This document shows positions 1-64,000 of a stretch of DNA of 64,000 nucleotides, piece by piece. Source of the stretch: Pecten maximus (lineage: Eukaryota); assembly GCF_902652985.1 (NCBI RefSeq), contig NC_047019.1, positions 25,730,001 through 25,794,000 on the forward strand. The letters are read 5' to 3'. Every line of letters starts with the position of its first letter. Positions within the stretch are counted from its first letter, which is position 1. The notes under the pieces were generated by a model. That model was not told the DNA's origin and searched no databases. It saw only the letters and a program-made list of their open reading frames with translations. The translations under genes were made by a program, and so were the position numbers.

Positions 1-559
1 TGTCACTTCATAAAGTCTTCCTTGGGAATTCCCGATAGCTATTTTTGTGCTAGTTTATGTGCGGTTTTCATTCATTTTATTACTACATTACTAATGATAT
101 TTTCAATTTTTGTCTAATTAATATATATGTGCCCTTGTGAAAACATGATTCATAGCTAATTATCAGAGTCGACGCTATGTAAAAATACTGCGCACTTTTC
201 CGTCACTTAACTTTTATACCCCTCAAGAGTCTATGTTATTCTTTTTTGTCCCTCACCTTGCCCCTCCAATATTTGACTTTATATGTCCTCCTATTGGTCT
301 AAACTTCACAATTTCATACGTTCCTGAAACCATCCTCCACTACATGGACCTTTTACATCTCTTCTACTTTTTTACAATATATATCCCCAAATCGTTTTAC
401 ACGACACAAACTTATACGTCCCTCCCATCACCTCCCTCAGCAAAGACCATATAGTATCCCAAACATCTTACAATGCATAGCCTTTCTCGTAGAATCTTGC
501 TCAAACACTATACCACCTCTTACATTCTGTTACTACAAAAATCTTATAATTTCCTACTG

Positions 560-925
560 TCTTACACTACAGACCCTCCTTCGTCTTATACTACAGACCC
601 TCCGTCGTCTTATACTACAGACCTTCCATCGTCTTACACTACAGACCCTCCGTCGTCTTATACTACAGACCATCCATCGTCTTACACTACAGACCTTCCA
701 TCGTCTTATACTACAGACCTTCCATCGTCTTATACTACAGACCCTCCATCGTCTTATACTACAGACCCTCCATCGTCTTATACTACAGACCCCCCATCGT
801 CTTATACTACAAACCCTCCATCGTCTTATACTACAGACCCTCCATCGTCTTATACTACAGACCATCCAACGTCTTATGCTACAGACCATCCAACGTCTTA
901 TACTACAGACCATCCATCGTCTTAT
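560..925. repeat. 24-bp minisatellite (ACAGACCCTCCATCGTCTTATACT)n, about 15 copies, with decayed flanks
   Basis: Tandem array visible directly; it produces the periodic ORFs (SSYTTDPP)n on plus and (CSIRRWRV)n on minus. Confidence 0.95.
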
Positions 926-1317
926 ATGATATAACATGTATACGTCCCTATTGTCGTTTTACAATACACAGACCTTATGCCCCTCCCTATCTAATATTAA
1001 ACAAACGTCCGTCCTGCCGTCTTAAACCGTAGATACCTTATAATCTATTCTACCATCTTACACTATAGAGACACAAACGTCTGATATGTCCTCTACCATC
1101 TTTCATTGCAAAGCATAAAAGTCATCCAGCATCTCACACTATCAATACTTATTCGTCCCTATTACAATCTTACACTACAAAACGTCATGTTTTTCCTATC
1201 ATCCACAAAACCTGAATTCGTCCGTCTTACCATCTGCCTCTTTATCAACATTATATGTCTCTCACGTCATCTTACCAGCCTCCCAAAACACACATACGCA
1301 CTGAACACACGCATGCA

Positions 1318-1393
1318 TGTCGCACGCACGGGAGGCCGTCCTTAAATGACCTTAGCTGTTAATAGGACGTTAACCAAATTAAACCAAACCAAA
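1318..1393 (+). mobile_element. 3' end of a tRNA-derived SINE
   Basis: GGGAGGCCGTCCTTAAATGACCTTAGCTGTTAATAGGACGTTAA followed by an (AAACC)n tail resembles mollusc SINE 3' ends as I recall them; not searched. Confidence 0.6.
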
Positions 1394-3023
1394 CATTACC
1401 TGCCACAAACCTTCTATGTAGCTTCTACTTATACTGATGTGCATGTATGTACATAAAGCAATCCTGACATGACACTACCACAAAAACAAATTCCTACTAC
1501 AATTTTATATGCAAAAAATGCATAACACATACCGAGCACTAGTAGTTTAACAATGCAAACTTAGCAACTAAAAGATGCCAAACAGTAATTTGGGAGCCAG
1601 AGCTTCTAGCTATATAGATTTACAGTTTTCAAACATGGTTTGTTATCCTGATGTTAGATTATGTTTAGGGTAAACTCAGTGAAAGAGATGAAGTAAGTGT
1701 GGTTAAGATGTAACGATCAACACGGCTTCTGATATTCAACAGGTAGGCTTCACAAATGTTGACACCAACACGTGCTGTAGAATATAACAAGGTCAACATA
1801 TTCCATTTGCCAGGACATTCGTAGTTATAAAGGTTCACGTGGATGTAACTATTGTCCCTCGGTCAGTACTAGCTAATATCATTCCTGGTAGTAATAGAAC
1901 AAATAGCAGGTAAGAAAACTTCATATGGCTAAATTCTAGAAAGGGAGCAGACAAGAAAGTATGTATCAAAAGGTCGAGACGATCTGATAGAGGGGAGAAT
2001 GATATCATTCCAGCACCAGACAGTGGCTTAGCTAAGGTAAGTGAATCAGTATTTATGTGTTCAACAGCAGGCACTACAATAAGTTTTCTGTAAAACTAGT
2101 TCGGAGAACAAACTTAAAATAATATTCACAAACGAAGGTAAGTGATATCTTAGTGGATCGTTCCGATGATTGGCCGTCACTTTGGAAGCCAGTTATAATC
2201 AAACGTATCTAGATTAGTAACAGTAAGAGCACAAAATGCGTTAGGGAAAACGACACTTTAATAGATATATATATATATATGTGGATATAATATATGGTAT
2301 AGTATGTTTAAGATATTTTAAAGAAACAATTTGCTCATAAATGAGGAATGCAAGATGCGGGTTACAGTCAGTTTTGAAAAGTGGTTAGTGAGATTATGAA
2401 TTTAGAATGAAACAAACTACAGCAGCAGCAGCAGCAGTAAGGTAAGGTAATCATAAGCTGAAGGGTCATATTTCAGCTTCTTTATAGATGAAAGCACCGT
2501 CAACAAAATCCATTGTTTTACTTAAATTCTGATTTTTTTAAGATAAAGACGCCAATACGGAAATTTTATTAAATGAATAGATATGCGTAAATTAACACTG
2601 ACCCCATGTGTTCCTTGTTGAATCAAGTAACATGTTATTCATAATGACTGAAGTTAAAGCAAAACGAGTGATCTGCCCTTTGCTTGAAAAACGTTGCTTT
2701 CCGCGTGCAACTGATTTTTGTTACAAACATTGAGGTAAAGGTAAGATAAATGATTTAGTCCATAAACCCACTGGTATTTAATCATATAAAACATGGCTAC
2801 ATGAATGTAACTTACCCTGTAAATGTAGCGATCAGCTGATCAATATAGAGAAATTGGACTGTGGAATATAACCGCTTGGCTCACTATTGATTAAACAAAA
2901 TGTATGGTTACATTTCAATTAAAATATATTATATTGATACACCAAAAAGATTGAGCAACAGGCGTTTCCTATAGAAGCCCCCTCCATGTCTCCCAGGGTA
3001 CTTTTAAGAGTTTAAGACATTAA

Positions 3024-3878
3024 AGGGACATCACGGTAAACCAATTTTTATTTAGTATTTTTTCATATTATTGGGTATATCTTTAAAAAAAATATCCTTA
3101 TGAACAATAACCATTCGAATTTGATGATATATGTATATAAAAAACATCAACTATTAATTATAAAAAAGGTTATCACAATTCGTTGATCAATAGTCTGAAT
3201 ATGCAAATTTTGTGACATATACGATAACACGCATGCGCACAACACACTAAAACACATGAAAACAAAAATGGCTTCCAATGTGAATCGACTGCGGTTGAAA
3301 ACGATAACAGCTTCCGCAATGAAGAGACTAATTGGAAATTGGGTCAAACACAATCCTAGAATTAAACTGGGGAAGCAGTACAATACAGTTCAAACATGAA
3401 AACAGCAGTAATACGGACGCTGTTCGTATTCTGCTTGATTGCTGGATAGTAGGTCATGACAATCTCGGTAATATTTACACAAACTCGGTAATATTTATAC
3501 AGTCTGTACCAGTACATCGCTACTGTCACTATACTATATGTACGGTGTTTACACTTATTTACACATAAATATATGTGCCGGAATATATACAGAACGTGTT
3601 ATTTAACATTTAAACCACTGTATAATATCGTTGTCCAACTAATCCAATTCGCCTTGTAAACTATCGTGTGTTTGTGTTGCCTCGATTTCAAAACAGTTAC
3701 GTGATGATTTAAAAATAATTTCCGCGCTAAATTTAAAGGGGGATTCCGAACTAAATCAAGTGGTCAAGCTGGACATGAGGATCGACTGTGAACATTGGGA
3801 CAGCACAGAAACATAACTGGAAAGGAACAAAACACGTACATTCATTGAAAATTACAACGCTTTTACCGTGATGTCCCT
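3024..3878. mobile_element. 855-bp non-autonomous DNA transposon (MITE), Kolobok-type
   Basis: Perfect 17-bp TIRs AGGGACATCACGGTAAA (3024-3040) and TTTACCGTGATGTCCCT (3862-3878), flanked by TTAA on both sides (3020-3023, 3879-3882). A TTAA target with purine-purine 5' termini fits Kolobok rather than piggyBac. No coding capacity. Confidence 0.85.
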
Positions 3879-5208
3879 TTAAGTACAATATTTACATGCA
3901 TTTACATTCAGCTCATCTCACGACATTTGGGTATATTTGAGTATTTCTTTGATGTAGGGGTGTCTTGAGTTGAGTTGGAAAATCAAAAGGTAAATGAACC
4001 AAAGAGAACCAGACAAAATCAGGAAAATATCATATCCTGTTTAAAAGTTTGTCGTTCATTTGTATAGAGAGGGCATAGAGAGAAAGACATAAGTGTTTTA
4101 AATTGTCTGACCACAAGGACAGTCTGGACTATTTTTAGTGATATTTAAAGAAATGATAGCTAAGTCGACTAGCACCATTTATCAATTGACACATTAATAT
4201 ATTTCTTTCCCGCGAACTAGAGCATTTAAATACATGTGTACATATGTTTTTATGTGTCCGTTACACTAGTCTTTTGCATTTCCATTTTAAAAGCACTGTG
4301 GTAACGTTACAGTAATATCTTACTTCATATGTTTCTCATTCTGAGGGTAAAAATACTATTAGCATAAAGGGTGGTTACATCACTCTCTGAAATTATCCGT
4401 TCTGTACTTAGGTCTACCTATGTGAAATTGTATGCAATACATATTATTGATTGTCTCCCTTTAACTGTAGAAAATGGTTTTTATTATATTACTCGGTGAT
4501 GCAAGGTATGCATATGACATTAGATAATATTCCACTTACCAGGACGCAATGTAAAAGGATTTCAGCTCATTGACTGTGACTTGGACTTATTTTACTGAAC
4601 TTGGAGGAAAAAGTAAAGTCAATATCATATACTACATATAAAATGGATAAAATTAGACAAAACCAAATTATTATAATCCATAACCTATTAATCCTTTATT
4701 GACTTTGTAATTCACGCCAATCATTTCATCATAGTCTCACAAGCCATGTAATCACTATGCTTAATTGATAACAAAATATGAAAAAACGCATTCCTCTTTT
4801 CTTTCTTGAATATTCGCTAGATTTTAAAGTAGTTTACAGAACACTTGAGTAAATAGGAAACTCGAACAGCAAATTAAAGTTTGTAATTGTGGCTGGAATC
4901 AGATTTGTGTATGTTTACTACACCAGTAAGATGATTTAGATTGACTGAGGATTGGACGGTCGAATATTACCACACATATATACTTTGTATATATATATTT
5001 TTTTAATTGTTTTATTTTTCCAATTTTCATAGATATGTAATATACGCAAAACATAGACAACACTAAACATAGCTTTCATTCTTCATACACACTCATTCAT
5101 TCATATCTATCACCTTCTTTCAACATGCCTTCAAACAAATTCCAATCATCAACACTTATCGCCATCCTCAAAATAATCATCATCATCATCATCATCATCA
5201 CAATCAAC

Positions 5209-5370
5209 NNNNNNNNNNNNNNNNNNNNNNNNNNNNNNNNNNNNNNNNNNNNNNNNNNNNNNNNNNNNNNNNNNNNNNNNNNNNNNNNNNNNNNNNNNNN
5301 NNNNNNNNNNNNNNNNNNNNNNNNNNNNNNNNNNNNNNNNNNNNNNNNNNNNNNNNNNNNNNNNNNNNNN
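5209..5370. other. Assembly gap (162 N) with a (CAT)n run on the left and CA-rich simple sequence on the right
   Basis: Run of N. Confidence 1.
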
Positions 5371-5649
5371 ACACAGGAGGGTATAAATGTTTATGTAGAT
5401 GACAGCCTCACACAAACACACCCTCACACACACGCACTAACACACACAAAACACACACACACAAAGGGGAGAGAGTTGTGCCATTTTAACTTTTTTATAC
5501 AATAATAAAAACACACAGGAAAATATATGGAGTTATTCAGTGTCATGAAGATTAATTGACTTAAGAAGGAGAATAATATTGGAATTAGCAAATAAATATG
5601 ATAACATAAATGTGTCTATAACATTGTCAAGGATTGGGTGTAATATCTA

Positions 5650-6540
5650 ATAGTTTATTCCATTTTATCCAGTTGTCATTAAATTGTACTAGGTTTTCAT
5701 TTCCTTACTTGTGCATGCATATTTCTGAATTCTGTAGTTGTCTTTGATTATAGATTTTAGAACAGGTACTGATAGTGCTTGTTGTAAACATCTTGCTGAG
5801 TAAATATACTGTTTCATCAGAAGTAAAATAAAATTATCAGTTTTATAATATACATTTTTGTTGTTTCTCATACCAAAAATGAAAGTTTCTTTATTGAAAG
5901 TAAATGGTATAAATAAAGAATCTAACAAAAAATCAAACTAAAATCTGTACTTCCTTACACTCCCATAATAAATGTACTATTGTTTCTGGTTCTGTTTTGA
6001 AAAAGAAACATTGTGGATGTTCAAATAATCCAATTTTGAATAAATATGAATTAGTAGTTAATATATGCTGGTTTATTCTATATTGAAACCAGTGTAATTT
6101 TGAACTTTTAGTGACAATAAAAGGAGTCAGATAAATAATTTTCCAAGTTTGCTCATCAAATTGAAATATGTCATTCCATTTTCTTTTCCAAGTCGGAACA
6201 CAGTTATTTAAAGAAAGTATATTATAGAAATCTTTTGAGCCTTAGTATTTTTATAGAAAATTTCAAGGTTAGTGGGTATTATCGGATAAGATAGGAGTTT
6301 GTTATCTGATTCCTTATTTGCAATGTAATATTTCACAGAATATATTATACCATGGAATATAAGAAAGTTGGTATTGATGTCATATTTTTCTTTAAATTCT
6401 TGAAATGTATAAAAAGTATACTTTGTATATATATTGTTACTAAAATGGCGGTGATGGTTTCGTAAGTAAAACAACTATGAATAAATGTTGATCTTATTTT
6501 CCAATTGATAAATAAACTGCGAATCAAATCCACTTCACCA
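5650..6540 (-). mobile_element. Degenerate 3' fragment of an L1/Tx1-like non-LTR retrotransposon ORF2
   Basis: Broken minus-strand frames give KLHWFQYRINQHILTTNSYLFKIG, EPETIVHLLWEC and NFILLLMKQYIY, typical of the C-terminal zinc-knuckle (zf-RVT) region. Confidence 0.75.
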
Positions 6541-7462
6541 AAACAGAGGCAGGGGATAAAAATATTGACATTTCAGATATCATAACGTTTTACAAACTCT
6601 TTATCATTACACATACAAAATCTCATACCCGTTTTCTATTTCATATTTAACCTCGCCAGAGATATGATAAAATGCCAAATTCTACGAATTGATTAATAAA
6701 TCTTTAATGCGATGAAAACTATTTCCCCCATTTATGATATGATGATATACATATAATCATTAAGGCGTGATTGCTTTACATGACATGGAATGCGACGTTG
6801 ATATATTTACATATTATCGTACATATTTATGTTTTCAAGCATTACGCCATCCCCTTTAGTTCTAGTGCCGTTCTCCTCCCTTTTGTCTTTCTTATTCTGG
6901 CCATTACTTAGAGTAAGATGATCTAGGATTACTGTACGTTGTACTCAAATATGCTTTTCTAGACGGGTGATCATATTTTCAAACTTTGTACACTCACACA
7001 TCTTGGGAGAGAGAGGGATGTCGCATACTAAAATAAGACCTCTCTAATTCTGATTGATTTTAAGATTGATTAATATAGCTACTAACGATTATTAGTTATT
7101 TCTGTCTGGGTCATGAAGTAGTCAGTCTCTTGGTAAGAGTTATCACCCTTTGTAAACACATGCATATCATAATTTATAATCAAACCTAACATCCACATTC
7201 CCATAACTACAGGAGTTTAATGTCTTTGAAAAACTCCTTTGTTCACATCAATAACAATTCAGTATTTTCTTATTGCGTATTGGTAAGTCTGTGACGTATC
7301 GTAATATGTTACACATTCGTTTTGTTCAAGTTTGTTAGAATAAGTCCAATTGAATAGCAAATTAGATTTTGTGGTTTTGGTCTCCAACCACAATTTACAT
7401 GTCCATGGTTAGGAAAGTTTGTTTTGTAATATAGGGTGCAGTAGTTATATGACGTCTAATAA

Positions 7463-9559
7463 CTAAAAACGTGTTCTTTTGAATTGGTCTGTTTCAGACA
7501 TATATGAGGCACATATACATAGATACACTACAGCTATTCTAGTGATGGCAGGATTCCTCTTAAAACCATAACCCTTTGATTGAGCTGACTCCCAGTAGGC
7601 CCCAATGGCCCTGTGATAGTCCCCGAGAGTTTGGTAACAAATCCCCAGAAGAGTGTGAACTATCCAATACATGCATCCTCCGTCTTGGTCATCATGCTGA
7701 ATATCTCTCAAGTGGCATAATGCTACATCCTGTCCGCAAGTGTCTCCAAGTTCATGACAACACAGGAAGGACAGGAACAAAGCGTACGGAAGAGCTGGAA
7801 TAGCTAGAAATGTGGCACATTTAAGCAGTTCTGGATGCAGATGAGGAAGACACACTACATCATGTTTCTGGAAGACGATGTCGTGTGTGTATATTGTCCT
7901 CAGTCTTTGGAACATATGTCCATGTTCAGGATACTTACGTGTAAATATTTCTCTCTTTTCTTGAGAATTAATATTGGGGAAATCTAAGTATGCTATTTGG
8001 ATTCCTTGCTGCTTGCACATCTCCAGCGTTTTGCTTATGTTTCCAGTCAGAAAATAAAACGTCGCCAAATACAACAGATCTGTGCCCATGGAGGCACTAG
8101 GAATCATCCAGCGCTTACATTTCCTTAAACTCCTATACCTGGCCTTGTTTTTTGTAGCAGCCATGTGATCCGGATAAACCTGGTTAGTTGCTACGGTTTG
8201 CAAACATTTCATAGCATAGTTATATGTGTAAATTTCATCGAAATCCGTTTTGGATGTCGATAATAGTTCAATTACGATCCTGATTGTCTCTATGTTGGCA
8301 CACATAGATATGACTCGATTTGACATTGGCATATGTTGTAAACAGGAAGAAACTGTTACATCTTTGTGAATGGTAATTTCCTCTACTGTTTTGGGACGTG
8401 AAAGTTCAGCTTGCATTGATGAATTACACAAATCCTCCCATATTGTTGGTATGAAGAAGTTTCCCACTGAAAGACACATCCATTTCATGTCATAGAAATT
8501 GCCCAAAATGTCAAGAAGTATTTGTTGATGAAGTCCATGAACTTTTCTTTTAAACAAGTTGTTTTCTGGGATAAAGTAATTGGGACAAAATCCTGCTCTG
8601 ACCCAAGTAATCAGTATGTTGAAGCAAAACCAAAAGCAGGTAAATAAGTGCTTGTCTTGCCAGAACAATTGGCTGGAGTTCTCTATTGCATGAAAAAGAA
8701 CTGTTTTTAAAAAGTAAGAGCACAAAATGTCATCGTCTCCTATGACCTGTTTCAATGTTTCTTTTATTTGTTTTAAGAAATATTTCAGTAGTACATAAAC
8801 TTTGAGTTGAATGTGAGTAAATGAGTGAATTAAGGATCTTTCTGATGTTGCAAATGAAATTCTCCATTGTAACAATGTGTCTTCTGAACACTTGTCACCC
8901 ACTGGAACAACGTGACAGCCATTCTTTACGATTTTGTCTATTAAGGTTTGACTCGGCCATCCATACAGGCGTGTACGTGTAACCCATTCCTTAGCTTCCC
9001 TTGGCCAACTGTTGCATGCAAAGGCAAACACATAGTCGACTTCCGTTGTCAAGATATTGTTTGATGAGCTTGGTCCATTGGATCTATAGTTTAAATCCAT
9101 TGCTGTATTCATTGAACATACGATATGGTCTCTGTATAAGTCACTGGAAGCGAACACCAATCCTTTTATTTTTACAAGTGAATACAATAACGCCACGGGA
9201 AGTGTGGGTCCTGTCTGACGAAGTTGAAGGTTGACATAACCAGGACGACATGACTGTGCCTTTTTCATGTACAGAATAGTCTTTTGTGCTATGTTCGAAG
9301 GAATACTTTCATCGGGGTACATTACTATAACGCCCTTATGTACGTTCATCACGTCTCTATCTGAACCTTTGAGTTTAAGTCCCTCTCCTGCACTTCCAAG
9401 AGTAATTATATTACTTGGATCGCTTTTTAAGGATCGTATATGTTCTTCTATGATCAGTGCCCTCCGGTTGATGTCCACTTCCTCCTCTGTTCTAGAATAC
9501 TTCCAATCCAAAAGTGTCGATAGGAGCTTGGACATTCGCTCATTCTCAACGGAATCCAT
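7463..9559 (-). CDS. cGAS-like receptor (cGLR) / Mab-21-family nucleotidyltransferase with C-terminal helical TPR-like extension, 698 aa, single coding exon
   Basis: NTase motif LGSAGEGLKLKGSDRDV (G55, S56, D67, D69) plus third acid in EVDYVF (D175). Mab-21 motifs GCHVVPVG, WRISF..SER.L, SYFLKT and CPNYFIPENNLF. C-terminal HTLLGICYQTLGDYHRAIGAY is TPR-like. A splice acceptor (ttttcattaaag|G) opens the exon at 9582, just upstream of the ATG. Confidence 0.93.
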   Translation of the reverse strand: MDSVENERMSKLLSTLLDWKYSRTEEEVDINRRALIIEEHIRSLKSDPSNIITLGSAGEGLKLKGSDRDVMNVHKGVIVMYPDESIPSNIAQKTILYMKKAQSCRPGYVNLQLRQTGPTLPVALLYSLVKIKGLVFASSDLYRDHIVCSMNTAMDLNYRSNGPSSSNNILTTEVDYVFAFACNSWPREAKEWVTRTRLYGWPSQTLIDKIVKNGCHVVPVGDKCSEDTLLQWRISFATSERSLIHSFTHIQLKVYVLLKYFLKQIKETLKQVIGDDDILCSYFLKTVLFHAIENSSQLFWQDKHLFTCFWFCFNILITWVRAGFCPNYFIPENNLFKRKVHGLHQQILLDILGNFYDMKWMCLSVGNFFIPTIWEDLCNSSMQAELSRPKTVEEITIHKDVTVSSCLQHMPMSNRVISMCANIETIRIVIELLSTSKTDFDEIYTYNYAMKCLQTVATNQVYPDHMAATKNKARYRSLRKCKRWMIPSASMGTDLLYLATFYFLTGNISKTLEMCKQQGIQIAYLDFPNINSQEKREIFTRKYPEHGHMFQRLRTIYTHDIVFQKHDVVCLPHLHPELLKCATFLAIPALPYALFLSFLCCHELGDTCGQDVALCHLRDIQHDDQDGGCMYWIVHTLLGICYQTLGDYHRAIGAYWESAQSKGYGFKRNPAITRIAVVYLCICASYMSETDQFKRTRF

Positions 9560-10125
9560 AATTGTCTCCTTGGGAGTTTAACCTTTAATGAAAAAGAAGA
9601 ACTGGGATATGAAAGATCATTCAATGAACTAAAATTCAGTAGTACTTTGTGTACAAGTGTATACTAGAGAACAGATCATTCATGTTAGTATGAAGACAAT
9701 ATAATGTAACAAACTGATAATGTATTTCGGTGGCATCATTACATTGAGATATCACAAACAGTTCAGATTATTGTGGCAATAGACTTACGCATTCAATTCT
9801 GACCTTATAAAATATCTGTAAGTAGGTTTTACAAGTTTTGTTTATTCCTACCTACCAAGACCTTATGTCAGTAGTCAGCTTATAGGCCAAAATCGGGGTA
9901 TTTCAAAATAAGACTTTTGAAATGAAAGAAGGCAAGAAAAGGGGAAGCATCCTAGATGTTGAAATATGTACAGAAATTTCATTGTGGTCATTTGGAATGT
10001 AAATAGTGTATCTGTAGAGAAATGGTAATATTATCGGAAATAATAAATCTGATCACTTTAAAAGGATATTACACGATAAAACATGAAGCAATTACACGAT
10101 ATAATTACTTGCAGCAATATCTTAC

Positions 10126-10588
10126 CAGATGTTAAAGCAAATAGTCGTCCGTCAGGTTTTGTATAATGCTCTAATAACACGTCTCTGAAAGGGTTGCTAA
10201 AGTGAATTGATCAAGCATATGGGACAATCTGTGTCTCTTTGCTTCAGATAACAACAAACCAATTTACAAATTTGTATTTGGAATTTTATCAGAATGTTAT
10301 AATATACACCGAAGAATTCTGGTATGCAGAAAAATCTTTATTTTTCTGTTGGAAGCAAATAGTCAAATATTTCGCAAAATGTTCTTTTTTTAATTACCTT
10401 TTGGGATAGTCTACTTTATCGATTATCCCCTCTTGTAATAAAAATAGAAAGAGTAAGGATATACAAAATGCTAGATATTATGCTCACCAGCGTCAACGTT
10501 GTTTGAAACAGTAGAATTATTGTCGTAAGCTTGCTATGACCCTAGGGTGTAATGTTGCTGCACCTGCCGGGTTGGTATTGGGAACTCC
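10126..10588 (-). promoter_or_regulatory. Putative non-coding 5' exons of the cGLR (10184-10126, and an exon ending at 10488) with a kB-like site GGGAACTCC at 10580-10588
   Basis: Acceptor ccctttcag| before 10184; donors CTG|gtaaga after 10126 and CTG|gtgagc after 10488; no ATG in these exons. Motif-level evidence only. Confidence 0.4.
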
Positions 10589-11469
10589 AATGTGTTGTGC
10601 GCTATTGGACGAGAAAGCGATAGAAGCTTTGGCTTGTTAATTTCTTGTAGAAACCATCACCTTCTCATTTTGTTGATTAATAAGCATTCAATGTTTTCTG
10701 TAGTATCTAACTACTACATATCTCTGATTTTATGACTTCTTCATCTCGTGTGGCCGTACACGATAAAACACGTCTATAAGAAAGCAATGCCTTTCAAGGT
10801 AGAAAGTGTCTTTTCTATAGTTTTCTTATTTTTTCTAGTTGATGATGCAGAGAATATCACTGACTTAATCTGTACGCCTTCTTCAAGTTTCACTCCAAAT
10901 AACACGATCGAATGCAAACTACATACTTATCCCGCTCGTTATATACGACCCACAACATCCTTATTTGCTTTAACCTGTTACGCAATTCACCATGGTCAAA
11001 TACGAGTGGCACGATAAATGAATTGCTTCTTCCTGCTCTTACGTAGCGTTCAGATCATCTTTAAACTTCCTGTCAATACTTTTAAAATCAAATTAAATTT
11101 AAACACTACATTATATAATGTTATCTATATTGAGATATATTTTTAAGGGATTATATATTGATACATACTTAGCTATAAGGATATCATTAGAAATAAAACA
11201 ATGTATTTCATAATTTTCACTTTCAATAGTAATGAATTTGCATATGAAATTTCTGTCCAGTCTCATGCTCAGTTGATAACAAAAATGTTTGCTATTTACA
11301 TACAGTTAAGTACATTATGTATTTGTGATATATTCTCTATGTATCTTTTTCATATTTTACATACCCGTTGTGAACTAATTCTGTTTAGGTATTAGTTGTC
11401 GTGGTGATTTACTTTGAATCTGTTATTTCTGTTTAGTTACTAATAACCATGGTGATATCAATGTTTCTG

Positions 11470-12850
11470 TTTTTATTTGCTATTTATTGTTTAAGTTGTA
11501 TTTCTTTAATTGTTCTTCATGATACGTTGTATTCTTCACGTAGCATTTGTCCTTTCATATCATTTTCCCATCAGCATATCTACATAATAATAAGGAAAAA
11601 CAAATATTCTTCTTCCTTCAATGCCTTTGAAAACCTTTTATTTCTATACTAGTGATAAAATCATTCGAACAAAAATAATGTGCTTTTTGTTTTTGTTTTT
11701 TTTTATTCATCTAAAACTACTTCTCATTCAATTACCCCAGCTTTGTACATATGTAACTCCTTAGATAAGTATTCAAATCCAGACGGAGGTACCAGAGGAA
11801 TTTCTTCCCAATTGAATGAAAATATGTCGAATAGGTAAAACGACATTAAACCTAACCAGTGTACTTATAAATATTTCCTTATGATTCACCGGTATTTTGT
11901 TAAGGAAAGAAGGAAATAGAAGTTGGCTGGAATTGTTGATGCAGATATAATCAATCAAATAAAACTTCCGTAATTTTTTATTGCTAGATTGTAAATTAGA
12001 GGTCCTTAAAATGTTTCCTTTTACTAAATGGGAAGTGATCAAACTAAATATTACAAAAACATATTTAGAGGAAGTAAGTCTCGGTATCAAATTAGTAATA
12101 AATTTGATTCGTTGAAATTGTACCATCCTCTTACCTCGCTTATCCCATATCTATTTACTTTTAAGGGCACTCATTTCTTTCATGAAACTTGATATCGGTT
12201 TCAAATATAATTATCTCATAAACTGAATCTCCATTTGAAATGGAGTAGGGCAGGAATTTGTGAAGAATCGTTCAAATTTTTGGAGGTCAACGTCTTCCTA
12301 TATCCGTTTTAAACTTTTAGGAACGTGTAGGTACAATGCGATTGAAATAAACATGCCATTACATTTGAATAGTAGTGTAAATACTGAGACGAAATGTAAA
12401 TAAACTGTCCAGATGTGTTAGATGGTATACACTTGCTGTATATGTTCTACGTTGTAGTTGATTACTGACACCACTGTGATGTCACATGTAATATGGACTA
12501 CCATTCTGTTACATCCATATTTAATCCGACATCCATTTCATGAACACTTTTCTGAAAATTCTTACAAATATCTTTTTCGTTCAATCGATATTTAGGAATA
12601 CGTCAGGTTAATATTCAGTTTTTACTCAGTGGATGCTTCTGAAGGTATCAAATCAATCCTTGTAAGTATTGTTCATCGATTTGAAAACTTATAGACTATG
12701 ATCTCGTTAAAACAAATTAAAACGATGTCTACAGACATATAAAAGGAAACCCTCACATTTATAAATATTTCATTATTTGGTGATAAAACATGAAACCCTG
12801 AATAATGCATGTCAAGTATTGTCATTTGGGCTGATGTACGTTTGTTTGTA
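11470..12850 (-). mobile_element. Highly degenerate LINE fragment (AP-endonuclease region)
   Basis: Minus frame LIDYICIN resembles the S.IDY motif at the end of LINE endonucleases; many stops and frameshifts; boundaries approximate. Confidence 0.45.
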
Positions 12851-15542
12851 ACCACTTAATGCCCGCAACATGGCCATTAATGTTTGTCTTGCTGATACAT
12901 TTAAAACAAGCAAGAATAGTATATGTCTTGTATATATCTATGCCAAATTATGTGACTTACTTTACACCTTTACCATCCACCGAAAATGGCTTACTCTACA
13001 CTTTTACCACCCACCAAAAATTACATACTTCACACTATTACAACCCACCAAAAGCTACATACATTACACTAGAACCGCCCATCCAAAATTGAGCTTCTGT
13101 TTTTTTTATCATAAATCCCAACGATTTTTTATGTATCTGGTAACTTTCTGTTAAATAAAGATTATCATTAGGACGGTGGTATCCTTATTTATCTTTTGTT
13201 GTAGTAAATCATTTCTTGACTGTAGGGCAATGTAAAGCATTTCTTTGTGAGGGGCAGTTAGTGCACTCTTGACGATGTAGTATCTTTAACGTTATGCGTA
13301 ATAATGCTACGTTAGTTTGAATCTTTTTAAAATTATTTTTTGATAATCTTTTAATTGAGTTTGTTATCACGTGTACTCCTGATGCTGCCGAGTTGTTTAT
13401 CCATAACCAATATATTGTCCTAACTTGTTCAACTTATTTTCACCCTTGTTAAATTAAATACTTCCTCTGGGTCAATCTTTGTCGATCACACTGCGACAAT
13501 AACAATGAACATTGATCATTCATCTTTTCATGGTTTGGGATGTTTATCCAGGTACAGATACTCATAGGAAGCTTTATAAATTAATGTTAATCAACAAATT
13601 TTAAGAGGAAACAAAGAAGAAATACAACATGTTTTAATTTGAATCCCGTTATTTCTAGAGCAAAAATCATGCCATTTTACAGTTTGTCAATAATCTATCG
13701 TTAAGGGAGGCAACTCCTGCAATCTAACAGGAATTTATAACCTTTCTATGTTTAGATAACACAACAAGATATACGTTTAGTTTTACCAATTTTATTGGAC
13801 GGAAATAATCACCTGAAGTCTTGCTTCTATCTGAAGAAGAAAAACTCCATATTTACAAAATAAGTTATTACATATAAAATGTATATATAAAATCCAATCC
13901 CAGGCTTTATACATTTAACTAAGGAACATATCTAGTTTTGTCAATACACCATCATACTGTCTCGTCTACCTGAACAAACTCGTCATACAAACCAAACACA
14001 AACTGTCAATAACAAACTGATTTACATATTACTCTGTAGTCGATATCCACGCGTACATCTAACGCGATATCGATTCGAAATGGCGACAGATCGGTAGTTT
14101 ATTCCATAGAAGATGCACGTCATACTGTGGAATCTATAGAGAACTGTTTTAGATGAGCAGTGGGTTTAACACACATTATATAAAAATATGAAACAAACAC
14201 AGTTATCTCTCTCCCTTGGTGACCATGACATGGTGATGATAGGAACTAGCTTGAATTATATGATTTTTTTAAATCCAAAGAAAAAGGCAGAAGTACAACT
14301 GTATGTAATAAGAGTTGACGAAATATATGGTATGTACTCTCCTGAACAGGAGGGAACTCGCAGAAATACAGATACCAGTACAGATACAGAGTATCGAACA
14401 CTTCTTTATATTGGAATGATAATTGATTGCGGAAGTCACAGATCGTTATCATCGGATATAAACCATACTCTCACACTTACACCCTCTCACAGTCACTTAC
14501 CAACAACGTTTAGGCACTCGAAATCCAACACTTCGTAAAATATAATGCATTCGTTCCTCTTTCAAATTAGGGTAAAGAAAACACAAAGTGGACTATTTCT
14601 CCCACAACGATAGCGTGACTTTTTTTGAAATGGTTTGTATATCTTGGTACAATGGATCTCCTGGCAAAATTAAGAAAAAGCACCATCATATAAATACTCC
14701 TACCTAACAGTCACCAAACAAACTCGATCCGTCGCGTTAAAAATAAGTGACTGTACCATTTCGACCTGAATTCTGCTCAAAACTTCTCTATACTGGATTA
14801 TGGATTTTGTCACGGTGATGAATGATTACACGAATTATGAGAATCGAAAACTGTTCTTATGTTTCGGGAACTATTTGTTCGAATCAAAGTGCTGTATTCG
14901 ACAATACTCTATTACAATAGCTAATAGAACGTCTTTTTAACCTAGACATGATACACTATGATGATTTCCAGATGTACAGATGTATTATAATTACAGTTAT
15001 TTGCATGATTTTTAATTTCTTACATGATTCCTTGCCCTTTTTGAAGTGAGTTTTATACAACAATGCTCTCAATTAGATGAGTATTTTTTTCCTATATTTT
15101 TCAAAGTTTATTGATGACCATATGAAATATTTTCATCTTGTTAACCATGCGTCAAGATCCCCTACTGAAGGTGAACACGCGCTTGCGTTCAGTTGTTGTA
15201 AATGGTTATAATACAGTCAATGTGAATCGATATCAAATCCCAAGAAAGGTGTCAGTTTAGAATAATTGGCCATAATTCCATTAAAAAATATTTAAGAGCT
15301 GTCAATATATTACAAAATAATATCTTGACTTATACCATCATATCTTCTGTGTATTTCGTGTCTTGTATATACCTCACCTCTTTTTTTTCAAACAATCAGA
15401 ACTAATCTGTGACGTCAGAGCTAGTGTAGGAAATATATGTTATTTTCATAATTTTTAATTTCCTTTTTTGAATTTTGAATTTAACAAGGGACATATAACT
15501 GTAATTTTCAGTTCCTGAGTCGTGGTAAAAATCTTATGGGCA

Positions 15543-18500
15543 CTAAAAACTTGTGAGATCCTGGTTTTCGTCCGCGACTTCCTCGCCAAAGTCCAGCGTC
15601 ACTTCTGCGTCACACGAGGGGTCACTCTCCTGCATCATGGACATACTGTTCTTGTCCAGAGATGATATCGAGGTCGGGAGGGTCTCGCCGTTATAGGATG
15701 GGTTCTGGATCCCATTCTTAGTTTTGGCATTCATATCCTCTGACACCCTGCGTAGTATGTCTCGGTTTATTTCAAAATGTCCAGCCCTGGACTTCACGTG
15801 TCTACAAGACAAAAAAGATGCTTACTAATGCTGCAACAGGTGAGAGGTGTATTGTTTTCTTATTTTCAATGGGCTTCATTGCTCATCATACTCGAAGATA
15901 GAAGAAAATCCCGAAAAATAGTTATCTTGAAAATAAATAAATAGAGGAAAGTATGACACGCTTAATAATTTCCGTTAAAAAGATATCATTTTCACTTCAA
16001 ACATTTTTTAAACCGCAAAATTTGACTTATCAAAAGTATACAGTCTTTACAATATTTGCCCTGTGTATGTACATTGATATTGCTAATAAATAATACAAGG
16101 TTTATGGTATGTAAATGAGATGTTGGCAGCTGTGTTAGAATTAGGTCAGCATTAGATACAATATGCAGCATTACATATAATACAACTGTTGTATCGACAT
16201 AGACTAACAATCAATGGTAACGACAATCCGTAATGAAATGATATCATATCCATATCGACTCCTAGTATGATTGCCGACGCTTCTCAAAAAACAGTAATCT
16301 AGGTGTAAGTTTATTATGTATAAAGTATCAAATTCAAAGTGTATTCAACATTCTGAGGGAAAATACAAAAATCGAAGTAATTTAACATTGTCAAAATCTA
16401 TAGCGGTTACATGAATCATTTTTATATAAAAGTCACATGCATTTCTAATACATTATGAGGGTCAAAGCATTAGCTGTGAGATGAAAAAAGCGATAATTAT
16501 ATTCTCTAATATAATATTCAGAGTAAAACATGATGGAAACAATAAGCCACTAAATGAAGTGTAAATCATGATTTAGATTCATGAAACGAAATAAGAACAA
16601 ATGCCAGGTAGGTAAAACAATCGTCTTGTTTGCTCGGAGACGCATCAAGTAAATTTACATCAATGTATGTCTTGTCCTGATAGTAATTATATCATGGCAA
16701 CAACAACATCGAGTAAAATAAGGATCCTAATCGGATCTTTTTAAACAACACAACAAGATAAGTCATGTATTCTAATGGATAACTTTTAAAACGCGACAAC
16801 AAGCATGGATTTTAATAGAGATGTTTTTACAAACGATACAAGATAAGGTAGGAATTCTAATAGAGATCTTTTAAAACGCAACGCACAAGATAAGGCAGGG
16901 GTTTGAATAGATATCTGTTAACGTCACGACAAGCTCATATAGAGATTCTCATAGAGATTTTTTAAAACGTCACAACAAGGTAAGGTAGAGATTCTAATAT
17001 AAATCTTTTAAAACGCAACACAAGATAAGGTAGGGGTTTGAATGGAGATCTTTTAACGTCACAACAAGCTAGGATAGGGATTCTCATAGAGATTGTTTTA
17101 AACGTTACAGCAAGGTAAGGTTAGGGATTCCAATAGAGATCTTTAAAAACGCAACATAAGATAAGGTAGGGGTTTGAATAGAGATCTTTTAACGTCACAG
17201 AAAGGTAAGGTAGGGATTCTAATAGAGATCTTTAAAACGTACAAGGACTGATAGCATTTCTAATGACATCGTGATAACGGCAAAAATCTGTTTAGAAATT
17301 TGTGCGATACACATACATTTGTTAACACACATTTCACATGTTATATGTGACATAACCCTATCTAGGCTTTGTGATTTGGTACATTTGTACATTTCTTAGA
17401 CGATACAACCCCATTTTATATACGTGATTTTGTACATTTACACATTCTAAGATACAACCCTTCCTAGGCTGTTTGATTTGGCATAATGCGTCTATGACAA
17501 ATAAGCACAAAAAATGTAATAACAGTGTTCTACATTTATCAACTCTTATCACTTAAAAAGAAAACAATTTCAATGTGGCGACTTCCAAAGCAGAAAGAAA
17601 AAAACGTTCAAGGTTGATATCTAAACGTTTCATCATCACTAGATATCACCAATAGTGCAAATTTAAGCAGTGATGATTTATTATGAAAATGTTTGATATT
17701 TTTCCGATATATAAATGGTAAATTATAATAAAACGGCCACACTATTGTAACTACCAAGAGTACAGGCATAAACAGTGTATGCATGCAATACCAAAGTACA
17801 ATGTATTCAAATTATTACGATTTTCACGAAAGAAATACACAAATGTATATAAAGATATCAAAATATTCATATAGATAATGAAAATTTATTAATGAAGACT
17901 AAAGAAATTCATCAAAGCTTCTAATCGAAAAGTATAAAAGTCATGTTCGTGATTACAACATTGACGCTACTACATTTAAAGAAATGCATGCATGTCGAAC
18001 CTTAAATCTCTCCAGTGTTAGTATTTTATAGTTTGTAGTTATTAGTTCTGACTTTGCTCCTGAAATAGAATATGGCATAACACCAATTTTAGCTTGCATA
18101 TAACATAAAAACGGTTGTTTTTCAAGATCGTGCAAAATTGTTATGCAAAGAAGCAAACGTTATTTATATATATACCTCCCGATAAAACTAAGCTGTATAA
18201 CGTTACTGCACTACTGCAGTTTGTTTAAGTTGACGGTTGAAGCAAGTGTCTTTTCTACATTTGAAAACCATCTAACGAGAGTTAGATAAACATGATAGAC
18301 AGCCGTCATGTTTGTGTCACGAATTCTTCAACAACAAACTTATGAAATTAAAATCCTCCCATCGTAGCACCACAATTCTGATAGCCTAATCACGAAGTAG
18401 CAAAATTTAGATCACAATGGGGAAAAATTAGTATCTGCTATAAATATGTAATTTTACAAACATAAATATTAAGATGACAATCATTGTGCCGGTGCGTTTT

Positions 18501-21500
18501 ATTGATAAAACATTGTTTAAATGACTCCGCACAAATGTTCAAATATGACACCCGCGACGTCGGATGTCACAGCTAAATATTAGACTAATCACTGTCATAT
18601 TCAATTATCAGTCCGTTTCTGGAATTGGCAGGTGTGCTATCGTTGTTTATTGTGATGTTAAATGTTAATTCAAATATTGATTTATTTAAACACCGTGTAT
18701 TTCAACAAATATTTCGAAACAGTGCTTGAGGGCTGAACAATTTGACTATTTCACGAATGTAACTAACAGCATTAAATTGGAATTCAGTCATATATATAGC
18801 ATATACTGGACATGATGTTAGGGATCAAAGCCTGCAAATTCCATGGGGAAACTTTGGGTGATCAAATATGCATCAACAAATGGTTAATGTATGGAAGGTA
18901 ATGTCCCCTAGATACCCTAAATAATTTTCGATATTGGACAAAGAATAATCGTCCAATATTTTCACCAGGTCAAACATTAATATGTTTATCAAAATGAAAA
19001 GTATGTGCAAAGAATGTGTTTATGCATTCTGAAATTATCTAATGTCAATTAGCACCGTTATGATTAACTTTAAGGATGTGATAACAAACATCAAGTTGGT
19101 ATTTTATAGAATGGGCTTCCTTGGAAGTTTGTGAGTAATGCTGATATTGTAATGTAAAAGTAAGGAATTAACATACAAAGACACTGTCATCTTGAGAGTG
19201 TGTAAGGAGTAAACTACCCAGACGTACCTGGCACATATGATGCAGACTATGACAAAGATTATTAGGATCGCAGAAACGATGGACACGGGGACGATCACTT
19301 CAACTGAAACACAACGACATGATAAGTTCATACTGCGATAAGTTTTCGTCTGATGTTTATAATAAAATAATGAAATAAAAACAAATACAAATACCCTTTT
19401 TTTCCGAACAAAAAATAACTTCTGAAACTGATTTTTTAAACATGCTTACGTTTGTAGTTTTCGCCGTCCTGTCCTTGCTTTGACGTCATACTTGGTTTAG
19501 GTGATGTAAGTCCATCTGAGGGTGTCGCCGCCGTACTCGTTTTAGTCTGGACTGTTGTCGTGGTCAGTCGTTTAGTTGTTGTCGATTGTTTACTTGTTGT
19601 CATTGGTTTACCTGTTGTTTCAGTTATAGTTGTTGTCAAAAGTGAAGTCGTTGTTAATGGCTTAGATGTTGTCGATGGTTTAGTTGTTGTTGCAGAAGGA
19701 GTGGTTTTCAAGGGTGTAGTCGTTTTTAATGATGTAGTTGTTGTCAATGGTTTAGTTGTTGTCGATGCCCTAGTTGTTTTTGCAGTCGTTATTGTGGTTG
19801 ATTGTTGAGTTGTTTTCAATGGTTTTGTAGTTGTATTAATTGTCGTTGATGTACTTTGTTCTGTTGCTGTCGAAGGTTTATTTGTAGTGTTGGTTGTCGA
19901 TTGTTGAGTTGTGGTCGACGGCTGAGATGTTGTCAACGGTTTCGTTGTTGTCTTAGTCGTAGTCGTTGTCAATTGTTTTCCTGTTGTAGTTGGTTGTTTT
20001 ACAGTTGTTGTTAGTTGTGTGTTCGTCGTTTGTGTACTCAATGTTGTTTCCTGTTGAGTTGTTTGTTCTGTTGTTTTTGTTGTTGATGATGAACTAGATA
20101 CGGTGGTTGACTGTGAGGTTGATGTTGATAATGCCGAAGTTGTTGTCTGATTAGTTGGTGATTGCGTTACTGGTTTTGTTGTCGCTTCTGTTGAGGTTAG
20201 AGTAGATGTTATTGTAGTCGACGCGGTCGCTGTGCTTGATTCTGGTTCCTTTGTTGTTGTTGCCGCGGTGGTGGTGGCGGCAGCGGCGTCAGTAGTAGTA
20301 TTTCCGGTTGTGCTACCAGTTGGATCGCTGCATTTCATAGCTATATGACCATTCGCACCTGCAAAAGATGTTACTTAGAAACAATCACATCTGAAAACAT
20401 AAAACGTTATCGAATTGTATTTATAAACTGTGTATATTATGCATGTCGAAAACGAATCATAGGAGACGAAGCAAAACTATAATTGATTGTATCTAGTATT
20501 CGTATTTTTTCAATCCAGAGAAAAGATCCCGTAGTCGTGATGAAGAAGATTAAAAGGTTTATGAATAATCTTTCCTATGTGCTGCATTTTAAGTGAAGAT
20601 GTAATTGTATCTTTTGACTGGTTTGAAAACAAGTATGTACTGAAACACAACAATACTGTTTGAACAGGTAGCGTATTGTATGCATACTTTACTCTGTCCA
20701 TTATTTATAGAACGTACATGTATCAGAAAAGGATTGCTTGTTTCATAAGTAAATATATCATGTTGACGCTTCTCAAGTTATCCCTCGCGAGATATTGTAA
20801 AGTGTCGTTCCAATATGGCACGGCTACATACGTAACGATATCAATATATAAAATCCATACCTAGCGACAGGACCATGCAGTATCTGGTATCGAAAGGATT
20901 TGTCTCCATATGGAAGCTGACATCTATTGTATCCCCATTGTCTACAAGGATATTACCATTGATGTAGCACCTTTGGCTGACAGTGGTACTCCCTTTAGTT
21001 AGCACTAGGCGACTTCCACAGTTAGGATAGTTAGGTTGAAGGTCGACATGAGGGGAGAGAAAGATGTCTGAGGAGGCCACAGTATCCAGAGTAACAGTTG
21101 CTGTACAAAAACAAGTGGATGGTTTGGTCTGTCCCTCCGCCGTGTACGTGTCAATGATCACTCTCTTCCCTGATACTTCGGAGTTGGTGCACATGGAAGC
21201 CACTACGTAACATAAAGTATATCATATTTACACAGTTATATCATATATATTTACATTTGCTCCGCAATTCTCATTGACACAATGTTAAGAGGCAGTTACC
21301 ACCTTACGCCTGTAACACCCAGTGGGTCATGTGACATTTAAAAAGATTGTTTTCAGGTTTTTTAAAGTTGACAAAGATGGTAAGACTAAACAGTTGTTTA
21401 ATGTTGTTATATTCGATATAACAGCAAGATATATGGTAGGTAAATGCAGCATGGGAACCTGTGAGATTTCCCCACCATAGGTAGGGTTCCCATGCTGTAT

Positions 21501-24500
21501 TTGCCCACCATACATTAATTACAAACACTAATTAATTCCCCGACCAGTTAATATCAAAGGTCAGACTTTAAACAGTGTACTTACCTCTTGTTACTGATTA
21601 TATGAGTATAAACATAAAAATGGATGTTGATCATAAAGAAGCTATGACCATATGAAGCAATATAATTGTGTTTTAATGCATTTGCAAATCAAATGGATGA
21701 ATTTGATAAGTGTGTTGAAGTGCTATCTGGTACAGAATAAGTTTAATGTGTGTGGTAGATACTCATCATTACATGGAAATTTCATTCGTGATTCCATCAT
21801 CTCTATATATTTAGAATATCGTGTTCATACTGATAACAAAATTATCTATATCACAAACAATATCATCCCCTGTAAATAGTGATATTGCCTTAACACTAAA
21901 TTAAGACAACGGTAATCCAAATTTCTCATCATCCAGCCGTCACTAATCTGAATTCTACACTTCCAAAACAGACATTTTAACAGGATGTTATTAAAATTGT
22001 GCAATTTATTAAGCCATCTCAAACCGGATCATGGAGGCATGAAAGGTCCATTGTCAGAATCTTACCACTAATGTAGTCAGGACATGACCGGATTGGGGAG
22101 GATAAAATGTCAGAATATAATCTGGCATCTAACTACACATGTACGGGCGGAGACTATTCTTTTATAATCAAACTACTAGTGAAGAAACAATATGATTGGA
22201 TTACGGAGGTTCCAATGTCAGATTCTAATTACTGATGTAGGGATGACATCGCCGAATTACGTAATTACTGGTGTAGGGATGACATCGCCGAATTACGTAA
22301 CTACTGATGTAGAAACGATATAACGTGATTATAAAGGGTCCGGTGTTATAATTTATACATTGATGAGGAGACATTAAATATTGAGGTTAACCGGTCAGAT
22401 TCTAACAACTGATAGAGGGTAAACAAGGTCAGATTACGGAGAATCTGCTGTCAGACACTATAACCACTGACCAAGGGACAGCATCACCGGACTATGGAGG
22501 CTAACCGATCAGATACTAATAACTGATAGAGGGGAAAACAAGGCTGGATTACGAAGGCTCCACTGTTAGAATTTAATTACTGATGTAGGGACGATATGGC
22601 TGGATGGATTATGGCGTGTTCACAGTGTAAAACTGAAATGAGTGCCGATATACCGGAAGTTGCTGTAATGTTGTTGGTATGTATTTTTGCGATAGCCATG
22701 AAACAATATTGATTTATGCACAATTACAGATAGCTATATCCTGTTATACCCAGTACAAAATATTACTTCAATTATATATAATCGATAATACAGCGAGCAT
22801 TGGTTTGAAGGACAAATGGGTCAATATTGTATTTATACATTGAACAGCCAGACATGCAACAAGAGCCATTTCCATGTACAAGTAGTTAATATTGACAAAA
22901 ATATGAAGTGGTGACATACATAGAAAGAGTGACATTGGATCCCGTCACATACATTGCACCATCGGTAGTACACACCGTGCAGGCACCCTGCCCATCACCA
23001 ATACTAGTATAGCAGTATAGCATGCTTAGAATGCAATCAGAAAAGCAACTTAAGGCTATAAAGGGGAAGTTTTATAAATTGTACAATCTGTGACTATTTG
23101 GATACTAATTGACAGAAATTAAAAACAAAAATACCAAATACCATCGCAACTTAACCATGATCTTGTGAAATGCATCACTATTTTTGTGAACATATTACGT
23201 TTACCTTTAGGAATGGCTAAGGAAGAACAATACGGGTAAAATTAGGTCCGTTATAATGTAGATTACAATGAATCATTAATTGGATTGACATAACATTACA
23301 ATTAATAAACTGATTACAAATTACTGTTTTTCTTGTATCATTCATGCAATTCATACAGAAAATTCAAATATGCACATGTACACATGTCTCTGAAATTAAA
23401 TAACATTACTGGCAATTTACTTCCATTCTGTGACTAGTTTTTTTTACTTTATATTACCTCATCTAATGATATTTTTTCTCGTATATTTTCATTTCATTAT
23501 TTTCAACATAAAATGACAATCGTATCTATTTGACAATACAAAGTTCTTTATATTATTTATTGTACATATATAATATACCCATCAATGCAGAAAACATGCA
23601 ATGTTACTTACCTGGAATAAGACCCGAGGTGTCTGTAGAAATCTCTGCAAACTGAGCACATAACGTTTGTCCTTGTATATCTGTATGAAGGGAGAAACAC
23701 AGGTAAGTAAAGGAAAGTTATAGTGTAAACCATCACCGATATATTTACTTCCGGGCAAGTCATGTCCATACAAGACAAAAATGAATACCAATACCTTGTT
23801 TTCCTCAATAATAATTAATGATATGAAGCTCCAACGTGCTTCTTTATTTACCAACTTTGTCAACATTGCGAAATAAAATGATACAATGTAGTTGATGGTA
23901 AAATCTACGGAAGCTTAACGCCATATTTCTAGAGACTGTTGAAATTGAAACATCGCCAACAAAATAAAGTCTTCCCATGCTAACCAGTTAATGAAAAATA
24001 TGAAATGTAGAGATACTACTAAAAATAGTTGATAACATATTTACTACAAGCTGTTGATAGGAAATTGAAATCACTGAAGTGTAGACAACAAGTTTTTTAT
24101 CTATTGTTGTGGTAGGCGCATTTTATATACAATATTCAAAAACAAACCAATAATTCAGTGTTTTTATGAAATATTTAAAGGATATGTATCTTTATTGTAT
24201 TATAGACATACCCGTCTATAAAAACAAGGAAGCTTATTAGCCATGTAGCATTGCTAACTTCTATTGACTACCATTCCATTGTCTGAAATTACACGGTTGA
24301 TTGAATAAGAGTGAAAGTGAAACAGAGCATAGGACTAGGACTTACCTGTCCTCTCCTCGCGACATTTTAACGGGGCTTTGTGTTATAAGGGGCATTGTAA
24401 ATCCGTCCTAGCGATTCCATTGTACACGCAATAGTAGTGTCATATGATATACATCACAAAACACATGTCCCATTCAGTCAAATCTTTATGGAAAAGAAAG

Positions 24501-26135
24501 TTTGCAAAATCTAATAGACGAGTTTTCGATAACTCTGTTATCCAAATATTTGCACGAATTTATACGTTTCTTCTGGCAACTACAAGTTGTTCTCGACTTT
24601 CAAGTGTCAATATACATCAGCTAGTGTGAGCTATTGTCATGTTGCTCTTATGTAAATTGCATCTAGAGATTTATGTTTAGTTAGCTTCGACATAAAATTT
24701 AGTAGTGTCTGACACATAATCGTAGTCTAGAATTACACATTTTGTTGTACAAACAGTCTGATGTAAGTTCTTTTAGAACTATAGTGCACATCCCATTGTT
24801 AAATATATCTCAGGGTTTCGTGTAGATGGCCATTTAAAACACTTGAAAGATAGCAAAAGAAGATTATTATGAATTTTTGAAAAACGATACGACATAAACA
24901 TTATGTACACCATGCTAGATTTCATATATATGAATCTTTATTTCCCCTGGAGATGGGGCTTTTGCAATTTCTTGCTCAAACGCACAATTTAATTCAAATC
25001 AAAGGTGCTGATTTCAGACAACATCCCAGGTGTTAGTCTCGTAGGTCGATCCGAAATAGATTCGTTCTATATTCCCTTTTGACTTTCGTTCTCTAACTTG
25101 AATTATTTATACGATTTGTCGGTAATTGTTGCCATGTCTCCGGGAGGTAGTCTGACTAGGTTGGTGAGACCCTGAATCACCTACTCCCTGTCTACCTCTG
25201 GGTGTGTCATATGTTATTCCTTCAATAGACCGGTCGATATCACTATTTATTCTGTTAATAATTTAATTGTGTGAATCTCAATTTACCCAGAGATTTAGTA
25301 AAGACAGATGTTCCATCACATTGACGTGTTTTGGTAACATATGGTGAGTCCTGACATAATACGATTGTCATCATTTATATTATCAAGATCTAACATTTGA
25401 TATAATATAAAAGTATCACCGTTGATACTAGATTAAAAAAACGCGAGCAGAGTATTAACTATAGTCTGGGTATATCTTGATAATACACCTCTAACATGCG
25501 ACCTTCGATGTAAAAACAACAATGATTGCCACATAATAACCAAACCGTAATTTAAACTCAAAATCGAGTAATTGAGGGCAAACTATAACTAAAAAAAAGT
25601 TTGCCTGAAGACTCCACAAAAAGAAGAATATTGCAATAATATATAATTCATGTTTCCCTTTCTTGCCGGTGTATTCCCCAAGCAAGCATCAGGAACAGTT
25701 AAATTTGTTTATTTATTTCATTGTTTTCATTAAGCCTTGTATTTCATTCAGCAATGGAAACTTTAATATTAACCTGACGACTACTGATCTTACATTCTAT
25801 TTAACAATAATTTTACTAAATAGATATGGGTTGTTATAACAGTACTCGCTTGAAATGTGAACTAATAAAGTTAAAGTACATAGTAAGTACTTTTAAAAGC
25901 GATGCCATTTAATACAGACACCATTACCTAACAAATTCACCATGTTATTCATAAGTATCGATTAGTATATTAATAGATATTGATTAAATGGATGCATTTA
26001 TGAATTAATGTAAAGTGTTACAAACTGTTGTACTCTTATGTGTTGTGTCCTTGTAGTTGTGTTTGTGATTGGGTTGTGAAACTCACCTTCAAAAGTAAGT
26101 AGTACCACAGTAAATACGAAGATACAGGTATACAT
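15543..26135 (-). CDS. Receptor A: type-I membrane protein, about 567 aa (signal peptide, 8-Cys CUB-like domain, about 290-aa Thr-rich stalk, TM, tail with NPSY and C-terminal TSF). Exons 26135-26087, 23680-23612, 21202-20861, 20358-19450, 19303-19228, 15801-15543
   Basis: All introns GT..AG with consistent phases (1,1,1,1,2); exons sum to 1704 nt = 568 codons with no internal stop. N-terminus MYTCIFVFTVVLLTFEDIQG-QTLC is a signal peptide. TM is EVIVPVSIVSAILIIFVIVCIICA. The domain exon is homologous to B and C (MC..R..IDT..CxC..C.S.L..C..YC). Confidence 0.82.
16720..17242. repeat. About 39-40-bp minisatellite (ACAAGATAAGGTAGGGATTCTAATAGAGATCTTTTAAAACGC-like), about 13 copies, in the last intron of receptor A
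   Basis: Degenerate tandem array, visible directly. Confidence 0.85.
22025..22620. repeat. Old degenerate tandem repeat of about 58 bp (GGATTACGGAGG..TGTCAGATTCTAA.TACTGATGTAGGGAC) in intron 2 of receptor A
   Basis: Recurring GATTACGG, TGTCAGA and ACTGATGTAG blocks at roughly 58-bp spacing. Confidence 0.7.
24310..24323 (+). promoter_or_regulatory. ISRE/IRF-element-like motif AGTGAAAGTGAAAC in intron 1 of receptor A
   Basis: Matches the GAAANNGAAAC IRF consensus; motif only. Confidence 0.35.
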
Positions 26136-29100
26136 ATTGACTTCCAATATGTAAAGAAACGGCGTCAAATTTTAACGAAACAGCAGGGCGTCGCCGGAAG
26201 TGCTACTGATCCACTGGTACATTGGAAATATAAATCCGTGTCGTCTTGTCGGCATGTGACAGACCTCGAAATGGTTAAATCACCACCTATAGTTTTAACG
26301 TTCCAGAGTTCCGACGAACAAATGGTGCTGTATGCCTCTATAGCGGTCCATTGTTACACAGACATACAAACACATACATTTTGAACGGGTACACACACAC
26401 TGATCTAGGCACGTTTCAGTCCATTGGTTGTATGTCGTAGGCTGCTTTACGACTCCGTTGACGGCTTGTTGTATCGACTAAAGTGACTTTTTATTCAAAG
26501 ACTGACTGGGGCCGTTCCATACAGCTCAATTGTTTAAGACGATCAGACTATTGGTTCTTTACCGACGAAATAGTCCCGCACATTTATCCTTGTATATAAT
26601 ACAATAATCTGATTGTGTGAATAATTTAACGGTAATTATCCGTTACAATAATAGGATTGATATCGTATATATACACCAAGTCATTGTGATAGCTATCAAC
26701 ACAAGCCTTACCACCCTACCTGGCTGGACCGTAGTATAAAGCTACTGTTGGACTTATCACTTCATCACGTACTCAACCGGACTTCACATTTAAATACGGA
26801 CTATCATAAGGTTGTTTAATTAATCATACCAACTCTAGTGTTTTCTTAATTAACGTTTTAGTCTCACTAGCTATGGTGACAGATAGTTACACTAACGACG
26901 AAATAGCCTGCGTCTTATTTATAATTTGAGTGTTGTATATTTGTACCGCGGTTTAGGGGACTTTATGTAGTACAGTGTAAATTATACACCAAACAGGAAC
27001 GGAATATTATATACAACATCAAGTATAAACCTTCTCTCCTTCATGTATACTATTCTACGTGTGGTTTATAAAGTACAGGTAGAGCCATTTAATCTTGTCT
27101 TCAATAATTTATTCTACTAGTCTGAGGAGATGGGGATATCCCAACTGTCTCGCTGTTTCGTCCTTTTAGGGATACATAGTCCGTGATTGAAAATCTATTT
27201 CACTTCCAAATGACAGTCAGCTTCTTTGAACTATCGTGACTACTGAAACATGTATACAGAATATATCCGCCTGTAAAGGAAATATGAAGCTGTATACATG
27301 TCGGTGCTATGCTTTCCAAAAGTGTTTATTGTTGAGGAATGTTTGTCGTGTATCATAATAATGTTATAAGAATAGCACTGGTATTAAGCCGACTTATATT
27401 AATAACGATTGTGTTAGCATGTCCGTTAACAGGCTGCCATAGAGGTATTGCAGCGTCAAGGACTGAGAGACTTTCACACAAGTCTGCTTTTAGAAATAAA
27501 CTTTCATCAATATCGGGAAGGTCACATAGTCATTTAACTGCATAATAATATATTTTGATATTCCGTTCATTTTGTAAAATGAGATATTAACAATAAATCG
27601 CGTGGAAAAATGACATAACAATGATACCACACATTTAAATGAGACATTTTAGATGAGAATCATCAGTAAACAACCATTGTGTTTTACTGACTCGATATGG
27701 GATATAAGTTCTGTATCCCTATTAAATATCACAGTATCTATTGACGAGATATAAGGGGATAGTATATTAAATACGGCATATGAGAAGGCCTTATACTTGT
27801 CGTTACATTTCAATTCTGTTTTATGTATAAATACATTTAGAATAGTATAGTTAGATGGCACATGGCAATACTGTATGATACCTCATAAATACAGACAGGA
27901 ACTCGATATCAGGTTGATACAGTATCGATCGGGTTATATCCAGGGTACAATAAACGTATATGTATACCTAGCTATGGTAGGTAACTGTAACGGGAAGGCT
28001 CCCAGTCACGGAATCTTATGAATAATATATTTCATGGAGCGCAAGCAAAATTACATTTTTCGTCAAAGTACATATCGTTGTTCATTACATCGAATCATGG
28101 TGTGAAACATCTGTCATAATACTGGGGTTATTCATTATTTACCTGTCAGAATGTTGATTAACTAACAATGTTAAGGACACTACATTGTATTTTTTGTAAG
28201 ATATATCACTGCCGGTATGTACACTACCGGTATAAGTGTTGTGTGTACTCACCGAGGGGCTGGCACACAATTGTTGTTCTGCTCCAATTGTCACCAGTAC
28301 GTGCGCCTTGATTTATTGCAACGTAGCCTTCCTAATTCCAATAAGATATTTCATTGTTTGGTATTTCATTTATTATTCAACAATACACTGCGTATGTTAT
28401 CAATTCGTATATAAAGATAATTAACAATTCTTTTGTAAATCTTGTTTTAAACGCAGCCACAACTATCATATAATGTAAAATATTATCTTGGTTTTTTTTA
28501 ACAAACATGTTGGAATCTGTCTTATTTTCGTTCTTTATTTTAACTCTTTCAAAGGGTACATAATGGTATATTTATAGTGATGAAGTGTGCCGTGATGAAA
28601 AAATCATGACAAGACCTCGGCAATAGCAAACAGTTTTTAAATGAAATTCTTAACATTGTCACAAACCTTTAACGTATACAGTCGAATTCGTGAATAGATT
28701 GTTGAGTTATAGTCTGCTTCAATCAATATCCATACTGTAACAAAAATACGTTTGCCTGTTGTTTCTGTGTGCACAAATTCGATCAGCCGATCGGGTCGAG
28801 GTGACCAAGTCTTATTCACGTTTTGTTATTTGGTAATAGGGGAATACATAGCTCTCGTGAGGTAGCGTGACTATATGTTATATATAGAAGATTATAAATG
28901 CTGAGATCGTCTGGTATTTTACGAATCTTTATATCGTCCTATTGTAATGTAAAACGTCAGAGACAGAATGATGCAGGAGTGCATCACGTCTTCATTTTGT
29001 CAATATGAGATAAGTACATGTTATCAATATTACATGTAAAATGATGAATGTAGAAATCCGGGTTTTAGTTATCCTGGAGATGCACCGTCTATTTTATTGA

Positions 29101-30710
29101 TAGAATTCTTTATTTCACTGTAATAAGTCATGGTTGTCATTCTTCATCTTTGTACTTTGCCAACTCCTATCGCAAAGGACTCGGCGTTACGTCTCAACTT
29201 GGCATAGAAATATTATATGTAGTGGCTAATAGTATTTACGGCTCTTTTTGGGGTTCGTGCTGATTTTTATATATGTTTCAGTGCACAATTCAAATTGTTT
29301 ATTTTATGCAGTTCATTTAGAACTATATTATAGTTCCTTCGCGCAACAACTGTTATAAGAAAACACCGATTGGCTGAATGGGATGCATCCAGCCAATCAG
29401 CGAGCCGCTAGTACTTAGCTCGAAGAAAAAAAAATCAAATATGGTAGAATTCCTTATAACAGACACCGGGTTGTCATTTTAACCGAATTTTAATCCAGCC
29501 CCATCTTTCTTGCACAAACCTTTATTTCTTTACGTACCTTATAGATTATAAGTACATGTAATTCCGTGTGTACACCTGCGGTTATTTCTAGTGACCAAAA
29601 TACATTATCAGTGTCATTTATTAATAAACAGGAACTGTAGCAGTTGTGTTTCAAACTCAACACATGTGACTTTTCCTGATCTAAATAATAAGGCAATTTT
29701 CTATAAAATCAACTAAAGTTTGTCGACTCAAGAGAGATAACTCCGATAGAGATAGAGATACCTATTGTCTATATTTTTGTTATACTTATGTGGTTTCCAC
29801 ATTTTTTGCATGGCTATATATATCACCAGGATGATACATTATCATATGGTATTTATTATAACCACCGAGAATACTGGCATAATAACGAGATCGTTATTCT
29901 GACCCAAATTAGGCAAAATACAAAAATATAGATAATAGATCAATAAGATAATATATCATTACAGTTAATAAAAAAAACAATAACAGAGTAATACTATTTT
30001 CAATTAGTCCTTTTTAATTATCTAAAGCTATCAAAATAGCAATATATGAACAAAATGGCTCTCTTTGAATATTCTTATGGTGATTATATACATATAGAGA
30101 TCTATCAATGTGTAAGTGATATAATGTATTGGAAGTATGTACGGAATACATAAGTAAATAATTATACATAGGACTCCATTACGAAGTAAGATTTGCCTTC
30201 AATCAAAATATTTTACATAAACATTAATGCTAATTAAAAAAAAGTTTAATTAATGCTAAGCGACCGTTTTAAGTCTATACTTCATATAAAAACAGGTGAC
30301 GGACAAGCAAAATATTTACCACAAGTAATTGTTTTAATGTTATCCTTGTAGAGTACGTCAGCAAATACTATTCCTTTCGACTGGTACTGTTGTAGGCCTT
30401 ACAAGGGATGATAACGATATGATCGGCTATATTGTCTCAGTAACATTGCTGTCACATAATTCTGCTGGTGTAATTAATACTATCAATATGTAATTGTTAA
30501 TACTCCTCTGGCGTTAAGTATATAAAATATATATTTTTAAATATAAAATGAAAGTGCATTTGTAAGTAAAACAGTAAACTTCTGATATTATAAACATTAA
30601 CATATACAATGTAAAAACAACGCTCCGAGATCCTTATACATAGTGTTTATAATACCACTGGGTTCATGCATTTCTGTAACATATGTATTACCAACTGAAC
30701 TGGAACTCTT

Positions 30711-31680
30711 AACTAGAGCTGTCACCGAGGGGGTGACAAATATACTCCCCGCTTTCCCATGATTGGTTTGGATACTTTGTGAAGCTGCCTGTTTATGGTA
30801 TTATAACCAAATCAAACATGTTCTATGTTTAGGTAAGAACTAAGTGAATGCATAGCCGAACAAAATTTTGCTCGTTTTTAAAGAAAAGGGGCATAACTCT
30901 ATTAGAACTGGTAATTCGGCAAAATCTTTGAATAGGGCTAAGCCTCATAGGGTCCTCTAACTACATACCAAATTTTAGTAAAATCCATTGAAAACAAAGC
31001 AAATGCATAGCTGGACAAGCTAGTAACCATTTTTTACATAAAGAGGCATAACTCTGTAAAAAGGTTTTTTTTTTGGAAGAAGCCGTTACTGAAGACACAA
31101 TTTCATGCCATCCTTCAACTTTGTATAAAGTTTCAAGAAAATCCATCAAAAACTAAGTGAATGCATAGCCGGACTAAATTATGACACATTTTGTATGAAA
31201 AAGGACCATAACTCTGTTAAAAAGGGCTAAAGTAGCATAATTTGTTTAAAAGGACTACTTGTGGAAAATCACAGCACCGTATGGTCTTTTAACTGTACAC
31301 CAATTTTGTGAAAACTGAGGAAATGCATAACTGGACAAAATTATAACCATTTTTCAAATAAAAGGGCATAACTATGTAAAAAAAAAAACAACATTTTTTC
31401 GGAAAAAACATTTACTGGAGGCACAAGTGCATGCTGTCCTTCAACTGTGTAAAAAGTTAAAAGAAAATCCATTGAAAACCGCGGTGGCCGAGTGGTTAAG
31501 GTGTCCCGACACTTTAAATCGCGAAATCACTGCAGGGGACACAAGTTCATATGGTCTTCTAACTATATACCAAATTTGAATGAAATCCAAAAAGGAAAAG
31601 AAAAGCGAATGCATAGCCGGACAAATATTGTGACAGACGGACTGACGGACGTACGGGCAATGATATGCCGAACAATATGA
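30711..31680. mobile_element. Degenerate satellite-bearing non-autonomous element (Helentron/pearl-like)
   Basis: Starts AACTAGAGC with hairpin TGTCACC..GGTGACA, has repeated AAAGGGCATAACTCT / TGCATAGCCGGACAAA units, and ends in a GACA/GACG microsatellite. Same general architecture as 59708-61702. Confidence 0.65.
31479..31516 (+). mobile_element. 5' fragment of a tRNA-derived SINE (Pol III A-box)
   Basis: CCGCGGTGGCCGAGTGGTTAAGGTGTCCCGACA contains A-box TGGCCGAGTGG; there is no B-box or cloverleaf after it. Confidence 0.6.
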
Positions 31681-31852
31681 CTACAGAATTGCGATTAAAG
31701 TATCAGGTTTCCTTCTCTGTTTTTTTACGTTTCTTTCTCCCCAATCACTTAATAAACGATATAACTTGCGGCATGTCATTAACAAAACTACCACATTATT
31801 TTGAATATTCAATACTTTTACTCGGTTACCTAACATAGAGTTTACCGGTAGA

Positions 31853-34800
31853 TCAGACACCGGTATTCACTTCAGCATATACAACATTCCCCGAGTCTGC
31901 TTTCGGTTTTGGGCTTACGGGAGGTGGGCGTGACTTCACCCGTGACTGTGGGCGTGACGTTTCGTCCTGAGCACTCACTTCCGCGTACACTAAACCGTCC
32001 GCATTTCTATACCGAGACGGACGGTTGTCACCACTTTCATTACCGGTCTTTTCTTTTTTTGATTTGTTAACGACAGCATAAACATCTCCCTTCGGAGTTT
32101 CCTCTAGTTCCAATCTGTCAATTTCAGTGTCTTTTATTGTGGAATATTGATCTGACTTTCGCACCTGTGCGTACATATCGCCCGTTCCCGTGACTATGTG
32201 ACTGTCGTCCGGATCTCGGGGTCCGGCCGATTCATAGAGCGAGTTGTGAGTTATTGTGTCCCCGTCAGAGTTGACGTATTTCTTCATGGTTCCTGTGATA
32301 GCGTACGGTTGGATGTCACCGTCATAACCGTCATTCGTATTGCCGTTAGACGTGTTCCCACGGTCAACTGGCTGATGAATGTCTGGTTTTCTTCTCCTGT
32401 ACAAAAAAGTGATCTGTTAAAATCTTTTGTAAAATATGACACTTTCAAAGAAAAGCAATGTAACAACTTCAAAACTTCAAAACGCACATACAGTTAATTG
32501 TCAATAAAGCTAACAGTATAGTTGGACTGATAAGAAGATGTTCAAAATGCTTTTTAAAGCTCTAGTTAGACCACCACCTTGAGTATGCTGCAAGTGTTTA
32601 AAACCCATCAAAAGTAAAAGATATAGAACTCCTTGAAAATATGCAGAGAAGGGCAACAAAACTGATCCCTGGATTTAAAAATATCTCGTACCCGGAACAG
32701 CTACAACGGTTAAACCTCCCAACGCTACAACACCATAGGACCAGAGGAGATATGATTAACGTTTTTAAGATATTAAATAACATGTACGATAGTAGAATAA
32801 CAAAAATTTTTTTTTCCAAATGGACAATATGAGTAGAACCAGAGGTCACGATAAGAACATATCCAAAAGCGATGTCGTCTTGATGGAAGGACACATTTTT
32901 TTCAGTTACCGAGTTATTGATTTATGAAATAGCTTGCAACAAATTGTTGTCAATGCTGATTCTGTCATAAAATTTGAAATAATGTTAGATGGTCATTGGA
33001 AAATAACCGTTTTTATTCATGAATGTACAGGAACTAATATAAAACCATTAATTACACAGGAAATATTTTTATCATATGACTACCGTTATATACGGTGTCA
33101 TAAACCCATCACATAAATTTTCTTTATGACACTAGGTAATAACACCTTTCGCTACGCTGATTGGCTGGTTCCGTGAGAACTGTATTCATACGCGTGGGAA
33201 CGACCTACTTCTTTTTACTACGACTCGTAAAAATGGCGACTAGTGCTTGTAAACTTTGAAAAAAAATCAACTGAACGACAAATTGGTCTATTAACATAAC
33301 ATATTGTACAATCAAAGATAAAATCCAAGATGTAAACATCCTAAGTTTTTTAATTATATTTATACTATAAGATGTTAAATTAGGCCTGGCAAACATCTAT
33401 TTTATGACCCCTAGTAACATATTTCAACTCCGATAGAAAATTGCGGTTGCGTTGTCCGATGAGACATATCTAGTCTAGATTCTTTTCAAATAAACAAATA
33501 ATAACATTATTTAATAAAATCTTCATGAAAAACGGCAATGTAGTTTGTTACAACTTGCCTTCAACGGTTACTCAGAATAACATGCTGACACTGTCGTCGA
33601 CAAACACGTGTAATGTCAAAACAAACAACACTGCCAACAAATCGGCATCCAAAGTCGCTTTTCACGGCAGTCTGAACACAATGTTCAGTGGGAATATTCA
33701 CGGTGGAACATTTCACATCTCCAAAAACTCCCGCGAGGACGAGGATAAACACAAAGCAGTGAAAAGGCGCCGTACAATGGTTCTGTACGACAGCGACAGC
33801 GAATAGACATTTGTACAAGCCTCCATTATCGCGCCAAGTGACGTCACGGCTTCGTCACATCAAAAACAGTCGCTCATGAACTTTCAAACTAAAATATTTT
33901 CCTCATTGTTTCAAACACCAAGGACAATTTATCTATTATAGATTAAATGAAAAAATGCTGAAATTTTGTTTTGAGACGTTTATTTAATAAAATGAATCCT
34001 TTTCAAGAGTCAGTTGTGTTAGAACTATTTCTTCTCTCGTCGGTATAATTGACCTACTTCGAAGGTTCGGGTGATTTGGTTGAGATGTGACGATTCAAGG
34101 CAAAAGAAAAAATCAGTTTTTGATGGGGAACGATGAAAGAAAACTTCATATGATAAAAAGAAGCTGTCATTCGTTTCCCTTCATATTAGATTTATGATAC
34201 TCGTTTAGAATTTTTTATTTTTGCTCGCCAGAGGCTCGCAAAAATAAAAAATTCAAAACTCGTATCATAAATCTAATATGAAGGGAAACTCATGACAGAT
34301 CCTCTATATATTACACTATGTATTGATATGGATATGGATATGGATATAGAGGCTACAAGCCTGCGTCCATTATTTATGCTAATAAATGCTAATAAAAAAC
34401 ATGATATCACGAACTCAAAACATAGGAAAATATATTTAAACAAAATATAATACGTTGTTTTATATGCTAGCTATTAGAACATGAAATTTGGTTTGTACAC
34501 AAAACAACAAAATACATTCCATTTTGTAATTTACTTTCTGTTCATGTTTCTGCTGTATGGTAATATGCCTACCAGGCACCTGTCATTTTTGTTTACAAAT
34601 AACGGGCCTAGAGATAGGCATACAAAAAAAAATGGGTGAATTAACCAAGTAGACAGACGGATTTTTCCATTCATTTATTGCTTTAAACCTTACGGTTTAT
34701 CAGTACAAATATTTTCAGTAAATACATGACAAATATTTACATAAGATACACACAAATGGTACCTTACAAACACACAATGACCACACACACAGAGACTACA

Positions 34801-37800
34801 CATACACGACCGCTGCGCTAGTTTAGATAATGTTTCTATGACTTATATTAGACAGTATTCAGTCGTCTTTTTAAACCAATACTAATGAATTTTCCTAAAT
34901 TTGATATTGTCATTGCCTATTTCCAAAAGTTTTAATAAAACATTTTCTTATATCTAAATAATAGATACATTTGACGATAAAATGATATGCATCTTCAACA
35001 TCACCACTGTCACAATATGTACACATTCGATTATGTCTTTCAATGCTCCAATATCTCCCCGTTTCTATATTCAACTTATGCGATGATAATCTATTTTTTT
35101 TTATTTTCGTGATGAGAGACATATTAGTATTAGTACATATATAGTATTGACATTTGAATCATGAATTGCAAATCGTCCTGTGAGTTTTTGAGTGTCCTGA
35201 GTCTGATGCAAGATAGGTTAACTCAATTGTTTTGATAAGAAATGGGGCGTGGCTTAAACGTAGGTACATATTATTATTAGTATATATATAGTATTGACAT
35301 TTGAATCATGAATTGCAAATCGTCCTGTGAGTTTTTGAGAGTCCTGAGTCTGATGCAAGATAGGTTAACTCAATTGTTTTGATAAGAAATGGGGCGTGGC
35401 TTAAACGTAGGTACATATTATTATTAGTACATATATAGTATTGACATTTGAATCATGAATTGCAAATCGTCCTGTGAGTTTTTGAGAGTCCCGAGTCTGA
35501 TGCAAGATAGGTTAACTCAATTGTTTTGATAAGAAATGGGGCGTGGCTTAAACGTAGGTACATTACATAAACGCAGTTCAGTAGCTGATGGTTGATCTAT
35601 GCATGGCCGCCGGTTAAAATATCATTTCAGCATAAAATACTTATCAAAAACATCCAGAGTAAAATAATGAATGGACTTTGTTAACGACGGTTCCGTGTGT
35701 CACCATCAAGGGAATAGGTGAAAGTGAAATAAGGAGACAGCGTTTGACTAGTATTTGGACAGGTAGTCCGTGCTGCACACACGCACTTTGTATCTCTGGT
35801 GTGGGTTACCTGGCTCAACCATTGATACACGTGTTGGTAAAGTATTCGTCTCATGGAGCTTACGGTTTCTCAACAGTCTAGAAGAGCCTTGTTACAACAG
35901 GAAGGAACACGGAATTTGATGCTGAATTAGACTCTTCACAGGAGTTAGTTCACTCTGAAGCTATCTGCTCAGAAGGAATTGACTTTCTGGTTTGTAATCC
36001 TTGTGGTTATCAACCATATGGGGAGCATGCAGGAATGGAGTGAAAATGGAGCAACATGTTCCTATGATGATGTCGATCCCTTCCTTGTCACTAGCGGATC
36101 CGGGGGGGGGGGGGGGGGGGGGGGGCTATCCTGGGGGGTCCAGGAAATTTAAGTTATAGCCTTAATAAAAGGCCTATGCCAATATTGTTGTAACTCTCCT
36201 GTATGTCTCTGGTTCAGCAGAGACCTATACTATACATGTACCTATATGGCAGAGATCATCATCTAGTTCTATAATTGTAGGAAAGAAAACAATTTAAATA
36301 TTAGTTTAGTTGAAATCATAAACCTTACAGTATATGCCAGGATGCATCGCTTGTCTTGAGAAACGAATCTGATTATACCTGTAACATTATGCATATGTGT
36401 GTGATGAAATTCAATACTGATCAAAGGATCAACAGCATATTCATTAGCGGTGACTGACCAATCAGAGCACGTCTTGACTTGTTGTTTTAAGTGGGAGTGG
36501 CTTCGTCGTCAGGACACCCGTGAGGGGTTTAAGTTCTCTGTGCCCGCATCAATCAAACCCTGCGCAATTCAATTCGAAAAGAAATCTTCTTGTTTCCGGC
36601 GTCATGCAATTAATTGTACAGCAATGTGTTCTAATCAGTAGATTTATAATTTAAAGTTGGCCAGACATTGACTGCAATGCTACCTATCTGATTTCCCTAA
36701 AGGTTAGTGAATTATACTAAATGTAGGTTTAATAATATTTACACTTTAATGCCGAATGCTGTTTAACCTGTTCCCATGTCTATTCGACCTGTACCCTACA
36801 TCTGTTTGACCTGTTCCCTACATCTATTTAACGTTTAACCTGTACACTACATCAGTTTAACCAATGCCTTACATCTATGTAACCTGTACCTTACATCTGT
36901 TTAACCTGACACTCCATCTGTTTAACATCTGTTTAACCTGTACCTTACATCTGTTTAACCTGACACTCCATCTGTTTAACATCTGTTTAACCTGTACCTT
37001 ACATCTGTTTAACCTGACACTCCATCTGTTTAACATCTGTTTAACCTGACACTCCATCTGTTTAACATCTGTTTAACCTGTACCTTACATCTGTTTAACC
37101 TGACACTCCATCTGTTTAACATCTGTTTAACCTGTACCCTGCATCTTTTAAACCTGTATCCTACATTTGTTTAACATGTACCTTACATCTGTTTAACCCG
37201 TACTCTACATCTTTTTAACCTGTACACTGCATCTGTTCAACCTGTACCCTACACTGTACATCTTTTTAACGTTTAACCTCTACCCTATATCTGTTTAACC
37301 TGTACCTTACATCTGTTTAACCTGTACCCTACATCTGTTTAACCTGTACCCTATATCTGTTTAACCGGTACCTTACATCTGTTTAACCTGTACCGTACAT
37401 CTGTTTAACCTGAACCCTACATCTGCTAAACGTTTACCTTGTACCCTACGCCTGTTTAACCTGTACTCTTTATCTATTTAACGTTTAACCCGTACTCTAC
37501 ATCTGTTTAACCCGTACCGTACGTCTGCTTAACGTGTAACATATATCTGTTGGACCTGTTCCCTACATCTCTTTAACGTTAACATGTACCTTACATCTGT
37601 TTAACCTGTACCCTACGTCTGTTTAACCTGTACCCTGCATCTGTTCAACCTGTTCCCTACATCTGTTTAACGTGCAACCTGTATTCTTTATCTGTTTAAC
37701 GTTTAATTTGTACTGTACGTCTGTTTTACCATTACCATAGAAGTCATAAGAATTTAAATCGCGATACTATGTCTAATATGATATATATGTTGCGACATTG

Positions 37801-40800
37801 ATGCAAAAGAGAAATAACAAATAAATTGTAAATAGTATAACACAATGAGTTTTCATTTCTTATTCGAATTCATAGAGCGTGTCTTGGAGGTTTCATACAA
37901 TCTCATATGAAATGAAAACGGATTTCGGATACTTTCTATCTTATCACTCAGAAAACGTATTTTTGACAGCTTTTAAAAGTCAATGTGGAGATGACATGCC
38001 ATTGGCTACATTCCGACGTCACAATCGATTTCTGACGCAAAGATGTTGATGTACGAATTACCAACCTGCTGATGACGACACCAACGATGATAGCTATGAC
38101 GACCAGTAGGCCTCCACCGCCGGCTGTTCCGGCGATAATCCCAACTAAAAACAAAAACCAACAAACTGTGCCCATTGTTGCCAAATTATGGTATATTCTT
38201 TTATTATTATCATATTTCACTTTTTGAATGAATAACGTCAATAAGCAAGTAATGGCTCATATTGGTGACTCGGACAGTTTTACTGGGATTGGTGAGCTCA
38301 CTATAAAGTAACACAAAACAACTCCAAAATAATCACTAGGATTTTCTAGGTAGCTGTAACATAGTATATTTTCATTCTCTATATACATATTTACATATGT
38401 TGATATACCTTACTTTTCATGTTCGCACTCTCGATTAGAATTTTTGAATTTAGTTTGTGTTATATATATATATCGATCTCGAGGTTTGCGAGTTTGGGAG
38501 CTTAAAACAACGTTATATCTCCCTAATCAATTTTCGGGGTCACATTTACGATGAATTCTAGTTACGAAATTCCACTCCTCTCTAAATGACTTGTACGAAG
38601 TCAAACGTCCCAAGTACGCATGGTGCTATATAGTCACCATACTAAGTAAAGTATATTTATAACTATAGAATCAGTCAACCATAAATCTACTGCAGAAATT
38701 AAAATCTTAAGTATTTGGAACTATTAATAAAACTCTATGCATGATCATATTGTATGATTCGAGTAGACTTCATCAAGAGGCAAGTATAAGACTGTAAAAG
38801 TATAAGGTAGTTAAAGAAATTCAGGGTAGAAATACAATTTGGTTAGCAATGATTTCGACCGATGGTACCGTAGGACACAGTACAACTTGTAATCAATACT
38901 TACTGTCTGCGTCTAAATTTTTAGCGTTTTTTCCTGTTTCTCCCATCGTTGAAGACACTGCAACAACATCACCAGTAGTCAAATCTGTTGATAAGGTTGT
39001 CATCAGTTTGGTAGACGTAAATGGTGGTTTTTCTGTTGTCGTCATCTTTGTTGTTGTTGTTGTTGTTGGTGGTGGTGGTGTTGGTGGTGATGTTGGTGGT
39101 GTGGAAGTACTTTTTGTTGACGCACTGGTGGAAACTGTCGAGGGTTTGTCAGACGTAACACTATTTTTATTACAGTTAACCGTGATTTCCAGAGAACTGC
39201 TGATGTCTTTGGAAGAGAAAATTACAAAAAGATAGCAAGCTAGTATAACCAATACATTTGTAATTTTGCGACTTAAAGAATTGCATTTAATAACCGAATT
39301 ATCTAAATATGAAATTAAAACAAGAGGCAAAGGGCCACGTAGTTCTCTGGGCTTGGTATTAGTATTTAATTTATTGTTGTCAATTTTCTTGCATTTGATA
39401 ATTATATTTTGTTTAACCAACTGATCATGATTGTCCTTTCAGTTCTTTGTATATCATCTCATTTTCGTCCTGTACAGAATCGGAATTAATTAGTTTTAAG
39501 GCCATATTGTTTTATCTGAAAACAAACCAAACAAGCTCAGCTCCAGTATACTGGCTGGTATGTGTCTGTCAACGCTGGGGCAGAGTAAGGGGAGAGTTTA
39601 GGTCACTAGCTCTATTGTGATTAATACTGAGCGTAATCTGGCATTTAATAGGTTTTTAGGTGGCATGAGAGAGGGAGACAATGATGTTTTGGTCAGCTGG
39701 TGTTTTCTATGTACATTTTATGGAGTCTCTGATTTGGTGAACATAGTACAAGTTTTGATGTTCTGATTAGGAGTTGTTGATGTACGCACTCTGGTGAATG
39801 TGAATATGTACTAAATGTCTGTAAATAAACTGTAAATAGTTTATTAACATTTGTTTGTGGTTTGAACCCCGTCACAATATTTTGAACAAACCTTGATATT
39901 TCATATATTGCCATTTATCAACCATGAACATCTGGTTTCGACAGATTATACTTTACATTCTTGCATGATATCTGTTGATTTGCACATTTAACTGATATTT
40001 CCCATGACAATACTAGGAACTAAATAATGATTAAAAGTATATATATCTCCTGTTATATTTCACTCACAACTTGTAGTAAACACATATTACAACACAAATA
40101 TTGTATACAAATTATACTATGTTATGCCCCAAAACATTTTTATTTTTCATGTATCTTTCAAGTTATGCTTTCTTTCTAAGTTTGATGCATTTATTCTGAT
40201 GCAGATTATATGGAGTATTCGTAGTATGGAACTAGACAATGTAATGTGTGATACTGATTATATGTGAACCACATACAATAAATTTGCTATTTAAAACTTT
40301 ATGTCACATACATTATATAATTGCTATATATAACTTTAGGTATTTTATTTTCATTAATTCTTCAATTAAATCTTATCATTTGATGATATAAAGCAATGCA
40401 TTTGTATGTAACAAGACAGGGGTATTTGTCCACACTACACTGTAGACCACAGACACACGTGTGTGTTTCCCCTTCAGTGTAAACTATACCTTAGGGAGCA
40501 GTGGTTGAAGCCCTGCCTGGACAAAATTAATTGATACTGTCAATAGTCCAGATAACACCAACATACACAAATTGCACTGAATCTCGGCCTAACGATGCCG
40601 CCTAGTGGGATGTATAGCTCGTATTACACCGTTGTTACTAAAAAATAGACATTAAAACTTAATTTTTCTTAAAATTAAAATTTCTTAAATTAAAAAAATT
40701 CCAGTTGATATCGAATATTGTGATTGTTATCAACACAGCAACTTCACAATACCTATAATCTGGTATCACAACATACAGCCATGAATGCACAGTTAGGCTA

Positions 40801-42876
40801 AAAATATGTTTAAAAGGTGCAAAGCAGCAATTTTTTCGACCGCTGACTATAGTTCTCGGGGCTATAAATAGCCCCAGAGAACCAAAAACACTTCAGTTGC
40901 TTACCTGGCGAAATTAAAATACAATGTCCTGACTTCCATTGTGTACCATTTTCTGCCCTGGTCAACGTCAGCGTCAACATGTCTGCTGTCCCGAAATTGT
41001 CCACCGACGTAGCAGGGATCGGGCTACAACCGGTCTCGGTAAAACCAGCAGATGTAGTGGAGGTGATACGAAGTTTACTTGCACAGTTAAGATCTGTTTC
41101 TACTCCCGGATATTCCTGTACTGTCACTGTTGTTGTACGTGATATTTTCGTATTCAGTGTAACGGTACATGTACAACTGTATATCCCCGGGCCTCCCGTA
41201 CCCCAGGTGTCTATTACCATACGTGTGTTATATAGTATCGCCTCCTTGACACATAGTCATAACTACAATTGCAAACAAGAAATAAATATAATACATTTAA
41301 TTCAATACCATTCCCGACAAATAGTAATTACACTCTACTGTGAATTTGATCCTGCCTTAAAATTCCTGTAATTTCTTAAACATAGGCAGCAAATTATATT
41401 AAATTATTCGTTCTCAATTGTTCTGTTCTAAAACATGTTGAAACTCTTATCATTATTTGTGATATTTTTCCTTGTCTGATTGTTTTTAATTCCAGATAGG
41501 TTTGTTAACGGAAACCTAATCTCCTGGTTCCAGATTCATCAATTCACGGTAAAAAAAATAGTTATGAACCTTAATGCGTTCCTATGGAAAATGTTAAGCT
41601 AAGAATGTTATTACGTTAAAGAACGTTAATGAAACTGGAGCCAGATAATAATAGCATACCGTGATTAAAATTTTCTAGCTTAGTCTGATCCGTACATGGC
41701 GTTGTAATGATCCCTGTAATAGATACTTTACATCAACATTGATATAGAATAATAATTTTGATCTACATTGAATGTAAAGTAGCATGAAATGAAATAGAAA
41801 GTTGGTGTAATTGTTATCCATACACATGGACTGCATTTATATAGGAACGCAGTCAGTACATTAAAATAGAGCACCATTTAACATGCAAAACAAAGCTAAA
41901 CAAATAAATGTAAAAATTGTTAATAAAACTCGAGCGGAAAGTATAAACAAAAACATGGTTAACATGTTGGTGGTTTTTTTATGAGGATAATAAAACGAGA
42001 TATTCCGGAAGGGTAATCGTAACCCTCGCAGCTCACATCCTCAAAGCTAATCTAGGATAATAGATTATTTTCAGGTGAAATCATGACGACCATTGACCTC
42101 TTGCTCACTCTCTTTAAAATCATATTTCTAAGCGTCTTTCTTAGCAGTCGACATCTTTTACGAGGAATAGTGATAGTTAGGACTGGTTTTAGAATTTTAT
42201 AACATAAATACATAATAGCGCATAAAACGATATCCTCGTACGTATACGAAAGGGAAAATTGAAATAGATTTCAGTGTGATGAAAGAGGTGCATGTTAAAC
42301 TACATTACCAATACCAATATTGGTGTCAAATCACACCGAGTGAGTCATTGGTAATTTTCATCAGAAATTACACATTCACATATCATAACTGTATTAAAAA
42401 ATCCAATGACATGATTATTTTTTTTATTTATTTTCATTGTTTATATTGTTTGACAGATAATACCACACACGTAACGTGGAACCTAAAATAAAACATGTTG
42501 AGCCTTGTAAATAAACAAATACAACTAATCGCTGAACACCCAGACAATACTTTCATGTGTTATAATCGTACAGATCACGCTGCAATAGTATGTTATTAAC
42601 ATAGATTTTATTCGGCGTGAATATTAGAATACTAGTATATACCTCCTCATTATTTACAGCTTCAAACATGTAACATGGCATCATGTACTATATTTAATAG
42701 TAATAATAGTTATCAACATCTTAACTTTGTCACACAATAATTTGATCAGTAGTGTCAGTGAAATCGCCTTTGATATTTACTTCCGCATCAGAGTTACCTG
42801 TAACACACACGCTGAGAAGTAACCACACAGACGTAATTACTGTCAGTACGCTGAGCTTGTCCTCCCTGCCTCTCAT
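31853..42876 (-). CDS. Receptor B: ITIM-bearing type-I membrane protein, about 471 aa if one +1 frameshift in exon 3 is corrected (possible pseudogene). Exons 42876-42798, 41713-41660, 41262-40905, 39206-38904, 38144-38066, 32396-31853
   Basis: Signal MRGREDKLSVLTVITSVWLLLSVCVT; 8-Cys domain; Thr/Pro stalk; TM GIIAGTAGGGGLLVVIAIIVGVVIS; tail with DMYAQV, DVYAVV, LVYAEV and VVYAEV. Exon sizes 79/54/358/303/79/544 compare with 79/55/357/222/79/514 in paralog C. Confidence 0.82.
32525..33050 (+). mobile_element. CR1/L2-type LINE 3' fragment; its tail resumes at about 34310-34400 after a nested insertion
   Basis: LVRP.LEYAASV, then ENMQRRATKLIPGFKNISYPEQLQRLNLPTLQHHRTRGDMINVFKIL, characteristic of the CR1 ORF2 C-terminus. 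A tandem ATGCTAATAA tail lies near 34376-34396. Confidence 0.85.
33058..34309 (+). mobile_element. Internally deleted Crypton-like element nested in the CR1
   Basis: Flanked by a 7-bp direct repeat ATTACAC (33051-33057, 34310-34316). Subterminal inverted repeat TTTTTATCATATGA / TCATATGATAAAAA. Long 3' hairpin at 34164-34298. Relic ORF 33525-33806 (MFSGNIHGGTFHI..KRRR..DSDSE) resembles C-termini of Crypton tyrosine-recombinase proteins; family assignment is from recall. Confidence 0.6.
34850..35120 (-). mobile_element. 3' fragment of a non-LTR retrotransposon (RTE-X-like C-terminal Cys/His motif)
   Basis: RLSSHKLNIETGRY..NRMCTYCDSGDVEDAYHFIVKC. Confidence 0.75.
35121..35563. repeat. Three near-identical tandem copies of a 147-bp unit
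   Basis: TTGACATTTG recurs at 35147, 35294 and 35441. Confidence 0.95.
36760..37730. repeat. 22-bp minisatellite (ACATCTGTTTAACCTGTACCCT)n with a homogeneous 54-bp higher-order core at about 36880-37140
   Basis: Visible directly; the core gives the 18-aa periodic ORFs at 36864 and 36875. Confidence 0.95.
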
Positions 42877-44463
42877 GGTTTCCCTGGATATAACAACAGT
42901 GTACACCGTCAGTTTAGGTGATGTTTCCCCGATCACGATTTTACTCCATAGCTTTGTGTTATAGTGGTATAAAGCAGGAAGTTAAATCGCGATGTATTTA
43001 ACTAAATATAGCATGTATTTCCTGCAGTCAAACCGGTCGAACGTCTTTGTTGTTCCTGTTCTATTGACTCAGTGGAGCGATACAGTGTACACGTTGACAT
43101 GACACACTGTAAGGTTGCTTTCGTGTAATAGTTATGTTGTCACTCTACCCGGGAGAGTTATTTTACTATTAAAGATTGATACGTTTGATGGTTCTAGTTT
43201 ACATTCAAAATAAAATCGATAGAGAAACTGATCATCCATTTTATCAAGTTAGTGACAAAATATTCTTTTTGCTTTACATTTTCGGAAAACATCAAAAATG
43301 GATGCATTGGAAAAAACAAACAATATCCGTGGTTTCAATAGCTCAATATACAATAACATATGTATGCTGAGATTCCTTGTTTCGTTTTATCATTTTAATC
43401 CATTAAGGACATAGGATCTAGGAAATCTCCTCACAAACAGTTTTAATTGACATAACTGTATAATAGGTAATTAAAAAACGTGTTAAACCATCTTTTACTC
43501 GGAATATTTCGCAAGAAATGCTACATTTGTATGTTGAAAATCAGTAAGTTACTGTTATCGGTGCGATAATAAGGCGTTCATAGAAAACATTCGTCTACAT
43601 CTTCTTAGCTACCATTATGACAGAGGGGAAAAAATTGTAAAATATTTTCTAAATTCATTTATTCACCTTGAAAGTCGTTTCAAAGAAAACTGGACATATA
43701 CGTGTATCTTTCACGAAAATATCGTAAATTGCAGGACTTTAACATACAAAATGATGTAATCAAACATGCACAGCTTTCATTATTTTTTACAGAAAATATA
43801 AACCTATCCAAAACATAAATTAATGAAACTATTTACGCTTTTCCTTCAGATAAATCCGGTTTTTTTTTGGTTTTTTTTTCACATTTCAATTTCCCAGACA
43901 TGAATACATTGGAAGGCTGCCAGGGATGGGGTCATCGGGTCAGTCTCCAAAATATGAACAACGTACCCACACAGGGGCCTCTCACTCACCACACAACTGA
44001 TACCTGTTAAATACATCAAACTCTCTCACGTAAACATCATCACATCACATTAGCATTAACTTACATTCATTCTCTTACCCAGATTATCAATAATTGATAA
44101 ATAGTTGTTGTTTTTTTAGTGCTAAGAAATTTGCTCTTACATGTAATTGTTAGTTTTGCTCATTTTTTTTTTTTTTCATTTATAATACATAATACAGGCA
44201 TCACAAACACCTTAATTATTATCACTGCCTATTCTAGTATCAACATACTCGCATACACACGTACATGTATATGATAACACGAGTTATTAGCACATACACA
44301 TACATGTATAAATACACTTACACTCGCATTATTCGTATTCACCAAACACCCTTCCCACACTCAAATAATTTGAATATCATAAACACACACCTTCAAATAT
44401 CAACTGTATAACAGGGATTACTATAAATATACGAACGTATAGACATGTCCTCATTCTAACAGA

Positions 44464-44464
44464 T

Positions 44465-44555
<91 letters not shown>
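44464..44555. repeat. (CT)n microsatellite
   Basis: Pure dinucleotide run of about 90 bp. Confidence 0.99.
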
Positions 44556-44558
<3 letters not shown>

Positions 44559-44799
44559 GAGTAAATATAACACTTCGATTTACATCATTATCTTTACATA
44601 TAAATAACAAGTTTTAGTACATTTTTTAGAACAAGGCACTCTGAACCTCAGTAATATCAGCATTGCACTTTGCTGTTGATTTTTATTTTTCATCATTGTA
44701 AATCGTTCGATAAATTATCATACATTAACATATAATAACATCATTACTTTTATAATATTTAGTTATACCAGTAATTTTATCTAATAGTTCTTAAAATAT

Positions 44800-46200
44800 T
44801 CTGAACATAAACTGTTGGTACTATTTTTCTTTTCTGTGTTTTCCTGAACATGGTTAGATTATTCCTTTTTTTTTTTTTAATTTTTTCATGAATGATATGA
44901 ATTGTAGATGTCTTTTTATTGTATAAATGAGAGTTGTGCTGTATTGAGAAGCACAGAGAGATTTCCTCGACATCCGAGAATCAGGTTTTCAATTACCAAC
45001 ATTTCTTCTCTCAATCCTGGAATATGGTCTAGTATTTGTGAAGAACACATGTTCAGAATATCTTTATATTCATAAAAAAGGTGAACAACATCTTCGATTT
45101 GGTTCTTGCAAAAATGGCACATACCATTTGAATTACCAAATCTAGTTATTTTTGATTCGGTTTATATAATATTATGTACACACTTCCATTGTAATTCTTT
45201 CATTTGCGTTGTGGTGATAGTATTTGTTATATTTTGCCATATTAATTCCCAATGAAATTGTTTTTGAAATTCGAATTCCCATTTTATTTTGCACGAAGAA
45301 ATACCATCTGTCTTCATTTTATTTGCTATCATTTTCGGTTTAAGGTTAGCGCAAGATATCTGTTTTGCATCTTTTCCTATTATATTAAGATTGGCGTTTA
45401 TAATTAGGTACACACATTCTCTTACCCTGACATCATTTCCTTTCAGAATATTAAGCTATTCGTTCGGAAACGCATGTTTAAATTCGCCAGTTCAGAGATG
45501 CAGTTTCTTTTATCTATCAAGATATTGTATATTTCACGATCTTCGTTTCTCTTTTCATCCCATCATTCTTTAACTGCAAAAGTGTTGCTTTTTAGAAAGG
45601 AAGATAAAAATATAGGCATTCTGTTATACTGGATAAAATGATTTCCAAAGATGGGCTGATCTAGTATTCCATTTCTGCTAATATTGGAGAGGTTGGACTT
45701 TTGAAAATGTGCCAAGCTTCAATAAGTTTAATCTAGTGTTCGAATGTCTGATAGCTTGATTAAGAAATAATCTCTGTATTTTTCATCCATATAGCAAATC
45801 CAGTGTTTACCAATCACATTATATGTGTCGTTTTCACTTTTTATTATCTTGTACATTTATTTTATTTGTATGCTGAAAATAAAGCCTTTTATATCAACAA
45901 TCTCCATACGCCCTTCTTCGAATGTTTTTGACATTATTCTGCGGTTGACTAAATCTCTCTTTTCATTCCATACGAACTTCCATATTAATAATTTGATTTC
46001 ATTGCTATACCTTTCAGGAATACCACGAGCCTCTACTTCGAATTCTATAAGAGATATAATCAATGATTTAATTATCAAGCTCTTACCGTATAATGATGAG
46101 TTTCTGCTTTTCCATATCTGCACACATGCCTTAATCTTTTTATTTTTTCTTCCAATTACCTGTTCTGGATCATCAATATTTCTTCTGACGTCGTTTGTTC
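44800..46200 (-). mobile_element. Degenerate L1/Tx1-like LINE 3' part
   Basis: KIKACVQIWKSRNSSLYGKSLIIKSLIIS, LIWKFVW, ELQWKCVHNII and CHFCKNQIEDVVHLFYE. Confidence 0.8.
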
Positions 46201-47479
46201 CCAAACTAAGTGTGACGTTTTTAATGTCGGCGGTTTTTTTGGGATCAACGATAAAGCTCTCTTTATGACAGCGTCTACTTTTTCAAGTGACGCAACCGAA
46301 ATAGAACCGTCGACTACGTTCTTTTCTAGGATAGATATCCGTTAAACATTGGACGCTCCCAGTATCAGTGATATGTCACTCTATTTAACTTGTTTCAGGG
46401 AAGTTTCGTCAATGTTTGTTTGAGTGTCATTTGTCGCCTTACGATTACTTTCATACTCCGTCATTTCTCTGCCATCCATCACATCATTATTTTACTCGCC
46501 ATATAGGTTCATTGGACAATTTTGTTGTAAATGTCCATTCTTTTTACAGATAAAACAACAGTTTTCTTCTTTTAGGGACAGTCATGTGCTAAATGGGCCT
46601 CGCTTATGCAGAGGTAACACTCTTTGATTCGCACGGTTTTATTTGGGCATTTATAAGACGAATGTTTTTAAGTTTTTAATTGTCTAAGTTTCCTTTTAAT
46701 CATAGTTATGATGTAATATGAATATGGCAGGCCAAAATAAAAAAAAATCGGCATAGGGATAAAATTGCATAGTGTTGACAGACATACAAAATTAAGATCA
46801 GGGCACAAAGGAAAAACTAAACAAATGCAAATACCATGGCTTATAATAGTAAGAATTAGGTAAATTTGGATAACCCAAGTAGTACGCTTTTAATAGTGAT
46901 ACACTAATAATTATTAGGAATTGTTTGGGTATTTGAGGCATTGAAAGGTCTGTTCAAGTTATTGTTTGCGTTCGCAACCAAGACTGACGTGATGCATGAT
47001 AGGATACTCCCAAACGCAGACGATATAGTTTAAGAAGGAAACATATATCCAGCCACTCCATACTAAATAATTACATATTTACCAAACAATATTGACAAGC
47101 TGATTATAATTTACGATCTTAGGACATAAAATGGGCAACAGCTACGATTTCTTATATTTAAAAATAATTATTCATATCGTCCAAAATATCGCCGGTAATG
47201 CTATACAATGTAGTTGACTTACAAAGTCAATTCTAATAACAATAGATATACCAATATTTGTATTTATCGTGTTTGTCAAGTTATTTAAATTCCAGGATAC
47301 AGGACAGGATCGAACCTGAGTTTATGTAACTCCTTCTTTTTTCTGTATATCTGCCATAAAAGTTTTTTCAACACAACCTGGGTTGAAAATACGGTAGCAA
47401 GAGGGGCAACATCTTTATACTTTGTTAGAATACATCAGGTCCATTGAAGAAATGCTAAAATTGTATATACATGTGCATG

Positions 47480-49310
47480 TATAAAGTATTTAATTCTAAT
47501 TTGCTGAAAGTTTTCCCATGTTTGAATAAAAACTTGCAATTTGTTTTGTTTTTGTGCGATTGCTTTATGTATTTAGTACATTTTTGTTATGTATGCTTTC
47601 AATTCGTTGATATGTATGTCTGATTTTTTCCTGGATGTGAGACATATGTAGTGTTATGAGTATAGTATTATACAATTCCTTAGAATCATTATTTGGTTTT
47701 TGATCTTTTGTTGAAAAACCGAATAGAATGACCTTGATATTAACCTTCGATTTATTTGCAGTTTTTCAAACACCCAAAGTTCAATGTTCTCCAGATCGTT
47801 CTAACTTTCTTTCAGTTCCAAAATATGTGTTCCATAGTTTCTTTCTGATAGTTACAAAGATCGCAAGAGCCATTTTTAGGTTTGTTTATTAATTTTTAAT
47901 GGTTATTATTGGGAGTATTCTTTTCTGTTGCCTGAAATGAAACCAGTGTAAAGTATTTTGTGTTGTGGGGAATGGTATCATTTAACGCTGTTTCCAAACT
48001 TCTGGTGTGTATTGTGTTGTTCTTCCCATTTAACTTCTACTGTGTTCCTTGAGATATTTATCTTATTTATTGTTTTATATATATATAGATTCCCTTTCTG
48101 TTTCTAAGTAGTATGTGGTCAGGTATATATGGTCTATTAAATGGTTCTGTTAATTGCATTGTTATGTTCTTTATTCTACATTGATGTTGTATTTCCTGAC
48201 AAAGCCCCCTAAACAATATGAAAATATTTGACTGTATTCTGAATATTCCTCAAATTTGAGAAAAAAAATGTACCATTTTAGACATAAGATCCCAAACATT
48301 TTTACCACCTTTCGCATACCATTCCATGCAGGAAATTGATATTATTTTCTAACTGAAATGAACAATTGTGCCTTACAGGAGATTTCATTATATCGTTTTG
48401 TGGTTCATTTTTGCTCGTTACATTATTCCAAGCTATCAGCCAAGTTTTTGTTCTAATATCTTTAATCTATGGGGGTATATTTCTGCACTAAACTTAGACC
48501 TAATCTAGATAACTGAGGTTTTTTCCTTATTAACTTCAAGCCCCAAAATCTGAGCCTATCGTTCTATTGTATCTAATGTTTCTTTAAATTTTTCGGAGCA
48601 ATTTTGAGATAAAGGTGGTGTCATCAGGAAATTTCGAGAGTTTATGGCTTATTTGATGAACTTCTATCCCTTTAATATTATTACTATTTACTAAAATTTC
48701 TGCAATAATGATGAAGACATAAGGATATATTGGATCTCTTTGTCTGCAGCCTCTATTCAGTGAAAAGAAATTTGATAGCGAGCGATTTCGCAATATAGCT
48801 GATGATGCATGTTTTGTAAGAGTTTTAATCCACTGTTTTATGTTTTATGTTTTAGGTCCAAAATTTGAAAAAAAAAATCAATTGCTTTTTCCATGAACTG
48901 CCGTGACACTGATTCGAATGCTTTTTCGAAATCAATCAAAATGATTAATTCTTGGATGTTATTTTCTTTTTTAAATTTTATATGAGCCTGGTATTCCCTC
49001 CTAAATATCTACCGCATAGAAATCCTGTTTGCGTATCAGATATAATTGTGTTCGGAACGTTTTTCTTTTAAATGTTTTCGATTCGAGCTGAGGCCAGTTT
49101 TTAAGTTACATTAAGAAGTGTGATTGGTCTCCAATTTTTCAAATATTCACGTGCTATATTTTATTTTGGTAAGCATGAAATAATCCCTTGTTTTTTGTGT
49201 TATTAAGAGCAGTTTTTTTTTTTTTACTTTATACTGTATTCAGTAAACGTTTAATACAAATCTTTATATCTTTCCGGAGAAAAATGATAGAATCTGCTGG
49301 TATGATATCT
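47480..49310 (-). mobile_element. Degenerate L1/Tx1-like LINE with reverse-transcriptase remnants
   Basis: NWRPITLLNV, IDFEKAFESV, RGCRQRDPIYPYVFIIIAEIL and KFPDDTT (decayed YADD) in broken minus frames. Confidence 0.85.
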
Positions 49311-51164
49311 GAATCGTGTGGTTTGTTATTTTTCATATCCATTGTCAATTACATGTAATACCGATAAGTATAAGGAGTAAAATATATATACTTAAAAGTT
49401 ATAGCGATGACGTTATTCCCCTAGACATAAGACATTTACGTCGGATTCAGAGGTCAGTCTCCTTTCTGCTGGTCCGGACGGGGGATAAATCGATTTATAA
49501 ACACTACAAGGGTTGCTCATGAAATATGTATAAGGAGGGGCAATTAAGAAAGTTGAGCGATTTCATCAAAAGTTGTTTTATATCTATATTCCATCATCAT
49601 CAGATTTCCAAGTTGTACAGCATAAGATGGTACGTTCGGTTGTTGTATCTATAACGTAGGTACATACATGTAAAGCGATACAATGTATAGGGCCAGTGTT
49701 CACTTATCTATATTTACATGTGCGTGTCTTGATATTTATCAGCTATTTGCACATTGAAATTCGATTCCAAATTCGCAATGTGTTGAAATCAAAATTTGGT
49801 TTCTTTTCAATTCGTTTTGAACAGACTATATTTATCGACAAAAAAACTAGCTGGTTAACAATTCAATTTATACGGCATTGTACACCAACTGGTGTACAGG
49901 TAAATTATCGTCTTTCTAAGCTGTTGTTATGTTTTCATGTCTACATGTTTACATTAATTGTGTATGATAATACATACAGTGATCGGTTTCCGTTTTAGTC
50001 AACTTTCAGACCTGTACAGATAATCACCAGAACACGTGTCGTGTTACTTGTGTCCTTCGAATGATTGATTAACTTAATTGGTATGTGTGAAATTTTCCCA
50101 AAATGAACTGGATAGGGGCGATTATCGGCGACCAGTTAGCTCAATGGTAGCGCTTCCGGTAAGTGCTCGGAGGTCCACTTATGCATTTTCCCATTCCTCT
50201 TACATATTTATGTGTATTAGTTTAGTTTATTCATATCTACACATTTTCATGGATATGATTTGGTACTGGTCCCTCAGTCAAAGAATCGCAACATTGCTTC
50301 ACTACATGTCATGAAGTTTTTTACCGCAATTTCGATAGAGCCCACCAAGGATACAATATTATAGGCGTTTATCGTCCTCGGACCAGTGTTGACAACGAAA
50401 ATCAATGAGACAAAAGCAGTTAAAAACACACAGAAAGAGAGCACATACAAGAAGACAGGACAGGGCAGTACAGAAAGAATGATATTAAGATCCAAAGTGT
50501 TACAATCCGGGCAGCAGGCCAGTTCGGGTCTTTTCAAAACAAAGCAGAGGAGGGCGCATTCAGGAAAGAAAGAAACGACAGTAAAACAATTATGGTATAA
50601 AGTATGGAAAGCCGTATGGGACCCCGGACTTTCCACAACCCAACTGTAAAGCTGAGAGTAGATCAATTTCGGTATTTTCAGTGTTACGGAAGTAAAAGCC
50701 TGCAGGGTCTCGCTTTCAGTCAATTCATTAAAAGGATACGAAGGTATTGGCCGTCTTATCCGCCTATTTCGAGACACGTGTACAATAACAAATGATCTGA
50801 AAGTAAACAGAAACGGAACTTTAAAAAGTGTCCGGTGACCGGGAAATTAAAACTAGCTTTAGAATGTAATAATGGTTTAATTAAAAACAGTGAACCACTC
50901 TGTCGTCTGTGAAAATTTCGTTCATGTTAGTCTAGTTCACTAGTCCAGGTTGGTGTCGCCTCTCCCCGATAGAAGATTTATGGGACGAGTTGGACAAACG
51001 AATATGACGTAGGCCGAACCCTCTAATCAATGTCGTCGAGAAATCGTAACATGCATTTAAGTGTTCAACACAGATGCTGAATGTGTGCAAGATTTGTTTC
51101 TACCACAATACGCCGTGTTATTCCACTCTCAAGCCATTGTATAAATGTGTCGACTGTTGGATAA

Positions 51165-51562
51165 ATATATGTTATATACCACTAGTGGTATATCACCTTC
51201 CGGTCTTTTGATTGGTCAAGAATTTGAACTTTTACTCAAGCTGCAATTGTTATTGACGTCATCAATAATTGAATGATGTCACATCACCGGGTTCCGGACG
51301 TCACAGGTACACTTTATTTGCATACGCGAAATTATACTTGGCCACGTTTCCCTTTGATTCAAGCCGATATTATTGTGGTAGAAACAGGTCACACGATTCG
51401 TGATTGTTGGATATGGAATTTATTTCACACTCGTAAGTTATTTTTTAAAAGTTGCAAAAGACACTCGCTAAAGCTCGTGTCTTTTATAACATTTAAAAAA
51501 TAACTTACTCGTGTGGAATACATTCCATATTCAACAATCACCACGTTGTGTAACCTCTATTT
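51165..51562 (+). mobile_element. Short non-autonomous element of the same hairpin class as 33058-34309 (Crypton-like)
   Basis: 5' palindrome TATACCACTAGTGGTATA, a GATTGG box, and a long 3' imperfect hairpin (about 51390-51552) with CTCG bulges ending in CCTCTAT. Confidence 0.55.
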
Positions 51563-53381
51563 ATCTCTCAGAACGGACTTATACTGGGCATCAAACTATT
51601 CACCAAAATCACCATACCTTATACCTTTACATATTCAGCCGATGTAGCCGCTTTGTCCTGGTACCGCTTTGTTTCATTGATCGAAGCTTTTGGTATTTTT
51701 TTTCCATTTCTCCACAATTATTAATTTCCTAAAGAAACGTATAACTTATAATATTTCCAGAGTACATATGTATTTATTTCTTTTGTAACAGATCAATACA
51801 AGCGTTGATTTACATTTTATGTTGAGGAATGTCAAATTTTTCGTTCAATTTTATCTTCCTATTTTACAAAAACAAATTACACAAAAAACAAAACCAAAAT
51901 CATGACTAATTTATTGAAACGGTAAAACATAGCATTATTATATATTAAGTCAAATAATAAAGCTATATAGTTTGGCAAGATGAAATAAGTAATAATGCTA
52001 TATGCAGATACTTGTTTATATCCGAACAAAATATAGACCGTTGTTTTTTTATTTTTTTTTTTTTAAGATAGGCATATATTCTATATAACTCCTGCAGTAT
52101 ACGTGTTTGGTAATTAACGACAAAAAAGTAAAACAATTACACTGATCAGGCAAAGGCACTCAGGGTTTGTCAACTTCAGTAGGTGTGCAAATGTTATATT
52201 TGATATAAGAAAAGTGCTAACCATTGAGAATGTCAGCTTATTTTATCTACAATATTTGCCTGTTGTAATATATTTCACAATACATTATTTATCCACGCTC
52301 GACTTTTTATAATTACATAATCACAACATGGAATCAAATAGAACAGAAACAAGACAGCATTTCTGATGTCAAAGACTACAAAGGGGAAATAAGCAGGATT
52401 TCATGACAGAATGTCACTGCAGCTGTAACACACAATCAGACCTACACTTAGAATGACATATCATACACATTGTATATTTTAAGATAATGGATAATATATT
52501 TAATTATTTACGAAAGAAGCTTTCGCTTTCGTTTTTAACGAAAGCAACATAACTTTGATAGCATTTACTGCTAATACTTAGTGCACAGTCTATTTAATGG
52601 TAAGTGGAGTAGGTGGATTAGACGTGAATTGGAAGTAAGAAAACAATTGATGTTAAACATAATGAAATACTTATCGTGTTTATAATTAAAGATATAATTA
52701 CATAAAAATTAATATAGCTATCAATACAAGATTAACAATTCAACACAACTGTAGCACCACCATATTTAAGCTACTAAGACAGTATTTGATATGTTTCAAA
52801 TGTCATTTAACACGTCTGTAGCTAAATATGAATTAACATTTACAAAACCATATTAACAAACCTGAAAAAGGCTTCTGATGATCATCGCAATATAAGATTA
52901 TAATAACCGACAAACAAACGTATACACATATACACAACAGGTTTGCGGGTTGTTCTTGCATAACATCCTAGCAACAAATCAAGTGACATTTAAGGAAGGT
53001 ATCCAATTGATTGGGACCGCTTTATAGCGACAATATCATGATGGAGGTACATTGACATGACATATCCCAAGTTATACTGACAACAGAATAAGTTAGACAT
53101 GTTCCTTTGTACAGCCCCTTTAAAGCTAATCGTCGACCACTTTTAATGACTTTTGTATGTCATAGCTCTAGCCTGTTTCACAGGAGAAAACACTTAAATC
53201 AGGAATTAGCTGAATTTTGGCGCCTATAACGAATCATAAAAACAAAAACTACAATTATTAAGAAAATTCAGAAAAACAATATCAAATAAATTACGTCATT
53301 TGTTTTAGACTATATTTATGTTATTTCGGACCGGGATTCCTAAATAACAGAACACTACTCTGTAGTACAATATTAGTGGAG

Positions 53382-56300
53382 TTATACTCCTCCGTCAGTG
53401 TTAACTTCCGAATATATTACTCTGTCAGCGTCAGGTTTTGGTTTAGGCCTGACTGGAGGACGAGACTTGGGACGAGATGTATCATCTATCTCCGCGTACA
53501 CTAAACCTTCCTGGTTTTTATATCGAGAGGGCCGTCTATCCTCATCCGTTTGTGATTCATCGTTCCTGTCGTCTGACTGTTTCCCTGGCTTATTTACAAC
53601 GGCATATACGTCGCCAGAGGGAGCTGTCACTGCATGTCCTCGTGTTGAACTGTTTGAATGTTCTGTCTCAGAATTTTCATTTGTTGCTGGCTTCTGGACC
53701 TGCGCATACATATCGCCAGTCTCTGTGACAATATGGTTATTATCCGGAACGCGTGGTCCCGCCGATATGTAGAGAGAATTTTGAGTTAGTGTGTCTGAAC
53801 CTTCGTCATGATAAAATTTTGGTGTTGCGACAGCATAGGGTTGGATGTCCACAGAGAAATTTTCCTCGGGGTTCTTCGCATCTGAACGTTTTTTCCTATT
53901 AAGAATAAAGTATTAAGTACATGTATAAACAATTTCAAATCACCGATCCACGTTTAAATATTTACGTATCGTCAACGTCTTTGTCGTATTTTGAACTGTT
54001 GTGTTATCGTGTTCGTTTAAGTTCGTACGTGTTAGATTTCTAAACAGTTTATTATGAAGCACACTATACAATTGTATAATTATGGTAATAAGCTATGCAA
54101 TTATTTCATTTCATAATCATATCTGTAGATTACACTATATATATAGCACTGGGTTGTTCTGATTTTGATATCAATACATCTGTAACGTTACATCTGAAAT
54201 TATCTGCCTTATTATCCAGTAAGTAGACCAATGACTATACTATTAATACTACAATGCCGCTAAGGGCGATGCCTTTACATGTAATTATCTAATCATTGCT
54301 ACAATAACGATAATAAAGACGATGGATATTTACTTACTACTACAATGATAAGGACAATGACTACAATTATCTTATTGTTATTACATTGAAGATGATAACA
54401 ACAATAACTATACGTACATTTTTATTATTATAATGACGATGATAAAGACGATGACTTCACTTACCTCAGTACTATAACAATGACGATGATAAGGACTTGA
54501 CTGCATTTACCTTATTATTATTTCAATGAAAAAGATAAGGACGACGAATAGCATTAGAGCAATGACTACTTACCTAATTATTACTACAATGACGATGATA
54601 AGGACGATGAGTAAAACTGCACCACCGCCGGCTGCTCCAGCAATAATCTCCACTAAAACAGATACTAGTACAATACAAACACTGGCACCTCAACATACGG
54701 TACAGCATGCTCAACATATTGAAACAAACACGAGTGTTATTTACAAATACATTGTAGGCCTAGTTATCGCGTTCATGTATTTACTGAATCACAAAGGTTT
54801 CACTATTTGCGTGCACTAAGTAAGTTTGGACATTTTCTTAGCTGTCATGTTTACGTATATCGTAGCTTTAAATATAATTTAAGTAGGAACAGGACTATCA
54901 TGTGTGTTATGTGGAAATGTTTCTAAGATCCGTGTACCTATAAAAACAGATATCACTTACCTCCTATTGACGACTCCTTTAATTCTCCGTTGTTAACATC
55001 ACCATTACCTTTACCCAATGTACGATTGGTAATGGTCTGTATGGAACTGGAGCCGGTAGTGATCGACGTCGTCGTCGGTGTCGTCGTTGTTGCTGTTGTC
55101 GCCGTCTTTGTCGTCGTCACAGAAGTCGACGGAGAGCTGTCTGATCCGCGCGGTGCATCACAAGTTACATTTAAAGTAACATCTATCAAAGAATGGTTAC
55201 CGTGTTACGTGAAGTGTTAACGCAAGTGCGGGAAACAATGAAAATCTTATTAAGAATCAGTGTATAGTTCAGGTCGTATAATAGTATTTGTCACACTACA
55301 CTGAAGCTCAAGAGAAAATTGAATGTTTAGATGATTAGTTACCAAGTACGTAGATTACATAACCTCGAAACGATTGTCATTAAGCCTTGATCTGACAAAA
55401 TAAATGCGTTCTTGTTCACAATAAATATAATCTGACATGAGTAGCTCGGCTGGGTCATGTATGTGCGGCTAGTTCTTTTTGTTTTGATTTTGTTTTTTAT
55501 CAGCAAAAGCCGTATTGATAGATTAAAAGATGCATTATTTGATGTGAAACTTTTTATGCATATCTAGTTCTGTGTGGAACTGTGTGTCTTACCAAGAGGT
55601 ATTGCCTTACTATGTATACCCAAGTTTGAACAAATACGGTTAATAAATGATATGAAATTGAAACAGAATTACAACAGAAACTTGCATTACATATGGAATA
55701 TCGAAATATGGAGTATTTTAACATATCAAATAACTCAATATATACATTTATATTGCATGTGTATTTACTGGTAAAACTCGTTAAAACCTAATCTTACTGA
55801 TTGATGTTAGCTCTATATTATGTTATCCGAGGCGACGTGCGAAGGTCAACATATCACCAAAAGACGTCATACTACTATTATTAATTATTACTTACCTGAT
55901 TTAATGAAGATACAGTACCCGGATTGCCACGGGATGTTGTCATCTGATCTGGTTAACGCAATATTGTAAACCTCGTTGATTGTAAAGTTTGTGATGATGT
56001 CCCCACTAATTTGCTGACATTGATATTCTGTAAATGTATTTACAGGAAGCCTGGTAAATCTTAGTTTACTTTTACAATCAGACGCCGGCACTGTATCAGG
56101 ATAAGCATTGATGTCGAAGCGGACGGGAATCGTATGAGCCACAGTCAGTCTAACTGTACACTGACAACTGATGTGTCCTAACCCTCCTGTGTCGTACGTA
56201 TCAACCACCACACGGCCAGCAGTTAAAGTCCCACTCCTACACATCGGTACCACTGTAAGGTCAAATACATCTCATTAAAATGTACCAATATTGATAATAT

Positions 56301-57127
56301 GATGTTAAGTTAGGGTTTTAATGCTATAGCAGATTCACTTTTTTTATTCTAACGTGAATAAGAGAACAAGAACACAGTTGCAATGGATATTTTAGAGGAT
56401 TTTTTATATACGACCTTAGCTGAACACCATCATTATATTAAATTCTTAAGGTTGTTTACCTCCATCACATTTATCAACGGTATATCTTGATACATATTTG
56501 TTTAACAGTGAAAGGTATTGTAATGAAATCATACTCATGATTTTGCAATCAATTATTTATATATGAATTTGGGTGTTATTTATCAAATGTAAAGAAAATA
56601 TAGATCAGACCCAAATACAGTAAATATAAAGAGATCGTTGGGAGAGTATGATACCGTTTGTGAAGCCGTCCTGGTCAGCTTCTATCAGTGCATATTGTTG
56701 ATTTGATACCTGGAAATTGATGTATAGAAACAGTTTAGAGAAGTACTTGACTCTCTGAAAAGTAAGTATTTTGAAGTACATGTAGCATGTTCGATTAACA
56801 AAACTCTTTTGATTTAACATATCACTAGTACATATATATAACCAGAAAACAGGTCAATGACCCTGAAATTATACGTAACCCTACTGGTGTGGACCGTTAC
56901 AAACCCGTTCAATGTGTTATTACTTCCTGTATTGACTAATCTGAGCCTTCTGAAAAAAAAACATTGAGCACAAATTTACGATCTCAGTATGACGTTTCAT
57001 TTAAATACATTACATTTTCAGAATACTTCCTGTTTACAGAAGACCTACCATGATAATGGAAACAGACCAGTATCAATAGCAGCAGACCAATAGATGATGT
57101 CTTTACCTTGATGGCAATGCGACACAT
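53382..57127 (-). CDS. Receptor C: ITIM-bearing paralog of B, about 434 aa if one +1 frameshift in exon 2 is corrected (416 aa if exon 2 is skipped). Exons 57127-57049, 56709-56655, 56252-55896, 55182-54961, 54652-54574, 53895-53382
   Basis: Signal MCRIAIKVKTSSIGLLLLILVCFHYH; the domain exon aligns without gaps to B; TM EIIAGAAGGGAVLLIVLIIVIVVII; tail with DMYAQV, DVYAVVNKP, LVYAEI and VIYSEV. GT..AG introns with the same phases as A and B. Confidence 0.84.
54230..54610 (-). repeat. Degenerate tandem repeat of about 45 bp built from the 3' end of receptor C's TM exon plus its splice donor
   Basis: Minus strand repeats GTCCTTATCATCGTCATTGTAGTAATAATTAG|GTAAGT-like units, with extra AG|GTAA donors near 54510 and 54464. 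Confidence 0.8.
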
Positions 57128-58875
57128 ATCTACCGTAAGTACAAACCACTTCTGTCGTTTACGTCACTGTCTGAAAAATGTCGACATCAAAAACTTCACA
57201 GTATATATATAGTCTTAGACTTTGTTTACAAACCACAATCATACTCTAGTGTTAAGAGACTGTCTAAATATAGACGTCCAAACTGGTTATACGCCGGTAT
57301 TAAATACGTGAATATATAACCTGTTCAAAACCACTGGAGCGAGACGTCACCAACATTCGAGTTTTACACAAGGGAGACAACACGTATTTCAACAGCACGA
57401 CGGTGAGAGCTTCTATCATTTTATTTATCAATACAAATTACAGTGTACTTTTTATAACATTTTATTAAAATTCAGAAATGTTAATTGCATATTTACATAT
57501 TCGAATATACTCATTGAAATGCTCTAGTAAACAGTACAAATAGAAATTGATGACAAGGTATGTGCAAATTAAAATGTGCTTAATACCATTTTATTAAATC
57601 AGGAATACATTTACTATCTTTTGGGGGAAGCTTGAAATGTCACTCAAAGCTAAAATAGATTTGATAACTCATTTTAAACTTTATAACAGTTTGTACAATC
57701 AGTCTAACTGGTTCGAGATCTGATGGAACAGGACTTCCCTCTAACGGTCCCTACATTCGATGTAATAGTTAACAGCATTGATATAATAGCTTTAACCTTT
57801 TAACTAAGCTTTTACACAGTGATTATATAATTTGTTAAGGAAACGAGGTATATTGTTCTTTAAATATGATGAGTGTGCCAAGCTTTTGATTCCGGATAAT
57901 TGTATGTGAAAAGTTTGCCAACACTAGTGAGAATCATATCATTTTTATCGTTAAATTTAATCTGATAATGATAAGACTGGAGAGAATTGCAACTATCAGA
58001 CTTCATACACTCAGTAAGTACCAAACACTTCCAAAACTGCATTTTATACGTGTTCATGACAGAATCATGACTAACACTTTCAGTCTAGTCGACCTTTGGC
58101 ATTTGGTCCTCTTGTTCATAATACTCACATATTTTCTGACTTTTTTTATGTAAGTAGTTAATTTAAAGGTTTCAGCAACAGGATGGTCCAGACATACTAA
58201 CCTTATCTTTGTTCAATTCAGTACACTTTGGAATCATCACCTCCTATGAGAGAACCGCATAGAGACTGTCATCTACATTGTAACTCTTCACACAGAGATC
58301 ATGGGTTAATTTCTCACGTGCGTACTTCGGCCACACATCAAAGTCTATCGTGCAGATTTATCAACGGTTTTAGACCAAAACAAAACACTTTATATTACAG
58401 TTGTCTAGAAAATAGGATGTGAAAATTGACAATTTGCTGAAACCGGTTTACGTTTATCGAAGAATATACTGGTAATATTTCGTTCTGAAATAGATTTCAT
58501 TCACATCAACTAGGAATAGGTAAATTTGATTAGATCGATATAAAATACCTCTTTTTACATCGGAATGCCATCAAAGTTGAAATGTGTATTTGTGCTTTTT
58601 ACAACATTACAAGCGAAGTACATTAATGTGTTTCAGACATATATTTTATTTCTTTTTCTAAAACTCTCTCTGTAAATCAAAACCCTCTTTGTCAGTCGCT
58701 GCGGCGCTAACCTACCCATATTTAATGCTTTTTAGATAGATTCACAGTAACATATATAAACCCGGAAGTTAAAATACCACATATGTAAGCTTACATTAAA
58801 AGTGAACGTCAACAAGCGGAACAGTCAGTACACAAACTGTAAGTAAGAAACTTGTCTAATAACACACAGACAACG
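57128..58875. promoter_or_regulatory. 1.75-kb divergent (head-to-head) intergenic region between receptors C and D
   Basis: Near D: TATATAAA (58753-58760), ETS site CCGGAAGT (58762-58769) and ACCACA. Near C: TATATATA (about 57202-57211), TGTTTAC and RUNX-type AACCACA (57231-57237). Confidence 0.5.
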
Positions 58876-61800
58876 ATGTTGTGGAGTAGTGTTTGTGTCG
58901 CCATCACTCTGTACAAAGGTATGGTATTTGTTTTAATTCTTCACATACATACTTTATTGTATATAGCGACAACCTTGTTCAGCCTTGGCAGCTAGACTCT
59001 GTAGAACCATCTTGTTCTATAATTAGGGCACTGTATCTGATATGTTGACTATTGTTTCGCTATATCAAGAAATAATTTCAAAAACAAATTACTTTTTTAG
59101 AAATCATAGTTCTTCAGTTTTGAGGACGATGTTTGACCGAATCATCTTAGGGTTATGGTTCTTTATATTTTGTAAATTTATTAACTCGGTTGTCTCTTAC
59201 AAGATTATTTGTATTTGTTTAAATATTTTCCTTTTACCAGTGCTCGTATTGTCATCGTTAACATCTATATCAACAACAGACGCATGGACTACAACTACCG
59301 ACCAACGGACTACAACAACCGACCAATGGACAACAACTACCGACCAATGGACAACATCTACCGACATATGGACAACAACTACCGACCAATCAGCTACAAC
59401 TACTGACCAATCGACTACAACTACCGACCAATTATCCACAACAACGTTCATCACAACTACGACCCCACCTTCTAGAAACTCTTACACAAGCACCTCCATA
59501 ACTGCATCATCTGAAGCAGGCATAACAACTTCAACGGCGACTACAATGACATCTACAGACACCGAAAGAAGTACTGATACCAAAATCGTGACATCAACAT
59601 TCGGGCCCACTATATCCACGGAATCCACATCAGAGACAAGAACTACCGTTGAATCCACAACTGTGTGTCCAACAGACACATTTCCGTATGGTATGTATAC
59701 TATCTTATAACAAGAGATCGCAGAGGGATCTTGGCGCCAACCATTGAATGATCTTTATAGGTTCCATGTCAGATTGATCTTTTCTATACTTTTCCCTTCC
59801 TCTAAGTCTTACTAATCTGTGTAAATTCAGAAACAGCCCTCTAGTACTTTTCAAACAAAGGGAACCTATATAACAAATTTAAGATTTAGCGATAATGGCT
59901 GTATGTCGGCCATGTTGTTTTCAGATTGGTCCAAAAATGCAATATGCATAACTATGCACCGAGGGGAACCTACATATGAAATTTGAGAAAGATCCCTTCA
60001 ATACTTTCGGAGAAATAGCGATAACAAAACTTCAATTGTCAAAATCCAAGATGGCTGCCTGTCGGCCATGTTGTTTTTCTGATTGGTCTCAAAATGCAAT
60101 ATGCATAACAAGGCACCGAGGGGAACCTACATATGAAATTTGAGAAAGATCCCTTCAATACTTTCGGAATAATAGCGGTAACAAACTTCACTTGTCAAAA
60201 TCCAAGATGGCTGCCTGTCGGCCATGTTATTTCCTGACTGGTCTCAAAATGCAATATGCATAACTAGGCACCAAGAGGAACGTACATATGAAATTTGAGA
60301 AAGATCCCTTCAGTGCTTTCTGAGAAATAGCGATAACAAACTTCAATTGTCAAAATCCAAGATGGCTGCCTGTCGGCTATGTTGTTTTCCGATTGGTCTC
60401 AAAAATGCAATATGCATAACTAGGCACCGAGGGGAACCTACATATGAAATTTGAGAAAGATCCCTTCAATGCTTTCTGAGAAATAGCGATAACAAACTTC
60501 AATTGTCAAAATCCAAGATGGCTGCTTGTCGGCCATGTTGTTTTCCGATTGGTCTCAAAATGCAATATGCATAACAAGGGACCAAGAGGAACCTACATAT
60601 GAAATTTGAGAAAGATCCCTTCAGTGCTTTCTGAGAAATAGCGATAACAAACTTCAATTGTCAAAATCCAAGATGGCTACATGTCGGCCATGTTGTTTCC
60701 TGACCGGTCTCAAAATGCAATATGTATAACTAAGCACCAAGAGAAACCTACATATGAAATTTGAGAAAGATCCCTTCAGTGCTTTCTGAGAAATAGCGAT
60801 AACAAACTTCAATTATCAAAATCCAAGATGGCTGCCTGTCGGCCATGTTGTTTTTCGATCGGTCTCAAAAATCAATATGCATAACTAAGCACCAAGGGAA
60901 ACCTACATATGAAATTTGAGAAAGATCCCTTTAGTGCTTTCTGAGAAATAGCGATAACAAACTTCAGTTGTCAAAATCCAAGATGGCTGCCTGTCGGCCA
61001 ATTTGTTTTCCGATCGGTCTCAAAATGCAATATGCATAACTAGGCACCGAGGGAAACCTACATATGAAATTTGAGAAAGAATCCTTCAATGCTTTCTGAG
61101 AAATTAGCGATAACAAACTTCAATTGTCAAAATCCAAGATGGCTGCCTGTCGGCCATGTTGTTTTCTGATTGGTCTCAAAATGCAATATGCATAACAAGG
61201 CACCGAGGGAAATCTACATATGAAATTTGAGAAAGATCCCTTCAATACTTTCTGAGAAATAGCGATAACAAACTTCAATTGTCAAAATACAAGATGGCTT
61301 CCTGTCGGCCATGTTGTTTTCTGATTGGTCTCAAAATGCAATATGCATAACTAGGCACCAAGGGAAACCTACATATGAAATTTGAGAAAGATCCTTTCGG
61401 TGCTTTCTGAGAAAAAGCGATAACAAACTTCACTTGTCAAAATCCAAGATGGCTGCCTGTCGGCCATGTTGTATTTCGATCGGTCTCAAAATGCAATATG
61501 CATAACTAGGAACCAAGGGAAACCTATATATGAAATTTGAGAAAGATCCCTTCAGCACTTTCTGAGAAATAGCGATAACAAGAATTGTTTACGGACGGAG
61601 GGACGGACGGCCGGCCGGACGGACGGACGGACCACGGACCACGGACCACGGACGCAGGGCGATTTGAATAGCCCACCATCTGATGATGGTGGGCTAAAAA
61701 AGCACATATTGATTTTTTTAATACATAGATTCCAGGCCTATACGATGTATCACATTATTATGTTATCGCCTTTGATCTTTGTATAAACACATCTTATCTT

Positions 61801-63159
61801 AAAATTTTATTTTAAAATTTTGGGATAAAATTTTCAAAAAAAACCAGATAAATTTCCATAATAAGTATCATCAATCTACTATATAGTTATGGAGTGTAGA
61901 TATTTAGATAATAAAGAAACCAGAAAACTATATGGTTCTAGCTGACAGGAAAGCTTTGTTTACAATATATTCATATCAGCCATCAGTCTTACAGAAATGT
62001 ACATTTGCATGCAAACAACATATATTCATTCATACAACCTGAAGTTATATATCATAATTAGAAATATCTTCGTTACCACTATGATGTAGATCGTTCGTGA
62101 CATCATGTTGCTCAGTAAGGGATATTTTTACTCCTTCCGAGAATACTTTCTTTCGTACATTCGGGAGTTGCTTATACAGTCTGTCCATTTTACCAAAGAG
62201 TATATAAGGTAAAATACAATGTTTAATCTATCCTCGTTATTTCGAAACTAGTTGGGTCAGGCAATCGAGGTACTCGAATTATCAGAGCTCGAGATAGCGA
62301 AGTTTGACTGTAGTTCAATTGAAATACTATAGTAGAACAAAACATGACACGTTTTAGCTATATTACAGTCGCTGTTATCGTCCCTGTCGTGGTAACAATA
62401 CTGATCGTGCTGCTGGCTACAGGAGCTAACGTAATCCTCTACAGACGGTATGTATGACCTATATTATATATATATTATTTACAACTTTTCAATTCTTTTC
62501 AATAAAAAACTACCATTTTACAGAAAAATGGAAAGCAAATCCATGTCACCGTATCTGGGGCAAATAGAGCGTACTGTTAAATTAATAAACGGCTCCTAAA
62601 ATCCCTTATCATAGAAAATACTCCTTATTCACGGGAAAGATAACGGTTACATTATCTATAATTCATTTTGTTTTTCATACATTGATGTTTATCAAATTTA
62701 TTTCAAATATCAAACGAGACACAAGCGATTGCTCAGAACGTTAAACATCATTTTTGTTTTATAACTAAATGAAGGTTCAAAGAACGTCATTTTATCAATG
62801 AGCATGATACCCATGAGAGTTGTGACAGAGTACATACAACATACGAAAGCGCATCATGGAATATTTTAACATAACTCTTTTAAGAAGAGATTCACTTCAT
62901 CTAAGAATCCCATTGTCATTATTACCTTACCTTAACTTTAACGTTTTGTAGACGTCTTGCTCTGGCACAAAAACCGATGAACGCTTATGGCGTCGAGACA
63001 CCAACTCCTGCAACGTATGAAAGCCTTGGTGTCAACAGAGAAAAACCATCCGAGATGTACGATGTAGTTGGTAAAGACAATGCTAAAACACCTAGAATTT
63101 ATGAAAATATGAGCGCCACTACTGAGAACCAATCAGATATGTACACTGAGTTGACATAA
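58876..63159 (+). CDS. Receptor D: mucin-like type-I membrane protein, 259 aa, with a multi-tyrosine ITAM-like tail. Exons 58876-58918, 59241-59690, 62369-62447, 62952-63159
   Basis: GT..AG introns with phases 1,1,2; total 780 nt = 260 codons. Signal MLWSSVCVAITLYKVLVLSS; Thr-rich ectodomain; 79-nt TM exon VAVIVPVVVTILIVLLATGANVILY-RR; tail with YESL, YDVV, YENM and YTEL. Confidence 0.85.
59285..59435 (+). repeat. Coding 21-bp minisatellite (7 copies of TTTTDQW-like) in the receptor D ectodomain
   Basis: ACAACTACCGACCAATGGACA-like units in frame within exon 2. Confidence 0.9.
59708..61702. mobile_element. Satellite-bearing non-autonomous element (Helentron/pearl-like) with about 11 internal 155-bp repeats, in intron 2 of receptor D
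   Basis: Starts AACAAGAG; AAAATCCAAGATGG-type anchors recur every 155-156 bp (60041, 60197, 60352 ... 61439); then a (GGAC)n microsatellite, the terminal hairpin TAGCCCACCATC-tgat-GATGGTGGGCTA (61669-61696) and an A-run. Confidence 0.88.
62255..62312. mobile_element. Terminal fragment of a Tc1/pogo-like MITE
   Basis: ...CTCGAGATAGCGAAGTTTGACTG-TA is the reverse complement of a TA-CAGTCAAAC-type terminus; no partner end found. Confidence 0.4.
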
Positions 63160-64000
63160 ATTTTAGACAGTAATACAATGTAAGAAAGAGAGACAATTGT
63201 ATACCTATAGTCCGGCCAACAAATTAAACATCTTTCACCAGTGCTTTTTATGTCTGAATGGTAAAAAGAAACGGTTATCTTAGTATAGTCATATTTTAAG
63301 TTGTATTATAACGACATGAAGGTTGTTGTGATGTGTAGTATTATCAGCTATTGACAGTTAAGGTCATTTAAGGGAAGCTCGTAAACACGATTTACAGATA
63401 CATATATAATTTACATGCTTTCATTTTATATTACAAACAATACAGATAAATATATCTAAATCATGGTTTGTTGAAGGAAACCGAAAGAAAACATACCGTC
63501 GGTGCGTTGATAACATACAATTCCAGGTCCGATCAGGAAATTGCATCCCGACTGCCTTGGCGATTGTACATGGTATCCAATGCACCCACGGTACAAAGAA
63601 CAATTGCAGGTAGTTCATGTTTATGAATCCTTTTTACCAGCGTACAATATGTCTAAAAGTTCCAGCCTAATGGTATGAAAACATTCCATTCAGAGATGAC
63701 AATAGTGTTCTTTCTGATAAGAAAATGCTTCCTGGCTTAACGAACTGTTGCCTGAAGTCAAGATTTCGTGGAAACATACTTCATATCAGTGATCTCAATG
63801 GTGTTTGCGGAATAATGCTTAGAACAATTTAATTTCTTTGCTTCTTCATCCATATATTGTCATCAAATCACCAGCATAGAATAGAGAATGTTGAATGCTG
63901 TCAGCGAAATATTGTTATAGTGGTGTATCTTGTGCATATTCTCTATCTTTTAGCTGACACACAAGTTGTGTACTCTAAATAATCAATGGCGCAATTTTAT

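Follow-up and report, generated by a model that had tools for sequence, protein, structure and literature searches.

A candidate paired-receptor system of mucin-stalked membrane proteins with a predicted CUB fold in the scallop Pecten maximus

Introduction

Paired receptors, in which one binding domain serves opposite signals, are central to the regulation of vertebrate NK cells and myeloid cells, and are believed to have arisen under pathogen pressure on the inhibitory receptors. To our knowledge, the well-described paired receptors are all built on Ig or C-type lectin folds. In the systems closest to the present one, CEACAM1/CEACAM3 and also Siglec-5/14 and SIRP alpha/beta, similar ectodomains are carried on an ITIM-bearing tail in one form and on a tail with ITAM-like tyrosines of its own in the other; in CEACAM1/CEACAM3, the ectodomains are kept alike by gene conversion that affects only the exons of the binding domain.

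Here we analyse a stretch of 64,000 nucleotides from Pecten maximus, referred to as the window, which a first-pass annotation had read as an invertebrate analogue of these loci. Two tail types on one ectodomain and concerted evolution of that ectodomain are both found; the activating partner that had been placed inside the window is not, and neither is a clean activating tail.

Results

Gene set and common exon plan

Four neighbouring genes for type I receptors, A, B and C on the minus strand and D on the plus strand, extend from the stop codon of A at position 15543 to that of D at 63159 (Table 1). All four follow one exon plan, as had been claimed. Read from the DNA, its order is a phase-1 signal exon, a small phase 1-1 exon, a domain exon, a Ser/Thr-rich exon, a transmembrane (TM) exon that runs from phase 1 to phase 2 (76 nt in A, 79 nt in B, C and D), and one last exon that holds the whole cytoplasmic tail. 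The proposal that A, B and C have an 8-Cys domain in common is borne out, with its Cys residues distributed over three exons: the small exon holds Cys 1, the domain exon (roughly 340-357 nt, phase 1-1) holds six, and the Ser/Thr-rich exon opens with Cys 8. The RefSeq models P0074 (gene B) and P0071 (gene C) have the same exon boundaries as those read from the DNA, beginning with the domain exon and continuing as far as the stop. In our searches exons were used singly as queries, and the whole proteins used were database models (P0071, P0074 and relatives).

Table 1. Exons of genes A to D, with positions counted from the first nucleotide of the window
Gene	Feature	Position	Strand	Support or remark
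A	Signal exon candidates, upstream of small exon	23866-23749 or 26135-26087	-	
A	Small exon, Cys 1, 69 nt, phase 1-1	23612-23680	-	Splice-site scan and likeness to relatives' segment
A	Domain exon (predicted CUB fold), 6 Cys, phase 1-1	20861-21202	-	Family matches, best E 4e-23
A	Mucin-stalk exon, Ser/Thr-rich, 909 nt, Cys 8 at start	19450-20358	-	
A	TM exon	19228-19303	-	AG/GT boundaries and frame
A	Tail exon, NPSY, ends -TSF and stop	15543-15801	-	Acceptor TTGTAG, open frame to stop
B	Signal-peptide exon, phase 1	42798-42876	-	N-terminus of Mizuhopecten P0073 similar
B	Small exon, Cys 1, 54 nt, intact	41660-41713	-	
B	Domain exon (predicted CUB fold), 358 nt, frame-shifted	40905-41262	-	Alignment to paralogue L006 and Ylistrum orthologue
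B	Mucin-stalk exon	38904-39206	-	Same in RefSeq model P0074
B	TM exon	38066-38144	-	Same in RefSeq model P0074
B	Tail exon, ITIMs LVYAEV and VVYAEV, conserved DMYAQV and DVYAVVNK	31853-32396	-	
C	Candidate signal-peptide exon, phase 1	57049-57127	-	
C	Small exon, Cys 1, 55 nt instead of 54, frame-shifted	56655-56709	-	Alignment with L002, L003 and L004
C	Domain exon (predicted CUB fold), 357 nt, intact	55896-56252	-	
C	Mucin-stalk exon	54961-55182	-	Same in RefSeq model P0071
C	TM exon	54574-54652	-	Same in RefSeq model P0071
C	Tail exon, ITIMs LVYAEI and VIYSEV	53382-53895	-	
D	Tentative signal exon, 43 nt, donor GTAAAT	59129-59171	+	
D	Mucin-stalk exon, 56% Ser+Thr, no CUB-fold domain	59241-59690	+	
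D	Class II TM exon	62369-62447	+	67% identity to span of Mizuhopecten P0004
D	Tail exon, diverged class II	62952-63159	+	

Fold of the 8-Cys domain

The CUB domain is a β-sandwich (jelly-roll) of about 110 residues with four conserved Cys in two disulfides. The 8-Cys domain models as such a fold. Of the 16 structural matches at Z ≥8 to an AlphaFold model from 36 sequences (pLDDT 88, pTM 0.82), 14 are CUB domains, including those of Kremen (Z 9.3), MASP-1 (CUB2, Z 9.0), neuropilin, C1s, TSG-6, cubilin, Neto2 and PCPE-1; these superimpose at Z 8.0-9.3 over about 100 of 118 residues, with an rmsd of 2.6-3.2 Å. The best Foldseek match is likewise a CUB domain, that of a spermadhesin. A first model from nine sequences (pLDDT 63) was too uncertain and was replaced. 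The CUB-like fold suggested by the first-pass annotation therefore agrees with the predicted structure, for which CUB domains nearly fill the top matches.

Curated sequence profiles do not recognise the domain. Pfam gave no match at E≤1 for A, B or C, and nothing meaningful for the domain and tail exons; among 36 family members CUB_CDCP1_1 matched one (E 7e-4) and the CUB profile PF00431 none. The family domain has eight conserved Cys, compared with the four of CUB. An Ig-like reading, which is given in the automatic UniProt name of some relatives, was rejected because the structural matches favour CUB; a profile search against PDB sequences returned only non-significant matches to Ig light chains, among them rabbit kappa constant domains (E 0.26-9).

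Classes of membrane span and tail

At least two unrelated modules of span plus tail occur in the family. In class I a Gly-rich span is followed by a tail of about 170-200 residues, which combines conserved G-D-x-Y-A-x-V motifs with two canonical ITIMs and a linker rich in Pro. The class is represented in the window by B and C, which carry the only two copies of this tail in the P. maximus genome. The ITIMs ascribed to these genes are indeed present, as two [SIVL]xYxx[ILV] motifs in each, 27-44 residues apart, and the position of the pair is conserved in the orthologues of three scallop genera, Pecten, Mizuhopecten and Ylistrum. ITIM signalling is present in bivalves, in that an oyster NCAM1 homologue with two ITIMs is reported to work via SHIP2 (PMC11841013).

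In class II the span follows the pattern V-P-I/V-V...N-V-I-L-Y, and the tail, about 55-70 residues long, bears YxxL/I, YxxM/I and YxN motifs. The first of these tyrosine motifs, VHYDSL, is itself a match to the ITIM consensus; the two halves of the ITAM-like pair are separated by 10-11 residues, not 6-8, and in some copies the second half is YxxM. The spans contain no charged residue, and neither a charged span with an ITAM adaptor nor a canonical tail ITAM, either of which would mark an activating member, is found in class II. To judge by its motifs this tail type is not cleanly 'activating' and is better called ambiguous.

The tail of A is present in a single copy in the P. maximus genome, with no homologue in the rest of the genome or among the family representatives, and a search for an orthologue of A within 10 kb downstream of Ylistrum B found none. 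NPSY lies near the membrane and -TSF, of the [ST]-x-hydrophobic form of a class I PDZ ligand, at the C-terminus, and NPxY recurs in A-like relatives. Both the NPxY and the putative PDZ ligand previously noted are in place, and the 'trafficking' role assigned to A is a reading of these two short motifs only.

Frame-breaking insertions in B and C

The exon plan and ITIMs attributed to B and C stand, but as assembled the reading frame of each is broken by a +1 nucleotide insertion in a 5' ectodomain exon. In B, DNA alignment with the paralogue L006 and the Ylistrum orthologue places an extra base near 41240 in the domain exon (358 rather than 357 nt), giving an in-frame TAA at 41230-41228, ten codons into the exon. 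An alternative acceptor, AATAG at about 41212, would keep the frame at the cost of the first strand and one Cys, and was judged unlikely. In C, the small exon is 55 nt long, compared with 54 in three other copies (L002, L003 and L004), and the insertion produces an in-frame TGA at 56677-56675. This exon was located through comparison with P0001; an earlier candidate for it, at about 56832, was ruled out by its lack of splice sites. Because of the premature stops, both RefSeq models are without a signal peptide, P0074 beginning at an internal Met and P0071 taking the small exon in the wrong frame. The two genes are either recent or polymorphic pseudogenes or else the products of assembly errors.

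Gene D

The tail of D contains four YxxΦ motifs with a 14-residue period, YESL-x10-YDVV-x10-YENM-x10-YTEL. The canonical ITAM (YxxL/I-x6-8-YxxL/I) does not describe it, and only a relaxed x6-12 definition fits. The absence of the domain and the ITAM-like repeats, both remarked on in the first-pass annotation, are confirmed; the label 'activating-type' is not, given the 10-residue spacer and the lack of a charged residue in the span. No D protein is present in the protein database over the length range searched (83-262 aa), in which the mucin exon has no match, so that D has no independent gene model. A remnant of a CUB-fold domain was looked for upstream of D and none was found. D is a diverged, domain-less copy with a class II span and tail.

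Class II-tailed partners and similarity confined to the domain exon

Since D has no ectodomain domain, it is not the partner of B and C that it had been taken to be. Their partners are class II-tailed genes on the same chromosome, at C5:27.95-27.99 Mb, 2.2 Mb from B and C. The ectodomain of C is 84% identical to that of the class II-tailed gene at 27.98 Mb, with 91% identity in the DNA of the domain exon, and that of B is 79% identical to that of the gene at 27.96 Mb. The ITIM/class II pairs of Mizuhopecten show identities of 88% and 79%, compared with only 53-65% for same-tail forms across species, and in a fourth lineage of that genus two neighbouring genes have ectodomains 77% identical, one with an ITIM tail and the other with YENM and YEGL-x11-YEVL. 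Both modules are thus found with the same ectodomain lineages, and within a species the two forms remain similar in the domain exon.

The ectodomain tree groups sequences by species, not by tail type, and a clade of ITIM-tailed ectodomains is rejected by the AU test (p 5e-8 for C, 2e-7 for B), for clades picked after the identity matrix had been seen. At the DNA level the partners resemble each other in the domain exon only. Their dS is 0.14-0.19, against 0.88 for B and its syntenic Ylistrum orthologue (the orthologue value being from B only), and tail dS is 0.81-0.93; dN/dS is 0.55-0.76 for the domain exon and 0.24-0.36 for the tail against Ylistrum. The grouping by species, the exon-limited similarity and the low partner dS together point to exon-restricted gene conversion between the partners.

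Distribution of the family

A search of 1.84 billion proteins gave 64 cluster representatives of the family at E≤1e-3. Of the relatives looked up, all 20 that carry a source name are from bivalves (Pectinidae, Ostreidae, Dreissena and Solemya), and transcripts of family members appear as spliced, contiguous reading frames on contigs of 1.4 kb from assemblies of public sequencing data. No paper on CUB-ITIM bivalve receptors or these gene names, and no named family, was found in the literature, in agreement with the earlier failure to recognise one; we regard the family as undescribed and known only from bivalves. The automatic names of relatives are mucin-like or cell-wall-sensor-like. In some members (P0039, P0041 and P0057), LDL-receptor class A repeats, read by eye, follow the domain.

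Discussion

Similar ectodomains on different tails, concerted evolution of the binding domain and an ITIM-bearing member, all properties of paired receptors, are found here together. Against such an interpretation we count the broken frames of B and C, the sole genomic copies of the class I tail, the lack of a CUB-fold domain and of a database model for D, the ambiguity of the class II tails and the failure of the Pfam CUB profile to match. Weighing these, we think it fairly probable, as a single explanation taken whole, that the window belongs to a set of clusters, spread over the chromosome in P. maximus, that encode bivalve-specific type I membrane glycoproteins, and that this family of mucin-stalked receptors with a predicted CUB fold works as a paired-receptor system. 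Each protein would then consist of a signal peptide, the 8-Cys CUB-fold domain, an O-glycosylated mucin stalk, one span and a tail with tyrosine motifs, and the ligand bound by the CUB-fold domain would be the same for both forms. Phosphorylated class I tails might recruit tandem-SH2 phosphatases of the SHP/SHIP type and so damp signalling, and phosphorylated class II tails might drive it by recruiting Src/Syk, Grb2 or PI3K-type SH2 proteins.

YxxΦ and NPxY double as signals for endocytic sorting, and the proteins could instead be endocytic or scavenger receptors whose CUB-fold domain binds cargo and whose tails set the routes through AP-2 or Dab-type sorting. All of the tail tyrosine motifs also fit YxxΦ, NPxY is membrane-proximal in A and several A-like relatives, and the LDL-receptor class A repeats recall the architectures of cubilin, LRP and Neto. 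Sorting signals, however, require neither the Leu or Val at position -2 of the distal motifs, nor the spacing of the ITIM pair, nor the Pro-rich linker, all of which are kept in three genera, and homogenisation of the ligand exon between two tail types is a pattern of signalling paired receptors. We consider the endocytic explanation unlikely.

Improbable to the same degree is that the copies in the window are decaying, B and C being pseudogenes, D a domain-less remnant and the motifs relics, with the locus inert in P. maximus. The insertions with their premature stops, the RefSeq models without signal peptides, the absence of D from the predicted proteins in the size range searched and the domain-exon dN/dS would all fit such decay. 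Each of B and C, however, has a single lesion, their remaining exons are open and all tail motifs intact, and the tails have the lower dN/dS given above; the errors of long-read assemblies are most often single-base indels; and the broken exon of C is symmetric (phase 1-1), so that in-frame skipping would be possible. Still less likely is an ordinary family of mucin-like proteins, specific to the lineage and serving adhesion or matrix sensing, formed by duplication and exon shuffling with no antagonism, as the automatic names and the phase 1-1 exon design, which favours shuffling, might suggest. At least four ectodomain lineages, in two to four species, show the pattern independently, and their partner dS is far lower than the dS to the orthologue; this requires ongoing exchange or selection and not a single shuffle.

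If the paired-receptor interpretation is extended, it is possible, though we advance it tentatively and with some doubt, that bivalves independently invented paired receptors on a third fold, CUB, with the ligand exon continually homogenised by exon-restricted gene conversion between ITIM-tailed genes and those with ITAM-like or YxNM tails. This would imply, in an animal that lacks adaptive immunity, either a pathogen arms race or a system for self-recognition, and the paired-receptor principle would be convergent, and older or more widespread than assumed. The signature in the scallop combines two types of tail with clustering, broken copies and a concerted evolution that does not extend beyond the binding exon. 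Mollusc immunology would also gain candidate inhibitory and activating surface receptors, with a bearing on disease in farmed scallops and oysters. Should the tails be only sorting signals, or the copies in the window dead, the family would be merely a new lineage-specific one of mucin receptors.

Among known systems, PECAM-1, whose tandem ITIM/ITSM tail binds SHP-2, resembles the scallop genes at the level of motifs only: its VQYTEV and TVYSEV recall the two-motif layout and the distal VIYSEV of C, and its ectodomain is unrelated. CDCP1 (CD318/Trask) is likewise a type I protein with divergent CUB-like ectodomains and tail tyrosines, which in CDCP1 are phosphorylated by Src-family kinases, and the one weak match to CUB_CDCP1_1 noted above falls in its Pfam family, orthology not being implied; CDCP1, however, has three CUB-like domains and neither a mucin stalk, an ITIM pair nor a paired partner.

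The KIR, LILR and NK-complex (Ly49, NKG2) families have in common with the scallop genes their clustering, rapid evolution, ITIM members, frequent pseudogenes and lineage-specific expansion, and the two ITIMs are similarly spaced. Their activating members combine a charged span residue with an ITAM adaptor, whereas in the scallop the span is uncharged and the motifs lie in the receptor's own tail. Outside the vertebrates, Hydractinia Alr and Botryllus fester/uncle fester are also reported to form clusters with ITIM-like or ITAM-like tails and a link to self/non-self recognition. That link to allorecognition is described as genetic and Alr as Ig-superfamily-like, whereas the scallop family has a predicted CUB fold and is known from genes alone.

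CEACAM1/CEACAM3 differ from the scallop family in having an Ig fold, not CUB, and in that the scallop stalk is mucin and its system known from sequence alone. The Pecten partners also lie far apart on their chromosome, although those of one Mizuhopecten lineage are adjacent. Nevertheless, both the carriage of similar ectodomains on two kinds of tail and the exchange confined to binding-domain exons probably have a parallel in the scallop, and opposed effects of the class I and class II tails would make this a paired-receptor system comparable to those of CEACAM1/CEACAM3 or Siglec-5/14.

Gene architecture

The gene models of the four neighbouring mucin-stalk type-I receptors, A to D, were re-derived from the DNA of the window (C5:25730001–25794000 of an assembly of 918 Mb in 3,983 contigs). 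A, B and C are minus-strand genes; D is encoded on the plus strand and faces C head to head. The plan put forward in the first-pass annotation is common to all four: the signal exon is phase 1 and the ectodomain exons are phase 1-1, the transmembrane exon passes from phase 1 to phase 2 (76 nt in A; 79 nt in B, C and D), and a single final exon encodes the entire tail. The eight-cysteine domain of A, B and C is split across three exons, with Cys 1 in an exon of 54–69 nt, six cysteines in one of 342–357 nt, and Cys 8 at the opening of the stalk exon. This plan is borne out by our models and by the RefSeq models of C (P0071) and B (P0074), which place every boundary between the domain exon and the stop codon where ours do; for other scallops, 1.4-kb contigs built from public sequencing runs carry uninterrupted reading frames of relatives, spliced as predicted. 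A search of D found no trace of the domain exon, and no database model for D occurs among the proteins of 83–262 aa. Searches used single exons; the full-length sequences are database models only, with no exons spliced together.

Fold of the domain

Pfam gives no match for the domain. A structure model from nine copies is weak (pLDDT 63), and one from 36 diverse family sequences reaches a pLDDT of 88 and a pTM of 0.82. In a structural search against representatives, almost all of the 16 best matches are CUB domains; the matches include Kremen (Z 9.3), MASP-1 CUB2 (Z 9.0), neuropilins, C1s, TSG-6, cubilin, Neto2 and PCPE-1, and ∼100 of 118 residues align at 2.6–3.2 Å. The top Foldseek match is a spermadhesin CUB domain, and the language-model neighbours are CUB clusters too. 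At the sequence level, only one of the 36 members matches any CUB model, one of CDCP1 type with E 7e-4. The original description of the domain as CUB-like is right for the predicted fold, on the evidence of the 36-sequence model and its structural matches; by sequence the domain is not an established member of the curated CUB family. Matches to an immunoglobulin light-chain constant domain were weak and non-significant.

Membrane spans and cytoplasmic tails

Two tail modules are present. Class I combines a Gly-rich span with a tail of 165–200 residues, in which the motifs PYA, SLYxSAGP, GD(M/L/V)YAQV and GDVYAVVNK are kept and a Pro-rich linker separates a first ITIM from a second one close to the C-terminus. 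These ITIM-consensus motifs keep their position in Pecten, Mizuhopecten and Ylistrum, 27–44 residues apart, and read LVYAEV and VVYAEV in B and LVYAEI and VIYSEV in C. The exact class I tail has only two genome copies, B and C; a more distant one lies at 10.96 Mb.

Class II has a V-P-I/V-V...N-V-I-L-Y span and a tail of 52–58 residues, comprising V(H/V)YDS(L/I), ten residues, Y(E/A)(E/D)(M/I/T) and then Y(V/A)N(T/M). The span and tail of D align to this module with an extra 14-residue repeat, and carry YESL, YDVV, YENM and YTEL at 14-residue steps. A variant tail in another ectodomain lineage has YENM, then YEGL-x11-YEVL. The tail of A is unique to that gene, with NPSY and a C-terminal -TSF, by its sequence a candidate PDZ ligand; NPxY recurs in A-like relatives. 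The motifs of all four tails are those first reported. The tail of D, which had been called activating, does contain tyrosine motifs, but the label is unproven: the class II motif VHYDSL itself matches the ITIM consensus, 10–11 residues, not 6–8, separate the ITAM-like motifs, and the span has no charged residue. Every tyrosine motif of the tails also fits the endocytic YxxΦ signal.

Pairing of ectodomains across tail classes

The partners of B and C, paralogues with class II tails, are located at C5:27.96 and 27.98 Mb. Partner ectodomains are 79% (B) and 84% (C) identical in P. maximus, and 79% and 88% identical in the corresponding Mizuhopecten pairs, whereas same-tail forms compared between species share just 53–65%. 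In the maximum-likelihood tree the ectodomains cluster by species, and the AU test, applied to clades picked after the identity table was seen, rejects the grouping of ITIM-tailed ectodomains as a clade (C, p 5e-8; B, p 2e-7). Likeness at the DNA level is confined to the domain exon, over 387 bp (91%) in the C pair and 368 bp (85%) in the B pair; the flanking introns and the other exons of the partners do not align. Partner dS is 0.14–0.19, compared with 0.88 for B against the syntenic orthologue in Ylistrum; the class I tails have diverged as is ordinary for orthologues (dS 0.81–0.93, dN/dS 0.24–0.36). The binding exon evolves in concert between the two classes. A third ectodomain lineage (P0009 type) is found with both tail classes across species, and in a fourth, neighbouring Mizuhopecten genes have ectodomains 77% identical and opposite-looking tails.

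The simplest reading of these comparisons is that the binding-domain exon has been exchanged repeatedly between class I- and class II-tailed genes. The proposal of paired receptors gains evolutionary support from the species-wise ectodomains, the exon-limited likeness and the low partner dS, although the partners themselves lie outside the window.

Integrity of genes B and C

As assembled, neither B nor C is intact. The small exon of C has 55 nt, against 54 nt in three other genome copies, and reads into a TGA at 56677–56675. The domain exon of B has 358 nt rather than 357, one base more than in its paralogue and its Ylistrum balloti orthologue, and reads into a TAA at 41230–41228; the orthologue, which is syntenic, is intact. 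These frame-breaking bases account for the abnormal 5' ends of the RefSeq models, both of which lack a signal peptide: that of C has an artefactual, out-of-frame N-terminus and that of B starts at an internal Met. All remaining exons of B and C are open. The extra bases may represent assembly error, a null allele or a pseudogene. The account of B and C as ITIM-tailed receptors stands for the motifs, which are present and conserved, but the genes are frame-broken as assembled.

In Ylistrum balloti (JAUZWB010000045.1, 900219–924274) a C-like gene is followed by a B-like gene, in the order and orientation of the window. The 5' end of this B gene is intact, yet here too the RefSeq model (P0006) begins at the internal Met.

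Family distribution and genomic neighbourhood

A nine-copy profile, searched against 1.84 billion proteins, gives 64 cluster representatives at E≤1e-3. All 20 of the looked-up representatives with a source name are bivalve, and the genera are Pecten, Mizuhopecten, Argopecten, Ylistrum, Crassostrea, Saccostrea, Dreissena and Solemya. Members are automatically named 'uncharacterized', 'mucin-like' or 'CUB domain-containing', and no paper in our literature search dealt with the family or used its gene names. The domain of gene A groups with the family (E down to 4e-23 to relatives). In P0039, P0041 and P0057 (Dreissena and relatives) two segments that by eye resemble LDL-receptor class A repeats come after the domain, and then the mucin stalk, membrane span and a very short tail; judged from sequence, this would be a different architecture inside the family.

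The P. maximus copies lie on one chromosome, at ∼10.96, 11.55 and 18.26 Mb, at 25.61 Mb, in the window (25.73–25.79 Mb) and at 27.95–28.02 Mb; the first three sites and the exon at 25.61 Mb indicate that the family is strung along it. In the second cluster every typeable gene, the B and C partners among them, has a class II tail. P0001 (XP_033741803.1), the Pecten maximus RefSeq model of a C-like gene there, matches the chromosome exon by exon at 100% identity, which identifies the genome as king scallop. The atypical last exon of this model suggests that the tail is mis-modelled or lost.

The ORF directly downstream of gene A is a cGAS-like (cGLR) gene. The Ser/Thr-rich ORF at the start of the window may be a piece of another such gene or plain minisatellite, and the small ORF in the B region may, from its sequence, be a mobile-element fragment.

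Features in and around the receptor cluster (window positions unless marked C5)
Feature	Position	Strand	Description
Tandem-repeat ORF	473–934	+	∼15 tandem 8-residue SYTTDPPS-type units
N run	5209–5370		
Single-exon ORF, 698 aa	7463–9559	-	Pfam Mab-21 nucleotidyltransferase and Mab-21_C; TPR-like C-terminal part
Small ORF	34910–35122		B region
147-bp repeat, x3	35119–35563		98% identical; in the 5.7-kb transmembrane-tail intron of B
22/44-bp minisatellite	36759–37671		Same 5.7-kb intron of B
155-bp satellite	59895–61581		10.9 copies, 92% identity; most of the D intron between mucin and transmembrane exons
Further family domain exon	C5:25611132–25611485	+	46% identical to P0063 type; ∼119 kb upstream of window
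Second cluster (L011–L017)	C5:27950001–28020000		At least five family genes

Proposed function and comparison with known systems

We infer that both forms would bind a common ligand, that phosphorylated class I tails would recruit tandem-SH2 phosphatases and that class II tails would serve as docking sites for kinases or adaptors. The optimal SH2 site for Src-family kinases is YEEI; YxN is bound by Grb2, and YxxM by p85. ITIM-to-SHIP2 signalling is described for an oyster Ig-superfamily receptor (PMC11841013), so ITIM machinery plausibly exists in bivalves. As a description of these genes, the first-pass annotation is largely correct. Siglec-5/14, SIRP and CEACAM1/3 exchange a binding-domain exon between tail forms, and the exchange proposed here resembles their behaviour; the combination of a CUB fold and a mucin stalk in bivalves is a new form of this known type of receptor system.

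Follow-up and report, generated by a model that had tools for sequence, protein, structure and literature searches.

Among paired receptors, PILR consists of a single domain on a stalk. Paired receptors belong mainly to the Ig and C-type lectin families, according to the accessible part of a review (PMC13358205). The closest invertebrate parallel, as far as the available text of its description goes, is the Alr system of Hydractinia, whose single-pass proteins have known-fold domains invisible to sequence profiles, invariant cysteines, and tails with ITAM or ITIM motifs (10.1101/2022.03.04.482883). Bivalve single-pass receptors with tyrosine-based motifs are represented by oyster CgNCAM1 (ITIM-SHIP2) and CgIgIT2 in the parts of the two reports at hand (PMC11841013, PMC11999971), and the first of these describes coupling of an ITIM to a phosphatase in oyster haemocytes, again for an Ig receptor (PMC11841013).

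The scallop genes analyzed here resemble paired receptors, as these are portrayed in the accessible part of the review, in having near-identical ectodomains on different tails, a long ITIM tail, and apparent conversion limited to the outer domain (PMC13358205). They differ in that the scaffold is CUB-like rather than Ig or C-type lectin, the putative activating member bears its own ITAM-spaced motif instead of using DAP12, and the partners lie ~2.2 Mb apart. Whereas the Alr proteins, in the text available, are built from Ig and Fn3-like domains and have a shown role in allorecognition, the scallop proteins consist of a single CUB-like domain on a mucin stalk; CgNCAM1 and CgIgIT2 have Ig ectodomains, and the described text at hand mentions no converted partner. 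Compared with CUB itself (PF00431; spermadhesins, CUB2 of MASP/C1r/C1s, Kremen1, neuropilin, and TSG-6), the predicted core superposes at 2.5–3.3 Å over ~100–109 residues and the cysteine spacing is collinear with the four CUB cysteines, but the family has four extra cysteines and an added helix and strand on separate exons. What is new is the pairing of tails and the apparent exon-limited conversion on a CUB-like scaffold; what was already known is an automatic "CUB domain-containing" name. Searches of open-access text found no description of this family, of CUB-based paired receptors, or of six gene or protein identifiers from the family; the genes may nonetheless be listed in expression tables.

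The window (the whole 64,000-nucleotide stretch of DNA that was analyzed) holds three genes, A, B, and C, all on the minus strand and with one common exon layout: signal, micro-exon with Cys1, six-cysteine exon (342–358 nt across the three), exon with Cys8 and a Thr/Ser stalk, transmembrane exon, and tail. Exons 2, 3, and 4 are flanked by phase-1 introns in each gene. The three encode single-pass surface proteins with a mucin-stalked outer domain, and their exons are as follows.

26087..26135, minus strand: A exon 1, likely signal peptide (joint 23680/26087 in a presumed RNA run)
23612..23680, minus strand: A exon 2, micro-exon with Cys1 (TLC), 69 nt, phase 1-1 (both joints seen)
20861..21202, minus strand: A exon 3, CUB-like core, Cys2–Cys7 (joints, model, fold search)
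19450..20358, minus strand: A exon 4, last strand and Cys8 (MKC), then a Thr/Ser mucin stalk of ~290 aa
19228..19303, minus strand: A transmembrane exon (joints)
15543..15801, minus strand: A tail exon with one Tyr and without ITIM or ITAM (joint and motif scan)
42798..42876, minus strand: B exon 1, likely signal peptide (resembles the P0006 N-terminus)
41660..41713, minus strand: B exon 2, micro-exon with Cys1 (TPC), 54 nt
40905..41262, minus strand: B exon 3, CUB-like core, 358 nt, +1 frameshift near the 5' end
38904..39206, minus strand: B exon 4, Cys8 (VNC) and mucin stalk
38066..38144, minus strand: B transmembrane exon
31853..32396, minus strand: B tail exon, ITIM-consensus LVYAEV and VVYAEV, also YAQV and YAVV (NCBI model P0005)
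57049..57127, minus strand: C exon 1, likely signal peptide
56655..56709, minus strand: C exon 2, micro-exon with Cys1 (TIC), 55 nt, +1 frameshift, in-exon stop
55896..56252, minus strand: C exon 3, CUB-like core
54961..55182, minus strand: C exon 4, Cys8 (VTC) and mucin stalk
54574..54652, minus strand: C transmembrane exon (joint 53894/54573)
53382..53895, minus strand: C tail exon, ITIM-consensus LVYAEI and VIYSEV, also YAQV and YAVV

The B and C tails are ~170–180 aa long and each carry two ITIM-consensus motifs, as do P0006, P0009, and P0010, a match of motif only; the ITIM and ITAM consensus applied here was taken from the accessible part of PMC13358205. Over 39 family tails there are 25 ITIM motifs against 9.8 in shuffles, and 0 of 1,000 shuffles reach 25, the sequences being related and non-independent. 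The short tails (~55 aa) stand on a transmembrane exon different from that of B and C. Those of L002 and L004 read YDSL-x10-YEEI, while that of L006, the partner of B, has a single YDSL plus YVN and thus no second ITAM half; for L003 a tail exon was not found, and a stretch of Ns follows its transmembrane exon. The strict pattern Yxx[L/I]x6-12Yxx[L/I] occurs in L002, L004, P0007, P0012, P0129, and P0033 and is absent from L006 and P0003. Of 38 family tails, 19 lack both ITIM and ITAM and only four contain a strict ITAM, which in one case lies within low-complexity repeat sequence. In the short tail, the ITIM consensus is also matched around the first tyrosine (VHYDSL). YxxPhi motifs, which also serve endocytosis, are found in 35 of 39 tails.

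Further ectodomains of the B and C types are located ~2.2 Mb away on contig C5 and on two unplaced contigs. At the protein level C is 81%–87% identical to the short-tail genes and B 77% identical to L006, against 15%–27% for the tails. The DNA similarity between C and the short-tail genes is confined to exon 3 and ~20 flanking bases: identity to L002, L003, and L004 is 88%–92% in exon 3 and 67%–72% in exon 2, and 9/9 intron comparisons fall within 1 point of the shuffle maximum. B and L006 are likewise 86% identical in exon 3 with introns at shuffle level. A control pair of ordinary duplicates, L003 and L004, is 89%–91% identical in all five regions. Two of the short-tail genes, L002 and L004, sit on unplaced contigs of small size; L002 is apparently allelic to L003. 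In exon 3, the synonymous sites are homogenized as well (dS 0.10–0.20), an outcome not expected from purifying selection acting on an old duplicate, and dN/dS is high (0.55–0.75).

Across species, ectodomains and tails group differently. Informative ectodomain sites favor grouping by species (12:0:0 and 14:0:0), the species clades have support of 94/99 and 77/84 (not starred), and AU tests reject grouping of the ectodomains by tail type (p-values 2e-5 to 1e-3), the tested groups having been named after the identity matrix was seen. The tails instead group by orthology (B–P0006 68% and C–P0010 63%, versus 53% for B–C). The pattern recurs for a third type of ectodomain: P0128, with three ITIMs, and P0129, with a strict ITAM, have near-adjacent locus tags and are 74% alike, versus 62% for the two ITIM-tailed genes of different species. 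Each of the three types is found on both a long ITIM tail and a short tail. Judged from these alignments, exon-limited identity together with species grouping of the ectodomains is the gene-conversion signature of paired receptors, and exon 3 has likely been kept alike by conversion between long- and short-tail genes.

Our preferred reading, to which we give a probability of about 0.5, is that A, B, and C carry a CUB-like domain on a mucin stalk and that B and C are putative inhibitory members of converted receptor pairs. Opposite immune signaling by the long and short tails would have a little under an even chance, and the most specific form of the proposal, scallop paired receptors on a calcium-free, four-disulfide variant of CUB with a ligand-binding exon that is copied again and again between genes of the ITIM and ITAM kind, comparable to Siglec and PILR pairs though on another fold, is offered tentatively. 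Under this reading, the ectodomain would sense a ligand, upon which tail tyrosines would become phosphorylated; the long tail of B and C would recruit phosphatases of the SHP/SHIP type and dampen the response, while the YDSL-x10-YEEI short tail would recruit a Syk-type kinase and activate it. The shared exon 3 would keep the ligand specificity of both partners matched, such that a microbe or non-self cell exploiting the inhibitory receptor would also trigger its activating partner. If this is true, converted receptor pairs allow molluscs to weigh activation against inhibition, a strategy that has been described chiefly for Ig and C-type lectin receptors, and the family would offer bivalve candidates for the sensing of microbes or of self versus non-self. 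Should the immune reading fail, there would still be a bivalve-wide CUB variant that is missed by Pfam and inconsistently named by automatic annotation.

The strongest competitor accepts a divergent CUB with a converted exon 3 and places the proteins in neuronal self-recognition, gamete recognition, or adhesion; their tyrosine motifs would then be sorting signals or generic SH2 sites rather than opposing immune switches. The abundance of YxxPhi motifs is in keeping with this, as is the lack of ITIM and ITAM in A and in half of the 38 tails, and the best structural matches (below) are spermadhesins, which are carbohydrate-binding CUBs (as described in the accessible part of PMC10850435). The occurrence of three ectodomain types on both tails, however, fits the paired-receptor pattern as far as the review text at hand describes it (PMC13358205), and we consider the adhesive alternative possible but distinctly less probable than receptor pairing. 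Gene A is a separate matter: it is an older family member without ITIM or ITAM, more likely of adhesive or structural role.

The eight-cysteine domain constitutes a bivalve-wide family. A preliminary description of this DNA, made from its letters, had placed Cys1 in a micro-exon (TLC, TPC, TIC), six cysteines in the large exon, and Cys8 at the start of the mucin exon (MKC, VNC, VTC); every one of these motifs was found where described, on the minus strand, and Cys8 lies near the start of exon 4 in all three genes. An alternative TLC at 21285 was rejected as the micro-exon of A, as it lies between stops; the spliced TLC is at 23666. When 1.84 billion representatives were searched with a profile, 99 matches at E<=0.001 came back. 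Two of these, a moth repeat protein that we take to be "cystatin-like" and a nemertean cubilin-like protein, sum weak repeats and were counted neither way. Of 30 proteins looked up, 25 had a taxon (23 bivalves and the two repeat proteins), and the bivalve taxa include scallops, oysters, a mussel, Dreissena, and Mya. After 17 of the 105 proteins fetched had been set aside for truncation, redundancy, an LDLa domain, or lack of relationship, Cys3–7 are present in 90/90 aligned relatives and Cys2 in 89/90, columns that the search profile had itself selected; Cys1 and Cys8, both outside that profile, are present in the expected span in 27/27 and 26/27 full-length relatives. In the scallop's own genome, two protein searches each gave 13 matches with 15 candidates scored, and the family profile finds at least 18 copies of exon 3 in the stretches fetched, alleles possibly included; exon 3 is broken in two of these, B and L011. 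In the tree, A shares a clade with members from oysters and a mussel (FastTree support 0.89); in the clade that contains B and C, every named member is from a scallop. The family had been called unnamed, which is nearly so: UniRef has one member as "CUB domain-containing protein" and two others as "Ig-like."

By sequence the family is not recognizable as CUB. Pfam returned no domain match above cut-off for the window exons (0/3) or their relatives, and for the 90 members no CUB family was among the 25 of 54 families listed; the earlier expectation that standard CUB profiles may miss the domain held, and the plain Pfam CUB match that would have spoken against an unnamed domain did not appear above cut-off. 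The best Pfam match, PF23667 (E 6.3e-4), is below cut-off and was seen in 1/15 and 1/58 members. Searches of PDB by sequence gave one non-significant row (E 0.53) in one case and none in another, and searching proteins by word index gave nothing, whether exon A or the alignment of 58 members was the query. The profile–profile comparison proposed beforehand did not bear out CUB homology: hhalign P against CUB was 0.035–0.05, not above shuffled, reversed, or repeat controls, and the score of 14.0 compares with a mean of 11.9 and a maximum of 19.1 for block shuffles, 18.9 for the reversed profile, and 14.6 for the repeat control.

The motifs of CUB are mostly missing as well. G-x-I-x-S-P-N-Y-P is absent from members, SPNYP was not found, and of the CUB core signature (G-x-I-x-S-P-N-Y-P, C-x-W, G-F-x-x-x-Y) only the last aromatic is kept (Y/H/F in 90/90). 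The columns matching the CUB calcium acids, a column match taken from a weak alignment, are S/T (0% acidic) or at most 16% acidic, whereas canonical CUB controls have Asp in 12/15 and 8/15 at these positions. The Tyr-Glu-Asp-Asp signature of cbCUB, as given in the accessible part of PMC10850435, was not found in the family. In place of the SPNYP motif, Trp, and calcium-binding acids of CUB, the family has features of its own, an Asp in 89/90 members and a CGS motif. It had also been proposed that CxC replaces the CxW of CUB. This is not borne out in that form: in three alignments, all non-significant, CUB Cys2 is matched by the second Cys of CxC. The extra Cys would accordingly come before CUB Cys2, and the position of the CUB Trp is V/A/I/L, with Trp at +2 in 0/90 members. 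In a collinear global alignment, itself non-significant, family Cys2, 4, 5, and 6 fall on the four CUB cysteines. Cys7 and the core aromatic lie on opposite faces, and the strand preceding Cys7 is hydrophobic on both sides. Because of these features and the weak CUB alignments, we infer that Cys2–Cys4 and Cys5–Cys6 would be the two canonical CUB pairs and that Cys1, 3, 7, and 8 would tie on the added helix and strand, with 1–7 and 3–8 as our best guess.

Structural comparison points more clearly to CUB. A model of A exon 3 alone (pLDDT 75) is an eight-strand jelly-roll for which the fold search scores CUB (meteorin, Z 7.7) level with SID-1 (also 7.7), viral jelly-rolls, and a collagen-binding domain (Z 8.0). 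A better model was obtained, from a 90-sequence alignment, for the intact scallop relative P0003 rather than for a window product; it has pLDDT above 90 over most of residues 31–180 and comprises a helix with Cys1, the exon-3 strands, and a further strand with Cys8. In a wide VIA-align search with this model, CUB domains are the top 14 of 50 rows (Z 7.4–8.5, rmsd 2.5–3.3 over 99–108 residues), and in a second structure search they fill the first 22 of 50, with Z over both searches ranging from 7.2 to 8.8, highest for spermadhesins; rows for Kremen, neuropilin, cubilin, and Neto2 are presumed to be CUB where the title does not say so. The matched range in P0003 is approximately residues 48–168, from Cys2 to the end of exon 3, and since it stops outside the helix and the last strand, these are additions to the CUB core. 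The eight-strand core would come from exon 3, the helix from the micro-exon, and the extra strand from the mucin exon. Atlas neighbors that have an assigned family are mostly CUB clusters (0.81–0.88), which are leads only. For neither model did Foldseek find a match at E<=0.001; its top rows, with rmsd of 8–19 Å, were set aside. The CUB-like fold of the preliminary description is thereby favored by the ranking of the P0003 model, and is not confirmed by Foldseek or by profile–profile comparison. The family is predicted to fold like CUB but fails the sequence tests of CUB membership. On the models we regard a CUB-like fold as very likely, the prediction being a CUB sandwich that is divergent and free of calcium.

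An independent jelly-roll (GOLD-, PPC-, or SID-1-like) that merely resembles CUB would account for the lack of any significant sequence or profile link, for the missing G-x-I-x-S-P-N-Y-P, Trp, and acidic calcium site, and for the ambiguity of the exon-3 model. GOLD domains do come within ~1.5 of the best CUB (Z 7.1–7.3), and other jelly-rolls are ~1–1.5 Z behind. Yet the better model gives CUB the top places in both searches, with the aligned range beginning at family Cys2 in most CUB rows and 6–8 residues later in GOLD matches, and four cysteines fall on the four of CUB in the collinear, if non-significant, alignment. We consider an independent origin improbable.

All five predicted junctions of gene A are matched by GT..AG joints in contigs of runs that are only presumed to be RNA, and the spliced product has exactly eight cysteines in its mature ectodomain. 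In B, exon 3 has one extra base and meets a stop seven codons past MC; in C, exon 2 has one extra base and meets a stop shortly past TIC. In the closest paralogs of B and C, exon 3 is in frame and exon 2 is 54 nt. Hence the three-exon, eight-cysteine ectodomain attributed to all three genes reads through in one of the three (A) and is frameshifted in B and C, and the MC-x8-R..DT motif lies in a single frame in A and C but not in B; both the frameshifts and the pairing of tails had been overlooked. That B and C are pseudogenes in decay or copies scrambled by the assembly, with passive or artefactual exon-3 identity, is very improbable: the two frameshifts, the NCBI models of B and C (P0001, P0005) that bypass them without a signal peptide, and the lack of an intact cluster member for either gene favor it, but other scallops have long-tail counterparts of the same ectodomain type (P0006 and P0010, both intact, and P0009, short at its N-terminus), the last junction of C is spliced in one run, presumed RNA, and the species grouping is repeated in an independent genome. 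The frameshifts in the assembly are either null alleles or consensus errors. Neither site is among the 12 of 77 indel rows listed. The alignment of one X10 contig ends at 56682, two letters before the contig end and beside the extra base of C, a hint that would fit a different allele; X10 and X11 are apparently one data set.

Two pairs of NCBI isoforms, from two scallop species, bear on the micro-exon that carries the first cysteine (Cys1) of the eight-cysteine ectodomain: the members of each pair (P0124/P0022 and P0130/P0044) differ by this 17-aa segment. Because the reading frame is kept when the 17-aa micro-exon is skipped, a putative seven-cysteine product could still be made from C, the paralog whose exon 2 is frameshifted in the assembly. 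At the other end of the domain, two Dreissena relatives (P0120 and P0083) have LDL-receptor class A modules after the Cys7 strand. Those of P0120 lie between the Cys7 and Cys8 strands, at the exon 3/4 boundary, so the core and the last strand can be separated. An unnamed, mostly rotifer cluster in the feature-based protein atlas (feature score 0.89, a lead only) is a possible non-mollusc relative.

At window position 41206, close to the B frameshift, all of the listed contig depth of sequencing runs X1 and X4 carries a base differing from that of the window, possibly reflecting a local consensus error or the other haplotype. An in-frame stop is present in exon 3 of an additional family copy in the same genome (L011, G000:C5:11554146-11554340). 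For gene A, one contig of run X12 joins the transmembrane exon to position 18058 and seems to run on into the tail exon, suggesting a possible extra cassette exon in the tail:

18001-18059, minus strand: candidate cassette exon in the A tail (one X12 contig)

A fourth gene (59241-63159, plus strand) stands head-to-head with C, and includes the following exons:

59241-59690, plus strand: mucin exon
62369-62447, plus strand: transmembrane exon, 79 nt, 67% identical to that of the short-tail type (distant family genes with a different transmembrane exon)

Its tail contains the motifs YESL-x10-YDVV, YENM and YTEL, and a family profile search found no family domain near 59241-63159. The gene may be a signalling member without the family domain.

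Two further ORFs lie in the window:

7463-9577, minus strand: intronless ORF, 704 aa; its Mab-21 and Mab-21_C domains both pass the cut-off, and TPR matches weakly
455-934, plus strand: ORF of tandem SSYTTD(P/L/H)P repeats

The former we take to be a cGAS-like receptor candidate; the latter would be either mucin-like or a minisatellite. Between B and C, at ~50920-51570, lies a short, high-copy repeat: contig depth there is very high both for DNA runs and for one run guessed to be RNA.

Follow-up and report, generated by a model that had tools for sequence, protein, structure and literature searches.

Conserved, ordered tyrosine motifs in the tails of two paralogous scallop membrane proteins, possible signalling brakes or hubs

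CDCP1 and DCBLD1/2 combine a CUB-type ectodomain and a single transmembrane helix with a tyrosine-rich tail that serves as an SH2 docking platform. PAG/Cbp, which has almost no ectodomain and carries a juxtamembrane palmitoylation (Cys) motif, is a vertebrate transmembrane adaptor that recruits Csk to Src-family kinases via pY-(A/S)-x-V, and the EGLYA/EPLYA sites of the cytosolic adaptor p140Cap are both Csk SH2 ligands and Abl substrates. More than 1600 human membrane proteins are reported to bear an ITIM (PMC11460946), and Shp1, Shp2 and Csk are reported to associate with the short, paired-ITIM tail of LAIR-1 (PMC11421324). Csk also binds VE-cadherin pY685 (PMC11550946), a site that reads LYAQV (bioRxiv 10.1101/2024.04.17.589974), and the EPIYA-A (...EPIYAKVNK) or EPIYA-B (...EPIYAQVAK) segments of CagA, a bacterial injected effector (PMC4412286, PMC3593179). 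SHP2, SHP1, PI3-kinase, Grb2 and Crk bind those CagA segments too (PMC4412286) and EPxYAxV has been termed promiscuous in a review (PMC3593179), so YAxV does not single out Csk. Csk is present as far out as choanoflagellates (PMC5876402), and a bivalve precedent for an ITIM receptor that recruits a phosphatase is oyster CgNCAM1, an Ig/FN3 receptor with two ITIMs that partners with SHIP2 and dampens inflammation (PMC11841013).

We analysed a 64,000-nucleotide stretch of the Pecten maximus genome (the window; NC_047019.1, positions 25,730,001 to 25,794,000). Two of its genes, B and C, encode paralogous type I membrane proteins with a signal peptide, a CUB-like head, a mucin stalk, a transmembrane helix and a tail of about 170-180 residues, probably disordered in both. 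The tail is assigned to the cytoplasm from the signal peptide, the helix and the basic residues that follow. Each tail is encoded by one last exon.

31856..32396, minus strand: gene B last exon, entire cytoplasmic tail (acceptor AG ends at 32397; stop codon 31853-31855)
38066..38144, minus strand: gene B transmembrane exon, 79 nt, GIIAGTAGGGGLLVVIAIIVGVVIS (AG/GT boundaries read)
38904..39206, minus strand: gene B mucin-like stalk exon, Ser/Thr/Pro-rich
40905..41262, minus strand: gene B CUB-like head exon, 358 nt in the assembly
41660..41713, minus strand: gene B putative exon 2, 54 nt, GIITTPCTDQTKLENFNH, placed by homology (tblastn with P0014 and P0018)
42798..42876, minus strand: gene B candidate exon 1, ATG and signal peptide MRGREDKLSVLTVITSVWLLLSVCVT, 26 codons + 1 nt (P0014 N-terminus similar)
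53385..53895, minus strand: gene C last exon, entire cytoplasmic tail (stop codon 53382-53384)
54574..54652, minus strand: gene C transmembrane exon, 79 nt, EIIAGAAGGGAVLLIVLIIVIVVII
54961..55182, minus strand: gene C mucin-like stalk exon (joint 55182/55896; loose ends 54654 and 54961)
55896..56252, minus strand: gene C CUB-like head exon, 357 nt (RNA joints)
56655..56709, minus strand: gene C exon 2, 55 nt in the assembly (RNA contigs)
57049..57127, minus strand: gene C exon 1, ATG and signal peptide MCRIAIKVKTSSIGLLLLILVCFHYH, 26 codons + 1 nt (joint 56709/57049)

Gene C is spliced and expressed, with GT..AG joints in RNA contigs X1, X3 and X11. The joint 53895/54574 is found in X1 and X3, the tail exon is covered by all four RNA runs, the 3'UTR extends below 53000, and 54653-54960 is a 308-nt GT..AG intron; the exon 1 product is similar to the N-terminus of P0002. 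The tail exon of gene B is 100% identical to residues 233-413 of P0013, and its transmembrane exon matches that of C in length and phase. The assembly has frame breaks in the 5' exons of both genes, resolved by RNA for C only. In exon 2 of C, the X1 and X11 contigs are each one base short at 56680-56683; in the head exon of B, the assembly sequence on its own places the break about 11 codons past the acceptor.

A preliminary description of this DNA had listed one set of motifs shared by both tails. A six-frame motif scan located all of the strings on the minus strand, in identical order, in two places. The span given there, 31853-53895, runs from the B stop codon to the first base of the C tail exon and so also takes in B's other exons and intergenic DNA.

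32317-32300, minus strand: tail B DIQPYA
32245-32234, minus strand: tail B NSLY
32182-32162, minus strand: tail B GDMYAQV
32089-32063, minus strand: tail B GDVYAVVNK
32023-32009, minus strand: tail B RPSRY
31996-31979, minus strand: tail B GLVYAE
31933-31922, minus strand: tail B SRPP
31912-31901, minus strand: tail B PKPK
31933-31901, minus strand: tail B Pro-rich stretch
31885-31862, minus strand: tail B VVYAEVNT
53849-53832, minus strand: tail C DIQPYA
53780-53769, minus strand: tail C NSLY
53717-53697, minus strand: tail C GDMYAQV
53615-53589, minus strand: tail C GDVYAVVNK
53534-53520, minus strand: tail C RPSRY
53507-53490, minus strand: tail C GLVYAE
53465-53454, minus strand: tail C SRPP
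53447-53436, minus strand: tail C PKPK
53465-53436, minus strand: tail C Pro-rich stretch
53420-53397, minus strand: tail C VIYSEVNT
Tyrosine codons, tail B, N-terminal half, minus strand: PYA 32305-32303, KKYVN 32278-32276, NSLY 32236-32234, YAQV 32173-32171
Tyrosine codons, tail B, C-terminal half, minus strand: YAVVNK 32080-32078, RPSRYRN 32011-32009, GLVYAEV ITIM 31987-31985, VVYAEV ITIM 31879-31877
Tyrosine codons, tail C, first four, minus strand: 53837-53835, 53813-53811, 53771-53769, 53708-53706
Tyrosine codons, tail C, last four, minus strand: 53606-53604, 53522-53520, ITIM 53498-53496, ITIM 53414-53412

One conserved tyrosine lies beyond the original list, in K(K/R)YVN of B-type and KFYH(D/N) of C-type tails. 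RPSRYxN and KxYVN match the YxN (Grb2-type) pattern, which had not been mentioned before.

Both paralogue types have orthologues in Pecten, Mizuhopecten and Ylistrum, with a partial one in Argopecten, and we aligned nine tails, including the window's own B and C. Eight tyrosines stand in fixed order across the four scallop genera (the Argopecten orthologue being partial) and are kept in 8 (PYA), 7 (KxY), 7 (NxLY), 9 (YAQV), 9 (YAVV), 7 (RPSRY), 8 (first ITIM) and 8 (last ITIM) of the nine tails, which answers the question of conservation in orthologues in favour of the motifs. Losses in single sequences include those of NSLY and RPSRY (the Ylistrum C orthologue) and of the first ITIM (P0004). 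Conservation was higher in motif windows than in linkers (means 0.81 v 0.58, nine tails; P = 6e-9, Mann-Whitney), and 26 of the 35 columns invariant among seven pectinid tails fall within the 64 motif columns (of 170 in total). Residues around the tyrosine cores are also conserved across genera, as GD-x-Y-A-x-V-x-K, HNxLYxSAGP and DGLVYAE. None of the 15 variants listed from RNA contigs in tail C alters a tyrosine or its +1/+3 residue; nonsynonymous variants made up 1 of 4 within motif windows v 8 of 11 outside, a difference that was not significant (P = 0.14, Fisher).

Composition shuffles (20,000 per tail) also set most of the motifs apart from chance. YA.V occurs four times in tail B (shuffle mean 0.04), a count reached in 0 of 20,000 shuffles, and twice in tail C, reached in 0.045%. 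Shuffling tail B produced at least two ITIM matches in 3.8% of cases and N.LY in 1.5%; for tail C the figures were 1.8% and 1.1%. P..P and Y.N were not enriched, their observed counts being reached in about 13-45%. Conservation is the stronger of the two arguments that the motifs are not due to chance.

Scored as [ILVS]xYxx[ILV] in the cytoplasmic part of a membrane protein, ITIMs number two in seven of the nine tails and one in the other two. In the seven that keep both, the pair is spaced by 36-44 residues in B-type and 27-29 in C-type tails. Known ITIM pairs lie about 22-26 residues apart; a disordered linker could still bridge 27-44 residues for tandem SH2 domains. The genome also holds an SHP2-type gene (SH2-SH2-phosphatase; G000 C16, 32.687-32.710 Mb), whose top PDB match is PTPN11 (E 7e-36). 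The proposal of an ITIM pair for SHP2 is backed by two matches in both tails and a candidate partner, but the consensus is loose. The Csk-site core pY-(A/S/T)-x-(V/I/M) is matched, as a motif, by YAQV and YAVV in all nine tails. These cores agree with VE-cadherin LYAQV and CagA EPIYA-A/B, as the Csk-type reading of the two sites would have it, but YAxV is promiscuous and the E-P-(I/L)-Y-A core is absent, the scallop sites reading G-D-(M/V/L/I)-Y-A, so that the likeness is confined to the C-terminal side of the tyrosine. Thirty of 39 SH2 exon matches were examined (28 candidates and two at the SHP2 locus) and none was Csk-like, which does not imply absence, as only the best candidates were scored and SH2 is split by introns; candidates L016 and L026 had best PDB matches other than Csk. 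The suggested SH3 ligand survives as a Pro-rich stretch in both tails, but by sequence reading not every orthologue has it in canonical class I or II form.

Neither tail contains YxxM, YxxP or an ITAM pair (two Yxx(L/I) spaced 6-12 residues): each has one Yxx(L/I) (YSTI in B, YAEI in C), and the other sites end in V. Pfam placed the tails in no family at its curated cut-off, with PAG/Cbp absent among the weak matches, and neither tail has a cysteine; the tails accordingly show neither mark of the PAG/Cbp family, although the proposed role of B and C resembles that of PAG. LAIR-1 is likewise a type I receptor with paired ITIMs and follows the same double-brake logic; unlike B and C, it is vertebrate only, with an Ig head, only two tyrosines, no separate YAxV sites and no sequence kinship, and its binding has been shown, whereas that of B and C is predicted. 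B and C have the exact YAQV core of VE-cadherin Y685 as their first YAxV site, but in the cadherin tail this site stands alone and has other flanks before the tyrosine. In CagA, YAKVNK and YAQVAK resemble scallop YAVVNK and YAQV(R/Q)K and both sets are repeated in a disordered region (probably so in scallop), but E-P-I precedes the tyrosine where the scallop has G-D-(M/V); this is short-motif likeness, not homology. The acidic or Gly-Leu context ahead of YA in p140Cap recalls scallop (D/E)GLVYAE, whereas the residues following YA differ. DCBLD motifs differ from those of B and C in being YxxP sites for Crk, and we know of no sequence relationship of CDCP1 or DCBLD1/2 with B and C. CgNCAM1 differs in its Ig/FN3 head, its two ITIMs only and its SHIP2 partner, and its published description mentions no YAxV/NxLY grammar. 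A literature search found no published mention of YAVVNK, LYESAGP or YAEVNT.

Two of the cores recur, repeated, in unrelated scallop Ig/FN3 receptors. NxLYESAGP is common to five nephrin-like pectinid receptors (P0006, P0009, P0021-P0023) and YA(V/A)VxK occurs in four of the five; as in B and C, NxLYESAGP and G(D/A)VYA(V/A)VxKP are followed by YAEV-type sites, and the B/C tail profile matches P0006 (E 6.9e-9) and P0009 (4.9e-5). Unlike B and C, these receptors have unrelated heads, repeat the cassettes up to five times and have no counterpart of the RPSRY, Pro-rich and terminal ITIM segment. Another paralogue has three copies of HI/VxTxSGDxYAQVxK. The sharing of the two cores with unrelated receptors points to a portable signalling module.

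The three head exons have no Pfam hit, CUB (PF00431) included, with E of 1 or below, but structural comparison indicates a CUB-type beta-sandwich. The AlphaFold model of the gene C head (pLDDT 74.7, pTM 0.67, 10-row alignment) had its best Foldseek matches in the CUB domains of Kremen, PCPE-1, spermadhesin and neuropilin (E 3e-4 to 1e-2, TM 0.54-0.59). VIA-align gave Z of 9.8 and 9.4 for Kremen1 and 8.8 for MASP CUB2, with GOLD and collagen-binding domains also at 8.4-8.8. ESM Atlas features linked the head to CUB clusters at 0.81-0.84, a similarity that serves as a lead only. Four head cysteines are invariant and one nearly so.

If the tail acts as a scaffold for phosphotyrosine docking, which we consider quite likely, ligand-driven clustering would lead to phosphorylation of the tail by Src- or Abl-type kinases. 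The C-terminal pair GLVYAEV...V(V/I)Y(A/S)EV, 27-44 residues apart, would then dock the tandem SH2 domains of SHP2, and the two GD(M/V)YA(Q/V)V(x)K sites a Csk-type SH2 domain, while NxLY may act as a PTB site and the YxN sites in Grb2-type docking. Src-family signalling near the receptor would most likely be dampened. A double brake of SHP2 plus Csk, as the preliminary description had proposed, has the LAIR-1 precedent and the motif matches behind it, but YxN and NxLY sites are also present, so by motif the tails are not purely inhibitory. We consider that specific inhibitory pairing less likely than not.

The same motifs could instead form a multi-adaptor hub, positive or neutral in effect and comparable to Gab/DOS/FRS2 or CagA, in which YxN sites recruit Grb2, the ITIM pair recruits SHP2 to activate Ras-MAPK, and YAxV sites engage several SH2 proteins, with activation or adhesion remodelling as output. 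SHP2 often signals positively, the YxN of RPSRYxN is kept in seven of nine tails and KxYVN in all three B-type tails, and the range of SH2 partners reported for CagA YAxV would suit a hub. Such a hub is nevertheless rather unlikely: the observed Y.N count was reached in 13% and 45% of shuffles, YxxM, YxxP and ITAM sites are missing, and, the ITIM pair aside, the best-kept tyrosines are the Csk-like YAxV sites. Less probable still is a role in sorting that needs no phosphorylation, with YxxPhi signals read by AP-2 and NxxY by endocytic adaptors of the PTB type, so that a scavenger or adhesion receptor of mucin-like build is taken up and recycled. Every YxxV site also satisfies YxxPhi, and each tail has four or five YxxPhi matches v 1.2-1.5 expected from shuffles; an NxLY site is present too, and the combination of mucin stalk and CUB-like head recalls cargo receptors, cubilin (a fold match) among them. 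However, sorting signals need no conserved flanks, whereas those in the tails are kept well past YxxPhi across genera; eight ordered sites far exceed the needs of sorting; and in the Ig/FN3 receptor tails the cores are repeated as in signalling scaffolds.

Finally, the shared order might reflect nothing more than a recent duplication, or conversion of one gene by the other, with functionless motifs, since B and C share a strand with 21 kb between them and are the only strong copies of the tail in the genome. This is close to refuted. Each type has its own orthologues in Pecten, Mizuhopecten and Ylistrum, so the duplication predates these genera; the tails are only 54% identical across 193 alignment columns (BLASTP, 49% over 168 residues, E 8e-35), with identity concentrated in the motifs, and the heads are 37% identical.

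B and C are best explained as old paralogues in a family of type I membrane glycoproteins specific to scallops. An account that blends the docking scaffold with the SHP2-plus-Csk reading is our best overall explanation, to which we give an even chance. Judged from their motifs, the tails resemble signalling brakes or hubs, and probably represent a lineage-specific, inhibitory phosphotyrosine docking scaffold.

The cytoplasmic tails of the paralogous receptor genes B and C carry the same ordered set of tyrosine motifs. All motif strings listed for them in the preliminary description were recovered by a six-frame scan, in identical order, at two minus-strand places (32317-31862 in tail B and 53849-53397 in tail C), and each set occupied a single open frame with a stop codon at its end. 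The two tails were 54% identical over 193 columns when aligned and 49% identical over 168 residues by BLASTP (E 8e-35). The observed YA.V counts were almost never reached when each tail was shuffled, and two ITIMs appeared in just 2-4% of shuffles. Membership of the ITAM, hemITAM or EPIYA classes and homology to PAG were each considered for these tails and rejected. Two further minus-strand frames, 40813-41256 and 55891-56271, were 37% identical (E 7e-22, BLASTP) and are the head exons of genes B and C, respectively.

We mapped RNA contigs from four runs, chosen by the tail-C exon, to positions 53000-58900. Because their gaps started with GT and ended with AG on the minus strand, the contigs represent spliced RNA. 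Gene C splice joints were found at 53895/54574 (runs X1 and X3) and at 55182/55896, 56252/56655 and 56709/57049 (X1), the last two introns also being bridged, a few bases off, by a contig of run X11. A fifth intron, 54653-54960, was placed from loose contig ends, and the tail exon was covered in all four runs. Together, the joints and the loose-end intron give gene C six coding exons. The exons of gene B were assigned by homology and splice-site reading, and follow the same plan.

Coding exons of genes C and B (minus strand; all gene B exons from homology and splice sites)
Gene C exon 1, 57127-57049, minus strand, signal peptide
Gene C exon 2, 56709-56655, minus strand, short linker
Gene C exon 3, 56252-55896, minus strand, head
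Gene C exon 4, 55182-54961, minus strand, Ser/Thr-rich stalk
Gene C exon 5, 54652-54574, minus strand, transmembrane helix
Gene C exon 6, 53895-53385, minus strand, tail
Gene B exon 1, 42876-42798, minus strand, candidate
Gene B exon 2, 41713-41660, minus strand, candidate
Gene B exon 3, 41262-40905, minus strand
Gene B exon 4, 39206-38904, minus strand
Gene B exon 5, 38144-38066, minus strand
Gene B exon 6, 32396-31856, minus strand, tail

A single exon encodes the complete tail of each gene, and its entry phase is identical in B and C. Gene C exon 2 is 55 nt long in the assembly, putting the signal peptide and the head out of frame with each other. At 56680-56683 the X1 and X11 contigs were each one base shorter than the assembly, and with that base removed the signal-peptide frame continues into the head frame, as it does in the Ylistrum orthologue; the extra base reflects an error in the assembly or else an allele with a frameshift. 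The gene B head exon (358 nt) has a frame break about 11 codons after its acceptor (41150-41262). Apparently because of these breaks, the database products of C and B (P0012, 432 aa, and P0013, 413 aa) are without signal peptides: P0012 begins in the upstream intron and P0013 at an internal methionine (MVIDTWG). Exon by exon, they were 96-100% identical to the window. We translated and searched the B and C exons singly, and used P0012 and P0013 as returned from the database. Tandem satellite repeats lie at 59800-61750 (units of ~155 bp), 35100-35600 (~147 bp) and 36860-37700, the latter two blocks within the 5.7-kb last intron of gene B; a run of 162 N occupies 5209-5370.

Pfam searches of nine exon translations gave no match for the heads or tails of B and C. 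Apart from these, the sole Pfam match was a cGLR-type gene directly downstream of the receptor array (7466-9577, minus strand), a long open frame with Mab-21 nucleotidyltransferase (E 2e-12) and HhH (E 3e-14) matches and a TPR-like end. An AlphaFold model of the gene C head exon, built on a 10-row alignment, was an all-beta sandwich (pLDDT 74.7, pTM 0.67). The top Foldseek ranks were CUB domains (Kremen, PCPE-1, spermadhesin and neuropilin; E 3e-4 to 1e-2), and a second, independent aligner placed Kremen1 (Z 9.8) and MASP CUB2 (Z 8.8) ahead, GOLD and collagen-binding domains scoring nearly as high. ESM Atlas features of the same head also leaned to CUB. We therefore describe the modelled B/C head as CUB-like, short of a proven CUB member. 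Gene A (19107-21221, minus strand) is a third family member, comprising a CUB-like head exon of weak similarity (20844-21221), a Ser/Thr-rich mucin exon of 312 residues (19439-20374) and a transmembrane exon (19107-19445).

We used a profile built from both tails to search 1.84 billion representative proteins, and added word-based searches. The profile gave 10 matches; P0008, a WD40 repeat protein, and P0010, another repeat protein, looked spurious and were dropped. The relatives included both types of receptor and two short proteins, P0004 and P0005, with the same tail grammar.

Database proteins of the two types
B-type: P0013, Pecten maximus; P0014, Mizuhopecten yessoensis; P0001, Ylistrum balloti
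C-type: P0012, P. maximus; P0011, M. yessoensis; P0002, Y. balloti; P0003, Argopecten irradians (partial model)

Word-based searches with a C-type tail, a B-type head and an Ig-receptor tail returned five proteins each, all pectinid, and neither these nor the profile search of the 1.84 billion representatives found the tail grammar outside scallops. Within the P. maximus genome, only B and C had the full tail. Separate orthologues of B-type and of C-type receptors occur in three genera, so the B/C duplication predates those genera. In P0011, the M. yessoensis C orthologue, the unit TPSGDVYAVVNKP and its linker stand in tandem duplicate, which indicates that cassettes expand through internal duplication.

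We aligned nine tails, two of them the window's own B and C, and found eight alignment columns with a tyrosine in at least four of seven pectinid tails. Motif conservation across orthologues had been proposed as a check on the original reading, and it held: all eight sites were kept in seven to nine of the nine tails.

Conservation of the eight tyrosine sites in the nine aligned tails
PYA tyrosine, 8 of 9 tails, one gap
K-x-Y tyrosine, 7 of 9 tails, two gaps
NxLY tyrosine, 7 of 9 tails, H in P0002 and one gap
YAQV tyrosine, 9 of 9 tails, no exceptions
YAVV tyrosine, 9 of 9 tails, no exceptions
RPSRY tyrosine, 7 of 9 tails, C in P0002 and F in P0005
First ITIM tyrosine, 8 of 9 tails, D in P0004
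Last ITIM tyrosine, 8 of 9 tails, P0003 with a different end

Mean conservation was 0.81 in motif windows, defined as three residues before to four after each conserved tyrosine, versus 0.58 in the rest of the tail (p 6e-9), and these windows contained 26 of the 35 columns invariant across the seven pectinid tails. None of the 15 listed differences between RNA contigs and assembly in tail C fell at a tyrosine or its +1 or +3 position (there were seven further differences beyond the list). Of the listed differences, 1/4 within motif windows and 8/11 outside were nonsynonymous, which was not significant (p 0.14).

Related motifs occur on other receptors. Five pectinid Ig/FN3 receptors (P0006, P0009, P0021, P0022 and P0023) carry a cassette of the form N(V/I)LYESAGP...G(D/A)VYA(V/A)VxKP...YAE(V/T), in up to five copies; P0023 retains NxLYES(A/T)G and YAEV but lacks the YAVVxK core. 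In the P. maximus genome, on the window's own contig and 2.2 Mb from it, another paralogue has a terminal tail exon (L003; contig C5:28022727-28023077, plus strand) with three copies of H(I/V)xT(P/S)SGD(M/I)YAQVxK. This exon lies near a cluster of CUB-like head exons (C5 27.96-28.01 Mb) and resembles Y. balloti P0007. The Ig/FN3 cassettes and this paralogue indicate that the B/C cores have also been put to use on a head of unrelated type.

CUB-like heads form a multigene family, with at least 11 head-exon matches in the P. maximus genome; short tails of the VHYDSL...NLYADT...MYVNT type accompany many of them. Further head exons lie at C5 27.957-28.012 Mb, at C5 18.258-18.274 Mb and on contigs C3774 and C1689, many followed by a short VHYDSL...YVNT tail exon. 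The head of the long-tail B orthologue in M. yessoensis shares 77-79% identity with those of the short-tail proteins P0018-P0020; in the window, the P0018 tail was matched weakly (E 0.015) at 62950-63060 on the plus strand. At least three tail types (long with eight tyrosines, short VHYDSL...YVNT, and threefold YAQV) occur on similar heads. Such sharing of heads between long and short tails looks like the pattern of paired receptors.

Potential partners were sought in the same genome. On contig C16 (32687816-32710513, minus strand), exon matches ran in the order SH2, SH2, phosphatase, and one SH2 exon had human PTPN11 (SHP2; E 7e-36) as its best PDB match, against 2e-24 for PTPN6, so the genome has an SHP2-type gene. 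Csk was not found among the 28 SH2 exon regions read from SH2 and tyrosine-kinase exon matches, a result that does not imply absence from the genome; by their hallmarks these exons resemble Abl, Src-type, Tec, Fer, Syk, PI3K p85, SOCS, Grb2-like and SH2B. Comparison with the PDB ruled out two fetched regions, L016 and L026, as Csk candidates. Csk occurs as far from animals as the choanoflagellates and filastereans (PMC5876402).

We best read the B and C tails, from their motifs, as conserved phosphotyrosine docking scaffolds. The preliminary description had them recruit both Csk and SHP2, a double brake on Src-family signalling; with motif-level support and vertebrate precedent, such a brake is a fair hypothesis. 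Csk binds pY685 of VE-cadherin (PMC11550946), a site reading LYAQV (bioRxiv 10.1101/2024.04.17.589974), its SH2 domain has the Abl substrates EGLYA and EPLYA of p140Cap as ligands (PMC3561454), and LAIR-1 partners include Shp2, Shp1 and Csk (PMC11421324). An oyster receptor with two ITIMs partners SHIP2 and damps inflammation (PMC11841013). The literature searched gave no mention of YAVVNK, LYESAGP or YAEVNT, and a search for oyster ITIM-SHP2 work gave unrelated papers alone.

Two other readings compete with the brake: the tails may be multi-adaptor hubs, or their motifs may be sorting signals. NxLY fits Dok- or Shc-type PTB domains and YxN fits the Grb2 SH2 domain; Y.N and P..P were not enriched over shuffles of tails B and C. 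The CagA peptides EPIYA-A (STEPIYAKVNK) and EPIYA-B (PEEPIYAQVAK) are ligands of Csk (A or B) and also of SHP2, SHP1, PI3-kinase, Grb2 and Crk (PMC4412286), and a review describes EPxYAxV as a promiscuous motif that mammalian proteomes are depleted of (PMC3593179).

A broader extension of the SHP2-plus-Csk brake, which we put forward as a rather unlikely one, is that scallops evolved a portable 'brake cassette' docking both proteins and that the CUB-headed family serves bivalve innate immunity as a paired-receptor system. The cassette would consist of ordered linear motifs (NxLYESAGP, GDxYAxVxK and an ITIM pair), carried on at least two unrelated heads (CUB-like/mucin and Ig/FN3), and would dock Csk and SHP2 beside Src-family kinases, as an invertebrate equivalent of PAG/Cbp combined with PZR- or LAIR-type receptors. 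The CUB-headed family, with its three or more tail types, would form the paired-receptor system, adjoining the cGLR gene.

The B/C family is new in its architecture and, in the searches made, confined to scallops; the kind of system is already known. To our knowledge, the vertebrate adaptor PAG/Cbp has no invertebrate orthologue, and membrane recruitment of Csk and SHP2 in invertebrates is poorly understood. The B and C tails offer short, conserved and testable docking sites for that question, and reuse of these sites on two unrelated scallop receptor families suggests a common set of downstream partners. If the partners differ, the tails would still be a clean case of linear-motif grammar kept in a disordered tail alongside faster divergence of the folded head. 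The receptors form a multigene family specific to their lineage, have alternative tails and adjoin an innate-immunity gene, the cGLR gene, which makes them reasonable candidates for regulating immunity or adhesion in a bivalve of commercial importance.

What the first reader, a model, noticed from the sequence alone, without database searches (positions are those of the whole stretch)
62952..63159. Receptor D tail: four YxxPhi motifs at an exact 14-residue period
Seen: YESLGVNREKPSEM / YDVVGKDNAKTPRI / YENMSATTENQSDM / YTEL. The Tyr-to-Tyr distance is 14 three times although the spacer sequences are unrelated, so the spacing rather than the sequence appears constrained. Established: ITAMs are YxxL/I pairs, canonically 6-8 residues apart and longer in invertebrate receptors such as Draper; YxN binds Grb2 and YxxM binds PI3K p85, and YENM satisfies both. 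Inference: two tandem ITAM-like units (x10 spacer) for a Syk/Shark-type kinase, making D the activating member.
Basis: partly seen in the sequence, partly recalled or inferred. Interest (0 to 1): 0.78.

Follow-up and report, generated by a model that had tools for sequence, protein, structure and literature searches.

The report
Tyrosine-repeat tail of scallop mucin-like protein
The evenly spaced tyrosines are real and sit in the expressed last exon of a small mucin-like membrane protein of a scallop, but the even spacing is the footprint of an old three-fold duplication of a 42-base unit rather than proof that spacing is selected, and an ITAM-type activating role stays an untested possibility.

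Summary
Observation: confirmed in part. Exon 62952-63159 (+, codons from 62953) has Tyr at residues 12, 22, 36, 50 and 64, so the last four are 14 apart, and each is YxxΦ (YESL, YDVV, YENM, YTEL). The claim that the spacers are unrelated is wrong. The 42-nt units match in register (62%, 50% and 36% identity against about 28% expected; non-Tyr codons 44% vs 29%, p≈1e-4). The period is therefore inherited from a tandem triplication.

RNA contigs from three studies join a Thr-rich stalk exon (ends 59690), a TM exon (62369-62447) and the tail exon. D is an expressed single-pass protein of about 259 aa with a 70-aa tail. It has no exon for the CUB-like domain of neighbours A-C, so it is not their paired counterpart.

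No paralogue of the tail exists in this genome, which is probably Pecten maximus. No relative appeared in 1.84 billion proteins, a set shown to hold four scallop proteomes. The ortholog test of spacing could not be run.

Most likely the tail is a multivalent phosphotyrosine docking tail, with a YxNM site like CD28. The ITAM consensus is met only loosely: the x10 spacer lies within the broad 6-12 range, but V and M sit at +3. The result is ordinary to mildly interesting.

The parts
58876..58918 (+). Predicted first coding exon (start codon plus 14 codons of a hydrophobic signal-like segment, phase-1 donor AAAG|GTATGG). Not verified by RNA. An in-frame unspliced start inside 59042-59240 is an alternative.
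   Evidence: Read. No RNA contig reached this far.
59241..59690 (+). Ser/Thr-rich mucin-like stalk exon (about 150 codons, one Cys near the membrane). Its 3' end is confirmed; its 5' acceptor is predicted.
   Evidence: The loose ends of contigs X1, X3 and X9 before 62368/9 read the last 30 nt of this exon. Pfam finds nothing.
59284..59432 (+). Young 21-bp (7-aa, TTTDQW-type) tandem repeat inside the stalk exon, 7.1 copies at 85% matches.
   Evidence: TRF.
59895..61581 (.). 155-bp satellite (10.9 copies) inside the stalk-TM intron; not coding.
   Evidence: TRF. No RNA contig depth from 61700 (where the laid stretch begins) up to the TM exon.
62369..62447 (+). Transmembrane exon: an uncharged hydrophobic helix of about 24 residues followed by Arg residues.
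   Evidence: Contig pieces 62368-62446 in X1, X3 and X9, and the GT..AG joint 62446/7 to 62951/2. Sequence.
62952..63159 (+). Last coding exon: 68 codons of cytoplasmic tail plus the stop. This is the finding itself.
   Evidence: Covered by contigs of four runs with no indel in the coding part.
63016..63057 (+). Repeat unit 1 (YESL plus 10-residue spacer).
63058..63099 (+). Repeat unit 2 (YDVV plus spacer). G63067C in run X9 makes it YDVL.
63100..63141 (+). Repeat unit 3 (YENM plus spacer). It is 62% identical in DNA to unit 1.
63142..63156 (+). Truncated unit 4 (YTELT), followed by the stop at 63157-63159.
63160..63400 (+). 3' UTR. The X1 contig runs 318 nt beyond 63400. It is more polymorphic than the coding exon (3 SNPs and 3 indels in X9).
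   Evidence: tables 3, 4 and 8.

Best explanation
D is an expressed small type-I membrane protein, about 259 aa if the predicted first exon is right. Its order is a signal-like N-terminus, a Thr-rich and probably O-glycosylated stalk, one uncharged TM helix and a 70-residue disordered tail.

The tail is a degenerate tandem array of 3.3 copies of a 14-residue (42-nt) unit. Each copy keeps an aliphatic or Thr residue at -1, Tyr, an acidic or Thr residue at +1 and a hydrophobic residue at +3. The exact 14-residue period is inherited from that in-frame duplication. It does not need separate selection on spacing. (Shown.)

Inferred: the retained [M/I]-Y-[E/D]-x-Φ cores look like Src-family kinase sites. 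Once phosphorylated they would serve as several SH2 docking sites. The third (YENM) is a YxNM site of the CD28/DAP10 type for p85- or Grb2-like adaptors. On this reading D works as a multivalent phosphotyrosine scaffold on a mucin-like membrane protein. It is not a ligand-binding partner of the neighbouring CUB-like receptors.
For: Splicing and expression: contigs of runs X1, X3 and X9 (three studies) join 59690>62369 and 62447>62952 with GT..AG. X12 covers the tail exon.

Repeat origin: in-register DNA identity is 62%, 50% and 36% against 28% expected. Non-Tyr codons give 44% against 29%, p=1e-4. Spacer-only matches are 36/81 (hand count).

Precedent in the same genome: the B/C-type tail at C5:28,022,736 repeats its GD[MI]YAQV block at an exact 37-residue Tyr period, through an obvious young duplication.

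Constraint on the cores: Tyr and the +3 hydrophobic residue are kept in all four units while the spacers decayed. The only coding difference among four runs is the conservative V39L at a +3 position. The adjoining UTR carries 3 SNPs and 3 indels in the same contig.

No ectodomain: the A/B/C N-domain sequences and their 9-sequence profile find nothing on the + strand between C and the stalk exon.

YxNM precedent: PMC2193818.
Against: No phosphorylation or binding data exist.

No ortholog or paralogue could be found, so conservation of the Tyr residues across species is unknown.

Three units that have diverged to 36-62% identity without a single indel is mildly unexpected. The B and C tails, at 59% identity, show six indels in about 155 residues. 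Some length constraint therefore cannot be excluded.

The 5' exon is unverified.

Src-site and SH2 preferences are taken from vertebrate knowledge, not tested here.
Confidence: 0.55

Rival explanations
1. The four tyrosines form two (or three overlapping) ITAM-like pairs with a selected 10-residue spacer. These recruit a Syk/Shark tandem-SH2 kinase, so D is an activating signalling chain.
For: Broad ITAM definitions allow 6-12 residues between the YxxL halves (PMC3576117, PMC6994640).

The oyster CgIgR ITAM (YTEL-x8-YEKL) binds CgSyk (PMC6994640), and D also ends in YTEL.

Acidic +1 residues resemble ITAM halves.

The X9 allele turns pair 1 into YESL-x10-YDVL, which fits the broad consensus.

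There is no indel among the diverged units, whereas B/C tails have six indels.
Against: The premise that the spacers are unrelated is false.

In the reference, two of the four +3 residues are V and M, so no pair meets YxxL/I...YxxL/I. The canonical 6-8 spacer is not met.

There is no acidic residue at -3 of Y22.

D lacks the A-C ectodomain and has no charged TM residue, so the paired-receptor logic does not apply.

No conservation data are available.
Confidence: 0.15
2. The YxxΦ motifs are tyrosine-based sorting signals read unphosphorylated by AP-complex mu subunits. They would drive endocytosis or lysosomal delivery of a sialomucin-like protein, in the manner of endolyn/CD164 or LAMPs.
For: All four motifs fit YxxΦ. 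The last sits 4 residues from the C-terminus. The ectodomain is mucin-like.
Against: Lysosomal YxxΦ signals usually lie within about 10 residues of the membrane in short tails (general knowledge). Here the nearest is 24 residues from the membrane.

Four copies with a conserved aliphatic -1 and acidic +1 look more like kinase sites.

Related B/C tails keep similar Tyr blocks next to ITIM-like LxYxxV and VxYxxV motifs.
Confidence: 0.12
3. The tail is a young, lineage-specific and effectively neutral product of minisatellite-like expansion. The periodic tyrosines have no specific function.
For: No relative in this genome. None among 1.84 billion representative proteins, a set that includes four pectinid proteomes.

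The gene is not found as an annotated protein.

The gene also carries a young 21-bp repeat.
Against: It is spliced and present in RNA-type contigs of several independent studies.

The frame is intact over units that have diverged by about 50%.

Tyr and +3 are kept in every unit.

The coding part is less variable than the UTR in run X9.
Confidence: 0.13

Closest known systems
ITAM-bearing chains (FcR gamma, DAP12, CD3 zeta; Draper; oyster CgIgR)
   Same: Cytoplasmic Y-[acidic/T]-x-[L/V] motifs in pairs. The spacer of 10 lies within the broad 6-12 range. YTEL also occurs in the CgIgR ITAM (PMC6994640).
   Different: Two of the four +3 residues are V and M. The canonical 6-8 spacing is not met. 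There are four equally spaced sites rather than discrete pairs. There is no charged TM residue as in DAP12 or FcR gamma. No sequence homology was detected.
YxNM costimulatory motifs (CD28 YMNM, DAP10 YINM, immunoglobulin tail tyrosine)
   Same: YENM satisfies both pYxN (Grb2) and pYxxM (PI3K p85), as does CD28 YMNM (PMC2193818, PMC6435016).
   Different: It is a single site inside a repeat array. Nothing but the four-residue motif is shared.
Membrane-tethered mucins with signalling tails (MUC1-type) and transmembrane adaptor proteins (LAT/PAG/SIT-type)
   Same: The architecture is similar: a Ser/Thr-rich repeat ectodomain or no binding domain, one TM helix, and a roughly 70-residue disordered tail with several Tyr docking motifs (comparison from general knowledge).
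   Different: There is no SEA domain, no palmitoylation CxxC and no homology. This is an analogy only.
Tails of the neighbouring CUB-like receptors B and C (window 31853-32404 and 53382-53852, minus strand)
   Same: All are Tyr-block tails with an aliphatic residue at -1 and V/I/L at +3 ([GS]D[MV]Y..V). The membrane-proximal Y-[AG]-V-x-T-P...Y-x-x-x-G is similar (pairwise E 0.05). The genes lie in the same cluster, head to head with C.
   Different: The similarity is not significant. D has none of their two C-terminal ITIM-like motifs (LVYAEV, VVYAEV). It has no CUB-like domain. Its tail is less than half as long.

Membership tests
ITAM (canonical, Reth motif) | Two YxxL/I halves | tested here: not met
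   The +3 residues are L, V, M and L. No adjacent pair has L/I in both halves in the reference. The pair YESL/YDVL exists only in the X9 allele.
ITAM (canonical, Reth motif) | Spacer of 6-8 residues between halves (6-12 in the broad definitions of PMC3576117 and PMC6994640) | tested here: inconclusive
   The spacer is 10 in all three pairs. That is outside 6-8 and inside 6-12.
ITAM (canonical, Reth motif) | Acidic residue two to three positions before the first Tyr (D/ExxY) | tested here: not met
   The residues before Y22 are P-A-T. E or D occurs at -2 of Y36 and Y64 only.
ITAM (canonical, Reth motif) | Binding of the doubly phosphorylated motif to a Syk/ZAP-70/Shark tandem SH2 | not testable with these tools
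   This needs peptide binding or co-precipitation.
ITIM / ITSM | [S/I/V/L]xYxx[I/V/L] or TxYxx[V/I] | tested here: not met
   The -2 residues are A, E, R and D (N for Y12). By contrast B and C carry LVYAE[VI] and V[VI]Y[AS]EV.
YxNM dual Grb2/PI3K site | pY-x-N-M | tested here: met
   YENM at residues 50-53. Motif match only; binding was not tested.
Tyrosine-based sorting signal YxxΦ | Y-x-x-bulky hydrophobic in a cytosolic tail | tested here: met
   Four matches. The context (distance from the membrane) is atypical for lysosomal signals.
CUB-like/mucin/TM receptor family of the cluster (A, B, C and about 16 more in the genome) | N-terminal CUB-like domain of about 115 residues with conserved Cys | tested here: not met
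   tblastn with the A, B and C domains and the 9-sequence profile find about 19 copies in the genome. None lies on the + strand of window 56300-62950.
CUB-like/mucin/TM receptor family of the cluster (A, B, C and about 16 more in the genome) | Homologous cytoplasmic tail | tested here: inconclusive
   D vs C tail gives pairwise E 0.052. D vs B gives E 13. The own-genome search with the D tail finds no paralogue.

The most novel reading that the evidence does not exclude
The 14-residue pitch is held by selection. Four phosphotyrosines would then form a ladder of three overlapping ITAM-like pairs on a domain-less, mucin-like signalling chain that serves the neighbouring CUB-like ITIM-type receptors. 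That would be an invertebrate analogue of DAP12 or FcR gamma, built de novo by expansion of a 42-bp minisatellite, possibly one related to the 42-bp satellite on contigs C11 and C3244.
Probability: 0.06. Interest if true: 0.65.

Novelty: new member of a known kind. Interest (0 to 1): 0.3.

Why it matters
If the tail does signal, it shows how an invertebrate builds a multivalent phosphotyrosine docking tail quickly, by in-frame tandem duplication of a short Tyr module. The same mode appears in a paralogous tail with a 37-residue period.

It would also add a lineage-specific member to the poorly charted tyrosine-motif repertoire of bivalve immune-type gene clusters. This cluster holds CUB-like receptors with ITIM-like tails next to an expanded cGAS-like (Mab-21) gene.

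As it stands it mainly serves as a caution. Exact motif periodicity in a disordered tail should be tested for a repeat origin before it is read as a spacing constraint.

Tried and rejected
1. Orthologs and paralogues.
- Own-genome six-frame search with the tail found only weak hits to a 42-bp satellite.
- Word search with the tail exon was blank.
- Exhaustive HMMER over 1.84 billion representatives gave four hits. All are long bacterial or viral-type proteins with repeated ...NPSEALDVVGN... units. Their scores are inflated by up to 8 repeated stretches, so I rejected them as spurious.
- Word search with the non-repetitive half of the stalk exon was blank.
- Exact look-up was blank.
- A control with the neighbouring Mab-21 ORF found Pecten maximus, Mizuhopecten yessoensis, Argopecten irradians and Ylistrum balloti proteins. 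The blanks are therefore not due to missing scallop proteomes. A 68-residue disordered query does need about 45 bits to register.

2. Synteny walk. The Argopecten Mab-21 ortholog and the last exon of receptor A are syntenic. The interval that should hold a D ortholog lies beyond the 10-kb flank, and no tool could fetch it. A second Mab-21 protein on that chromosome lies 15 Mb away.

3. Satellite origin. The 42-bp satellite reads ...YLGIETPTPP... against D's AYGVETPTPA, with 13 identical nt in a row. A sequence profile of the satellite scores the D tail at only 10 bits (E 0.037 in the window). An unrelated site at 58868-58928(-) scores 11 bits. I do not count this as significant.

4. Transposon context. 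The exon and its flanks (62460-63700) are single-copy.

5. Pfam on all pieces found nothing for D. PDB sequence search found nothing.

6. TM exon of D against that of A: no alignment.

7. TRF and the seed-based repeat finder miss the 42-nt repeat.

8. The sigma-70/terminator scan is irrelevant to a eukaryote.

9. The script machine was lost. The spacer-only count and the satellite codon comparison were therefore done by hand from printed sequences.

10. The joined spliced protein was not searched. Exons were searched one by one, by reference.

Full report
**What is in the sequence.** Translating from 62953 gives 68 codons and a stop at 63157-63159. 62952 is the last base of a codon split by an intron, and AG at 62950-62951 is the acceptor. 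Tyr residues stand at 12, 22, 36, 50 and 64, so the gaps are 10, 14, 14 and 14. In 200,000 shuffles of these 68 residues, three equal consecutive Tyr gaps arise with P=0.003. Together with four YxxΦ the figure is P=2e-5. The pattern is real and is not chance.

**Why the period is exact.** They are not.
- Cut at the Tyr codons, the 42-nt units share 26/42 (units 1 and 3), 21/42 (1 and 2) and 15/42 (2 and 3) identical bases in register. Composition predicts 0.28.
- Offset 84 is the best self-match of the whole exon (z 3.9).
- Leaving the Tyr codons out, in-register identity at offsets 42 and 84 is 44% against 29% in 20,000 codon shuffles (p=1e-4).
- Counting only spacer codons 5-13 by hand gives 13/27, 15/27 and 8/27 matches. 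That is 44% overall, about 3 SD above expectation.
- At protein level, E-K-P-S-E-M lines up with E-N-Q-S-D-M.

The tail is therefore an old, in-frame, roughly 3.3-fold tandem repeat of a 14-residue unit. The equal spacing is inherited from it.

The same genome gives a precedent. A B/C-type tail at C5:28,022,736 carries its GD[MI]YAQV block three times at an exact 37-residue Tyr period, in units that are still obviously alike.

The three D units have drifted to 36-62% identity without any indel. The B and C tails, at 59% identity, differ by six indels over about 155 residues. That is a weak hint of length constraint, roughly P 0.05-0.1 by my estimate. Only orthologs can settle it.

**The gene.** RNA-type contigs of runs X1, X3 and X9 (three studies) show three things:
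- a GT..AG joint from 62446/7 to 62951/2;
- an exon at 62369-62447;
- before that exon, loose letters identical to the last 30 nt of the Thr-rich open frame that ends at 59690.

X12, an RNA library, covers the tail exon. The X1 contig runs 318 nt past 63400, so the 3' UTR is long.

The TM exon encodes an uncharged hydrophobic helix followed by Arg residues. The stalk exon (59241-59690) is Ser/Thr-rich and holds a young 21-bp repeat. A start codon at 58876 with a hydrophobic 14-codon exon and a phase-compatible donor is my prediction for exon 1. No contig reached it.

With that exon the protein is about 259 residues: a signal-like segment, a mucin-like stalk, a TM helix and a 70-residue tail. 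I did not search the joined spliced protein. Each exon was searched by reference.

**Variation.** Across four runs the coding tail has no indel. It has one difference, G63067C in X9, which changes YDVV to YDVL. The same contig carries 3 SNPs and 3 indels in the next 240 nt of UTR.

**Surroundings.** Three genes on the minus strand (A, B and C) share an N-terminal exon of about 115 residues with conserved Cys, a mucin stalk and a TM helix. B and C also share a Tyr-rich tail.
- A 9-sequence alignment of the N-terminal domain (A5) folds with moderate confidence (pLDDT 69, pTM 0.68).
- The model matches CUB domains best: spermadhesins, Kremen, PCPE-1 and C1r CUB2, with TM-scores of 0.6-0.7.
- Pfam does not see the domain.
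- The profile finds about 19 copies in the genome, mostly on this chromosome. None lies on the + strand between C and D's stalk exon.

D therefore lacks the family's ectodomain. It lies head to head with C.

The B and C tails are 59% identical, while their CUB-like domains are about 36% identical. Their last two Tyr blocks (LVYAE[VI] and V[VI]Y[AS]EV) fit the ITIM pattern.

D's tail resembles C's only weakly. A Y-[AG]-V-x-T-P start and an [S/G]DMY block give a pairwise E of 0.052.

**Relatives.**
- The D tail has no paralogue in the 918-Mb genome, and its flanks are single-copy.
- The word searches and the exact look-up were blank.
- The exhaustive search of 1.84 billion representatives returned four long repeat proteins of bacterial or viral type. 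Their ...NPSEALDVVGN... units happen to resemble ...EKPSEMYDVVGKD..., and their scores sum over up to eight repeats. I regard them as spurious.

A control with the Mab-21 ORF at 7463-9556 found 624 relatives, named as Pecten maximus, Mizuhopecten yessoensis, Argopecten irradians and Ylistrum balloti proteins. The window's own copy sits on a contig of 51,398,101 bases. That is the same length as the contig of P. maximus LOC117326901. The window is therefore very probably Pecten maximus. Scallop proteomes are in the library, and D is either unannotated and lineage-specific or too diverged for a 68-residue query.

Synteny with Argopecten holds for the Mab-21 gene and the last exon of A. The interval that would hold a D ortholog could not be fetched.

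**A side lead that did not hold.** The weak own-genome hits are a 42-bp satellite reading ...YLGIETPTPP... against D's AYGVETPTPA, with 13 identical nt in a row. It has the same period and a similar Tyr register, which was tempting. A sequence profile of the satellite scores the D tail at only 10 bits (E 0.037 within the window), and an unrelated site scores higher. I leave it as unproven.

**How it most likely works.**
Shown: an expressed single-pass mucin-like protein whose tail is a diverged tandem array. The array keeps an aliphatic or Thr residue at -1, Tyr, an acidic or Thr residue at +1 and a hydrophobic residue at +3 in every unit, while the spacers decay.

Inferred from established vertebrate knowledge: aliphatic -1, acidic +1 and hydrophobic +3 is the preference of Src-family kinases. 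pY-[E/D/T]-x-[L/V/M] suits many SH2 domains. YENM is a YxNM site like CD28 YMNM, which binds PI3K and Grb2 (PMC2193818, PMC6435016).

I therefore read the tail as a multivalent phosphotyrosine docking platform (confidence about 0.55).

The ITAM reading is a special case that I cannot exclude (0.15).
- For it: broad definitions allow 6-12 residues between the halves (PMC3576117), and an oyster ITAM (YTEL-x8-YEKL) binds oyster Syk (PMC6994640).
- Against it: in the reference no pair has L/I in both halves, the canonical 6-8 spacing is missed, and the paired-receptor argument fails because D has neither the shared ectodomain nor a charged TM residue.

Sorting signals (0.12) and a neutral young tail (0.13) are the other rivals.

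**Verdict.** The thing is a new, apparently lineage-specific member of a known kind, a tyrosine-motif signalling tail. Its periodicity comes from a repeat origin. Interest is modest.

Noticed in passing
window 7463-9559 (-): A single-exon 698-aa ORF with Mab-21 nucleotidyltransferase and Mab-21_C domains plus a TPR-like C-terminus (a cGAS-like receptor type). It belongs to a large pectinid expansion: 624 relatives at E<=1e-10, and the best Argopecten irradians ortholog is 68% identical and syntenic.
   Followed up: partly
window 20841-21203, 40810-41220, 55888-56253 (-): The N-terminal exons of receptors A, B and C form a Cys-conserved domain of about 115 residues that Pfam does not detect. 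AlphaFold2 (pLDDT 69) with Foldseek places it with CUB domains. About 19 copies exist in the genome, mostly on this chromosome, in clusters near 10.96, 11.55, 18.26, 25.53-25.79 and 27.96-28.01 Mb.
   Followed up: partly
L015:1510-1857 (G000:C5:28,022,736-28,022,993, +): A paralogous B/C-type tail in which the ...HVVT.SGD[MI]YAQV.K... block is repeated three times, with Tyr exactly 37 residues apart. This is a young tandem duplication of a Tyr module.
   Followed up: partly
L002 (G000:C3244:1-1893) and G000:C11:37,844,830-37,849,976: A 42-bp satellite, about 95% uniform, with an open frame reading ...LYLYLGIETPTPPH... It shares the period, the Tyr register and a 13-nt identical run with the start of the D tail. 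A profile test was not significant.
   Followed up: yes
window 59895-61581: A 155-bp satellite (10.9 copies, 92% matches) fills much of the intron between D's stalk and TM exons. It is followed by an (ACGG)n tract at 61591-61654.
   Followed up: no
window 15543-15812 (-) and L012:3513-3788: The last exon of receptor A is conserved between the window and Argopecten irradians. The NPSY (NPxY-like) site of the window copy reads NPGF in Argopecten, so that tyrosine is not conserved.
   Followed up: no
window 31853-32404 vs 53382-53852 (-): The B and C tails are 59% identical with invariant Tyr blocks, while their CUB-like domains are only about 36% identical. The two C-terminal blocks fit the ITIM pattern.
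   Followed up: partly
window 559-926: A 24-bp tandem repeat (15 copies, 93% matches) is open in a frame reading SYTTDPPS-type octapeptides. It may be another mucin-like exon.
   Followed up: no
window 63067: G>C in the contig of run X9 changes Val39 to Leu (YDVV to YDVL). This is the only coding difference seen among four runs.
   Followed up: partly
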